The position numbers were made by a program, and so were the translations under genes. From the NCBI GenBank assembly GCA_963575745.1, contig CAUYUJ010000121.1, forward strand, positions 1 to 64,000: a stretch of 64,000 nt of DNA, written 5' to 3'. Source of the stretch: Prorocentrum cordatum. Taxonomy: Eukaryota. The notes below the pieces were generated by a model. It made no database searches. It was given only the letters and a program-made list of their open reading frames with translations, and was not told where the DNA came from. This document shows, piece by piece, positions 1 through 64,000 of this stretch (positions are counted from its first letter, which is position 1; every line of letters starts with the position of its first letter).

Positions 1-199
1 ATCGGCAAAACACCGAGTCCGAAAACAATCACCAACGGCTATTTTGGTTCAGTTTCAGGCCCCGGGGCCCTCAAAAATCGACCCTGCCCGAAAAATCACG
101 CAGAAAGATTGGGCCCAGGGCTCCGGTCGTATTTTTTTTGCGATGGCGCACCTGTTCTGCAACGTCGGCTCTCAAGGTTTCGTGAGGTCCTCGGGGCCT

Positions 200-372
200 A
201 GCTGCCCCGATACGCAACACGCAGCACGCACCGTGCCGACACGGAGCGCTACACGCAGACTGAAAAACGCAGGCCTTGGCGCGATGCGTTCGCCAAAACA
301 CGTGTTCCAACACGCCGAGCCAACACACAACGTATTGACATGGACGCTTTCAACACGGTACGTGTTGCGTCC
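200..372 (+). repeat. Interspersed repeat family K; second copy 27345-27515
   Basis: GCTGCCCCGATACGCAACACGCA...AACACGGTACGTGTTGCGT at both loci. Confidence 0.7.
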
Positions 373-793
373 CGACACGGGCGTATCGAGGCAGCCAAGA
401 CTCGGGGTGCTTCTGGACGTGTCCTGGTTGGCAGGAGGGGGGATGTCTTCGACCCGCTGTCCAGCCAAAGCAGTGCAAACACTATTCCATCGGCAGTCCC
501 GCTGTCCTCGGCCTTCGAGGGGTCGAGGGGACCTCCTGTCGACCCCAGAGGATCGAGGAGGGAGGCTTCTCGACGTCCTCAGGGTGCTTCTGGACGTGTC
601 CCGGCAGGCAGGCGGAGGCGGCGTGGATGGAGGTTGACAGCCGAATATTCAAACCCACCAGATTGTCCGTCGGCAGAGGACGATTGGGAAGCGAGAAGAG
701 CACCCTTGTCCCCATGAGCCGCGGGATGAGCGGCGCGAGTCCTGCCCAATAGGACTGTCCAGCACCTGAGCCGAGACAGTAGCAGGATAGATG

Positions 794-952
794 TAAGTCG
801 GGCCTGTCCCCCTACAAGGGGATCGTGGGCGAAAAATGAAACATACCCCAACAATACCCCCCAAATGCCCCAAAGCAGTCAAAAACAGTCCCCGGACTGT
901 TTTTTGACTGGCTTTGAATCTTCCCCCCCGTGTACAGGGACAGGCCCGACTT
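794..952. mobile_element. Short TIR element, family A (about 155 bp); other copies 7170-7325, 24304-24462, 25373-25530, 46437-46583, 55374-55528, truncated 56079-56211
   Basis: TIR TTARGTCGGGC(C/A)TGTCCCCCTACA...TGTAGAGGGACAGGCCCGACTTAA with AT-rich core. This copy is flanked by CAGGATAGATG on both sides. Confidence 0.85.
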
Positions 953-1084
953 CAGGATAGATGGAGAGAGAGGTGGCATGAGCGGACTTCACACACGAGG
1001 GGGGAGGGAGGAGGCCCCACCGCTCCCGAGCCCAGGCGCTGGCCTCGGCCCGCCGAGGGGCCGAGAGGGGGCATGCATCCCGAC

Positions 1085-1240
1085 GACCCTCGAGGACCCT
1101 CGAGGACCCTCGAGGATCGAGGACCCTCGAGGATTGAGGATCCTCGAGGACCCTCGAGGACGGAGGCATGCATCTCGACGACCCTCGAGGACCCTCGGGG
1201 ATCGAGGAGGAAGGAGGCCGCCCCACCGAGGATCGAGGAC
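1085..1240. repeat. (CCCTCGAGGA)n 10-bp tandem repeat
   Basis: Directly visible; related TCGAGG/CTCGATC arrays at 23840-23940 and 43740-43820. Confidence 0.85.
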
Positions 1241-1659
1241 AGGCAAGCGCGCTCCACGACTCGCAGGAAGTGACTGCTCGCAGGTGGCCCGGACCCGCCG
1301 CGGGGGAGAGTCGCGGTCCACTACATCGAGGCAGGCAGGTGCTTTTGCCGCCTTTTGCCTGTCGGACGTTTGCGAGTGGGCACTTTGCGGGTTGTGGAAC
1401 GCGACCAATGAGAGGAGGATCAAGGACCGATCGGGGAGGATCGAGGAGACAGGCTTCCTCGCATGCTCTCGGGCGAAACATCGGATGCCCTCTAAGCCCC
1501 TTCGGGCCCGACGGGGGCCCAGCTGGGGGGCCTGCCGGGCGCGTGCAGGGGTCAGGACACCGGGCGGGGGCGCAGCCTGCCACTCCAGAGGTCGCCGTCG
1601 TCGTCCTCCCTTGTGGTCCGCCTCCTCGTCCTCGTCCTCGCCCTCCGTCTCCTTCCCAG

Positions 1660-1937
1660 GATGGGCCTGTTTTCCACCACCACCACCACCACCACCACAA
1701 GTTGAAGGAGGAGGAGGAGGAGGAGGAGGAGGAGGAGGAGGAGGGGGAGCAAGAGAAGGAGGAGGAGGAGGAGGACGAGGAGGAGGAGGAGGAGGACGAG
1801 GAGGAAAAAGAGGAGGAGGAGGCGGAGGAGGACGAGGAGGACCCCTCCCCCTCCAATTTATGGTGGTGGTGGTGGTGGTGGTGGTGGTGGTGGTGGTGGT
1901 GGTGGTGGTGGTGGTGGTGGTGGAAAACAAGCCCATC
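1660..1937. mobile_element. TIR element built around microsatellites; other copies 43388-43565, partial 45690-45866
   Basis: GATGGGCCTGTTTTCC(ACC)n-AAGTTG-(GAG)n-CCCCTCCCCCTCCAATTTAT(GGT)n-GGAAAACAAGCCCATC. Confidence 0.8.
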
Positions 1938-3199
1938 ATCCCATGCCCCCCCCCGTGCTCCTCCAGCGTCGCCCTCGTCCTCGGACCACCACCGCCGCCG
2001 CCTCCGCCTCCCACCTCCCCCAGTCGCCCGCTCGGGCGTCGTCGGAGCGCCCCGCTCCCCTCTCCGCGCCGACCTCCTCGCCCCTCGCGCCTGCCTCGCT
2101 CCTCGCTCCTGCTGCTGGCCGCCCTCCTCCTGAGAGACGAAGGGTTATGCTGAGAAGAAAGGGAAGGGGGCCCAGGGACACACAAAGCAATAGGCACGAA
2201 CCCCTGGGATGCCCGCCTTTTTGTCCACATGTTCTGCGTGCTCGTTCCCCCCCCCCTTCCAATCATTTCCCATCCTTTCCTGGGAGTCGACGATGCAGTG
2301 TGTTTGTGTGTGCCTCTCCCCCTCCTGAAAGGTGCGAGGATCGAGCGAGGAACTTGTTGTGTTCAGGCCCGCGGGGGCGCCGAGGAGGCGGCGCTCGACG
2401 GCGGGGCGCCCGTCCGCAAAACAAAAGCGAGCGGCGGGGCGCAGACGAGAGGCGAGACGGAAAGGCACGGGCGGGCGCGAGAAAGAGAGAGCGAAGCGAG
2501 AGCGAGCAGAGGCTCGGGCCGGGCCAAAGGGGGCGATTAGTGGTGCTCTGAGAATCAGCTCACGTAGCTGCTTTGTTCCCAGCGCCTCCCAGCGCCGGGA
2601 GGCGCCCATGTATCGAGGAATGGGCCCGGCGGCGGGGCCGAAACCAGCTGCACGCAGCAGATTTCGTAATCCCCCCCTTTCCCTATCCCCTCCTTTCGTT
2701 CGGCCCGAGAGGCAGGCGGAGCGCCCGATCGGACCACGATGGCCGGCGCGCGGGGATGAGGAGGAACGTTTGCCGTCGGCGGGGGGGGGAGGCAGTCCGC
2801 ACCAGCGTCTGGGCGAGTCGGGGCAGCCGAGGGCAAACATTGTCCGGCGCGGCAAGAGGGAGGGGCGGAGGCGAGGGGGGGGCGGTGCCGAGGGAGAGAG
2901 CGTGCGGGCTGCGTCCAAGCAGCAGGAGCGAGGAAAAAGCACGTGCACAACCAACACTGTCGGAGGGCCGCGCGGGACTCTTCTTCCTCCTCCCCCTCCT
3001 GCCTCCTCCCCCTCCTCCTCATCCCCCTCCTCCTCCTCCTCCTCCTCCTCCTCCTCCTGCTCCTCCTCCTCCTCCTCCTCCTCCTCCTCCTGCTCCTCCT
3101 CCCCTCCTCCTCCTCCTCCTGCTCTCCTCTCCTCCTCCTCCATCCTCCTCCTTCCTCCTCCTCCTCCTCCTCCTCCTCCTCCTCCTCCTCCTCCTCCTC

Positions 3200-3230
<31 letters not shown>

Positions 3231-3419
3231 TGGCGCGCGGAGCGCGCCGGGGGCGGCGCCGCCAGGCGCACCCAGCGCCGACCCAAGAAGGCCGCGCGGA
3301 GCTCCGGAAGCTTCTGCTTACACCGTTCATGATCCTCGAGAGAGAGAAAGGGAGAGAGAGAGAGAGAGAGGGAGAAAGAGAGAGAGAGAGAGAACAAAAA
3401 AACGATGCGGAGAACTCAC

Positions 3420-4975
3420 ATTCGAATCGATCTGACGCATCGGCGATCGAGGCGAATCGGATCGGCGGGAATCGACAGCCGAGTCGGGAAAATTCGAATC
3501 GGCGCAGGAATTCGGCAGGCTAGTAAGTCTCCACTAAGAAATCGGAATACACATCGGCATCTGGAGACGAGCCGGATCGGAATCGGAAGCCATCGAAATC
3601 CGAAGTCGAATGGAAGCGGACGAATCGTAACGAGCCCTGAAGGTGCTATAGGAGGAGCAGCGAGGAGCGAGGGGGAGAGGGGGAGTGCCCCTCCCCGTGG
3701 CTGCGCGGGTGAAGCGGAGGCCCCGACGCCAGATCTCCGCAATGCTTTTTGGGCGATGTTTGGCAAGGAGGGCGGGAAGGTCCGCCTTACTTTTCCAGCT
3801 CCTCTGACGCCGATCGCCGCCCTACTTTGTAAGCGTTTTCGTATTCGGCGTTTCGACATTGGGCGGAAGGGGGGGAGGGGGACGGGGGGGGCGTCTGGGT
3901 CTGGACCTTTGCTTAGTGCGACTGTTTGCAGCAGTGCGTCCTGTGAGAGCGAGACTCCACCTGGTCGAAACTGGCGCCAAAAAACAGCCAAGATCCACTC
4001 CAAGAGGGGGGAGGGGGGGTGCGAGGGCCCGCGCCGATCGGCACAACAATGAACAAGAAAACGACGATTTTGCCGTCGCTGTTTCCGCCACGCCTCTGCG
4101 CAAATATGCGCCCCACTGCTCTGAGGCGGACCTTATCCCGCTCTCCCTTTTCGAGTCGTTCGGGGTGCATTAAGGACACGGGTTGTAATCGGATGGTCAA
4201 CCAAAATATTATGGTGGATCCGACGTCAGGAAACAAGATTAGTCAACATCGAAACGGGAAATCAGATCGGACCGAAACGGGAGTGCATCGGCACGGAATC
4301 GGAATCCAATCGACTCGGCCGCGACAAGATTCACAACAATGCCATGCAAACATCGGGTCGCATCGGATCGCCCGAAAACCAGAATCGGATCTACTCGAGC
4401 CGGCCACAGGCTGTGGCCCATAGCCGATTTCGAGCCAGATCGATCGGATCGACATGGACCCTGGGGGAGAGGCCGCTTTCGGCTTCGGCCAGCCTCGGCT
4501 TCGGCCCAGTGCGGCTCCGTCGGTCTGTCTCGGCCTCGGACCGGTTTGCGGCTCCGGCCGACTTCTTCGCTAGCAGCCCGAGCCGGCACGGTGCGAGGCC
4601 AAGAGACGCTCCGAGGCCGAACCGGGCCGAGGCCGAGACAGGCCGAGCGCCGAAACGGGCCCGAAGGGGAAGAACAGAGCAGCCCTACACGCCGGGCCCG
4701 GGCACGCTGTGCTGCCCGGCGGGAGGGGACGGGCGAGGGGAGAAGCAGGCAGACGAAGACGAACGCGCAGGCGGGAGGGCAGGGCCCTTGTCCTGGCGGG
4801 GCAGGGGAGAATCGAATCGGCGCGTCGAATCGGCGATCGGAATGAATCGGACCGGCGGAAATCGGCAGCCAAGTCGGGAGGAGTCGAGTCGGCGGAGATC
4901 GGCAGAGCAGTGGGGCCTCCTCGAGACATCGGAGCCCCCACCGGAATCCGAAGTCGAACCGCATCGGCATCGGAC
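3420..4975 (+). repeat. Cluster of ATCGG/ATCGA-rich repeats (3420-3630, 4240-4450, 4808-4975)
   Basis: Shared GATCGGCGG.AATCG.CAGCC.AGTCGGGA and AATCCGAAGTCGAA. Confidence 0.65.
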
Positions 4976-4977
4976 GA

Positions 4978-5189
4978 TATGTGTGTATATAGATATGTAT
5001 GTATTTATGTATGTATGCATGCATGCATGCATGGATGGATGGATGGATGGATGGATGCATGCATGGATGGATGCATGTATGTATGTATGCATGTATGTAT
5101 GTATGCATGTGTATATGTATGTATGAATGTATGTATGCATGCATGCATGCATGTATGTATGTATGTATGTGTGTATGTATGTGTGTATG

Positions 5190-5222
<33 letters not shown>

Positions 5223-5363
5223 TTGTATGTATGTATGTATGTATGTATGTATGTATGTATATATGTATGCATGTATGTATGTATGTATGCATGCATGTAT
5301 GTCTGTCTGTCTGTCTGCCTGTCTGTCTGTCTGTCTGCATGTATGTATGTATGTATGCATGCA

Positions 5364-5398
<35 letters not shown>

Positions 5399-5540
5399 AT
5401 GTATGTATGTATGTATGTATGTATGTGTGTATGTGATGTGTGTATGTATGGTTGTATGTATGTATGTATGTATGTATGTATGTATGTACGTATGTATATA
5501 TATATATGTATGTATGTATGTCTGTGTGTATGAATGTATG

Positions 5541-5574
<34 letters not shown>

Positions 5575-5712
5575 TGTATGTATGTTTGTTTGTATGTATG
5601 TATGTATGTATGTATGTATGTATGTATGTATGTATGTATGTATGTATGTATGTGTGTGTATGTATGTATGTATGTATGTATGTACATATTATATATGTGT
5701 GTATATAGATGT
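4978..5712. repeat. (GTAT)n compound microsatellite with GCAT, GGAT and GTCT blocks
   Basis: Directly visible. Confidence 0.95.
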
Positions 5713-5763
5713 ACATTCGAAATCGAATCGTGCAGCTATCGAATCGGCGGCATCGACGCGAAC

Positions 5764-5837
5764 CGTGGTGGCAGTTGGCCGGCTCCTCCCGCCATGAGCT
5801 CCTCCCCCTCGGCGGGCACGACGTAGCCCCGCACCAC
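5764..5837 (-). CDS. Exon 13: VVRGYVVPAEGEELMAGGAGQLPP(R); gene continues
   Basis: Acceptor cccggag|G, phase 0. Donor tentatively CG|GT; 3' boundary uncertain and next exon not identified. Confidence 0.65.
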
Positions 5838-5950
5838 CTCCGGGGGCGGGCGCCGCGCGGGCGGGCGGCCTGGCCTCGGGCGCCGGGCGGCCGCCATGGG
5901 AGCGCCGCCGCGAGCGCCCGCCCGCCGCGGGGGCTCCCACGAGCGTTGGG

Positions 5951-6511
5951 TCCTCCTCCTCCTCCTCCTCCGCCTCCTCCTCCTCCCTCCTCCTCCTCCT
6001 CCTCCTCCTCCCCTCCTCCTCCCCCTCCTCCTCCTCCTCCCCCTCCTCCTCCTCCCCCTCCTCCGCCCCTCCTCCTCCTCCTCCTCCTCCTCCTCCTCCT
6101 CCTCCTCCTCTCTCCCTCCCCTACCTCCTCCTCCTCCTCTCCCCCTCCTCCTCCTCCTCCCCTCCTCCTCCTCCTCCTCCTCCTCCTCCTCCCCCTCCTC
6201 CTCCTCCTCCTCCTCCTCCTCCTCCTCCTCCTCCTCCTCCTCCTCCTCCTCCTCCTCCTCTCCTCCTCCTCCTCCTCCTCCACTCCTCCTCCGCCTCCTC
6301 CTCCTCCTCCTCCTCCTCCTCCTCCTCCTCCTCCTCCCCCTCCTCCTCCTCCCCTCCTCCTCCTCCTCCTCCTACCTCCTCTCCTCCTCCCCCTCCTCCT
6401 CCTCCTCCCTCCTCCTCCATCCCCCCTCCCTCCTCCTCCTCCTCCTCCTCCTCCTCCTCCTCCTCCTCCTCCTCCTCCTCCTCCTCTCCTCCTCCTCCTC
6501 CTCCTCCTCCT
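5951..6511. repeat. (CCT)n microsatellite, the largest of many (others at 2985-3225, 8430-8700, 11040-11300, 40838-41190, 51960-52212)
   Basis: Directly visible. Confidence 0.95.
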
Positions 6512-7404
6512 GCGCCGCCGCGAGCGCACGCCCCCCGCCGCTCGCACGTCCTCCCGCAGGCGGATCTGGGAAGGAGACGGCAGGATCAACGGATGCTCCC
6601 AAAAAGAATCGGAGCAGGACGAAAAGTCGTCCCCGGACGATTTCTGCTCACTGCTCTTGAATGCTCTCCCCGCGGGGGGACGTGGCCGACTTCACACGAG
6701 CGGTCTGAGCCCTGCGGCGGGGGGCCTCCGACGGGGAGCGAGGCCGGCCTCCTTGCCTCAAACAACACAGACCGGCAGAGACATGTCGCCGCGCCAGTTC
6801 TTCTGAGCGCGCCCAAGTAGACGAAGTCGGCGCTGCGGTGAAACCCACGACGCACCCTGCGTCCGAGGCGGAGTTGGCCTGGGTGGCAGAGGCGCGCCCC
6901 CACGGACGCAAGACTGCGCATCGGAACAAACGGCGCGGCGACACGTAGATTCCCGGACGTGCGCGCGGATTTCTCAGATCGGCGCTAGAGCCACCTGGTG
7001 GGGCATCCGGCACCGCCCCTGACGCGCTCCGCGCGCCAGGGAGGGGGGCCCAGCGCCGATCTCAGAGATCCGCGCGGACCTCCGAACGTGAATGTTTGTG
7101 CCATTTCTTGTTACAGTATCTGCTTCTCCTGGTGATGAAAGCTGCCAGCTTCCCAACTCGTGACTAGTGTTAGGTCGGGCATGTCCTCCTACAGGCGGAT
7201 TTTCGAAGAACCCCCAAAAATATCCAAACGTACTCAAAAATCAAAAGAGCACGAAAAATCGCACCCGACGATTTTTTGTCACGATTCTTGAATACTCCTC
7301 CTGCTGAGGGACATGCCCTGCTTAAGACTCGTGGTACGGGAACTCCGCCATGCTAGAACAGGCCGGCGAGGAAGACGAGAACAGGGGGGAGAGAACGAGA
7401 AAGG

Positions 7405-7436
<32 letters not shown>

Positions 7437-7614
7437 CGGGAGAGACACTGCGGACTGAGATGCGAGATGCCCAATGCGGCCGACCAGCGGCTGGCACGCG
7501 GCACGGGCGGCACGAGCGCGGCACACGCGGCAGCGGCTGCACGAGCGCGGCCAGCCACGCAGGAGGAGCCAACATGTCCTCCGCAAGCCGCTCCCGTACA
7601 GCATGAGGGGACCA

Positions 7615-7832
7615 ACCGAACCGAGAACCGAGAACCATGACCGGACGGAGAACCGAGAACCATGACCGGACCGGACCGAACCAAATCAAAACAGGAAAAA
7701 TACAAACCGAACCGGACCGAACCGAATTCACTCAGAACCGAACCAGGGGGAACCAAACCGAAGCAGAACCGGAACCGGACCGGAACCGAACTGGAACTGG
7801 GCGGCTCCCGAACCGAACCGACGGGAACCGAG
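7615..7832. repeat. (AACCG/GACCG)-based degenerate repeat
   Basis: GAACCG, AACCGG and GGACC units. Confidence 0.8.
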
Positions 7833-8661
7833 CTGGACGTCCCAACCCAGCCCACACAGGACCGCAAGACGACGACCTCCCGCCTTGCAAGCGGATGGTG
7901 TCGCTCCGCTCCGCGGGACTGGAGGCTGAGCAAGGCTAAGGGCACGGCACGTTGACCACGGTCCGGGGACCGGGGCGTGGTCAGCGTGCCGTGCCGAGGC
8001 GTGGTGGACCAGAACCGGCAGAGCGACACGGTAACCGGAAGCTCCCGACTGTAGTCGCAGAGTTACAGAACAACCTGCATAAACAGAAGCGCTTGAAGGT
8101 GGGGTCCGGGGTCCAGCGAAGCTCCGACAAATCCGCGCGGAGCTCCGAACGTTCAGTTCTCGCAGAGCTTTCTCATTCGAAGCATGCCTTCAGGAGCGCC
8201 TCCGTCTCCGAGAGTGCCTCGTCTCCGCCGACGAGGAGGAGGAGGAGGAGGATTGAGAAGAAAAAAGGAAAAGGAAGAGGAACAAAAATGGGTACTGCGA
8301 GGGTTGGCTACGTGCCGCGCACACCCGGCGCCCGCCACATTACTGCGAGGTGCCTAGGGGCCCGCACACCTGGATGATCGGTACCGCCATCCTCATTCTG
8401 CCCGCCTTCGCCAAACTTTCCAGTGCCACCCATCCTCCTCCTCCTCCTCCTCCTCCTCCTCCTCCTCCTCCTCCTCCTCCTCCTCCATCTCCTCCTCCTC
8501 CTCCTCCTCCTACTCCTCCTGCCTTTCCTTCTCCTCCTCCTCCGCATCCTCCTCCTCCTCCTCCTCCATCCCTCCTCCTCCTCCCCCTCCTCTCTCTTCA
8601 CACTCCCTCTTCTTCTTCCTCCTCCTCCTCATCCTTCTCCTCTCTCTTCACACTCCCTCTC

Positions 8662-8692
<31 letters not shown>

Positions 8693-10225
8693 CTCCATTC
8701 CTTCTACTTATAGTTAACTTATCCCTGTCGCATCCCGAGGCAAGTTTTTAGGGCGGGCCGGGGGGTTCGCCTGAGACTTCCTCACCATTTCTACTTATGA
8801 AGCCTAAACAATGACAACAGATCCACAGATGGACGGCGGGTCGTTTTCAAAATAATGTGACTCTCGTCTTAGCACCGCGCACATTCGTTTTAGAAAGTTG
8901 CGAGAGTGTCACGGATTGAGGGCGGGTCCGTTTCACAATGTGGCTCTCGCCTTAGCGCCGCGCACATTCGTTTTAAACACTGCAAGAGTTTCACGGATTG
9001 AGGGCGGGTCGTTTTCAAAATGTAGCTCTCGCCTGAGCGCCGCGCACATTCGTTGTACACATTGTAAGAGTTTCACGGTTTTCCATCATCGACGTAAAAT
9101 GGCGTTCTGGAAGGATTCAGGATTATTCGGGCGCAACAGTTATGTTGATTCGCGGTGTTGAAATCCCGGAGATGGCGTTATGGTACGATTCCGGATCGTC
9201 AAGACGCAGCAGTCAGGTTGATACGTGGCGTTGGAATCCCAGGAGCAATGTTCTGGCATGCTTCAGGATCTTCAATCGGTTGTCTTCAAACGAGGCAGTT
9301 CCCTCAATGGAAATGAACCGTTGTGGGGGCCTGTGAAGAGGGAGCTTGGAGGGAAGATTAATTCCAACACCGTTGATGACTCTTGGGTTTACACTGGTCC
9401 TCCTCCTCCTCCTCCCCTCCTCCTCAAACTCCCTCCTCCTCATCCTGCTCCTCCTCCCTCTGTCTACCCTCGTCTTCTTGAGAAAAAAACGACGGCCGAA
9501 GGCTCTGCTCTGCTCACGGCCTCTCCTCAGGCCCGCCGAGCCTGGCTGCCGCTCACCGCCACCGCGAGGAGACGACGAGGAGCTCGGAGTCCCAACCAGC
9601 GCCCGGCACCAACGAGGGGGCCACATGCGAACACCGCCCCTGCCCCCCACGATTTCTGACGGGGGAGGCCTGGGTTCACTTCGCTCGGGCCCCCGACCGA
9701 CCTGCCCGCAGACCCGCAGACTCTGACGCCCTCAATGGGGCCGCCTGGCACCGAGCCGCTGAGCGGGGTGGGGGGAGCCCCCGGCGTGCGAGGGACATCC
9801 TTCGGAGGCCGACCCCGGGGGCATCCCGAGGCCGCCCTCTCTCCAGGGGTCCCCCATATTGGGGCCCGAGCAGACGGGGCCGGAAGAGCGCGCCGCCTTT
9901 GCAAACGCGTCGGCGAGGCATCGCCGACGTCGGCGACGCATAGGCGACGTCGGTGTGCAGAACATCGGGCCCCACGTCGAGCCGCCTCGCCGATGCATCG
10001 GCGATGCGGCGCGATCCTCCGACCCCTATCTACTCCGCCCCCGTCTAGAAGGCCTGGACTCTCTCTCTCTCTCTCGCTCTCTCTCTCTTACTCTCCCGGG
10101 AGAACGCCCTGCTCGCTGGGTCGTTCTTGACACCTCTCTTGGCGGCGCGCAAGTAGGGGGCCGGGGTGAGGGGGGAGTACATGCATCCCTGCTGGGAGTT
10201 GAAACCTGTGGGATAAGAACATGGA

Positions 10226-10443
10226 GGCCTCCTCGATGGGGTCCGAGTAGACGGGGTCGGAGGATCTCGCCGCACCGCCGATACGTCGGCGATACATCGG
10301 CTATGTACTGGCGACGTCGGCGATGCATCGGCGACGTAGGTGTGCAGAAAATCGGGCCCCACATCGAGCCGCATCGTCGATGCATCGGCGATGCGGCGCG
10401 ATCCTCCGACCCCGTATACTGCGCCCCCATCTAGAAGGTCTAG
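10226..10443. mobile_element. TIR element, family G; other copies about 9855-10056, 14027-14268, partial 23740-23835
   Basis: GGCCTCCT(A/C)GATGGGGTC...CCCCATCTAGAAGG, internal CGATGCATCG repeats, perfect 10-bp flanking repeat AGAACATGGA. Confidence 0.8.
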
Positions 10444-11340
10444 AGAACATGGACGTCACTCCACGCGTGTTCTTTGACTGTGGTCCAGGGTCCAGGTCCA
10501 GACGAACACTCGACGAAGAGCGGAAGCTCGCAGAAAACGCCCAGGGTCCAGTCCAGCTTCTTGATTCAGTGAAACGAGATCTGGACTACACGAACGCGTA
10601 TGCTTCTGCTTTCCTGACCGGCGTATCGGTGCACAAGAGGCCAGGGGTGCTTCCTGCCCAGGGGCCCGCAGGGCTCTCCAGAAGGCTCCCCGGACAGGCA
10701 GGAGGGTTCCTCAGAGGCGGGGTTGGGCTCGTGGAACAGTGGCGCCCCCGCCTCGGCCCCGCGCCCTTCCGAACGCCGCCCCCCTCTCGAGGCATCGGGG
10801 CGCGTGGCGACCCCCCAAATCCCCCACTTTGCGGCTTTCCGAGTGGACTCTCAAAGCTTGGGGCCAAACTCGGAGACAGAACGACGGGGGGGTATCCTCG
10901 ACAGGGGTGCGTCCCAGCAGCCCCCCCCCTCGGATTTGTTCCCAGTGGTTTCTGTATCTTATTTGTTCTGAACGGCCAATCGTTTTGTGTAAGGGCGAGG
11001 GTGTTCGGGGACTTGGGGTGACATAATCGTGTGACGAAGAGGAAAAGGTGGAGGAGGAGAGGAGGAGGAAGAGGAGGAGGACGAGGGGAGGAGGAGGAGG
11101 AGGAGGAGGAGGAGGAGGAGGAGGAGGAGGAGGAGGAGGAGGAGGATTCGAGGAGGAGGGTTCGAGGAAGACTGGAGGTGGAGGATTGGAGGAGGACGAG
11201 GAGGAAGAGGACTGGAGGAAGGATGAGGAGGAGGAGGGGAACGAGAATGAGGAGGAGGAGGAGGAGGAGGAGGGGGAGGAGGGGAGGAGAGGAGGAGGAG
11301 GAGGGATTGGACCATGCCTCGGGGGCCGCGGCGATGCCGC

Positions 11341-11430
11341 CTCGGCCAGGGGGCGGTCCCCGAACTCGGCGCCGAGCGACGCGCGGAAGGCGCGGGAGTT
11401 GTTGAGCACGTTGCTGGTGATGGGCGGCGC
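11341..11430 (-). CDS. Exon 12: APPITSNVLNNSRAFRASLGAEFGDRPLAE
   Basis: Acceptor gcgcccag|G, donor GAG|GC, 90 nt, phase 0-0, very high GC3. Confidence 0.85.
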
Positions 11431-11864
11431 CTGGGCGCCCGGTCCCCCAAGCCCCCAAGATCTCGGAGGTTAGTACTGCCTCTGGGCTGCCAACCCGTCA
11501 CGGGGGGGCCTCAAGAGATCCTCTGCTCCTCCCCCGCCCTCCTCCTCCTCTCCTCCTCCTCCTCCTCCTCCTCCTCCTCCTCCTCCTCCTCCTCCTCCTC
11601 CTCTCCTCCTCCTCCTCCTCCTCCTCCTCCTCCTCCCCCTCCTCCTCCTCCCCCTCCTCCTGTGCCTCTGGGCCTGTTTCGCGGCTGGGCCAAGCAGCCG
11701 CTGAACACGGGCTGCTCTCGGCAGGCATCGAGCGGCGGAGGCCCATGCCTCCGCCTCGCCCGGCGGGCGCCCATATCGAGCGACGGAGGCCCGTGCCTCC
11801 GCCTCGCCCGGCGAAGTACCGCGATCGAACGTCGGCGTGGGTACGGAGAGACTGGGCACGATGC

Positions 11865-11930
11865 CCAGCAGCGGTTCCTGCCCGTCCTGAGCAAGACGCT
11901 CGCGGTCTGCGCCGCCGCGGACGCTGCTCC
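11865..11930 (-). CDS. Exon 11: GAASAAAQTASVLLRTGRNRCW
   Basis: Acceptor cttctcttgtcttcag|G, donor TGG|GC, 66 nt, phase 0-0. Confidence 0.7.
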
Positions 11931-14869
11931 CTGAAGACAAGAGAAGCCGCCTGCCCAACATCGGCCTGTCGGTTTAGGACAACACTTGCTGTTGGGCATT
12001 GTACATCTTTTGAGCAGGACCGACCGTCCAGGCATTCCTATAGTCCCACCACGAAATGCTCTCAGAACTCACAAATGTTCCAAGAACGAAAACAATGTTC
12101 TTAGAACATAAACCCAGTGTGATAAAACAAGACAGTCCCAACCAGAAATGTTCAAAGAACATTTCGTGGGAACCACAAAAGGCTCTTAGAACATTGTTTG
12201 GTAGGACTATAGGCGAGCCAGGACGGTTCGCCACTGCTTGAACCTTTTGTCCGTATCCACTCCGGGCGTTTGAGATCGAGGCCGCACTTGTTCTGCAGCT
12301 TCGGCCTCCGGAGGCCGGCTCTGGAGCCCCCAGGCCGTCAGAGGCAACCCTCGGGACGAAGAGCTGGCCCCCTGGAGAAAGACGAGAGGTCCGTGGGCCT
12401 CTCGGAGCCTCGCAGGATCGTCTGGTCAGATACAGCGGCTGGGAGCGGCATGCTCTTTCCGCTTAGGGCGCCGTTTTTCTCTCGTCGCGCCTTCCAATCC
12501 GCGATCGGCCCGCGGCCCACCTGCTCGTTCTCTTCCCGCGATCGGCCCGTTGCTTGTACCATGCGCTTCGAGGTGTCGCGGTGCCGCCGGCCTGACGTCC
12601 ACTTGCCAGGGCGCCGATGTTTCGAAAACCGCTTGCTCGGCTCAACAGCGAAGCAAAAGCTCGGAGAACAAAAACGCTCCCAGCGGTCTTCAAGAGAAAC
12701 TGCGCCCGAGACTATGTTGCTCCCATCGTACTGAAGGACCACATCCCAGAAATAATTTCGAGCACCCGGAAAAGTTGCGAAAGAGTGTCGAAACAGTGTC
12801 GGGCGAGTGCCTCCCAGGGCCCGACACGTGAACACCCTCGAGTTTGGGTATTTTTTCTGGTGCTCGAAATTCTTTCTGGTGATCACGGCTAAAGTCGGAT
12901 GGAACATCATAACCCGAAGACACAGAACACTCGTCGGAGGGCCCGAGGGCTTCTGAGGCGGCCCGCCGCCTTCTGAGAAGGCCTTCCCCTCCTCCCTGCC
13001 GCCCCCTCGCGCGCCGCCGATGTTCAAGAGCAACTGCAGTCGGCCCGTATCATCAGGACGCGCGATCAGGATGCAAGGGCCTCGGACGCCCATCTCGAAG
13101 CTTCTCGAGCGGGGCGCGGCCAGCAAAAGTTGCCCAGGATTGGGCACCCTTGGGAAGGTCGCCCATCCTTACTGTGCGGGTCAACTGTACGCCCGAGGCT
13201 CGGAAAGATCTTTGGAAATCCGAAACGGTGAGGCGACAGACCGTGCGGTGACCTCGAAATCCCCCAAGACCTCACCGCACGGTCCGTCAACGCACGGCTT
13301 CGGGACCTCGGATGCCCCAATCGCCCGAGACGTCCTCGGAGCACGACCCGGGTCCCGAAACCGTGCGGGGATCCCGACTCCCTACCGACTCACCACGCGG
13401 CGCGGTCACCACCCCGTTTGGGGACCCTGGCCATCGCTCGGACGTCCATTCCCTGTGCCTTTTTCGGTTTCGTGCATGGTGTTTCCGTCAAATGATCAAG
13501 GATGCTCCTCGATGGTCCTCGGCGAAGGAAAAAAATCCACACGTCCGAACGATGCCAGGGACCCCGCGAAGATCGAGAAATCGTCGTCGGCCTGGGGCGC
13601 CGGGAGGGGGGCGCGGCGGGGCCGAGGCGCGCCCCACGGGCCGGCGGGGCTCAGGCCCTGCGGCGAGCAGAGGCGGGGCCCCGGCGCAGAGGCGCGCACG
13701 CAGGCTCGAGCGCCGCGGGCCGGGCCAGGCCTCCACCGGCGGCGACCGCGGGGGGGGGGTGAGAAGTGAGCAGGGACCGACCGTGCGGGCATGCCTATGG
13801 TCCTACCACGACATGTTCTTAACACCCCAACATGTTCTAAGAACAGAAGCACTGTTCGTAGAACGCAAGCCCGATGTGGTAAAGCAAAACAAACTCAACC
13901 AGACATGTTCTAAGAACATTTCTTCGAAACCAAAAAATGTTCTTAGACTATTGTTTGGTAGGCCTGTAGGCACGCCAGGACGCTTCGCCACTGCTTGAGA
14001 GAAGGGGCGGGCCTTCTGAGATAAGGGGCCTCCTAGATGGGGTCGGAGTAGATGCGGTCGGACGATCGCGCCGCATCGCCGACACATCGACGATGCATCG
14101 GCGATGCATCGGCGATGCACTGGCGGTGCATCGTCGACGCCGACGATGCAGTGGCAACGTCGACGTGAAGCGAATCGGGCTCTACATCGAGCCGCATCGC
14201 CGATGCATCGGCGATGCGGCTCGATCCTCCGACCCCATCTACTCGGACCCTATCTAGGGTGGCCTAGATGAGAAGGCTCGGAGCTCCCCGACCTTCCGAA
14301 AAGGTTTCTAAACTTCCCCGAGGGCACAGACAACTTCTCTGTAGGCCGGAAGGCTTCTGAGAAGCCCCTCCGCCTTCTGAGAAAGCCTCCTCTGTCTCAC
14401 TTCCACCCCCTCGCTCGCCGCCGAACTTGAGCGTCGCGGGCCGAGACGAGGTTCAAGCCGTTCGAAAGAGACCGCAGGCGCGGGCGCGCTGGCCATGTGA
14501 GGAAAGGGAAGCGAGATTGCCGGGCCCGCACGGGTCAGTGGCGAGGCAAGGCACCCATGCAATGCGGGACAGGCCCCGGCCGACCAGAAGCAGGACGGCA
14601 AGGGGCCCCACCCAGAACCGGTGTGCACACACACACGCCCACACGCCTTCACGGCAGGGGGCCGCTGTCGTTGATGCCCGAACGAGGCCTCCGTGGCAAC
14701 CAATGGGAGCCTCCCATGCCATCTTGCTGGCTCTTGCTGGCTCTCGGCAATCACGTTAGTCTACGCTACATTGGCGCTAAGTCTGCGCTCTCTCGTCGAC
14801 AACCAGGCGCTAGCGCACGCTAGTGCACTCTAGAAACGCTAGAAACGTACTTGCGAGTGCATGGGAGGC

Positions 14870-15500
14870 TGGTGCTGTTCGGCGGGCCCACAGAAAGGCC
14901 GATATGCAAAAACATAGAATCGACGAACCATGTACCAGAAACATGCGTTTTCAACTACAAGGCAAAACAGGACATGGCTATTCCAAGACACCTGTATTTC
15001 CAAGCACGAAATGCCTTCCACAGAACCATCCGGATACAAAGAATGCGTGCGCGTTTCGCCGTTCACGAACGTTTGGACTGGGTTCGTACACGCACCGGAC
15101 TGACCTGCAGTGATGGGCCTTTCCAATGGACACTGCAGTGGGTATTGCAGCACCGCTGCCCGAAAATGCGGGCAGAACCCGCTGTTCACTTTTTCTGGCA
15201 TCATGCACGTGTCCTGCACTGTACTGAACGAGCGAATGTCTGCGCCAAGTCTTGAACGACAGAACGCCGCTCGCACAGCGGAGCTCCTGCCAGGTTGTAC
15301 GCGCCGTGGGACGCACAAACTGCCTTTCAATCAGAACGATTGCCTCCAGAGCCCTCGCGGCTTGGATCTGGGAAGGGATCGCACTTGATGTCAGTTGCCC
15401 CAGGGGCAGGGCGGCGCGCGACAGGCCCAAGCAGGGCACACCGAAATGGCTTAGCGCACGCATGCTCAAGCGGTCCACTCTCGAGGCTTCCATCGCGGGG
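14870..15500 (-). pseudogene. Highly degenerate LINE RT remnant
   Basis: Lower GC. Across frames LSHFGVP, LGADIRSFS, ISCLEIQVSW, ACFW, RRFY...GPAE occur in RT-thumb order. Weak motif recall only. Confidence 0.4.
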
Positions 15501-18500
15501 CATGCGCGCGAATCCCACCAGCCCTTCAGGGCGTGAGTGGTTCAGAGGGATTCTTCTTCCAGACCCCCTTCGTTCCCTTCGGGGAGAGGTTGAGCACTGT
15601 TCCTTACTAAAGCACCCCCTCCCCCAGGCGACCGGGGGCCAACCAGGCACCATGCCGACACCATGAGGATACCCTGACGACCCGCCCCTCACCATCACTG
15701 TCAAAAATAATACAAAACTCACTCTGCCTCCAAATTTGGAGCATGCGCGGCCAACTTGATGCGGCCCCACCCCCCACCATCCGTCAACAAAAACAATGCA
15801 AAATATACACTTTGGGGCCAATTCTTGAGTCGTGTTCGTGAGGCCAGCGAGCACTTTGTATTGTTTTTGACAAGGACGGCGGGTGTGTCAGCATATTCCC
15901 TGCTGTGCGCAGGGCTACCATCCCTGACAAAGAAACAATACAAGATACACCTCGCGGCTAAATATGGATCATGCGCGGCCATTCCGCGATCACTGTCAAG
16001 TGGTTTTTGACAGGGACGGCGGGGGTGGTGGCGCATGGCCTGCTGTGCGCAGGCCCACCAGACACAATGATGGGCATGGGTTTTCGACCAAGATGGCGGG
16101 GGCCGACATCTCCCCCGATGTGCGCTATCACGTGCGCAGGCGCACCTGACGCACTCTGCACGTGCCCCGAACGCGGCGCATCTGGCGCGGCTGGAGTGTG
16201 CGGCACACCTGGCGCACGTGGCGCATCTGGCGCACCGGACGTACCTGGCACGCTCGGGCCCCAGGGGTGCCTGGCGCGCGTGGCGCCCCTGGCACGCGTG
16301 GCGCACCTCGCCCCAGCGTCGCGCACCTGGGATCGGCTTTGGTTCCCAGTAGCTGTCCATCTAAAGACGACCGCTGAACATGCTGAGGCTCGGGTGTTAC
16401 TTATGTGTAAGGAGGGCGGGTGGGAGTGAGCTAGACGGCTTACGGCGGGCGGGCGGGTAGCTTGACCCCTCCCCCTCCCCCCTCCCCCTGGGTTTGGAGG
16501 GGGCGTTTCGCGAAACGTCGGGGCGTCCAAGATGGCCTCGGCGAGGAAGCCAAAACCATTGATGTCACTGAGGTTGTGGCCACATGTTGGCCTCCTGATG
16601 GGGGCCAAATTATGGAGCTTCCCTGATTTGATCGATCTCCTCCAAGATGGCCCCAAGATGCTCCCCAAGGCTCCCAAGAGGGCCTCAAGAAGTGCCCAGG
16701 CGGCCCCAAGAGGCCCCCATGAGGCCCCAAGATGCGCCCAAGAGGCTCCAAAGAGACCCCCACTACGGCCCAAGAGCCCCCCCCCCAGAGGCACCCAAGA
16801 CGCCCCCAAAGGCCTCGGCGACAAGGCCAACACATGTTGGTCTCAGGGGGCCTGATTAAGGAGAACCCCTCCTTGGACCGATCTCCTTCAAGATGGCCCC
16901 AATATGCAAGGGTGCCCCAAGAGGGCCCCAAAATGTGCCCAGGAGGCCCGAAGAGGCCCCCAAGAAGCGCCCAAGATGCCCGAAGAGGCTCCCAAGAGAC
17001 CCTCAAGACGCCCCAAAAGGCCCCGCAGAGGCACCCAAGACGCCCCAAGAGGCCTCGGAGAAAAGCCCAACATCGTTGACTTCACATAGGGTTGGGCCAC
17101 GTGTTTGCCTCCTGGGGGGTGCCCAGCGAGCGAACGACATCTCTGCGGCAAAATCTCTGCCGACCGCATAGCAGCTATGGCCAACGCGCGCCGCCTTCGC
17201 TGGGACCCATTAATACAAAACACCCCGCAGTGAAAGCAACGTTTACAGATCACGCACTCGTGACATACGCTGAACAGCTAGTGCATGCTGTGCGCATACA
17301 GCGTCGCACGCATGGCACCGAGCACGGCGCACCTCACAGAACGCCGCGCACAAAATACCGCGCACATGGCACACAACCGCAAACACCTCATACACTACAG
17401 CGCGGCACACGGCACGCAGCAACATGCGCAGGAGAAGCGAAGGTCACCAACTGATCAACAGCGTAGCACATCCTTGCAACACCTTCTAACTGGCGGAGGC
17501 GATCGGCGAGCAAACAACCGCAAGATCCAAGATCCATGAGCAAGTGCATGGGGCATTGCAGACCCAGCAAAAAGACCGCACGAATTTCAACAATATGCCC
17601 ATGCTGGCTGCGTCGTGAATGAAGGCGGTATCTGACCTTTCTCGGCCCTGATGCAACGAACACTAGTAGATGCCGAGGGAGGCGCCCAGTATCGTGGACT
17701 CCTCGCATCTTGCACCTCCACCGGCGCGCTTTCATAACCGCGGGGAGCATGCAACAACAAGCGTCTAATCGTCGATGGCCCTCCGGCTGAGACAGAACGG
17801 CACAGACACACACGAAATCAGCCATGCATGCCCACTTCTTCCCACCAGAGCACTGCACGGTTATGGGGCTGGAGTGGGGCACAGTGGAGATGCAAGCGTG
17901 CTTCTGTAGTCGCCATACTGCTGGAACTCTCTCGCCATCCCCCCGTCACCCCGCCCACCGTCATGGATGCTTTGATCCGCCACCGTGACGCTGGGCACGG
18001 AGTGTGCCTGTCCTCAGGTCCTGTGCCAAATCTCCTGAGCCCCAGTCTTCAGTCCTGAGGAGTCAGTTCGGGACCCGGATCCAAATGTCCGAAATCTTGT
18101 GGCTTTGCCAAGTGGTGGCAAGTGACTTGCTCGGGCCCAAGGGGGCCCCAAGACGGGCCCAGAGGGCCCCAAGAAGCCTCGAAGACGGCCCAAGAGGGCC
18201 CCGAGTCGCCGAAAGGTCGGCCCAAGACGCCCAAGATGGCCCACAGATAGCACAAGAGGCCTCCAAGACGCCCCAAGAGGCCTCCAAGAGGCCCCCCAAG
18301 AGGGCCCCAAGATGCAAACATTGATTATTTCTCTAAGGCGTCTGAAGGATGTTGGCCTTCTCGCCTTGTCGGCTTTTCGACGCTCCAATACGGCCCAAGA
18401 GGCCCCAAAGACCACCCCAAAACGGACCATGAGGCCTACACGAGGGCCCCAAGACGGCCTCACAGCGTGCCAAGAACGCCCAAGAGGCGCCCAAGACGGC

Positions 18501-20599
18501 CCAAGAGGGCCCCGAGACGGCCACCTAAGGGGCCCAAGAGAGGGAAGACGAACCGAAAATCCGAGACTTCCGCCACAGGAGGCCCCCAGGAGACCCCAGA
18601 AGGCGCCTGGAAGGCCCCAGGAGGCCCCCAAGAGGCCCCAGGAGGCTCACCCAAGAGGCCCCAAGAGGCCCCCGAAGAGCCCCCAGGAGGCCTCCAAACT
18701 GCCTCCTAGAGGCCCCCGAGAGGCCTCCCACGGGATCCCAGCGAACATCCAATAGGCTTCATATCCACAACCCAGGCACGGTAGCAGGATGGGCGGAAGG
18801 CCACTTGATGAAATGTACCATCTCGCTTCCCATGGGTCCCGCTTCTCCTCCTCACAACGTCGGTTGACACTTGCGAGTTCACAGTGGGGGGCACCAGAAA
18901 CATGGCACGCTCCGCCACCCTCCTCTGGGACACCAGGCAGCGAAGTGGTTCTTGCAATGCTGCGCTGCTTGTGTCTCGTGGCGTCTTCCGGCCTGTCTCC
19001 CGTCGCTTGTCTCTCCTCCCCTGTCCCACTTCAAGTGTATACCATATGGCACACGCCGCCGAACATCACACCTGGACCGCCCCAAGTTTCCTGAACATCC
19101 CCATGCGCAGGGGCGCGACCAAGCGGCGATGGCCCCATGAAAATTTCAAGAGGACCCCAAGAGGCCAAACACCCCCATGTAAACGCGCGTATGTGCCAAC
19201 GAAGGAAACGCATCCTGAGTACACCGTGCCTGTATGGTGTTTCGATCTGCGGTGCAATGCTAAGTAGATGGCCGCATGCGCAAACAGGTACATATTATGG
19301 GAGGGGTGTCTCCCAGCTTCTCTCCTCCTCTCTCCCTCACTCCCACCCTCTTGTTCCTCCTTCTCCACTTTCTCCTCCTCAATACCCCTTCCTCTTGTCT
19401 CATCCCTCCACCCCTCCTCTTCCCGCTTATACTCCTACTCCGCCTCCTTCCTCCCCCCATCCCTCCTCCCTCATCCCCCCCTCCGCCCTCCCACCCAACT
19501 TTTCCCTCCTGCGCCTCTTCATCATGTTTTTGTTTCTCCTTCTCATCATCTCCTTCCCCTCCTCAACCTCCTTCCCTCCCCCTCTTTTCCTCCCTCCCGC
19601 TCGGTTCCTACCCCCTCCTCTGTATTATTCTTGTCCTCGTGGGCATTCCTGCCCTTTGCTTCTGCGGATATCCAGAGCATCCAGGAAATTTTCTGTGAGC
19701 ATCTGGGGCTCGCCCGAAGACGCCCGAACATCACACAGCCCGTCCGAAAACCCTCCTCCTCCTCCTCCTCCTCCTCCTCCTCCTCCTCCTCCTCCTCCTC
19801 CTCGTCCGCCCCACTGCCCCCAACCTACACAACCTGAAACGCACCACGTATCTCCACGACGTGCCCTACATAAGGGTTGGGGGCCAAAGCAACTCCGCAA
19901 CATCAAATACTTCGAACCTGACGGAGCCAGCCGCCACCATTTGGCCGATTCCGGAAACCCTGAACCAAAAGCTGTTATCATCTCTTGGGGGTCGACTTCT
20001 GCTTCCGCCGGCGGAGCCGCCCTCGCTTTACTTCCGCCGCCGTCCGTCGCCTTCCACTGCGGAAGAGATGGCCACTCCTTGCATGCTCGAAGGCAAGGCC
20101 CTTTTTGGAACGCTCCATTTGGTGCTCTCGCCCGAGCCCTCCCTCCTCGTCCATCTCCTCTGCCCAAGCGGGAGCCGGGGGCGTTCGAGCCTCACCCGAG
20201 ACGTTCAAAAACACGCCCCTTCCCTCCCCCGCGCCGTCCCTCCTCGTCCTCCTCCCAGCCTTCGCCCTCCCTCCCTGCCTCCAAGCCCTCCTCCTCCTTA
20301 TCGTCCTCCTTGTCGTCGTCAACGAGTGAGCACCGGCTGTTTCCAGTCGGACGGGGCTCTCGCCCCACCGCCGCGCGCACTCCTTTCTGCCCCTGATGCT
20401 TTAAAGCTACGTTTGGCAGGACGAGGAGCAGGCGGAGGTTGGGGAGGAGGGGGAGGAGCGAGGAGGAGGAGGGGGAGGAGAAGGAGGAGGAGGAGGAGGA
20501 GTGGGAGGAGGAGGAGGAGGAGGAGGTGGGGGAGGAGGTGGGGGAGGAGGAGAAACGTGCCCTTGGCAAAATGGATCTCCCTCATGACCCGATCATTGA

Positions 20600-21050
20600 A
20601 AACGAATTGAACCTACATGAATGTAGCCCTGCGCGGATCCAGGGCGGCTCTCTCCTTCGGCAGAGGGCTGCCGCCTGAAACTCCGCCGAAGCTCCATACC
20701 ACGAGAGCACATTTGCACAACAGCTGCGTGGATGGTGGGCGGTCCTTTTTCGGCAGTGGGATATTGCTGGACACCCCGCTGAACTATACAGTGGAGACCA
20801 GTCCACAAGAAACCTTTCACAAGAAACCCAACCTTGAGACCCCCAGGACGCCCACTGTTGTTTGGTGTAGAACGTCACGCTCTTCATAGCAAAACCATCG
20901 AAACCCAACAGAAACCCAGGGCACCCTGGAGGCAAGCAGGGTGTTTCTTTGCATGGGTCCCCACTGTATGACCAATGGCCTTCGCGTTCCTAATTTTGCG
21001 CCAGACACATCCAGGGCGATTTTTTTTCGAAGGGTTGCCCTCGCCACCGT
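20600..21050 (-). pseudogene. Possible degenerate RT fragment
   Basis: KLGTRRPLVI (domain 1-2-like) and AGCPAISH (AAFPSISH-like) in different frames. Confidence 0.25.
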
Positions 21051-21318
21051 GGCGGGCCCAAGTATGTTGGTCTTTCAGAGGGGGCGCCGCTTGTAGTTGA
21101 CAAGGAGAACCTTGTAGGGGCGTGCGACAAGGGGAGTCTGGACGGGAGGGTGCATTGCAGCATGACTGATACATCTTGGCCTGCTCTGGTCCTCCACCGC
21201 CTCCTCCTCCTCCTTTTCCTCATCCCTCCCTCCTGATCCGAGTCCGCGGCCCCGGCGCCAGACCCGTCTCAGGATGGAAGGCCCGCTGGGGCGAGGCGCA
21301 TCCGCCGGATGTCCCTGA

Positions 21319-21524
21319 GGGGCAACAATAGGGAGGGACTGGCATATGGGGGATGCATCGACCTGGAATCGGCGATACATCGCCGACAGATCGACCATAG
21401 GCCTCCGATAGTGAATCCGCACTTTCCTGGGCAGCTTGGGGCTATCGGAACCCTATCGGCAGTCAGTGGGCGATTGGGGGTCGATGCATCCCCCCCTATG
21501 CCTAGCCCCCCCTATCGTTGCCCC
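21319..21524. mobile_element. MITE with TGA on both sides (PIF/Harbinger Tourist-like); degenerate copy about 34735-34940
   Basis: TGA-GGGGCAACAATAGGG...CCCTATCGTTGCCCC-TGA. Confidence 0.65.
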
Positions 21525-21734
21525 TGAGTCCATGGCACCGCATGACCAGGAGGGTGCACCGGTCAGGAGGGCTGGCTGCGGCACCCCGGGGCGGGGGGGG
21601 GGGCGGCAGCGCCCCGGGGTACCCGCGGCAGGGCGCACCCCCCAAAGAAACAACCTGACGAGGAGGAGGGACGAGGGAAGAGAGAGCAGGAAGGGGGAGG
21701 AGACGGGCGAGGAGGAGACGGGCGCGCGGCGTCA

Positions 21735-22282
21735 GTGTGTGTGTGTGTCAGTGTGTGTGTGTGTGTGTGTGTCTGTGTGTGTTTGTGTGTGTGTGTGTTT
21801 GTGTTTGTGTTTGTGATTGTGTTTGTGTTTGTGTTTGTGTTTGTGTTGTGTTGTGTTGTGTTGTGTTGTGTTGTGTTGTGTTGTGTTGTGTTGTGCTGTG
21901 CTGTGTTGTGTTGTGTTGTGTTGTGTTGTGTTGTGTTGCGTTGTGTGTGTGCGCGCGTGTGCGTGCGTGCGTGCGTGCGGGTGTGGGTGTGGGTGTGGGT
22001 GTGGGTGTTGGTGTGGGTGTGGGTGTGGGTGTGGGTGTCGGTGTGGGTGTGGGCGTGGGCGTGGGTGTGAGTGTGGGTGTGGGCGTGGGCGTGGGCGTGG
22101 GCGTGTGTTTGTGTCTGTGTCTGTGCCTGTGCCTGTGCCTGTGTCTGTGTCTGTGTCTGTGTCCGTGTCCGTGTCTGTGTCTGTGTCTGTGTCTGTGTCC
22201 GTGTCTGTGTCTGTGTCTGTGTCTGTGCTAATGTCTGTGTCTCTGTGTCTCTGTGCGTGCGTGTGTGCGTGCGTGCGTGCGT
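21735..22282. repeat. Compound GT-based microsatellite: (GT), (GTGTTT), (GTGTT), (GTGTGG), (GTGTCT), (GCGT)
   Basis: Directly visible. Confidence 0.95.
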
Positions 22283-24529
22283 GAGCCACCATACCCCCCA
22301 CTTAGGCGCGCGCGCGCGCGCCCGCCCGAGGCAAGGAGTGGGGGGGAGGAAGAGGGGAAGAGAGGGGGACGGGCTGGGAGTGGGACAGAAACGAGCAGCG
22401 GCGCAGGAAGAGCAGCGAGCAGCGACTCCCTCCCTCCCTCCCTCCCTCACTCCCTTCCTCCCTCCTCCCGCGCCCTTGGGTGAGGGAGCCGCGCCGAGGG
22501 GGGGACGCTGCGCAAAGCTCGGCCAGGCCACGAGGGCACGGCCGCCGTCGCAGCCGTCGGCTGCTGCTGCCGCCATCGCTGCCGTCGCCGCAGTGCACCC
22601 GCTTGTCACCAAGGGTATCCCAGAGAGCCACCAAAGACACGCCAGAGGCCCAGGCCTAGCGCTCACGACGAACACATCATGAAGACATCATCACACATCA
22701 TCATCGTAAGCGACGAAAAGGAAAGGATCTCAATTACGCGAGAAGACATAGCGACCTTATGCTGTGGCATTCGCGGCCGCCAGCGTGGCACACCGCGTGG
22801 AGAGGAGGACACTTACGCGCGACCCGACGCGGGCAGTCTTCGCGCAAAAAATGTCCGAGAAGACGACCCCGGCTTCTCACCGCGTCGCTCAGGCGTCGGG
22901 GGACAGCAGTGGCTGAGCTTCGGAGATCGAGGAGAGGGCCGAGTGGAGAGGCCTCGAGCTGCGCACAGACAGCACCCTCGAGGTGGTCGCCGCTGGCGCC
23001 AACAGGCCCCCCCATGGGTGGCCCGGCCGCCTCCAGCGGCGCCCCGGGGGCGCTCCACGCCCCATATAGGGTTGGGGTGCTGAGACCGCCCCGGACGTTT
23101 TCGGGGGACTTGTCGAGGCCAGCCAGGGCTTTGTGGGCCCCGGAAACGGCAGGGCCGTTTTTGTTCACCGCTTCCGAACAAAGGCCCCTTGAAAATGGAA
23201 ACGGCACACAAACGGCGACTGGAAACGGCGAACAAAAGGGGCTCCAAGGTTGGACCCGGAGCCGGAACCGGGCAAAAAACGGCGACGGAACCGGAAAAAA
23301 AAAGGCGTCGGAAGCGGCAACAAAAACGGCAAAACGGAACCGGAAAAAAAACGGCCCTGTCGTTTCCAGGACCCACTAAGCCCGGGGGGCTATCTGTGCG
23401 CAGCCCGAAGCCTCACCAGGACTGAGGGTCAGGGATCGAGGAGGCTGAAAGATCGAGTAGCGCTGGGCCGAAGACATCAGAGGATCAAGGCTTCGATGGC
23501 TCCAGGCCGCCCACATGGAGTCCGATCAGAGGGGGGCGTCGGAGGGCAGCGCCGCATCGCCGATGCCAGAGACCTGAAAAGCCACCCCCTATAAGAAGCA
23601 CCCCGTCTAGCGAAGCCGTTTAGTAAACGCACCCAAGGCAAGGAATCGAACATGGCAGGACTGTTTAGTAAACGCCCAGGGCCGTTAGTCAACGCCAAAT
23701 AAGGGGGTCGGGGTGGTTTTCCACACCTCGAAATGGATCACCGATGCATCGGCGACGTTGGCGCAGAGCAATCAAGCTTCGAATCGAGCCACATAGCCGA
23801 TGTACTGACTATGCGGCGCGATCCTCCCACCCCATCTCGAAACCTCGATCCTTCGATCCTCAATCCCTCGATCGTCGATCTCTCGATCGTGGAAGCCTCG
23901 ATCCCTCGATTCTCGATCCTCACTCCTCCTCCATCTTCGAACCTTTACCACCGCTGTCCTTGACACCTGGGTGTCGAGAAACAATTACGACGGAAGCCTC
24001 GCCCCGTTCCTTGCCACGGGGCCGTCATGGGCCGGTCCGGCGTGAGAATTGGCGCACAAAGACGGGGTCGAGGGGTCCCGACGTGGTTCCTCGCGACCTT
24101 GTCTCGCTTCTCGACGCCGCAAATCTGGACCACTTTTGCCATCGCCACTACCCGAAGTCAGAACCAACCACAAGGATGGTATAAGGAGTGCAAGGATGGA
24201 AAGCGGCCAGAACTTGCGAAGGCAGGGGTACCGGTGGGACGCAACAAGCATGCCCAGAACGGAAGAATGCAAGGGGACCTTGTTTCAAAGACTTATCCTC
24301 GAGTTAGGTCGGGCATGTCCCCCTACAGGCGGCCTTTGCACGAAAAACAAGAATATTCAATAATATACAAAGAATACCCAAACATATTCAAACAACCATC
24401 CCCTGACTACTTTTTAACCCATCTTCGAATATTCCTCCTGTAGAGGGACGTGCCCGACTTAAGCTTATCCTTGAGGCCCATTTTGACTGCATAGACACCG
24501 TCGTCCTCGGCGGCGGAGCAGGCGGCCAC

Positions 24530-24622
24530 CTCGACCATCACGCACCTGGCGGGGGGCTCCAGGGGCTCGTAGTGGGCCGGCCGCCGGAGCGAGGCCTCCT
24601 TCTCCCTGAGGTTCTCCATCGC
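24530..24622 (-). CDS. Exon 10: AMENLREKEASLRRPAHYEPLEPPARCVMVE
   Basis: Acceptor ttcttctgttccag|G, donor GAG|GT, 93 nt, phase 0-0. Confidence 0.8.
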
Positions 24623-24629
24623 CTGGAAC

Positions 24630-24825
24630 AGAAGAAGAACACATCGCATCAACATAAATTATTGGCGCTCCGCGCAGATTTCCTGGGTCTGCGCTGGACC
24701 TCCTTCACTGGCGCGCGGAGCGCGCCAGGGGCGGCGCCGCAGGCGCCGCCAGGGGGCCCCGACGCGGATCCAAGAGATCCACGCGGAGCGCCGCAAGCTT
24801 ATGCTTATATGATTTGTTCTTCTTC
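24630..24825. mobile_element. Foldback element, family C; other copies 25560-25751, 43183-43335, 57577-57765, 63800-63980, partial 3229-3320, 6955-7110, 48075-48230
   Basis: CATAAACTTTTGGCGCTCCGCGCGGATTTCTTGGATCTGCGCTGG...CCAGCGCGGATCCAAGAAATCCGCGCGGAGCGCCAAAAGTTTATG; nearly the whole element is a hairpin. Confidence 0.85.
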
Positions 24826-26646
24826 GATGGAAGGCCCCGTGCCCCCCACCCTCCCTCTGCCTCTTGTGTTACGCTGGGCGCACTCGAGTGCCATGGCTGT
24901 AGCGCCCGTGTCGAGGCAGATTATGAGTGCCGACTCGGGCCTCCTTGTGCTCCTCCTCCTCCTCGTAGGCATGCCATGGGGGCGAAGCTTCACCCGCAGC
25001 GTCAGAGCGCCCGTGCACGGGCATGCCTCCTCCTGCTCCTCCTCCTCCTCGTCCTCGTCCTCGTCGTCTCCTTGTGCTTCTCGTCCTCCTCCTCCTCCTC
25101 CTCCTCTTCATCCTCCTCGTCCTCGTCCTCGTCGTCCCCTTGTGCTTCTCGTCCTCCTCCTTCTCCTCCTCCTCCTCCTCGTCCTCGTCCTCGTCGTCTC
25201 CTTGTGCTTCTCGTCTTCCTCCTCCTCCTCCTCCTCCTCCTCCTCCTCCTCCTCCTCCTCCCCCTCCTCATCCTGGAGGGTGGAGCGCTGCGCGCCGCGG
25301 CCGACCGCCCTCCTGATGTGACTTGACCTCGGCCTTCGCAGGCGTTGATCGAAGAGGGGCGGCTTTCTATTGTTAAGTCGGGCGCGTCCCCCTACAGGGA
25401 GATTTTCGACGAAAAACAGAAAAGACTCAAAAAATACCCAAGAGATGCCCAAACATGCTCAAACATAGTCCCCTGACTATTGTTTAACTATTTTTGAATA
25501 TTGCCCTGTAGAGGGACAGGCCCGACTTAATCCTGGAGCTCCTGGGAGCCTCTGTGCAGAAGAGGAAAAGACGGCATGAGCATAAACCGTTGGCGCTCTG
25601 TGCGGACTTCTTGGATCTGCGCTGGACCCGCCTCCCTGGGGCGCGGTGCGCGCCAGGGGCGGCGCCGGAGGCGGCGCCGGGGGCCCCTGGCGCGGATCCA
25701 AAAAATTCGCGCGGAGCGCCAAAAGTTTATGTTTGTGGCGTTTTCTCTTTTTGCGATCTGTGGACATACCACACCCTCCTGGCGCTCCTCATCCTTCCCT
25801 TCCTCTTCCTCCTCGAGGGTGGAATTCTGCTCGTCGCCAGGTGGGCGTCCACAAGTAGCCTCGCGACCGACGCACGACAAGTGAGCTTGCACGCCTCAGC
25901 GGGGGTCCGCTGATAAGGCTCGCTACAGCCTCGGCCAAAGCTCTCCTGCCGGCCCCCTCCTACTATACACGATGCGCCGCCATGAGCGCCGAACACGCCT
26001 GGCCAAGAACGTAGAAAAGAACGGTGACAGCACACAAAGTAAAATGCGAAAGCGATCCTTTGGGGGACGGCTGGAGCAAGACTAATGGAGGCTGGCGGGT
26101 CCTCTCCTGATCTCCCCCATAGCTCATTGCCGACGGAGAGCATGTGCAACACTTGTTCTAATATGCCAAACTCGCGCGCTCTTGTGATTATTCGCTTTCG
26201 CCACCTGCGCGCAGACACCCAGTCAAGCGTCAACTGCGTGTGGAATGAAGGGCGCCTCTGGCTCTGCTTTTAGCCACCCGCGCTCGCGCGATTATGCACG
26301 CAGCACCATCTGGGCAAGCACTGTGGGCATGACGAGCAGTCTGGGTGTGCAACCGCCACAGGGGGGGGAGAGGGGGGCGGCGCAGAGAGAGCCCGGAGGA
26401 GGAGCTTTCCAGATGGAGGGCCTCGAGGAACGGGGGACAGGGAGAACGCGCCTTCAAATCCCGCATGAGACCACGCTCGAGCCCGTCCTGGACGCCCTGT
26501 GTAAAGCTTCCCCCCCCCTCTCTGCATCCCGTCTCGTGGACGTGCCCGTGGGCTCCACCCATCCGAACTCATCCGAAGCATCCAAAGTGGCCCCTGGGAC
26601 GCTAGCACACCTGGGCGTGGCACGCGAGCGGGGAGCACGTCGTCGC

Positions 26647-26710
26647 CATTTTCATCAGCCGTGAGGCAGAGTCGTGGTCAAACTTCACGAGGCCACCCAG
26701 CTTCATCGTC
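26647..26710 (-). CDS. Exon 9: (R)TMKLGGLVKFDHDSASRLMKM
   Basis: Acceptor ttgctgag|G, donor ATG|GC, 64 nt, phase 2-0. Confidence 0.7.
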
Positions 26711-27699
26711 CTCAGCAAACCGGGGGGGGAGGTGGAGGACGGCGATGACTTGACACTCGATGCGCCACTATACGGTTCGCATGGTGACGGCGCGAGCGGA
26801 GGCAGCCAGCGCGGGTGCAACGATTGGCAGTACACCTGCATGTCCCACGTCAGCGGATCAGGTTCGAATAACTGGAAGCAGCTCCTTCGAATGAGCGAGT
26901 GCCTCTGAAGCGAGCACCCAGACTCGAGGCTGATGGTTTGGCATGTTGCACTCCGCTTTGAAAGGATGACCGCGCCGACGGCCGGTACAGGGCGCCCCAG
27001 CGTACCATCACCACCCTATAATATCTGCCACAAACAAGAAGCGAATCACCAGAGATGGACAGGGGTGATTCGACTACGAATGGTCGCCTTCACGAAGAGC
27101 AGACGCGGTTCAAAACGCAACCAACACCACCCAGTGCAAACGCATACGAGCCCAGATGGAGTACGATTGCATATTTGTACACACACGAATATACCTCAAC
27201 GACACACTAGGGCACCAAGTAGCCTGGACCACACGGGGCCACGGTGTCGCGAGCATAACAATATGAGTACCGAGAGCCCCAGGGCCAAAGCAGTGAACCG
27301 GCGTGCATGATCACTTGAAAGCTCACCTGCTCTCCCAAAATTTCTCGGCTGCCCCGATACGCAACACGCAACTCGTGGCGTGTTGTCACGGAGCTCAACT
27401 CGTAGTCTGAACACGTAAGTCTGGCGCGATACGTTCGCCCAAATGTGTACCCACACGTTGAACCAACACGCAACGTGTTGATACGGACATTTTGAACACG
27501 GTACGTGTTGCGTTAAGAACGGAACACAACGGTTCATACAACAAAGCGGCCAGCTCTCGTTGTCTCAAGAGCAGCATGCAATCCCAAGCCGAATGCCCCA
27601 TGATGGTACTGCTAACTGACCACGGTGCGAACCAATCGTGCACACCTGAGCACACAAGCACCCAACTGCAGGCCAGGGCGGGACAAAAAAGCAGGGAGG

Positions 27700-28575
27700 C
27701 ACATGCGGAACCAAAGGCTCATCTGGAGCCAACGTGAATGCTTTCAACTGCTCCTGGGCCAATCGCGCATTGCTTTTGAATTTTCAGGGGCCGATCTGTC
27801 GCTGGGAAGTCCACTCCTCGTTTTGGGTGGGCAATTTCTTCACAACGATGTCAGACTGTTCCAGGCAGGCCCGCATCCATCGTTTCGACTCTGGTCACTG
27901 AGCCGCGAGGCCCCACGTCTCCACCACGACGATGCTCGAGAGGTGGCCCAGAGCTAGCATAACTTTAAACGAAACGCGCGCTGTCAACGCACTGCGCAGT
28001 GACTAGTGACATACGAGGTCTTGGCCAACAGAAGCTGAAAGGTCTCGTTCAGCCGAAAAGCTGGGAGCATCCCGCGACTAAGACCCCCCGCAGTGAGGCC
28101 GTCGGCATTTCCGAAGCGACGTAGCGCGACGAGACGACGTGTCCCGAATCATTGTGCAACGACATCGGCTGAATTTACTAACAGTCAAGTCCTATCTATT
28201 CAAGCTTTCTGCTTGAATGCATCCACGAACCGTCGTCATCATGGCATCCGCCAAGTCACAACGACAGTGCCATATCCTCATCACCCCTCAGTTGACAACA
28301 AAGTAGCATCGCATCTCCAGCTGATAAACGAACAAGTTAGGTTCAATGACCCCTTGGGTACCGATTTGATTGCACGCTCGATGGGGCCAGCGAAGAGGGA
28401 GCTACTGCGAACGCCAAACCGTGGATACACCGCACCCAGCCGCGTCGTCAGCCTGCTGTTTGAAGATAGCACAGTGATGGGTCAGACGCGCGCCACGAAG
28501 GACAAACGCCACAAGGACTGTATAGCCGTCTGCACCTTGAAAGCCATCGCCAGCACACATAATCTTCCCCAACCC
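27700..28575 (-). pseudogene. Highly degenerate LINE RT remnant
   Basis: LCVLAMAFKVQTA, FGVRSSSLFAGPIE, SFISWRCDATLL (WADD-like), then ALGHLS...RWMRACLE (RTE-like C-terminus); many stops. Confidence 0.4.
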
Positions 28576-29574
28576 CCTGGGTAGCACGCACGACTGCCGA
28601 TGACCACGGCGCGCTCCGGAGCAATTCGGGGATCTACTGACCCCGGTCAACCCCAATCTGGGTCAGTCAGGCTTTGCAGGATCCTGCAGGATCCTGCAAG
28701 ATCCTGCTCCCAAACCCGGGTCAGCGCGCTCCTGGCTCTGCAGGATCCTGCAAGATCCAGCGCTGTGACTGACCCCCGTTTGCATTCACCCCCCTCTCTT
28801 GAGCCCCGACCTTGGTAGAATGCTCGATTTACTGGTGACCACGGCGCGCTCTGGAGCGCTTCCACCCAGCAACTGCCCGGTCCTCTTGAGGGTTTCCCGA
28901 ACCGCGCCTTCGTGGCGCAGACTCCGATGGTCGAGCATGGCTCGGCGCGAGGGGCACAAAACCAAAGAAACTCCCCAGGCTAGGTTCAATTCCCCCAAAC
29001 TAGGGATCGACCTAAACCGCGCTTTTCACTTCCGTTGTGTTTTCGAGTCCCTCGTTTTGTCATCGTTTCGCCTTTACTGGAAAACACAATCAAAACGAAA
29101 ACGAATCACGAAATCGCCCAAATATCGTTTAGGTCGAGCCCTGCCCAAAACGAGGGTCTGACGAGCTGCACTTCGACCGCAGTCTCCCCCGCGCGTGCCA
29201 ACTTTGAGTTCGGGGGAGCGGGGGAATGTCCACTCATTGTTTCCCCCTACCGTCGGGTAGGACGTGTGTAGCAAAGGGTGCTGGAACCCATGTCCCATCA
29301 TGTGTTCACCATCGACCAAAACAACGGAGAGCTTGCAGCAATTACAGAACATAATTTCCGGAGAGACCAATCGATGACAAGACACATTCTCACGGAATGA
29401 AATGATCAGGTCACCAGAGCGAGTTGAACTGGCCCGTAAGGATCGAAATCTTAACTACTTTGGGTTCAACTACAACAAATGTAAACCAGCGTAGGCCCCA
29501 AATAGTGATGTCTTGCAACCAATGCGGCAGTGTAGGTAGTGCAATCCCTGTGTTGAAGTCTATGTAATACAAAG

Positions 29575-29978
29575 CAGCGCAAGCCAATGCCAGGCAATGC
29601 CAGGCAATGAAAGGCAGTGCACAACACTTTAAAACAACGCATTGCAAAATAACGGAATGCAATGCAACCAATGCAACACATATGCAAACCAATGCGAAGC
29701 ATGCAAATCAAAGCAACGAAAACAAATGAAAAGGATTACAATGCAAAGCAATGCAAAGCCGCCCAAGACAATGCAACGAAATGAAAAGCACTGCAAAGCA
29801 TTGCAAAGCAACGCAAAACCATTCAAAGCAATGCAATGCAAAGCAACAGAAAGCAATGCAAAGCAACGCAAAGCAACGCAACACAATGCAAAACAAAGCG
29901 AAGCAATGCAAAGCAATGCAAAGCAATGTAAAGCAATGCAAAGCGATGCAAAGCCATGCAAAGCAATGTAATGCAAAA
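29575..29978. repeat. Degenerate (GCAAA/GCAAT) pentamer repeat
   Basis: AAAGCAATGC-like units. Confidence 0.9.
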
Positions 29979-30204
29979 CAGCGCGGCGACGGCCAGAGAC
30001 GAGCTGGCGGGAACGTCACTGAGGCCTGGCGGCGACGAGCGGCGACGGGCGGCGACGAGCCGGCGGAACGACACCGGGGCCCAATTACCTCAGAACACAA
30101 GTGAGAAATCCGTAAGTGCAAGCTCTGTTTGGGGAATAAACGAGGATGCCCAAGACGACACATGTAGAGCCACGTCAAACAATAGGCTCTTGCGGGCGCC
30201 TGTC

Positions 30205-30322
30205 CTCTTCGTCCCCTCGGAGCCCCACTGCGGCATCGAGTGGCGCACATCGTCGTTGGCCTCCAGGGCGCGCAGCACGGCCAGCTGCGGCGACGGGGAG
30301 TTGGACTTGCTCGCCATCATGA
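30205..30322 (-). CDS. Exon 8: (V)MMASKSNSPSPQLAVLRALEANDDVRHSMPQWGSEGTK(R)
   Basis: Acceptor ttttcccag|TC (phase 1). GA donor AAGAG|GA gives the phase needed to join exon 9. 118 nt, phase 1-2. Confidence 0.8.
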
Positions 30323-31495
30323 CTGGGAAAATCTGATTTCTTTATTCGGCCCGAGCCAACATGCGTCCAAAGTTATTTGCCATTCTTCTGCGCGCACGTA
30401 GGCGCATGCGTGCGTGCACGAACCAGCGCTTCGGCGTAAGCATAAGCGTGGATCTAGTCATGTCCATGTGCACCAACGTATGCCGATACGATGGTGTAGT
30501 TATGCATGCGAGATCGCATATGTGCATGCATACAAAAATACAACGGTTGTAATGTATTCGTGAGGACACGTGTATGTCAGTTTGCTCTGCTCGGACAACC
30601 TTTGCCAACCCCCGCGTTTAGATATGACAAACATCGTCTGCTTCATTACGTCGGTGCCCAACACGTTCAAATGTTGTCTTGCCTGCACATCTACGACCGT
30701 ACAAACAGCGTCTATACATGTACATGTGCACATCATTTGCGTGACAAATGCGCGTACGTGTTTACTTGAACGCTTGTCCGTGAACGGGTAAATGTGAGAA
30801 GATGCATGCGTGCCTGCGTAGCCGCATGAATGTGGCTGCCTGAATAATCGTCTGCGCTCGGATGTTTACAATTTGTTCTGGCCGCTCGACCGACCCGCAG
30901 ACTCGCCGGGTCCGCGACAGACAAATATCTGCAATCATGTCGGCACGTCTCTGCCAAGTTCGCCGACCCCTGGGGAAGTCATCGGCGTATGACATGTTCC
31001 CATCCCCCTCCCTCATCCCCCTCCTCGGGGCCTAGTTTTGAGAGATAGGATGGGGATAGTATGGACCTTGCTGGACACATTGACAGCTGGGGTCCACTGC
31101 CAAACCAAAAGCATCGTTCGGATGACTTCGGGCACAATGGGCCCCACTTTCCTGAGCGCACTCGGGCACTGCTTGCACTCCTCCCTGCTGCCGGTCAGCC
31201 CCGCTGTCAAAGAAGAGGCCCCTCTGCTTGAAGCCCCCCCTGCTGATAGTCAGCCCCGGCTGTCCATTATCCCGCCGAGTTCGCGCCGAAACGCACCCAG
31301 TGGGGCCCGAAAATCATCCCTCTGGCCGCCCCCCCTCCCCCTTGCTGACAGTCAACCCCACTGCAATAGTTCCCTCCGAGGGCGCAACGGAAGTGTTCAT
31401 GCTTCGCAGACCCCTGACGTTGTGATTTTTTCACAGCGCGAGGGGGTCTGGCCTGACAGTGTGGCGAACTGTCGAGCGACCCTCACGCGCGTGGA

Positions 31496-31645
31496 CCAAG
31501 GCTGACCCTAAACGGTGCTTTTCGCTCTCGTTTTGTTTTCGTTCTCCCTCGCTTTTGCCTCGAAGCCGCCTCCACTGCAAAACGAAGTCGAAACGAAAAC
31601 GGCCCCAAAAAATAGCCAAAAACACCGCTTGGGTCCAGCCGTGGC
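31496..31645. mobile_element. TIR element, family M; related copies 29003-29142, 54547-54692
   Basis: CCAAGGCTGACCCTAAACGGTG...CACCGCTTGGGTCCAGCCGTGG; T-rich left half mirrored by A-rich right half. Confidence 0.65.
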
Positions 31646-33194
31646 GTGGACCGCCCGGCGGCCCTCGGCCCCGCGCTGTCAGCAGTGCGCCCCGGCGGCG
31701 CACGGGCTGGCAGGCCGGGCCCGCCGTCGTCGAGGGCACCCCATGCGCCTGGACGGACGAGAAGCCCGGCGATCAAAGTGCGAAGTAAGTTCGTCGCGCC
31801 TCGCGCCTCGCGGTCTGTGCGATTTCAGAGCGAGGCGCGAGTCCCTCATCCTGCTCTAGGCGGGGAGGGGCGCGGCGCGAAAGCGCGAAGATGATCGCGA
31901 AGCGCGAAGATGCTTGGGACCACGCTGGCTGCGAAGGGAGGATCTTGGGACCGTGTTTGGGACCACGCTGGCTGCCAGGAGGACCGAGGAAAATCGATGA
32001 GAACGGGGGATGGGAGGGGCGAGGCTGGGCGGCGAGCGTGTGGGGTGGAGGCGAGCGAGGGACGGGCCTTCGCAGAGGGCTCGGAAGGCCCTGGGCCTTC
32101 TGAGAAAGTCTCTAAAAGCCTTCCTCGAAGACGCCCCAAAATAATCTCGCAGGGAGAGAGGGCTTCTGAGAAGCCCCGCCACCTTCTGAGAAGGCCTTCT
32201 CCTTGTCACTCCCCCCCTCGACGCCGAATCATGTATTTTGGAGCGGTCCTGGGTTTCCTTGGCGCCTTGTTTGGGCATGTGCGGCCCTCTTGGAATCCAG
32301 GTGGAGCTTTCTTGTGGACGTGTTGGTGACGATCTCAGACTAATAACGAACGCACAAGACCCTCTCTGTGTTGGCCGGTGGCCTCTAGAGCCCCCTCCGA
32401 AGTCTCCACCCTGGGGTCATATTTGGCTGAAGCGTGAGGAACATGTACACACAATTGGAATCGTTTTAGGCCTCCAGGACATATCTTCTTATCCGCTCTC
32501 CTCCCCTTCATATACTTACTTGGAAATGCATACAGACACCTGTATGTGTACACGTGTATGTGTACACATGTATGTCGATGTACGTCTGGGAATACATGTA
32601 TGTGCGCACGTACCTCGTTCATAGATATAACCATACACCACCACGCTGCCTCTTCAGGTATATGGATGCTGCTTGTTCTCGCACATATATGTATATACAT
32701 ACCAGCTGCACGCGAACTTGCACAAACGCCTAACCACCTGCACGTATTACAATTTATATGTACAGTTGTACATATATGCGTAAACGGAGTTGTTCACACC
32801 TACGTACACATACATGAAGTTGAATGAGCTTACACCACGCATCTCCACTAGAAGCACACATGGGCATGCACACATGCAGCTGATCGAAACCATGTCCCCC
32901 CACCTGCGCATATGTATACGTGTTCATACATATGTGTATGGGCGTTCGCTCTCTCACTCTCTTTGTCCATACCTTATTTAACGTTAAGTTACAGGTGGCC
33001 GTACCTCAACTTCTCGCGCGCTCTTTCACGGTCTCTCTCTCTCTCTCTCTCTATATATATAGATATATGTTTTTCTCTCTCGCCCTCCCCATTCTTACAT
33101 GTACTGCACGTGCTGGCAGTATGGCTTTACGCCACCGTGCTGCGGGCAATGAATCGCATGCCCTCATGTCCGTCAGTGTCCTCCGTGTCGAATC

Positions 33195-34545
33195 CGCCAC
33201 CGCGCCCTTGGGCACGGAGTGGGCGTGTCCTCAGGTAAAGGGTGAAAAGAGGTAGGCGTTCTGGTGGCCTTGCCTCTGCCGGCGCGCCAATGACGCGCAG
33301 CCCAAATTAGTTAATTAATGAAGCCGGAAAAAATTAATTAGTGAAGCCCAAATTAGCTAATTAGTTAAATTAGTTAATTAATGGCGTGTCCTCAGGTCCC
33401 CTGCTGTGCTCTGCAGCTCGCCGGAGGAAGCTTCGGAGGGCAGGGGCCCCCAGTTGCCGAATCGTCTTGGGCTTCGTGCGTGCCCCCCTTGTGGGTTTGG
33501 GCACCTCCACGCCGGACTCGTTGGGGCCCGGGAGGGCCCCGAGACGGGCGAAAAAAGAGCCGCACGAAACCCCTTCGGATGGTCAAGGAGGGCCTCGAGG
33601 CGCATTGAGGATCGCTCCAAGACGCCCCAGACGGCCCGAAGATGGCCCAAGAGGCCTCCAAGACGCTCCGAGGGGCCCCCCAGAGGCCCCCCCAAGATCG
33701 CCCCGAGAAGGCCCCCAAGACGGCCCAAGAGACCCCAACGCCCCTGGACGGGCCCAAGAGGGGGCCCAGAGGGGAAACAACAAACAAGCATTTCGAGCCT
33801 TCGGCCCCAAGACGCTCCTAGGCGGCCCCCAATAGGCCCAAGAACTGCCTCTAGGACGCCCCAGAGAGGCCTCCCACGAGACCCCATCAGCCATCCCAGC
33901 GGCCTCTAACCCGCTATCCCGGCACGGTGGCGGGATGGGCCGAAGGCCAGTAAACATAGAACACTTCCAAGGGCCCGCAGCACCAAATTCCAGGCGCTCT
34001 TGGGCGATCTCGGGGCTTGTCGCAAGAGCCTTGTGGCTTCCCGCAGGACTTCCATTGAAGCCGGAGGGTCCCAAGACCGCCCAACAGGGTGCCAAGAGGT
34101 CGTTAAGTCGGTCCAGAGGGCCCCCAAGACGGCCCCAGGTGGCAACAAGATGCTCACAGGATGCCCCAAAGGCCCAAGAGGCCCCAAGAGGTCCGCAAGA
34201 GGCCCACGGAGGGCCCCAAGAGGCCCCCAATGGGCTCCCAGGAAGCCCCCAAGAGGCCCCAAAGCTGCCGCCAAGACGCCCCCGAGAGGCCTCCCGCCAT
34301 CCCAGCGGCCTCTCACCTCTCACCCGTAATCCAGGCACGGTGGCGGAATGGGCCGAAGACTATTATAGAATACTTTCAGGACGCAGCACCCAGTCCCAGG
34401 CTCTCTTGGACGATCTCGGGCTTGCTGCAAGAGCCTTGGGGCTTCCCGCAGGACTCTCACTGAGGCCAGAGGGCCCCAAGACGGGCCAGGAGGGTATCAA
34501 GAGGCCCTCAAGACGGTCCAGAGGCCCCCAAGACGGCCCAAGTGC
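33195..34545 (+). repeat. CCCAAGA/GGCCC-rich complex repeat family J; also 16430-17110 and 17975-18745
   Basis: Degenerate GGCCCCAAGA / GGCCTCCAAGA units. Shared leader GGGCACGGAGTG.GC.TGTCCTCAGGT and shared end GAGGCCTCCC...ATCCCAGCG. Confidence 0.75.
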
Positions 34546-35115
34546 GCCTGGACGCCTTGCCTCTCCGTGTTCCCTATTTCACGCTGCCACGCTCGTCAGT
34601 TGCTTCCGGCCGCCGGACCCCTCGCGAGTCGCTGCCGATTGGGCCCAACGCGCCCTTCCAACATATCGATCGTTACCGCTCCCGTTTCCGCTGCCTCCCA
34701 TTATCCCATCGCTGCACCCCCCCCCCAGGTTGAGAGGCAACGTTAGGGGGGACTAGGGGTGGAAGCATCGACCCGGAATCGGCGACACATCGCCGCTAGA
34801 TAGGAGATGAACCCTCGATAGCTAATCCGCACATTCCTGGGCGGGGTGGGCCATCGGGCCCCTCTTGGCGATGAACGGGCGATTGGGGGTCGATGCGTTC
34901 CCCTTTGAGCCTGTCCCGGGAAAGGGGACCGTTGTCGCTAACACGTGCTCCTCCCCTGGACTGCCCACTTTGCCCCTGGCACGAAAGCCGGATCCTCGAA
35001 GCAGCGCCGAGGCGAGCAAAGGAGTCTCGTCCCCGCGGACAAGGTTCACGTGGATGGTGCCTCGGCGCAGAGGAGGGGCTTGTGGTTCTCCTCCTCCCCC
35101 TCCTCATCCTCCTTC

Positions 35116-35137
35116 TCCGTAGCCATTTTGGCTCAAG
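35116..35137 (+). other. Complete dinoflagellate spliced leader (DinoSL) at the 5' end of a retroposed LINE
   Basis: TCCGTAGCCATTTTGGCTCAAG matches DCCGTAGCCATTTTGGCTCAAG 22/22. Followed by ATG rather than a GT donor, so it is not an SL RNA gene. Confidence 0.95.
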
Positions 35138-35289
35138 ATGCCTTCGTCCCTCGGACAGAACGTGGATACCTCTAGTCCAAGGCCAGCTTCCGCTTGAGGC
35201 AACCCCAGTCGAGCTGCGCACTGCTGGGGCCAAGAGTTTCAGTCCACCGACCGCCAGCGCTTGTCGGACTCCCGCTTCCACGAGTCACC

Positions 35290-36470
35290 ATGGGGTATGC
35301 GAGTGGCAGGGCGAAACAGCTATTCACGGTGTGTGCATGTGGACAGTGGGCGTTCAACTTCAGGCTGGACCGAAACAACTGCAAGTGCATCAAGTGCGGT
35401 GTGAAGCTGCAGCCGTACCAGAAGGGCCGTGCGGGCACTGCGGGCGGCGAGGAGCATCAGCCTGCCAAGCCCCCGTGGCGCGAGGCCAAGGCCCGCCGCT
35501 GGGGCAGCGGCAACGGCAAGGGCAGCAGCGACAGCTACACCGAGCAGCAGGAGGCAGAGAATCGCAAGAAGGCGCTCGAGATGCTCACCTCCATCCTTCC
35601 GAACGACGCCATCGAGCTGGCCAAGAAGAACCTCGCTGCCAAGAGGGTCCCCGAGACCAAGACGAAGACCCCCACGCAGCAGGTCCAATCCACGGCCCGC
35701 ATCCTCGAACTCAAGACAGCGTCGTTCCAGAAGGCAGCGGACACCCTCGTCAAGGCGGAGGAGGTCGCGAAGCAGGCCGAGGAGGCCCATCTCCACGCTG
35801 GCCAAGAGATGCTCAAGGCGAAGCAGGACCACGCCCTGGCGGTCCAGACGCTCTCCACCACGACTGCAGACCGCGGGCAGGCAGAGAACGCCACCACCAG
35901 TGACGGCAAGAATGTCATCTTCGCCTTCGATATGTCCCTCCTCAAACAGGACCTCGACAAGCTCGACGACGAGGAGAGGAAGGAGCTCGAGGCCCACTGC
36001 GCCACTCTCGACGCCTACCACCAGGTCATGGCCGCGGAGGACGCCAAGGCCAGGGAGCTGTGGGCCAAGATTGAGAAGATCAGGGACAAGCCGCCCAAGA
36101 GGGCGAGGGTGGACTCTCCACACCCAGCGGACCCGTCCCAGGGCGCCGAGGATACGGTCATGGAGGCCCCTGCCGCGGAGGACCGGGAGGTCCCAGGCCT
36201 GCACGACCCCGATCCCGACATGCTCGCAGCGACCCTCCAGGAGTCCATCGACGCTGCCCGCAGCCGCCTCCCCCCGTGGCCCTCGAAGTCGGCACAGGCA
36301 GCCTCCATCCCTGGCTCTGAGGCAGCGGCTGCTCCTGCTGCTCCCACTGCACCTGCGTCCCAACATGGCGGCAGCAGCGGCTCCTCCCCAGCAGCGGGCC
36401 AACCTGGCGCCCCGCGGGAGTCTTCCCAACGAGACAGACCCCCCCGCCGGCGTATGGGCCCAGACTGCAG
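35290..36470 (+). CDS. LINE ORF1-like protein (N-terminal Cys cluster, coiled-coil-like region)
   Basis: MGYASGRAKQLFTVCACGQW...CKCIKCG, then an Ala/Glu/Lys-rich helical region with strong GC3 bias. Frame stays open to 36825; true end uncertain and overlaps ORF2. Confidence 0.7.
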
Positions 36471-37170
36471 ATGCCCTCAGACAGGAGGCAGGCAGCAACC
36501 ACAAGGCCGCAAGGCCAAGAACCAAGGACGCAACGGCCTTGTTCGCGAACATCACCGAGCGGGGCAAGCAGGCCAGAGGGTTCATGAGGGCGCAGGCGGA
36601 CCAGTACGACATCGCCGGCATGGTGGAGTCCCACGCGAACGAGGAGGCAGTCGACAAGGCGCGCGCGGACCTGTCACGAGACGGCTGGAAGCTTGCGGCG
36701 ACGGCTGCGCGGCCCACTGGACGATCAGCGGCAGGAGCGACGGGAGGAGAATGGATCCTCGCCAAGAAGCAGATCCAGACCACATCTTTCGAGGCCTGGA
36801 GGGAAGCATCCAGAAATGCATCTAGACAAGACCCATTCGCTGGATTCTGCCCCACGTCGTGCTAGCACCTCAGGTCGGGCAACCTTATCGTCATCAGCGC
36901 CTATCTCCAGCCGCAGTTCGGCTTCAGAGACGCCGACCAGCAGGCCCTCGGCAGGCTCGCAGCCTTCCTCTGTCAGCCGAGGGACCCACGGGTCATCCTG
37001 GGCGACTGGAGCGTCGCGCTCGAGGAGTGGGACAAGACTCAGAGGCTCACCAGGCTCGAAGTGGAGAGACTCACGGCGGATAACTGCACAGCCACGTGCA
37101 ATAGAGGAGCAGGCAGCGTCATCGATTATGCCATTGTCGCCAAGGGAACGGCGGCCAGCATGAGGTTGTA
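36365..37170 (+). pseudogene. LINE ORF2 apurinic-like endonuclease (APE) domain, disrupted
   Basis: Motifs FANIT, MVESH, GATGGEWIL, ISAYL, ILGDWS (GDWN-like), VIDYAI. In-frame stops at 36863-36865 and about 37168; final SDH motif not found. Confidence 0.85.
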
Positions 37171-37959
37171 GGCCTGAAGCTCACGATAGCCGACGACAAG
37201 CAGCACTGGTGGCACCGCAAGCTCGACATTTCGCACGTGCACCCGACAGTCCCCAGGCCCAAGGAGACGGCGGACCCCAACAGCAGGCGGCAGAAGGCCA
37301 TGTAGAAAGCCAGAGACGAGAGAAGAGCGAGGCTGCAGGAAGGCCCCCAGGAAGACTTCGACGAGATCCACGACGAGGTGGACAAGCCTGTGGATGCAAC
37401 GTCTGCGCCGACCACCGCCTTCCACATCCCAGCCGAGCTGCGGTCAGCGGCGCGCGAGATGCTACGACGCACGGGGAGGACCCGCGAGGCGCAGAGCTGC
37501 AGCAGCAAGACCGCCAATCCGATGCAGAAGGCCGACGACACACTGACGAGGGGAGCGACTTCGGCCACTGGAAGGATGCCGCGTAGAGGCTCCAAGACCT
37601 CCCAGACGACGACGTGGCCCCCATCATCCTGATCGCGGCACGGTACCAGTCGAGGGCCGTCGCCCTGGCGCTCGCCAAGTCCAGGAAGTCGTTCTGGAGC
37701 TGGGCCCTGGAGATGTGGAAGGACGCTCGGCGGCACCTCCACAACATGGCCAGGCCGCCCAGGCCAGAGACCACAGAGAAGCAGCAGGAGTGGCGCACAG
37801 TGGCGGCCCCCGACCAGCTCATGCGCGGCAGGGCGGACGAGCGGGAGAGGCGCTGGGCCGACGACAGCGTCGCCCGGGAGCAGCTCCAGGATGGCATCCA
37901 CATGGTCATGGGCCGCGCGCGGCAGGAGCCCCTCGCCCCGCTGGCGCTCAGCCAGCTGT

Positions 37960-38700
37960 CTTCCCTGCCCCGCGCCCTCGGAGCCAGCAAGACCAAGGGC
38001 ATCGACGACATCGGCCCCATAGAGATCCAGGGGCTGCCCACCGATGGGCAGGCAGGGCGTGATCAACCCCTCCTCAACGAGTTCTGGGATGCGGCCACAC
38101 GTGGGTCGTCGGCCCTACCAGCCTCGCTCCCCCGCGCCACCCTTGACGAGACCGCCGCGGAGCTCGGCGTCGTCACGGCAATCGCGCTGCTCGACCTGGC
38201 GAAGTTCTTCGACAGCATCGGCATCCCGAGGCTGGTCCAGCACGCGCTGGCACAGGGCTCCCCACCCATCGTGCTCTGCTCGGAGCCAGAGGCTGTCGAA
38301 GGAGAGGCTGTTGAAGGAAGGCAGTGGCCCAGAGGGTTGAAGGAGAGGCTGTTGAAGGAGATGCTGTTGAAGGAAGGCTGTTGAAGGAGGGTTCCTGGCC
38401 ATGAGGCTGTTGAAGGAGAGGCAGTGGGTCGGCGCGGAGGTCCAGCCGATTCGATGCATCACGGCGGGCCCCCCACCATGCAGCGCGGCTCGCCTGCAGA
38501 GGATGCAGGAGGGCTGCCAAGAGGGCCCGCGCCATCAAGCGTCTCAGGAAGATGGCGAGGCTCAAGGCGGTCACCAAGGGCCTCTGGACGACTGGAGCGA
38601 GCGCCGAGGGCATCTACGGCCACCAGGTGCACGGCCTGCCGCACTACGAGATCCCCAGGCTGAGGCAGGCATCCCGTGCGGCCGTGGGCCGAGGCCCAGG
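37960..38700 (+). pseudogene. LINE reverse transcriptase remnant with internal deletions
   Basis: KTKGIDDIG (domain 0), LLDLAKFFDSI (domain 3), thumb-like GIYGHQVHG. Domains 1-2 and the QG/YxDD core are absent; a 15-bp tandem repeat sits at 38289-38428. Confidence 0.8.
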
Positions 38701-39229
38701 CAAGTGCCGCACCAGCACCCTCGCCATGGTCTACGGCAGGGCGGACCCAGCCAAGAGTGTGCCGCGCGAGCAGCTGGCGGCTTGGCTGGACCTCCGGCTT
38801 GGCCACCCTCAGCTCCGCGCCAGGACCGCCAAGGCTTGGCAGCTCGCAGCCAAGAGGCCCCGCGCTGCTGGAGAGCGCCGCTGGAGACGTGTGCGAGGCC
38901 CTGTCTCAGCCACGATCGCGACGCTCATCGATGCTGGCTGCGCGGCCGCCGGCCACGATTTCTGGGCCTCCGAGGAGGACGTCGGCTGGCGCTTCCCCAA
39001 GCACGCCCAGGACGGCTTCGTGGAGGCGGCGGCGGACTACGTCGAGCTGCTGGACGAGCACGAGCGCTCCATCGACAAGAAGCTCTGGAGGCAGGCTTCC
39101 CTGCACCAGGGCTCGACGGGCATTGCGTGTGGCGCCGACACACTCATGGTGAATCGTGAGCTGCAGCAGCTCCAGCGGCGCGGCGACGACGACCTCTGGA
39201 CCCTCACTGTGGCGGTCGTCTTGGGCGGC

Positions 39230-40545
39230 CAGTGGATTCGCAAGCGCCGAGCGCAGGCGGGCTATGAGGACCCCGCGCAGCGCCCGCGCTGTGGCCAGGA
39301 GCCCGAAACACGCTTCCACAGAGTGCGGACCTCTCCCTGCAACGCTGGCCATGCCGAATTTGAAAAAAAGTCCGCCCACCTCCTCCCTCGAGCGGTCGCT
39401 GGCCACGTGGCGTGGCCCTCGTACTGGCTGCGAGGCCTCCCGAGTGTCGAGGACACGATCCCCTCCTTCGACCTCGGCCTCTCTGCCCACCGCTCCGAAT
39501 TCGGTGATGTCCCCGAGCCCCAAAGGCCCCGACGGGTTCCTCACGCTGTTTGGGGATGGCTCGGGGGGTCAATCTTCGTCGGGCCCGCGTCGCAGGAGAG
39601 TTGGCTCGGAGTGTGCGCCTTCGAAGCCATTCCAGCAGATGGATCGGCTCGTGTTGCGGGCACCGTATGCAATCTCGGAAGCACCCAACAAACGGTCCCC
39701 AGGGCCGAGCTCATGGTGTTCATACAGGCTTTCGAATTCTCGCAGGGCCCGCCCCGTTATGTCACTGACCACACCTTCCGCTCGCGCACGGCTGGAATAG
39801 AGGTCGGCACCTGGCTACGCCGTTCAGTTGCAGTTGTGCGAACGCCGATCTCTGGTTCAGGATAGCAGTAGCCACCAGAGCTCGTGGGCCCCACCCTGCC
39901 ATTCTAGCATGGACCCCCCCCCCACCGAGAGGCCGAGGACATCCGCGCGCCCCAGGACCTTTGGTGGGCCGTGGGCAATGGGTGTGCTGACGAGCTTGCG
40001 CCCAGAGGAGCGCCCACAGGCTGGTCTGAATTCGTCCAGAGGGTCCCTGCCACAGACGCAGCGGACACGGAGACCTTTTTGATCCGGAAGCGTGCGGGGA
40101 GGGCTCTGGCGGAGCCCCTTCGGGCGGACCCGTGGACCGAAACCCGCCCCTCGGCCCCCCGCCACGTTCCGATCCCGAAGGTCGAGCAAGCCAAGAGAGC
40201 ATCCCAGCACGAATGGCGCAGGCTAAGCACAACGTTCTACTGCAGAAAATGAACGGTGTTCGTGAACCGTTCCATTGTTGTAGATGTGCCCCCCACGGAG
40301 TGTGCCCATGTTGCCCCTCACCCAGGAATCGCGCCCTTGGACGGAAGGCGGGTGCTGGGAGGCCAGGTTTTGAACGAGTCCCATGCCCTTCAGTGCTGGG
40401 GTGAATCCAATATCGTTGTTTGCAGTAGGTGCGGGATGTCAGCGACCACCGATCCCAGGCACCTCTGCAAGCCTTGCGTAGCTCCAACCCCCAGGGGGAA
40501 GCAGAATATGGCGTGGATTGCTCGGGGCCTCCACCCATGTGCCCG
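39230..40545 (+). pseudogene. LINE ORF2 C-terminus: Zn finger, RNase H, second Zn finger (frameshifted)
   Basis: PRCGQEPETRFHR (zf-RVT-like). LFGDGSGG, QTVPRAEL, YVTDH, GNGCADELA (RNase H D-E-D-D). SHALQCW...CSRCG...LCKPC. Confidence 0.85.
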
Positions 40546-40629
40546 CCCGAGGTTGCTACAGAAGCCAATCTCGAGGATCTGCGCCAGTGATGTTCGTTGT
40601 CTGCGGTTTTGCGCGGCTCCCGACTCCTG

Positions 40630-40795
40630 CGACGGCGAGGCTTTGGGACACGCTTGCTTCGCGACGGCGAGGCTGGAGGACACCCTTGCTTCACGACGGC
40701 GAGGCTTTCGGACGCCATTGCTTCGCGACGGCGAGGCCTCGGGACATCCTTGTCTCACGGCGGCAAGGCTTCGGGACACCCTTGCTTCACGACGC
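40630..40795 (+). repeat. About 5 tandem copies of a 32-bp unit near the LINE 3' end
   Basis: CGACGGCGAGGCTTTGGGACACGCTTGCTTCG-like unit, head to tail, no spacers. Confidence 0.85.
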
Positions 40796-41190
40796 ACAGT
40801 CTCGACGTTCGTTGTCACATGCTATATAGTCCTATATCCCTCCTCCTCCTCCTCCTCCTTCTCGTCCTCTCGCTGCTGCTCCTCCTCCTCCTCCTCCTCC
40901 TCCTCCTCCTCCTCCTCCTGCTCTTGTTCCTGCTCCTCCTTCTCCTCCTCCTCCTCCTCCTCCTCCTCCTCCTCCTCCTCCTCCTCCTCGTCCTCCTGCT
41001 CCTGCTCATGCTCTCCTGCTCCTGCTCCTGCTCCTGCTCCTCCTCCTCCTCCTCCTCCTCGACCTCCTCCCCGTCCTCCTCGACGTCCTCAGCCTCCCCC
41101 TCCTCCTCCTCCCCCTCCTCCTCCTCCTCCTCCTCCTCCTCCTCCTCCTCCTCCTCCTACTCCTCTTCTTTCTCCTCCTCCTCCTCCTCC

Positions 41191-41266
41191 TCATCATCAT
41201 CATCATCATCATCAGCAGCAGCATCATCATCACCATCACATCACCATCACCATCCATCACCATGAC

Positions 41267-41316
<50 letters not shown>

Positions 41317-41356
41317 CCATCACCATCATCACCATCACCATCACCATCACCATCAC

Positions 41357-41452
<96 letters not shown>
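41191..41452. repeat. (CAT)n/(CAC) microsatellite; similar tract at 63292-63607
   Basis: Directly visible. Confidence 0.95.
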
Positions 41453-41454
<2 letters not shown>

Positions 41455-41624
41455 CTCCTCCTCTCGCTCCTCCTCCTCCTCCTCCTCCTCTTCCTCCTTC
41501 TCTCGTCGTTGTCGTCGAGATCTCGTCGCCGTCGCGCTTGTTCTCGGAGGCGCGAGGGGCGGTGCGCACGAAGGTCTGGGGGGGGGAGGGGGGACAGATG
41601 CTCCAAAAAGAAAATCCAGAGATC

Positions 41625-41830
41625 CGACGCGCAAACAAAAACTGGGGCGGCGGGATTCGGGCCGCTTTCGGCCTCGGGGAGGCCCTCGCCGGGCCTCGGG
41701 AGCGGCAAAAAACGACTCAGGACGAAAAGCCGGTCCTGGGGAAGTGGTCTGGACCTCCAGGACCCACGCGTCGAGAAAAATGGAGCAGCCAGATGTCTGG
41801 GACCCTCGGCCGAGGCGCTGGGCAAGAAGC
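41625..41830. repeat. Interspersed repeat family N; copies 61590-61760 and inverted about 61050-61215
   Basis: Shared GGCCCTCGCCGGGC...GGCAAAAAACGACTCAGGACGAAAA...GACCTCCAGG...GGAGCAGCC.GATGTCTGGGA. Confidence 0.7.
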
Positions 41831-42940
41831 CTCAGCGTCCTCGTCCTCGTCCTCCTCATGCTGCCTCTGCCCTCGCCTGCTTGCCCAACAGCACCGCCTG
41901 AGCCGAGAATGGAGAGCGCTGCCTCAGACGCAGAACTCTGCAATCGACGTCGTGTTTGTTCGGCCCAGTAGAGGTCCAGCCCGTGCTTGGGATTCGGTTG
42001 GATGAGAAGGATGCCATGATCTGAGACTGTTCTTAGGGTGGAGGGCTCAGGGTGAAATCCATACAGGCTTTTGCACCTCGAGCACAAATCCATTTTGTGA
42101 TGCACCTTTTGCAAATCTAAGCCTCCCAAATCCATCGAAACGGCATTTCAGATGTCACCCGTTGCCCTCCACCCGAAGAAAATGCTCGGATGATGATGGG
42201 GGCAGATCAGGGGTCACGCGGTACATCTACAGGGGGGGGCAGGTCGAGCCAACCCCTGCCGAGCCGCATCATTTTCGCTGCGGTGGATGCTTGGCCATTG
42301 CTTTGCAAGCGTGCAGCTTCGGATTATCTGCATAGTAGTCTGGAAGTTCGTGTGTTGGCGCTCCGGGTTTGGAGTCTCCCCCGCAAAGGTAAGAAGCGAT
42401 ACTCTGATCCAAACTGGGCTGGCGAACTACCCACAATCCATGTCACCGCAGATAAGCAGGCTCGGGCTAACCGGTGACAGCAACGTCGCTCCCCTTCGCA
42501 CTTGGACATATTCTGTCCTGACTTTTACGATCATGCAGTCCTCCTTCGCCGTCCCATTCTCCCTCGTCTCCTCCTGCCCCGCGTCATCCCCCTCACCCTC
42601 GTTCTCGGCGCGCACGCTCACACACCGCCCAATGCCGCGAGCACGGCCGGCACTCCCAGGGAAGAGCCTCGTGCGAGCACTGCAGGATCGAATGCGCGAT
42701 GCTGATATGGGGCATCACACGTTTGTGCTATATGCCTGTTGGTTGTCGTCAAAAACCCTGTGATGCTTGTCCAAAGAAGCGTGTGCTCATTGGTTGGTTG
42801 TCATTAAAACGTGAGATGTTCCATATGGCATCGCACGCTTGCCTCTGTAGGGTCCTAGCGGATTCACGTGTGAGGTTTGGCGCCGATTTCGGCGGCACGC
42901 CTGGGTGCCCGGGTGCTCAGGTGCCCGGGTGCCTGGGCCG

Positions 42941-43150
42941 ATAGCCTTATAGCCTTATAGCCCTATAGCCCTATAGACCTATAGCCCTATAGCCCTATAG
43001 ACCTATAGCCCTATAGCCCTATATCACTATAGCCCTATAGCCCTGTAGCCCTATGGCCTTATAGCCTTATAGCCTTATAGCCTCATGGCCTGATGGCCCT
43101 ATCGCCCCATAGCCCCAGACCCTTATAGCCCTATACCCCTTGTAGCCCTC
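42941..43150. repeat. 8-bp tandem repeat (CCCTATAG)n
   Basis: Directly visible, degenerating towards the 3' end. Confidence 0.9.
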
Positions 43151-43599
43151 AAAAGACCATGATTGGGGCTTTTTCCCGGTATCATAAACTTTCGGCGCTC
43201 CGAGCGGATTTCTTGGATCTGCGCTGGAACCCCGCGCCAGGGGCGGTGCTGGAGGCGCCACCAAGTGGGCCCCAGCGCAGATCCAAGAAGTCCGCGCGGA
43301 GCGCCAACAGTTTATGTTTATGGCGTCTTCGCCTCCTCGAATGTAAGCATCATGCGCTCGTCTTATGGTAAGTGCAGGGCCTAGATGATGGTCCTGTTTT
43401 CCACCACCACCACCACCACCACCACCACCACCACCATAAGTTGGAGGGTGGAAGGAAGTGGAGGATGAGGAGGACGAAGAAGAAGAGGAGGAGGAGGAGG
43501 AGGAGGAGGAGGACCCCCTCCCCCTCCAACTTATGGTGGTGGTGGTGGCGGGGAGCTGGCCCATCACTACAGACGGAATGGTCCGCGGCAAACGGAGGC

Positions 43600-43707
43600 C
43601 ACTGGCCAGCGGCCAGGTGCAGTCCGCGGTGCGCATTGCTCCGAGCCCTCGCGAGGCAAGGGCCTCGGGGCCTGCCGGGCCTGGCCCTGCGCCGCAGTCG
43701 CAGGCCC
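43600..43707 (-). CDS. Exon 7: (G)ACDCGAGPGPAGPEALASRGLGAMRTADCTWPLAS(V)
   Basis: Acceptor cccctgccag|GG matches phase 1, donor AGTG|GC, 108 nt, phase 1-1. Confidence 0.65.
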
Positions 43708-44630
43708 CTGGCAGGGGGGACGCCATCGTTGCCCCACGCGGTCGAGGAGGGAGGGGCGAGGAGGAGGATCGAGGAGGAGGGTCGAGGAGGATCGAGGAGG
43801 GTCGAGGAGGAGGGTCGAGGAGGAGGAGGAGGAGGAGGAGGAGGAGGAGGAGGAGGAAGAGGAGGAGGAGCCGCGGAGAAGGAGCCGAGGAGGTGGAGCC
43901 GAGGAGAAGGAGCCGAGGAGGAGGAGGAGCCGAGGAGGAGGAGCCGAAGAGGAGGGCCGAGGAGGGGGGTCGGTCTCGCTTCGCAGGCCTCCCCGGCCGC
44001 AAAACGCGAGCCCGAGAAAGAGAAGAGGCGGGCGGCGGAGCCCTCTGGTGCCCTGGGGCCCCGCTCGAGGGCCCCACCGATGCTCCAAGAGCTCCCCCAG
44101 TCGGCGGCACGCGATGGCGACCCCCTCCTCCTCCTCCTCCTCCTCCTCCTCCTCCTCTTCCTCCTCATCCTCCTCCTCCTCCTCCTCCGACTTTGGTGCG
44201 CGGCGCTGATTGGGCAGGGACCGGCCGTCCCCGCATTCCTGTAGGCCTACCACGGCACGTTCGTCGAACCCGAAGGAAGTTCGAAGAACAACAACAGTGT
44301 TCTTGGATCATAAGCCCTTCCCTGGGTTTCTTAATAAGCGTGGGGGGGTACCCCCCGACGGGGGTCAACCTCGCCTCGTCGTCGCGCCGCGACGATTGTC
44401 GGAGCGCCTTCGGCGCGCGCTGGCTGCCCGCGACGGGGGTCGATGTGGGGCTGTCGGCGGGGGTGACGCCCCCCCGACGCTGATTAAGAAACCCGGAATA
44501 TGTGTTAAACCAAGACAATATCAGCCAGAAATGATCTGAGAGCATGCCATGCAGACCACAACATGCTCTTAGAACATTGTTTGGTGGGCCTAGAGGCGAG
44601 CCAGGACGCTTCACCACTGCTTGAGCTGGG

Positions 44631-44808
44631 GTACAGCCAACCCGTATAATGAGGATGCGCGGCAAGGATGTAAGGGCCTTGGAGGGCCATAGTAACGTTT
44701 CCGAGCGAGGCTGGTCAGCGAAAGCTACAAAAAGGATGGGCCTGATGGACAAGGATGCAAGGGTAGCCTTGGAAAGTCGGTCATCTTTACTATGCGGGTT
44801 GACTGTAC
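44631..44808. mobile_element. TIR element, family L; other copies 13035-13190, about 46931-47108, 52913-53088
   Basis: GTACAGCCAACCCGTATAATGAGGATG...CATCTTTACTATGCGGGTTGACTGTAC; internal AAGGATGCAAGGG occurs twice. Confidence 0.75.
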
Positions 44809-44973
44809 CCCGGGGGGGGGGGGGGGCGGCGGCGGCAAATCCAAGCGCGCAAGGTAGTCCTGGGAGGTCGGCCTGCGGGACCGGCACTGCAGGGCCACTC
44901 CTGCGCGCAGCCGGTCCATGCCTGCAGCCCCTGCCTCGCGGCGCGGCCGCGGTGGCCCCGGCGGGGGCTGCGC

Positions 44974-45031
44974 CTGTGAACATCTCGTAGAGCAGGAAGA
45001 TCGGCAGCGAGACCGCCGCGAGCCCGCCAGC
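44974..45031 (-). CDS. Exon 6: AGGLAAVSLPIFLLYEMFT(G)
   Basis: Acceptor ctcacccag|G, donor ACAG|GC, 58 nt, phase 0-1. Confidence 0.8.
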
Positions 45032-45949
45032 CTGGGTGAGCACACGCGACGGCGCTGACACGAGAACAGTGGCGGCGAGGACGGCGACCACGATGGCGGA
45101 TACGACGATGGCGCTGGCTGTGACGAAGGGTGCCACGATGAGTCGCCTGTTCCCCCCCTCTATTCGGGAGGTGCCATGGGCCACGCAGCTGCCGCGTCAA
45201 GCGAAGAGCGTCAGCGCAGGGACGCAGAAGGGTGCACGGAGCAGGCGAAGGGCAACGACGAGGCGCGCTGGGCACGCGGAAGATAACACAACCTCCGCAC
45301 TGTGTCTTTGGAGCCGCAGCCTCAGTGCAGCCGGCGTGCTGCAGGTCGCGCGCGAGCACGTTTGAGGACATCAGGCGCGACACTTTGAGTAGTGTGCTCT
45401 GCCGTTGTGCTTCCAATCCGGCCAGAAGATCGATACCTGGTTTGCAGCCGGGCCCGCACGGAAACTGTCACGAGGCTTTCCTAGGCGGATGCCCCGTGCA
45501 GCTGTCCAACACTTGTCTCGAGGTTGACCCGGGGAGGAACGGATAGCGATGTAGTGATGTGTACAAAGGTATACACATATGATATATATATATATATATA
45601 CGTATATATATATATATATATATATGGTTGCGCAGGGTAGACAAGCCCCAAGAGCAAGAACAACTCGCCCCCCCTTGCTCCCCCTGCTCCTCCTCCTCCT
45701 CCACCTGCTCCTCCTCTTCCTCCTCCTCCTCCTCCTCCTCCTCCTCCTCCTCCTCCTCCTCCTCCTCCTCCTCTTCGCACTCCTCCTCTTCGCCCTCCTC
45801 CTCCTCCTCCACCTCCTTCCACCCTGCAATTTATGGTGTTGGTGGTAGTGGAAAACAGGCCGATCATAAGATAGCACCCCTCTGGCCAGGGGTGCCGCCA
45901 GCTTTCCGCTTCGTTTGGGAGCCGCACGGGGCCCGCTGGGCCTCAAGGA

Positions 45950-46100
45950 GAAGGCATTCTCAGAAGGCTCGAAGTCCCCCGGCCCTCTGAGAAGTTGTTA
46001 AAAAACCTTCCCCGAAGACGCAGAACACTTCGCAGAAGACGCGAGGGCTTCTCAGAAGCCCGCCGCCTTCTGAGAAGGCCTTCTCCTTCTCACTTCCCCC
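45950..46100. repeat. Interspersed repeat family H; copies about 12945-13010, 14005-14400, 32065-32220, 50320-50430, 58975-59140, 59775-59945
   Basis: Recurrent CTTCTGAGAAG palindromic motifs and AGAAGGCCTTCTCC. Confidence 0.7.
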
Positions 46101-47270
46101 CTCTCTCGCCGCCGCGTGGGGGCCTCCTTGGACACCCTGGGGGCACCTTGGACCAGGGGCACGTCCAGCAACACCCGATCCAGCCCGAGCTCCCGAGGCG
46201 GATCCGGCCGCGGCGGCAAGGTCACCCAGCTGTTCTCGCTCGGCTCGGGAGCCCCATGGGGCCCTCTGGGCCTCGTGATGGGGCGCTCTGGAGGCTGTGG
46301 GGGCCTCCTCGGACATCCTGGGGGCACCCTGGGCCGGAGGCGCGTCCAGCAACACCCGATACGGCCCGAGCTCCCGAAGCGGATCCGGCCGCGGCAGCGC
46401 GCCTTCCGGAGGACCAAGAGAAGAATACGACAAGCGTTAGGTCGGGCATGTCCTCCTACAGGCGGAATCTGGACGACTAACAAAACATGCTCTAAGATAG
46501 TCACAAATAGTCGGAACATCGTCCCAATACTATTGTTTGATTATTTTGACTACTTCTCCTGTAGAGGGACGTGCCCGACTTAAAAAACAAGCGCCGGGGA
46601 GGGCCGCCGCGGCCTGGACTGGCCCCCCACATTCGATCTTCCTATATTGCCGAGAGTTTCTGCGTACAGCCGGCCCGTATCATAAGCATGTGCGATGGGG
46701 ATGCGGAAGGCAGGCCTCGCGGCGCGGCCAGAAGCACGTGCTCTCGACGCAGGAAAGCCCCGCAATGTACCTCCTCCTCCTCCTCCTCCTCCTCCTCCTC
46801 CTCCTCCTCCTCCTCCTCCTCCCTCCCCCTTTGCTCTTGGCGCTTCTGGCTGCGAGCGTCTGAATGGAGTGGGTCTGAGCCTGCGGCGACAGCGGTGTGT
46901 GTGTCGGCTCCCCCGTGGAGTGCCCACATGCTACAGTCGGCCTTTGTCGTAAGCATGCGCGATAACGATGCAATGGCCTTGGACGCCTATGTCGAAGCTT
47001 TTCGAGCGCGGCGCGGCGAACGAAAGCGGTCAAGGATGGGCCGACGAGGCAAGGATGCAAGGGTCACCTCGAGGCGGTTGCCCATCCCTGCTATGCGGGC
47101 TGACTGCACAGCCGGAAGTATGATCGAAAACAAAATCAATCAAGAGCCCAGCTTCCGGTACACCGGCCGGGCTCCCCGGGCTCCCGTGACTTGCTACCGA
47201 AGCAGACGTTCCCGACCGCACCCATCAGCGTCCCCCGCTCCCATGCTTTTCCAGCGGCCCCGAGACGGGC

Positions 47271-47357
47271 CTTGGGGAGCAGCTGGTCCATGTAGGCGAG
47301 GGCGCTCACCCCGTCGAGGGCGGCGCTCTCGCCCTCGGGGCGGTTGTAGACCATGCC
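47271..47357 (-). CDS. Exon 5: GMVYNRPEGESAALDGVSALAYMDQLLPK
   Basis: Acceptor ccgcccag|G, donor AAG|GC, 87 nt, phase 0-0. Confidence 0.85.
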
Positions 47358-48570
47358 CTGGGCGGAGTCAGCGTGCGAGAGCGCCCGCTGCCTCGTCCGT
47401 CTCATGCTGCTGCTGCTGATGTTCCTCGCCCGTCCACTCCTCGTCGTCGGCCTGCTTCTTTTCATCTTCTATCCTATCATCTCTTCTTCTTCTCCCCTCC
47501 CCATCCCTGCTTCGCCTCCTGTTCATCCGCCTGCGCCTCCTCTTCTGCACCCTGCCCCGCTCGCGTTCGTCTCCTGCTCCTGCTCCTCTTCCTTATCCTC
47601 ATCCTTATCATCCTCCTCTGTCTCCCACTCTGTCTCCTCCTCCTCCTCCTTGCCCTCCCCCTCCCCACTTCTCTCTTTTCATCGTGCTTGTCCCCACCCC
47701 CTCCTTCTCCTTCCTTCACACCTCACTTTTCCTGCCCCCCCTCGGTAACAAAAAAAGGCTGTGACGCCAGACGGCAGGCCGCGCCGGCTCGGGGGGGCGG
47801 ATGGGACCAGCACAGCTGGCCAGATGCAGCCATAGCACGCGCGCTGGAGGCAGCGGAGATGAGGATGACGGGGAGGGAGGGAGATCAACGGAAGAAAGGC
47901 AAAGAAAAACGAGGGGAGAAAGGAAGGGAGGAACGAAGGGAAAGCAAGGAAGGAAGGACAACCGAGCGAGCTGAAGGGAAAAGAGAGAAAACGGAGGGAG
48001 GAAAAGGACAGCAGAACAGCAGAACCTGAGCAGCGACAGGACGACGAAGAACAGCAGGACTGAGCAAGCCGGACCCTGCGGAGCTCCGCGCGGACCTCCT
48101 GGACCCGCACTGGGCCCCCACGGCGGCGCCCCCGGCGCTGGCCCATTGGGCGCTCCCTGCTCCCGCGAGCCAGGAAGCGGGGCCCGGCGCCGAGCCGGGA
48201 GATCAGCGCGCGGCACCGCAAGCTTATTGAAGACACAAATCAACACACACAAATAAGAAGATTCTCCACATCTTCCCATCTTTTCTCGGTTTTCTGTCTT
48301 CCCCCCACTTCCCATAGTTTCCCATATTTTCCTGGGGATCGACGATGAGTTGTGTCTGTGTGTTTTTTTCCCTCCTGACTTATGTCTATCTCCCGTTTCT
48401 CCTCCTTCAAATGTCTTGGGGGACGAGGGGGAGAACGAGAAGGACGGAGAGGAAATGGGGTGGAGAAGGACAGAGAGGAGGAGCAGAGCAGGGCCGAGGG
48501 GGGAGGGGCGGTGACAAAGGGATAACACTGACATGCAAGATGATGGATGGATCAGACGAGGAGGAGGAAG

Positions 48571-49500
48571 ACCAGTGTAAACCCAAGAGTCATCAACGAT
48601 GTTGGAGTAAACCCTCCCTCCCCCAAGGTCCCTCTCCACAGGCCTCTACAACGGTTCATGTCCATTGAGTGAACTGCCTCGTGGGAAGACAACCGTTTGA
48701 AGACCCTGAAGCATGCCAAAGTTATATTCTCGGGATTCCAACGCCACGGATCAACCTGACTGTTGCTTTTTGACGATCCTGAATCGTCGCAAACATTACT
48801 CTGCATCCGCATAATCCTGAATCCGTCCAACACACAATTTTTGGTACGTTGATGATGGGAACCCGTGAAACTCTTGCAAATATCTAAGACGAATGCGTGC
48901 CGCGCTAAGGCGAGAGCCACATGTTGAAAAGAAACCGCGCTCAATCCGTGAAACTCTTGCGAATCTTAAAACGAATGCGCGCCGCGCTAAGGCGAGAGCC
49001 ACATGTTGAAAAGAAACCGCGCTCAATCCGTGAAACTCTTGCGAATCTTAAAACGAGTGTGCGCCGCGCTGAAGCAAGAACCACATTTTGAAACCACCCG
49101 CCCTCAATCCGTGAAGCTCTTGCAAAGTTCCAAAAAGAAGATGCGTCACGCTAAAGCGAGCATTACATTTCGAAAACGACCCGCCCGCAATCAACGAAAC
49201 TCGTCTCGTTTCTCAATGCAAATGTGCGCCGCGCTATGCCATAGGTCTCCAAAATGTGGCTCTCGCCATAGCGGCTATGGCGAGAGCCACATTTTGGAGA
49301 CCACCCGCCCTCAATCCGTGAAGCCTCTTGCAAATTTTCAGGACGAAAGTGCGCCGCGCTGAGGCGAGATCTTGAAAAACACCCGCCCTCAATATGTGAA
49401 GCTCTTGCCATTTTGAAGCTTCAGAATCAGAGATGGTGAGGAAGTCTCATGCGAAACGCTCGGCCCGCCCTAAACAACTGGCCGCGGGGTGCGACGGGGA
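48571..49500 (-). mobile_element. Longer interspersed repeat, family F, with an internal 82-bp tandem array; inverted copy at 8722-9398
   Basis: 8722-9398 is the reverse complement of this region with fewer tandem units (GCGCCGCGCTAAGGCGAGAGCCACAT...CAATCCGTGAAACTCTTGC). Both copies end ...TTTACACTGGT followed by a CCT-rich tract. Confidence 0.8.
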
Positions 49501-49866
49501 AAAACTATGTATACGAAAAATAAGTCAGATGAAGAAAACCAAGAGTAATCGAAAATCATGAAGAAGAATAGTAATATTAATAATAATAATAATAAGAATA
49601 ATAATAATAACAAAAATAAGAATAATAAGAAGAAGAAGAAGAAAAATAAGAAGAAAAATAAGAATAAAAGAAAAAGGGAGGAGGGGTAAAGCACAGCGGG
49701 CAACGGAGAAGAGCTCCGGAGCAGCAGCAGACCTCCCCGGAGCCGCTGGAGATGACGAGACGCGTGACGTGCGTGCTAGCTGCCCCACCTCTGGCGCCCC
49801 CCCCCCGAGGGCCCAGAATCCCATGCTGGGGCGCGACCGCCGAGCTCCTCCCTCACGGGTGCGGAG

Positions 49867-50110
49867 CTTTGTGGGCCCCGGAAACGGCAGGGCCGTTTTT
49901 CACAGTTTCCCAAAAAGTGCCTCTCGAAAATGGAAGCGGCAAAACAACGGACCAGGAACGGCAAAAAAACGGCTCCAAGATTGGAACTGGAGCTTGGACC
50001 GGTCAAAAAACGGCGACGGAGCCGGTAAAAAGACGGCGTCGGAACCGGCAAAAAAATGGCAAAGCGGAACGGGAAAATAAACGGCCCTGTCGTTTCCAGA
50101 GCCCGCTAAG
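49867..50110. mobile_element. TIR element, family D; second copy 23129-23380
   Basis: CTTTGTGGGCCCCGGAAACGGCAGGGCCGTTTTT...AAACGGCCCTGTCGTTTCCAG..CC.CTAAG; flanks GTGCGGAG / GTGTGGAG. Confidence 0.8.
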
Positions 50111-51227
50111 GTGTGGAGGCCACCAGCGAGGCCCCCTGGAGAAGCGCGGTGTACCTCGCGTGCGCTGCCGACGCGGAGGCCGGCCCAGCGCTCGCGCACG
50201 CCTGCGCTCGGCCACGCTGTGCTGCTCGCGGAGGCCCGCGCGCTTCGTGGGCACCGGCCGCGCACCGGCGGCGAGCGAGGGGGGGGGGCGAGGAGGGGCG
50301 GGACTCCTCAGGAGGCTCGGAGGCCCCCCTTGTCTGCTGACGGGAAGCTCCTCGCAAGGCGCGAGGGCTTCTGAGAAGCCCCGCCGTCTTCCGAGGAGGT
50401 CTTCCCCTTCTCGTGTCCCCCCCCTCGCTCGCCGCCGAGCGGCATGCTCCGACACGCCATGAGGAGCCCAAGGTTACGAGAAACACCCAGGAGGCTTCGC
50501 GCGGCAACTTCGTCGGCTTTACGTCGGAACCACGTGGATGTACAAAACAAAGCACGTCCGATTGAACGTCTAAACAACGCAGCGCGAATGTCGTCCCATA
50601 TCTGATGGGGCGGACGTGTGGGCTAGAGAGGACGACTATTGCGCGCCAGGCGAGGCCTCGATGATCTTCATCTGAACCTACGATTGTGTTGTTCTCATCG
50701 CACTTAAGGGCCACATCCCAGAAATAACTTCGAGCACCCAGAAAAGTATCGAAACAGTGTCGGACGCCGACACGTGAGAACCTTCAAGTTTCGACGCTGC
50801 CCTCGTGCTCGAAAGTCTTTCTGGTGATCGTGGCTGCAGTGGGTTGGAACATCCTAAACCTGCGGGCTTCTCGCGTGCTCTCCTGGCGCGCCGGCAGCAC
50901 TCTGCGTGCCCGTCGGCGGAGGTCGCCCGCGATCTTAAGCATGCGGGAAGCGGGTCCTGCGGGAAACGAGTCCTGGACCCGGGGGCTCTGCCCCCAGGAT
51001 GCCTTCTTCATGCGGAGTCGCTTGCTCCCAGTTCCTGGGCCCTCCTCGGGCCCCGCGAAGCCACAGACGGCGAAACGCCCCGGGACCGGCTTTCCTCTGA
51101 ACACGCCTTCCCCCCTGACGATCTCTCTCTCTCTCTCTCTCGCTCTCTCTCTTGCTCTCTGGCGTGGCCCGAGGTAGGCTGGATCCGAAGACGGCGGTCC
51201 GTTCTGAGGCAGCCCATCCGTCTGCTG

Positions 51228-51377
51228 GGGGGCCACATGCGAACCCTATGTACCCCTACCCTCCACGATTTCCCAGGGGGAGGGGGGGTTCACTTCGTTC
51301 GGGAGCTCCCGAACGAAGTGACCCCCCCTCCCCCTGGGAAATCGTGGGGGCAGTGGTGGAGTTCGCATGTGGCCCCC
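51228..51377. repeat. Near-perfect 150-bp palindrome; half copy at about 9616-9690
   Basis: GGGGGCCACATGCGAAC...CACTTCGTTCGGGAGCTCCCGAACGAAGTG...GTTCGCATGTGGCCCCC, no spacer at the centre. Confidence 0.85.
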
Positions 51378-52278
51378 TGCCTGCACGACCCCGAGACCCG
51401 ACGCGGCAACAGAAAATGCAGCGCCGCGGAAAATCCCCACGGGAGCCCCGGACCCTGTCTCCCTGCGTCCCCTCTCTGGCCGGATCGATCCGTGAAGGCC
51501 CCCGGGGCCCGAAGTGGAGCGAAGACGCCCGCCGTGGAACAAGAGTGCAACGTCAGGACCTCGGGCCCGGGGGCCATCCCCCCCCTGGCGCGAGGGAGGG
51601 GTCCAAGGGAAGGGGCTTCCCCTCGACTCGATTACGACATCGCTAGACTTGTCTTTCGCTGACAAGCTTGAGGAGGAGGGTGCAGGGAAGGGGGACGACG
51701 GAGACGACGACTGACGGAGAGGGCGACTCGAACAGCCAAGCCCCTCACACACGCCGACACGGTCGGCGGATCTTAGAACGAGTGTGACTCTGAGAGTGCC
51801 TCCTGAGCGCGGAGGGGCCGCTCCGTGCCCTCACGGCTCGCGCCTCTCAGCACCGCCGTGCACCTCGGCTCGAGGCCAAATAACACGCCGCTGCTGCCCT
51901 GCTATGCTTCGGCAGCGCGGGTGCTTGCTCTCGACTGTGCGCCTCCGCCTGTGTGCGCCGCCTCCTCCTCCTCCTCCTCCTCCTCCTCCTCCTCCTCCTC
52001 CTCTTCCTCCTCCTCCTCCTCCTCCTCCTCCTCCTCCTCCTCCTCCTCTTCCTCTCTCCTCTTCCTCCTCCACCTCCTCCTCATCCTCCTCCTCCGCCCT
52101 CCTCCTCCTCCTCCTCCTCCTCCTCCTCATCCGCCCTCCTCCTCCTCCTCCTCCTTCTCCTCCTCCTCCTCCTCCTCCTCCTCCTCCTCCTCCTCCTCCT
52201 CCTCCTCCTCCTGTCGACAATAGCGACAAGTCGCGCGATGCCATGCCGGGGGGCGGGGGCATGGCAAACGGCCGGGGC

Positions 52279-52365
52279 CTTCACGGACGCCGAGATGCGC
52301 TCCATGAAGCCCTCCTCGCGCAGGAAGCTGTTGTCGAAGACCTTGTCGAACCCTGAGTCGTCCAC
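52279..52365 (-). CDS. Exon 4: VDDSGFDKVFDNSFLREEGFMERISASVK
   Basis: Acceptor gtcgccag|G, donor AAG|GC, 87 nt, phase 0-0, strong GC3 bias. Confidence 0.85.
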
Positions 52366-54723
52366 CTGGCGACCGCTCCTCGCGCAGCCTCTGTGATGGC
52401 CCCTCCTCTCCGCGGTGGTTCCGGCCGATTCGCCCGCTGCCCCACCTCACCCCGTCCCAGCGGCTCAGGTCGGCCACAACTTCAGCGGGCCAAGGGCCGA
52501 CAGCGAGGAACCGTGGGCCTGAAGTGGTCCTCAAGCATGCCTGAAGCCCCAAGCGGGAATCTCCAGCCCGCTGGCCTGCGGGCACAGGAAAGCATTGAGG
52601 CCATGGCAGTCACAGGTTCAGTGTGCCAAAGTCTGAGAGAGCGGAACCATGGGCCTGAAATGCTCGCCCAACTCACCTGAAGCTTCGAGACAGTCTCGTG
52701 CTCTGGTACATACACGTTGGAGCAACGCCTCGATAATCTGGGCAGGGCGAAGCCCCGGGACCACCTTCTCATTGAGAAGCCAGGTGCTACAATGGGCATG
52801 GCATTCATCAGCAGCCCACCCACCATCACCAAAACCTAAATGTGCAGTCTGACCGCTGATGCCCACTGTGATGCCGATGGGGCTCTCATCCTGACACATG
52901 TTGGGCTGGACCTGCAGTCAACCCGTACCAGAAGGATGCGCGGTAAGGATGCAAGGACCTTGGAAAGCCATGCCGACACTCTGCGAGCGGGGCGCGGCCA
53001 GCGGAAGCGGCCAAAGATGGGCCGCGGGGGAAGGATGCGAGGGCACCCCTGGAAAAGCCGCTCATCCTTACTGTGCGGGTCGACTGCACGGTCGGAAATA
53101 TGCCTGCTTGGCGTGTCGCGGCGACTTGACCTCTGCGTGTGTATGGTCGCGCCGCCACGCCGTTTTGGTTGCGCTTACTTGCTGGTCGCCACCGGGATCT
53201 CCACGCAACCTGGTTGCGAGTATCGTTTTGGGTTCTTCTTCTGAGTGGCTGCCCGCGCGCTCGCTTCGCTTGCCTCTCCTTTCTTGCTGCCTGTAGTCGC
53301 GGCCCGACTGGTGTTCGGACGGCTTTCGACCTGCCCTCGCGAGCCCGCAGACCACAGAGTGCCGCGGCGACGGCCCCGGCGAGACGCCGTGCCCCAGCAG
53401 CAGGTGCGCCGCGCTGTCGCCCCGCACCTCCGGGCGGGGAGGCCTCGAGAGGCTCGGGGCGCTGACGCCCGGGGGGCCGGGACGCGGCGAGCGTGCCGCG
53501 CCGAAGCCATGGTGGACCGGCCGGGGACGGAGCGGCACGCGGACCAGAAGGCTTCCCGACCGCAGAAAAAGTCTGCCCCTCCCCTGGCAGGCCCTGGCGT
53601 GCAGGAAGCGGGTCCTGCGGCGAGCGGGTCCCGGACCTCCGGGGCGGGTGCGCCCACCTCGCCCCCCGCAGCGGCTGGCGAGGAGTGCCGACCTCTGCGC
53701 CTACCTCTGGAGGGCCCTATGGAGGCCCGAGAACGGCAACAGATCTCAGCACCCGTTTTGCGACGACATGCGAGCAATGTGTGCAGCAGCATCGATCAAT
53801 GCCAATTTCCCTGTGGACCCCTTTCCGTCATGGCGATCACTGCTCTCGCGAGTCCCAAAACCTCTGGCGGGGTCGGCGGACTATCACCGTTCCCGGCCCC
53901 CCCCCCCCGGACAACCTCCGCACCCCCAACAGCCACGGTCTGGGGAGGGAGTGCTCGGAGGAGAGCCAGAGAGGGCCTGTAGGGGGGGGGGTCGGGGGGT
54001 TGGTTGGGGAGAGGTTGGGGGCGTTGTCGGGGGTGTGCCGGGCGGGCGCAGTGCCTCATTCACTAGAAACCGCCTGCCACACTTCAAATGCGCCCCCCGC
54101 CCCCTCCTAACACGCACCACCACCCCCCCGACAACCCCCCCGACACCTCCGACAGCCCGCAGACAGCTACCCGACAGCCCCCCCCGACAGCCCCCCCGAC
54201 AGCCCCCCCCGACCACCCCCCCACGCACACCCCACCAACAACCCCCCGACAACCCCCTAACAGCGCCCTCGACACGGGGGCCTGGGGTGAACCTTCGGAG
54301 GGAGCTTGGGGGGGGTGGGGGCTGGGGCCCGCTGGAGGAGTCACGAGGGGGGCGGGCTGGGGGAGGCATGCGGGAGGCCTGGGGGCGGGCGGGGGGGAGC
54401 CTGGGGGGGAGGTCAGAAAGATCTTAGGGGGAGGCTCGGGGGGTCGGATTGGCCCCCCTCGTCGGAGCCTCGATTGAGTGTGGAGCGGCACCCCCAGTGT
54501 ATAGGGGCTGCCGAACAGACTCGCCTCCAACGCGCTTAATCGTAACCAGAGCTCGAGCTAAATCGTGTTGTTCGTCTTCGTTTTGTCTTCGGTGCTCCTC
54601 GTTCAGTCTTCGATCTGCCGATGCTGCAAAACGAAATCAAAACGAAAGCAGTCCACGAACTCGCCAAAACACCGTGTGTCTCGAGCCCTGGTCTGAACCT
54701 CCTCCTCGTCGTCCTCCTCCTCT

Positions 54724-54814
<91 letters not shown>

Positions 54815-57800
54815 GCTCCTCCTCCTCCTCCTCCTCCTCCTCCTCCTCCTCCTCCTCCTCCTCCTCCTCCTCCTCCTCCTCTGTGGCCGCTAGACAGAGA
54901 CTGCGTATGAAATTTCACGCCCCTTGCGCAGGGACCCTTGCCGCATGGAAGGGTGGGCATACTCACAGGCAGGCCCCCATGTCAGACGCGCAGTGTGACC
55001 CTCTCTGGTGTCATGCTGGACCTCCTCTCGGCTTCAAGCAAGAGGTGACCCTTGCCAAGAATGACCTTTGGTGCGAGGCTTCATAAGGGGGGGGGAGGCG
55101 CGGGGGCCAAACTCAAGCGCGCAAGCCGATGCTGTCGCATCGCCCCCGACGATCGGGGAGACCCCAGCGGGCTGACCACATCAGAGGTCACTCTGGAGAA
55201 GGACCACTCGTACGCGCAGCTGACGGACGCCCTCCCTCAGGCCTGGCTTTCGGGCCGGCACTTGGGCATCTGGCAGCCGTTCGGGACGATTCGGGCACCC
55301 CTCACGGTGAGGGCTCCGTGCCTTGCCCCCAAGGTCCTCTACACCGACTCGCAGACAGCGTTCTGGGGTTGACTTAGGTCGGGCCTGTCCCCCTACAGGG
55401 GGATTTTGGACAAAAGAAAAATAGTAAAAAATGCTCTACAATACTCAAAAACTGTTGAAGAATCGTCCCCAGACTATGTTTTGACTATTTTCGAATACTC
55501 CTCATGTAGAGGGACAGGCCCGACTTAAGGGTGGACCCCCGGAAAGATCTCGGCAAGGCGCGGCTGCTGGAGCGCCTCCCGAGGCAGGAACACCTCCAGG
55601 ACCTCCAGGAACCGTCAGAGTGACCCTCCGTGTGCAGTGTCGACCCTTCCCCACCGCGCCCCTTCCTCCTCCATCCCCCCTCGCCGCACTCCTGCCTCTG
55701 TTGTTCGCTTCGCTGGCCTCGCGCCAAGCGTGCACGGATCGCCATGTAAAAAATACAGTTCCTGACCCCACGAGTTGGGTGTCGGTGGCGCAGAAAAATG
55801 CGGATCTTCATAATTTCTGTAAGATTTACCGCTATGAACACGGCCAATTCGCTAATCGACGTGTCAGGCCAAACTAAGCTCCCTCCGGCCTGCTCGGTGG
55901 ATGCTCCTTGGCCTCCGACGTGCCCCCGCCCCCTCTCGGCCTCACGCCAAGGGGGGGGGGAGGGCGAGCGGGGGCGGGCCCAGAGGCGGCGATGGCCTCT
56001 GAGAGCCGGCCCTGCGAGAAGCCCCACGCGGCCCTGGAGAGGGCTCGGAGAAAGCTCCTCTATAGAGGGCAGAAAATCTGGTTCTGGACGAAAAACAAGC
56101 CATACCCAGAAAATACTCCAAGATAGTCAAAACATATTCGAAACATCGCCCCCTGCCGATGGTTTGACTATGCTTGAACATTCCTCCTGTAGAGGGACAG
56201 GCCCGACTTAACTCCAGAGGGCAGAAAATCCACCCCCATATTCATCACCCCGACAAGCGAAGCCGTTTTGGTAAACGCACCCATCGGCAGGAATCGAGCA
56301 GGGCAGGGCTTTTAGTAAACGACCAGGGCTGTTTCGCAAACGCCAATTGCCTGGTCCGAGTGGCTTTTCCTCCCTTGATTCCCGGGAGGCTGGAGTGGAG
56401 GCATCCCGAGCCTTCTCAGGAGGCCCGCGCACTCTGCCTGCCACCCTGGGCGCGCCGTCGAGCCACGTGCAGTCGACAGGGGGCAGCAGAGGAGAGAAGG
56501 AAGCAGAGGGAGGCGGAGGATGAGGGAACATCACGGGGAGAGAAGGAGCACAAGTGAGCAGGGACCGACCGTCCCGGCATTCCTATAGGCCTACCACGAC
56601 ATGTTCGAAGAAAATGTTCGAAGAACTAAAAGAAGGTTCTCGGAACATAACCCCGATGTGTTAAAACAAGGCAGTCCCAGCAAGAAATGCTCTAAGAACA
56701 TGTCGTGGAAACCACCAGAACAGGTTCTTAGAACCTTCTTCGGTGTGCCCATAGGCACGCCAGGACGCCTTGCCACTGCTTGACGTAAGGAGCAGGAGAA
56801 GAAAGGAGAAGGGGAAGAGAGAATGGAGGAGAAAGGACGAGCGAAAGAGAGAGGGGGAGGGCGCCTCCCGCGACGACGAGAACGAGAAGCCCTTCCCTTC
56901 CCCTCCCTGCCCCCTCCTCCCGCCGCGGCGGGCCCCGTTGGCGCAGGCTCTGGGCGAGCCACCAGTGGGCCAAGCAGCACCGGCGCCGCAGCCGACGTGG
57001 GCGTGACCACGCCGGGCGTGGCATCCCACTGGCGGGGGCGGGAGGGAGAAGGAGAGGGAGCAGGAGAGGAGGGAAGGGAGGAAGAAGGGAGGGGGGGAGG
57101 GAAGGAGGGAGCAGGAGGGAGGAGAAGGGAGGATAAGGAGAGGGAGCAGGAGGGAGCAGGAGGGAGGAGGGAGGGGGACGAGTGAGGAAAGAAGGGAGGG
57201 AGGGGATGGGGGACAAAGGGAGGACGAGAAAGGCATGGGAAGGCTAAGGTGAGCAAGTACCAGTCCGACCAGACACGACACATTGGGCGACTCGGCGGGT
57301 TCCGATGCTCTTTGGCTGAGAGTGAATTCGACGGCGACATCGAGAAGCTCTGGCGAACATCCATGTGTCTCTGTGCCGATTCTTCTGACCGCGCCACCAC
57401 GGCAAACGGCGATCTCTGTGTCCGAGGTGAAGTTCGCCCTGGAGTAAGGCCGCACGTCGGAGAAACGGCGCGGCGACGTATGCCCCCCCCCCCCCCCACG
57501 CTGACCGTCACGCCCCCACGAGCTTCCACAAGGGAAGCCGCGCTCGCTTCACTTGAGCGGGCCTCCCCAAACTAGACGAAGAGACAGCGGCACAAACATA
57601 AACGTTCGACGCCCCGTGCGGATTTCTTGGGTCCGCGCCAGACGTCCCTCCCTGGCGCGCTCCGCGCGCCAGGGGCGGCGCAGGAGGCGCCGCCGGGGGG
57701 GCCCAGCGAGGATCCAAGAAATCCACGCGGAGCGCCAAACAAAATATGTGTTTAGCGTTCTTCTTGTTCGACAAGTTGCTCTTTGCGCATAGTATAGTTA

Positions 57801-58410
57801 GTGGTATTAGGACTACTATTATGGTGCTTTGTAAAACTGCTATGGTAACGATTATTGTTATTATTCTGAATAGTATCATTCGCATTGTTATTCTTCCTAC
57901 GTTTAGTATCATTATTCGTCTTGTTTATTATGTTGTTTGTCTTCTTCTTGTAGCGCCAAACATGGTATGCTCCTTGTTTTCAGGCTGCCAGACCGAAGAA
58001 TCAAGCGACAAGTTCTGGACGGTACAGCGCGACTGGTTCCTGGGCACTGCCCTCCCCTGCGGCCCCCCCGGCTCGGAAGCCCCGGGTCAGGAGGCAAAAA
58101 CTCCTGGGAGGTCTGCGCTGTGACGATAATTGGCGATTGAACGGTTCTCATCTATATGTATCAATATGTGTATATACATATGAACACATGAGTACATATT
58201 TCTTAGGAAAGAAACATAACAGCACGTTGCAGGATCATGCCAGACGAAGCCCAGGATGAGGCTGGATGAAGCCAGATTCAATGGGATCGAGCCGGATGAA
58301 ACCAGATGGGTCCAGATTGGGGCTGGTGGCCGACCGCGAAAGAGTACCAGCGCCGAGCGCGGACTCCCACCTCCCGGTAGCTGCCCCCTAGGCCGAGGCG
58401 TGGTGGGAGC

Positions 58411-58464
58411 CGGCGGCAGCTCCGGCAGCGTCGCTCCGGAGGGAGGCGGCTTCGCCCCGCGGAG
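58411..58464 (-). CDS. Probable exon 3: LRGAKPPPSGATLPELPP
   Basis: Acceptor cgcgcag|C, donor CCG|GC, 54 nt, phase 0-0. Gives LPELPP-VDDSGFD. Least certain internal exon because the frame also holds without it. Confidence 0.5.
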
Positions 58465-58532
58465 CTGCGCGGGGTGCACCGACGAGTGCCAGCAAGCGCG
58501 GCGCCAGCAGCAGCAACCTGCAGCAGCAACTA

Positions 58533-58678
58533 GACAAGCGCGTTCCACGTCTCCCAGAGTAGCTACTCGCAAATGGCCTGGATCCGCCGTGAGGGATTTA
58601 CGATCCGTCACGTCGAGGCAGGCATGTGATTTTCGGACAATTGGGAGTAGGCACTTTGCGAGTCGTGGAACGCGCTCG
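58533..58678. mobile_element. TIR element, family P; second copy about 1244-1405
   Basis: CAAGCGCGTTCCACG...TTTGCGAGTCGTGGAACGCGCT; this copy lies within a (CAG)n tract. Confidence 0.7.
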
Positions 58679-58682
58679 GTGA

Positions 58683-58735
<53 letters not shown>

Positions 58736-59385
58736 GTCACCCTGAGAGCCGAGGACGCAAATCCTGGGAGGTCTTCTTGCTGGCACGATTTCATAGGCGA
58801 TGCCTGCATGTTTTGTCTGTTCTTTTTTTAGCTGCAAAAAACATTCCGCAGGAGGATGCTGGATGAATACCAGGATGAGGCTGGATTGAGCCAGGCTGAA
58901 CGGGATTAAGCCATCAGGTGAAACCAGCTTGGCCCAGATTAGGCACCCGAGAAGGGATTGAAGCCGTCTGAGCTTGGCGGCGCGCAGAGGGGGGGTTATG
59001 GGGGAAGGGGGAAGGCTTCCTAGAAGGAAGCTGTCTCTCAGAAGGCGTCGGCCTTACATCTATAGACAAGGCCCGCGCCTTCTCAGAAGCAGCGGTGCTT
59101 CTAAGAAGCATTCTCCCCTCCCCCTACCCCCCGCTCTGCGCGTGGCCAACAGCAGCAACAGCAGCAGCAGAGTCACCCGAGAGAGGCGGTGGGGACAAAG
59201 CCGTCTGTGCAGCCACTGCGACGGGGTGGCCAGCAGCAGCATCAACACCTCTGCGCTCCCGCGCGCACCGTGCGCACTGGAGGCCGACACCGAGGCAGCA
59301 CACATTGTTGTATCGTCGCTCCCGACCGCGCGTATGGCGCTAGCCACCGCTTCTAGACACCATAGGCGCATGCAGTCGCTGTGCT

Positions 59386-59617
59386 TGAGCAGGGACCGAC
59401 CGTCCCGGCATTCCTATAGTCATACCACGAAGTGTTCTTAGAACCCACAAATGTTCGAAAAACAAAAACGACGTTCTTAGAACATAAACCCGATGTGCTA
59501 AAACAAGACAGACTCCGCCAGAAATGTTCTAAGAACATTTCGTGGGAACCACAAAAGGTTCTTAGAACATTGTTGGGTAGGGCTATAAGCGAGCTAGGAT
59601 GCTTCGCCACTGCTTGA
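59386..59617. mobile_element. Short TIR element, family B (about 230 bp); other copies 12011-12241, 13767-13998, 44211-44623 (interrupted), 56555-56783
   Basis: TGAGCAGGGACCGACCGTCCCGGCATTCCTATAG...GGACGCTTCGCCACTGCTTGA, imperfect TIR, internal GTTCT(T/A)AGAAC palindromes, 16-bp flanking duplication. Confidence 0.85.
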
Positions 59618-60488
59618 ATGCAGTCCCTGTGCTGCCGCAGGCAACACTGGATGTGGAACGGAGGGTCCCTCCTGATCCCGGCGAGCTTCGGCCACCAACG
59701 GGCTCCTCGACCCAGACCCGAGGAACGGCCCGAAGACCACTGCCTCTCCCGAGCCCCGAGTGGTCCTCACCTCTTGGCGGCGCGCAGAGGGGGGTCAGGG
59801 GGGCGGGGGGGAGGCTTCTTAGAGGGGGTCTGCTTCTGAGAAGGCGCCAGCCTGACATCTGCAGACCAGGCCCGCGCCTTCTGAGAAGCAGGGGTGCTTC
59901 CAAGAAGCCTTCCCCCCTCCCCCATACCCCCCCTCTGCGCGCCGCCAGATTTCAGCGTCTCGGCTGCATGATCAGGACACTTCCTCCAGGAAAGCTGGGG
60001 GGGGGCACCGGCCGTCGATTGTCGAGCGCCCCGCGATGCCCCAGGGCGCTGCGGCTTTGCCCGGCAGTCGAGGGCATCGGGAAGCTCCGCGGGGCACCCC
60101 TCGCCGGCAGGCCCGTCCCCCATCTGCCGCGCCTGCTGCGTGCCGCCTCCCTGCCGAGCCCCTGCCTCGACGCTGGGCCTCAATCGTTGCCCGCCGCTGC
60201 CCCTCCGCGTGGACGCCTGGCGCCGCTTGAGGCCCCGGCCCCTCGACGACCGGCCCCGCTCCTCCTGGCCCCCTGCCTCGACGCCCGGCCCTCCTCCTCC
60301 TCCTCCTCCTCCTCCTCCTCCTCCTCCTCCTCCTCCTCCTCCTCCTCCCTGGGCCTCTCCTGCCTCGACGCTGGGCCTCACCTGCAGCCCGCCGCTGCCT
60401 CCCCGTGCGGACGGCGCTGCCGCCGACCGCAGCGGGCATCGCCGAGGCCGTGCCCACGGCTGGCGGGGGCGAGGGCCGCGCGCGGGGC

Positions 60489-60545
60489 CTGCTCGGCCGC
60501 GACGAGGTTCGCCACCACGGCCCGGCGGACCAGGAGCTCCGGCGC
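60489..60545 (-). CDS. Exon 2: APELLVRRAVVANLVAAEQ
   Basis: Acceptor cccgag|G (alternative 9 nt upstream, ggcag|C), donor CAG|GC, 57 nt, phase 0-0. Confidence 0.75.
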
Positions 60546-60644
60546 CTCGGGGAGCTGCCATCGGCAGCGGCCATCGGCAAGGACGCACGACGGCGACGAG
60601 GACGACTGGCGGGGGTCGACGCTCCGCCCCTGGGCGTGGGAGAG

Positions 60645-60719
<75 letters not shown>

Positions 60720-60848
60720 TGGGGGCCACTTGGACATTGGAAACCGACGTTGAGGAATGTACGTGTGCGTCCTTCTCTCGCTCTTGAAGCTCCCCTCCAC
60801 GCAAGCTCCGCCCCCGCACCGCCTCCTTATAAAAGCAGGTTGCCGCGC

Positions 60849-60971
60849 CTCACGCTCGGCGTAGTCCCTCGCCTCCTGGAGCGCCAGCAGCGTCATCTCC
60901 TGCTGCAGCGAGATTGCGCACCCGGCGCTCACCAGGTGCCGCTTGCGTGCGTACTCCAGCAGCTGCACGCC
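60849..60971 (-). CDS. Internal exon 1 (in window) of a large multi-exon gene: GVQLLEYARKRHLVSAGCAISLQQEMTLLALQEARDYAERE
   Basis: Acceptor ctctacctcag|G, donor GAG|GC, 123 nt, phase 0-0. GC3-rich non-repetitive island in frame with the next exon. Confidence 0.85.
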
Positions 60972-61308
60972 CTGAGGTAGAGCCGAGAAGGGGGCGATAT
61001 CAGGGAGAGCGGGGGGAGTCCGAAAGGAGGTGGTGGGAGCAGCTGTTTTTGTCTGAAGTCTCCTGCCCCGGACCCCCGTCGCCATGATTTTTTCATAACA
61101 TCGACCCTCAGGGGTCTCGACCCATTCCCCTGGACCGGTTTTTTCATCCTGGATCGCTTTGACGCCCCCGAGGCCCGGCGAGGGCCCCCGGAGGCCGGAA
61201 AGGGCGAAAAACCTCCCGTGATGTGGATTTCCCATTGCAGGAAGGGCCTGGGAGGTCAATCGACCAAGCGGGTGGAAGCCGCGCGACCACAGGACCCCCC
61301 CCTCGCAA

Positions 61309-61518
61309 TATGTTGTTCCCATCCTACTTAAGGACCACATTCCAGAAATAATTTCGAGCACCCAGAAAAGTGTCAAAAGAGTGTCGAAACAAGGTCGAAA
61401 CAGTGTTGAGCGAGTGTCTCCTAGGGCCCAACACGTAAAAACCCTGGAGTTTCGGTACTTTTTTGGGCACTCGAAATTCTTCCTGGTGGTCAAGGCTAAA
61501 GTAGGTTGGAGCATGATA
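61309..61518. mobile_element. TIR element, family E; other copies 12713-12911, 50685-50856
   Basis: TATGTTGTTCCCATCCTACTTAAGG...CTAAAGTAGGTTGGAGCATGATA, shared core CCAGAAATAATTTCGAGCACCC, CCTCGCA repeated in both flanks. Confidence 0.8.
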
Positions 61519-63530
61519 AGCCTCGCACAGAGGGCGACTACAATGGCAGCGCACGGCACAGCCAGGGTGGCGCGGTGAGAGGCGCGCCGCCGGGGGATTG
61601 GAGCGGCGGCATTTTGGCCGTTTTCGGCCTCCGGGGGCCCTCGCCGGGCTTCGGGAGAGGCAAAAAACGACTCAGGACGAAAAACGGGTTCCGGGGAAAT
61701 GATCCAGACCTCCAGGGCCCACGCATCGAACAAATTGGAGCAGCCGGATGTCTGGGAAGGGGTACCGAAGGAGGAAAGGTGAGGCTACGGCTTGGAGCTT
61801 TGAGGACGTGGAGGCGTTACGAGGCAACTCCTGGGAGATCTTCATCATGACGACTCAAGGCTATTAGGCCAAAGAGGGGCCACTGAGCCGAATCAGGCCA
61901 TATCGCACCTGGGACTAGGCCGAATCCAGCAAGATTTAGCCAGATTCAGCAGAACTGAGCCGGATTCAGCGGGACTGAGTCAGATTCGGCTGGTTCTCGC
62001 CCAGGGATATACCAGCGTCGACTCTGAGTCTCACCTCCCTGGAATTGCATCCTGAGAAACGGGCTGGAACAATGAGTGAGAGGGGAGACTTGTCTTTCAA
62101 TGGTGAGATTCACCCGACAGCAGCGCAGGTTAACAATCGGCGCGGATCCACTCAACAGTGGTCAGTGAGCTGCACGCGGAGGCCTGGAGCACAGAGTGGG
62201 GCGATACGAATCACCCCTAAGCTACTGTGGAAGGGAGGAAGGAGAGGAGAGAGAGAGAGAGGGCGATAACGAGGACAAGGACGAGAGGAAATGGGGATTT
62301 TGTCTGTCCAGAGCGCGTCCGCGCACGGCCATTCCCGGACCCTCACCACAGCCACCCCTCGTTCTGAAGCTGCGCGCCGTGGGTAAGGAAGGTCGAGGCA
62401 GCACGAGTGCTGAGCGGCAGCACCAGGGTGAATGATCGCGGGCAGGATGGAAGGCGGTGGACAGGAGTAGGTGGTGACATCCGAACCCTACCTCTCCAAG
62501 CCATCGATTCTCCTTAATCGATAGAAGGCGGGGGTGCTCAGGGTTTGAACTTCGCCACGTGTTCGACGAATTCCGAGCCCTACCCCCGCCGTCCATCGAG
62601 ATACCTGAGTCGTTGATCAGCGAGGGCGGGGGTCGCATTCCGCCGCCGAACAGCCACCCCATCGTTCTGGAGCTGTGCGCCGTGGATGATAGGTGGAGCC
62701 GTGCGCCTCTGATAAAGGTCGAGGGAGCACGAGCGCTGAGCGGCAGCACCAGGGCGCCTGAGCGCGGGCAGGGTGGAAGACGGTGGACAGGAGGAGACCT
62801 CTCTTTTTCCATTTTTCGCCGACGACCTGGGATATCGGGTAGGGGGTGGTGGGGGAGGAGGTGACGGCCGATGATAACCCAACCTTGTCGCTTTGGGCAG
62901 CCTCCCGCATGCCCGCGCGCACCAATGCTGCGTACCACTCCAGGTCTGCGCAACCAACAGGGTCGGGGACGAAATCGGCCTCGCTTCCCCCGCTACGAGG
63001 CACGGCACCAGAGCCCTAAGAGGGACGAACATGCCAGATTGAGAAAGTGACCCGCATCGACCAGCTCACGAATCAACGAGCACCGCCTGCAAGAATGCTG
63101 TCGACCGAAACAGCAAGCCTCTGTCGTAAACACCCGGTTAGGTGAGCGTGCAGGAGAGAGGTGAGGACCATCGGAAAACTGCGTACCCGATGGAGCATGG
63201 CACGACAAGTTATAACCAGAGAATTGTTCACAGACCACATCGGCGCACAGCTTTTATGGTGCTGAGTGCTGCCGGTGTCCTGGATACTGCGCATCATCAT
63301 CATCATCATCATCATCACCATCATCATCAGCATCATCATCATCAGCAGCAGCATCATGATCATCGTCATCATCATCATCAGCAGCAGCAGCATCAGCATC
63401 AGCATCATAATCAGCATCAGCATCAGCATCAGCATCACCAGTATCATCAGCATCACCATCATCATCAGCATCATCAGCATCATCAGCATCAGCATCGCCA
63501 TCACCATCACCATCGTGATCATCACCATCG

Positions 63531-63608
<78 letters not shown>

Positions 63609-64000
63609 CCGTCACCGCCATCGTCCTCATACTGATCATCGTCCTCATTACGGCTGCCCTCCAGCCTGGAGACACGAGGTGGCACTTAGGACGGCCTCCC
63701 GGCCCCCCTGGAACGGTCGCCAAGCAGGCTACTGGGCCGGCACGCTGGGGCGCCGAAGAATGCCGACGGCTACCTGGTAGAGTCTGTATTCGAATAACAG
63801 AAGAGGAGAAAACGCCATAAACATAAACTTTTGGCGCTCCGCGCGGATTCCTTGGATCTGCGCTGGGCGCGCGGAGCGCGCCAGTGGCGGCGCCCGAGGC
63901 GCCGCCGGGGGGCCCAGCGCGGATCCAAGAAATCCGCGTGGAGCGCCAAAAGTTTAGCTTTTCAAATGGCGTGTTTCCTGCTTCGATACTTAAGGGACCC

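What the first reader, a model, noticed from the sequence alone, without database searches (positions are those of the whole stretch)
783..61527. Many unrelated short palindromic elements carry flanking direct repeats of variable length
Seen in family A: 11 bp CAGGATAGATG (783-793/953-963), 8 bp GACT(A/C)GTG (7162-7169/7326-7333), 12 bp CTTATCCT(C/T)GAG (24292-24303/24464-24475), 7 bp ACAAGCG (46430-46436/46587-46593), 8 bp GGGT(T/G)GAC (55366-55373/55529-55536); none at 25373. Family B: 6 bp GAGAAG (13761/13999) and 16 bp ATGCAGTC(G/C)CTGTGCT (59370/59618). Family G: 10 bp AGAACATGGA. Families D and E: about 7-9 bp. Established: most DDE transposases give a fixed TSD length per superfamily, while variable TSDs typify target-primed reverse transcription or break repair. 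Inference: these TIR/hairpin elements may be inserted by a non-classical route, such as LINE-mediated retroposition of hairpin RNAs or capture at staggered breaks. This may be an undescribed class.
Basis: partly seen in the sequence, partly recalled or inferred. Interest (0 to 1): 0.8.

Follow-up and report, generated by a model that had tools for sequence, protein, structure and literature searches.

The report
Hairpin transposons with variable target duplications
A dinoflagellate DNA stretch is crowded with small hairpin-shaped jumping elements whose flanking duplications really do vary from 5 to about 16 bases within single families, which fits no fixed-cut transposase but does not yet prove a new insertion route.

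Summary
With element ends fixed by coordinates, 16 of 39 elements carry a flanking DR, against 0.45 expected from 1,482 swapped flank pairs.

Lengths cluster at 7-9 nt (10 of 16). The tails are real:
- 5 and 6 nt, both confirmed against a paralogous uninterrupted copy.
- 10, 11, 12 and 16 nt.
- A 15-nt perfect DR around a copy that lacks its left end.

Families A, B and D are therefore not fixed.

The elements are MITE-like: 140-250 nt, inverted ends, hairpin folds. In families A, B and O the termini are more conserved than the interior. That points to sequence-specific end recognition, as with a transposase. There are no A-tails and no ribozymes.

My best reading is non-autonomous DNA transposons, the "introner elements" of dinoflagellate papers, with a preferred cut of about 8 bp and unusually loose spacing. 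A repair- or reverse-transcriptase-mediated route for the long-duplication copies is not excluded.

Separately, 37 of 40 family copies lie on the same strand.

No genome, RNA or empty-site data could be used.

The parts
794..952 (.). Family A copy 1, ends one and two bases shorter than in the other copies. Flanking DR 783-793 / 953-963, 11 of 11.
7170..7325 (.). Family A copy 2. DR 7162-7169 / 7326-7333, 7 of 8.
24304..24462 (.). Family A copy 3. DR 24292-24303 / 24464-24475, 11 of 12, with one extra base at 24463.
25373..25530 (.). Family A copy 4, no flanking DR.
46437..46583 (.). Family A copy 5. DR 46430-46436 / 46587-46593, 7 of 7, with three extra A at 46584-46586.
55374..55528 (.). Family A copy 6. 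DR 55366-55373 / 55529-55536, 7 of 8.
56079..56211 (.). Family A copy 7, which lacks the left inverted end. Perfect 15-nt DR 56064-56078 / 56216-56230. The right copy of the DR is the start of repeat family R, whose other member (23566-23698) carries that stretch once.
12011..12241 (.). Family B copy 1, no clear DR.
13767..13998 (.). Family B copy 2, inserted in the left arm of host element F2. DR 13761-13766 / 13999-14004, 6 of 6, confirmed by collinear alignment of the host with paralogue F5.
44211..44624 (.). Family B copy 3, split by a nested 181-nt inverted-repeat element (44318-44498) that shows no visible duplication. No clear DR of its own.
56555..56783 (.). Family B copy 4. Only an offset 8-mer in purine-rich flanks, not accepted as a DR.
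59386..59617 (.). Family B copy 5. DR 59370-59385 / 59618-59633, 15 of 16, with clean junctions.
10226..10441 (.). Family D copy 2, a near-perfect palindrome. DR 10216-10225 / 10444-10453, 10 of 10, with two extra bases at the right junction.
14022..14268 (.). Family D copy 3, inserted in host element F2. DR 14017-14021 / 14269-14273, 5 of 5, confirmed by paralogue alignment.
13737..14424 (.). Host element F2, which carries B2 and D3. With one copy of each DR removed it aligns without gaps to F5 (50266-50438).
12713..12913 (.). Family G copy 1, inserted in an F-family element. DR of 8-9 nt with one indel (12705-12712 / 12914-12922).
50683..50856 (.). Family G copy 2. DR 50675-50682 / 50857-50864, 7 of 8.
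61308..61520 (.). Family G copy 3. DR 61301-61307 / 61521-61527, 7 of 7.
29001..29143 (.). Family I copy 1. DR 28993-29000 / 29144-29151, 7 of 8.
31498..31643 (.). Family I copy 2. DR 31489-31497 / 31644-31652, 9 of 9.
197..400 (.). Family K copy 1. DR 190-196 / 401-407, 7 of 7.
23129..23379 (.). Family O copy 1. DR 23122-23128 / 23380-23386, 6 of 7.
49867..50109 (.). Family O copy 2. DR 49858-49866 / 50110-50118, 8 of 9.
25544..25776 (.). Family C copy 3. A 12-of-13 DR (25531-25543 / 25777-25789) lies 13 and 19 nt outside the conserved core, in CT-rich sequence. Doubtful.

Best explanation
The elements are non-autonomous DNA transposons of the miniature inverted-repeat / foldback kind. These are the hairpin 'introner elements' already noted in dinoflagellate introns.

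An enzyme supplied in trans recognises the conserved inverted termini and joins the element into a staggered cut, and repair of the stagger makes the flanking duplication. The preferred stagger is about 8 bp (7-9). The spacing of the two strand attacks is loose, or the two ends sometimes join independently, which gives duplications from 5 to about 16 bp in the same family.

Shown: the elements, their hairpin folds, the duplications and their spread of lengths, and the extra conservation of the termini. Inferred: that the enzyme is a DDE-type transposase, that loose coupling causes the spread, and that the shared orientation comes from selection inside a one-directional transcription unit.
For: - Elements are 140-250 nt with inverted ends, many families, and flanks that differ between copies.
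- All 37 elements tested fold with the first 15 nt paired to the last 25 nt at 7 to 15 positions; z against 30 shuffles ranges from -1.3 to -20.9.
- 16 of 39 elements have a DR abutting the ends, against 0.45 expected. Ten of the 16 are 7-9 nt.
- Termini are more conserved than the interior: A 0.89/0.82 against 0.56; B 0.91/0.90 against 0.77; O 1.00/0.88 against 0.79.
- All five B copies share the same terminal bases at the right end and four of five at the left; B3 differs at one base.
- There is no A-rich or simple-repeat tail at either end.
- Mutator/Foldback Tm1 elements vary 8-10 bp within a family: 45 of 53 (PMC3169594, passages).
- P. cordatum introns are reported as enriched in such elements (PMC10666404, passages).
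- The lack of a DR in 23 of 39 elements fits decay: copies are 64-88% identical pairwise.
Against: - Duplications of 5 and 6 nt (paralogue-verified) and of 11, 12, 16 and 15 nt lie outside any range I know for one eukaryotic DDE superfamily (ranges recalled, not from a call).
- A1 has shortened ends. A3, A5 and D2 have extra junction bases. Direct strand transfer by a transposase does not produce either.
- A7 lacks one inverted end.
- The terminal bases of the families are unrelated to each other, so many different enzymes would be needed.
- No autonomous partner could be sought, because no genome is held.
- Termini are not more conserved than the interior in G, I, E and D.
- Cut-and-paste insertion does not predict 37 of 40 copies on one strand.
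Confidence: 0.5

Rival explanations
1. There are two routes. Most copies were pasted by a transposase with an 8-bp stagger. A minority (A1, A3, A7, B5, D2) entered by a non-classical route. That route is either capture of excised element DNA or of a cDNA copy at a staggered chromosome break, or target-primed reverse transcription by a LINE enzyme. Both naturally give long, variable duplications, filler bases, nibbled ends and truncated copies.
For: - Long DRs are statistically secure: score >=8 in 5 of 39 elements against 0.03 expected.
- Four of the five long-DR copies have junction irregularities. A1 has shortened ends, A3 has one extra base, D2 has two, and A7 is truncated with a 4-nt overlap at the left junction.
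- Earlier notes of this scan report abundant LINEs and retroposed messages in this genome (unchecked).
Against: - There is no 3' tail.
- B5 has the longest DR (16 nt) and clean junctions.
- A7's missing end could be a later deletion across the 4-nt overlap.
- The 'clean' junctions of the 7-9 class were partly set with the DR in view, so the contrast is biased.
- Only five copies are involved.
Confidence: 0.25
2. A single mechanism, not yet described, moves any hairpin-forming element. It is guided by structure rather than by a family-specific transposase, it cuts the target with a free stagger, and it is coupled to the direction of transcription or replication. This would explain why almost all copies point the same way.
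For: - At least 17 families with unrelated terminal bases all form hairpins.
- Duplication length varies within families.
- 37 of 40 copies are co-oriented over 64 kb.
Against: - Termini are conserved in sequence, not only in pairing, in A, B and O.
- The mode at 7-9 nt suggests a fixed geometry.
- Co-orientation can come from selection in a transcribed region.
- There is no direct evidence of any intermediate.
Confidence: 0.1
3. Every family has one fixed duplication (8 bp). The deviating repeats are chance matches, decay or secondary duplications.
For: - Ten of 16 DRs are 7-9 nt.
- Four of the ten long repeats in the boundary-free scan did turn out to be tandem duplications or host-internal repeats.
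Against: - 11 of 11, 11 of 12, 10 of 10, 15 of 16 and 15 of 15 matches abut the ends, with 0.03 expected at score >=8.
- The 6- and 5-nt duplications are exact against a paralogous uninterrupted copy.
Confidence: 0.05

Closest known systems
Dinoflagellate 'introner elements' / introner-like elements (Polarella, Symbiodiniaceae, Amoebophrya, P. cordatum)
   Same: Short elements with inverted ends and flanking direct repeats, in many families and at high density in genic DNA of dinoflagellates (bioRxiv 10.1101/2020.10.14.339549, parts 1-2 of 4 read; PMC7789003 and PMC10666404, passages).
   Different: - In Polarella each class has one duplication length (3, 4, 5 or 8 nt) and the element supplies splice sites. 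Here lengths vary within families.
- The ends of A and B carry no AG, and most duplications do not start with G plus A, C or T.
- The P. cordatum paper searched only for direct repeats of 3-5 nt.
Mutator/Foldback elements such as Tm1 of root-knot nematodes
   Same: Foldback and MITE-like forms with long inverted arms. The duplication is not strictly fixed: 8-10 bp, most often 9, in 45 of 53 elements (PMC3169594, passages).
   Different: The range here is 5 to 16 (or more) with a mode near 8. No transposase or terminal-motif link was tested.
hAT-type MITEs
   Same: A preferred duplication of about 8 bp.
   Different: The hAT duplication is fixed at 8 bp and the ends usually follow a short terminal motif (both recalled). 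Only family I begins in a way that resembles it.
SINEs and processed copies inserted by LINE enzymes (target-primed reverse transcription)
   Same: Duplications of variable length, roughly 5-20 bp, with truncated copies and filler bases (recalled knowledge).
   Different: There is no 3' tail. Both ends are conserved and inverted. Only one truncated copy has a duplication.
New introns flanked by short direct repeats attributed to repair of staggered breaks (Daphnia; recalled, not read here)
   Same: Direct repeats of variable length around inserted DNA.
   Different: Those insertions are unique sequences. These are multi-copy families with defined termini.

Membership tests
MITE / non-autonomous TIR DNA transposon | Short, non-coding, with terminal inverted repeats | tested here: met
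   Elements of 140-250 nt with ends paired in the folds of all 37 tested. No Pfam hit in 113 long reading frames of the window.
MITE / non-autonomous TIR DNA transposon | Many copies with unrelated flanks | tested here: met
   Self-comparison gives families of 2-7 copies whose similarity stops at the element ends.
MITE / non-autonomous TIR DNA transposon | Target duplication of one length per family | tested here: not met
   A: 7, 8, 8, 11, 12, 15. B: 6, 16. D: 5, 10. G, I and O stay within 7-9.
MITE / non-autonomous TIR DNA transposon | Autonomous partner with the same termini | not testable with these tools
   No genome is held. The metagenome scan gave only chance hits.
hAT superfamily | 8-bp duplication | tested here: inconclusive
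   The mode is 7-9 nt (10 of 16), but there are secure outliers.
Mutator/Foldback | Duplication of 8-10 (to 11) bp and long inverted arms | tested here: inconclusive
   13 of the 18 measured duplications (the 16 plus G1 and A7) fall in 7-11 nt. The values 5, 6, 12, 15 and 16 do not. Families C, D, P and Q are near-complete palindromes.
Introner (intron-creating transposon) | Element end and duplication supply the splice sites, so the element is spliced exactly | tested here: not met
By sequence only: A and B end in neither strand with AG, and most duplications do not begin with G plus A, C or T. No RNA evidence could be obtained.
SINE / LINE-dependent retroposon | Variable duplication | tested here: met
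SINE / LINE-dependent retroposon | 3' A-rich or simple-repeat tail, or a 3' end shared with a LINE | tested here: not met
   No tails at the ends of A or B, except three A in one copy. A LINE partner could not be sought.
Retrozyme / ribozyme-bearing small circular RNA element | Hammerhead or other self-cleaving motif | tested here: not met
   The Rfam scan of the whole window at E<=1 gave only sub-threshold microRNA-hairpin and snoRNA-like hits.

The most novel reading that the evidence does not exclude
Dinoflagellate hairpin elements are inserted by a route with a freely variable stagger. That route may be end-recognising nicking followed by repair, or reverse transcription of hairpin RNA, and it is tied to the direction of transcription or replication. 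It would make a transposon class distinct from classical MITEs and would explain both the 5-16 nt duplications within families and the near-total co-orientation of 17 families over 64 kb.
Probability: 0.2. Interest if true: 0.8.

Novelty: new variant of a known kind. Interest (0 to 1): 0.5.

Why it matters
Dinoflagellate genomes are huge and packed with these small hairpin elements, yet how they move is unknown. The published screens looked only for 3-5 nt repeats.

A real within-family spread of duplication length would mean the integrating enzyme measures its target loosely, or that a second, repair- or RNA-based route operates. The strong common orientation adds to this. Either case bears on how introns and genome size grow in this group.

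The question becomes directly testable on the full assembly: plot the duplication spectrum of young copies, and look for empty sites in other strains.

Tried and rejected
- More copies. A metagenome scan with an 18-base pattern from the family A end gave 95 loci. None showed similarity beyond the pattern (best 25-33 nt), so all are chance hits.
- Retrozyme idea. No ribozyme was found.
- Tandem gene array as the cause of shared orientation. The roughly 9.36-kb spacing of GGA microsatellites has no matching translated similarity.
- Long repeats dropped as target duplications:
  - 12689/13023 lies inside a diverged F element and recurs beyond E1.
  - 16578/17095 is part of a 517-nt tandem duplication.
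  - 1228/1415 and 58941/59171 lie in tandem contexts.
  - 25531/25777 is doubtful.
- F4 (45945-46140) as a truncated copy with a DR: ambiguous.
- Strand-specific RNA folding. The minus strand is more stable in 25 of 44 elements, the plus strand in 19 (Wilcoxon p 0.075). The result is confounded by A/C-rich loops.
- Pfam on 113 reading frames of 150 aa or more (out of 186; 73 low-complexity frames were dropped before the scan) gave only low-complexity hits below cut-off.
- The 549-aa frame at 35176-36822 has no relatives of similar length.
- Earlier-findings look-ups by sequence and by words gave nothing relevant.
Full report
**Context**

The window is 59-67% G+C in 4-kb bins and full of microsatellites. 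No whole genome is held for it.

Earlier notes of this scan on other pieces of the same genome call it a dinoflagellate of the genus Prorocentrum (unchecked). The G+C content agrees with the 59.7% reported for P. cordatum (PMC10666404, passages).

A comparison of the window with itself found 85 repeated segments, most of them 140-250 nt, in more than 17 families of 2-7 copies. Their similarity ends at the element borders.

I folded 37 elements as single strands. In all of them the first 15 bases pair with the last 25 at 7 to 15 positions. Energies lie 1.3 to 20.9 standard deviations below 30 shuffles. They are hairpin-forming elements with inverted ends, at about one per kilobase.

**The observation**

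I ran three controls.

1. Ends defined blindly as the outermost ungapped inverted repeat (53 pairs) gave 7 repeats of score >=4 against 1.37 expected. Of the five of score >=5, four are family A and one is 29002-29142. Many true ends lie outside ungapped arms, so this undercounts.
2. A boundary-free scan of 76 segments looked for the best repeat between the two end regions. It gave 10 of score >=10 against 1.27 expected from 600 swapped pairs.
   - On inspection I accept five: A1, A3, A7, B5 and D2.
   - One is doubtful: 25531/25777.
   - Four are something else: a host-internal repeat, a 517-nt tandem duplication and two tandem contexts.
3. With ends fixed by coordinates from the family alignments, 16 of 39 elements have a repeat abutting the ends, against 0.45 expected from 1,482 swapped pairs. 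Five score >=8 against 0.03 expected.

The ends of G, I, K, O and D3 were adjusted by up to 6 bases with the repeat in view, which inflates this count. The ends of A, B, E, F, L and P were not adjusted.

**Lengths**

| Length (nt) | Copies |
|---|---|
| 5 | D3 |
| 6 | B2 |
| 7 | A5, G3, K1, O1 |
| 8 | A2, A6, G2, I1 |
| 8-9, with an indel | G1 |
| 9 | I2, O2 |
| 10 | D2 |
| 11 | A1 |
| 12 | A3 |
| 15 | A7 |
| 16 | B5 |

The two shortest are not decay products. B2 and D3 both sit inside one host element, F2. When one copy of each repeat is removed, F2 aligns without gaps to its paralogue F5. When both copies are kept, gaps of 6 and 5 open exactly at the repeats (scores 114 against 104.5).

A7 lacks its left inverted end. 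The DNA upstream is no more like the family's left arm than shuffled sequence for three of four reference copies (fractions 0.40-0.78; 0.046 for the fourth, which rests on a 7-base stretch). Its 15-nt perfect repeat lies at 56064-56078 and 56216-56230. The right copy is the start of another repeat family, whose second member has that stretch only once.

So families A, B and D do not have one duplication length. Families G, I and O stay within 7-9 nt.

**What speaks for a transposase-type mechanism**

- The mode is 7-9 nt.
- In A, B and O the 25 terminal columns are clearly more conserved among copies than the interior: 0.89/0.82 against 0.56; 0.91/0.90 against 0.77; 1.00/0.88 against 0.79. This is what sequence-specific end recognition during amplification produces. 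It is not seen in G, I, E or D.
- All five B copies end on the same bases at the right, and four of five begin on the same bases at the left.
- There are no A-rich or simple-repeat tails and no ribozymes.
- The 23 elements without a repeat fit decay, since copies are 64-79% (A) and 77-88% (B) identical pairwise.
- Foldback/Mutator elements are documented to vary by 8-10 bp within a family (PMC3169594).

**What speaks against a classical one**

- Duplications of 5, 6, 12, 15 and 16 nt in families that also show 8.
- Shortened ends in A1, which has a perfect 11-nt repeat, and extra bases at the junctions of A3, A5 and D2.
- The one-ended A7, although a later deletion across its 4-base junction overlap could explain that.
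- Terminal bases that are unrelated between families.

I therefore put 0.5 on end-recognising DNA transposons with a preferred stagger of about 8 bp and loose spacing. I put 0.25 on a second route, repair-mediated or LINE-mediated, for the long-duplication copies. I put 0.1 on one new structure-guided mechanism and 0.05 on 'fixed 8 bp plus noise'.

**Relation to introners**

Polarella introner classes each have one duplication length and supply splice sites (bioRxiv 10.1101/2020.10.14.339549, parts 1-2 read). Here the ends of A and B carry no AG on either strand, and most duplications do not begin as a 5' splice site would.

Strong codon periodicity is confined to 35.4-39.2 kb on the plus strand. 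Most elements therefore lie in non-coding DNA.

I could not test splicing.

**A further property**

Within families, 37 of 40 non-reference copies lie on the same strand as the first copy. The exceptions are the C copy at 6953, the arm at 61113, and the pair 8719/48555. Pairwise, 80 comparisons are same-strand, 8 opposite and 4 ambiguous.

This is not due to a tandem gene array. Cut-and-paste insertion does not predict it. Selection within a one-directional transcription unit, or coupling of insertion to transcription or replication, could produce it.

**Literature limits**

I searched for dinoflagellate introners and target duplications, for Prorocentrum introners, for dinoflagellate MITEs, and for variable-length duplications with inverted repeats. 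None of the listings, and none of the passages I read in five of the papers, showed a report of within-family variation of this width in dinoflagellates. Supplements were not opened.

Noticed in passing
whole window, e.g. families at 794-56211 (A), 12011-59617 (B), 13034-53089 (E): Near-total co-orientation: 37 of 40 non-reference copies of repeat families lie on the same strand over 64 kb. The plus strand is C>G in 14 of the 16 4-kb bins and A>T in 11 of 16.
   Followed up: partly
35176-39865: About 4 kb free of elements, with strong three-base periodicity on the plus strand and changes of frame. It is probably a coding region of an unknown gene. A 549-aa frame has no Pfam hit and no relatives of similar length.
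   Followed up: partly
12011-14424: A nest of elements: B1, then G1 inside an F element, then E1, then B2 and D3 both inside F2. Insertions cluster in and beside older elements.
   Followed up: partly
44318-44498: A 181-nt inverted-repeat element nested in family B copy 3. Judged against three intact B copies, it shows no target duplication.
   Followed up: partly
8719-9414 and 48555-49503: A pair of 700-950-nt repeats in opposite orientation (bit score 462), the largest repeat in the window. Not characterised.
   Followed up: no
16581-17072, 18124-18803, 33515-34542: Arrays of an 11-nt unit rich in C and A, shared by three loci. The first lies within a 517-nt tandem duplication.
   Followed up: partly
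42906-43164; 40597-40826; 4918-5700: Tandem arrays of an 8-nt unit, of a 32-nt unit, and of 4-nt ATGC/ATGT-type units. The last gives sub-threshold microRNA-family hits in Rfam.
   Followed up: no
families A, B, I, K (e.g. 794-952, 12011-12241): The central parts are A/C-rich on the plus strand, so the minus-strand RNA fold is 10-28 kcal/mol more stable with more G-U pairs in 10 of the 14 copies. Families E, F and L mostly show the opposite.
   Followed up: partly
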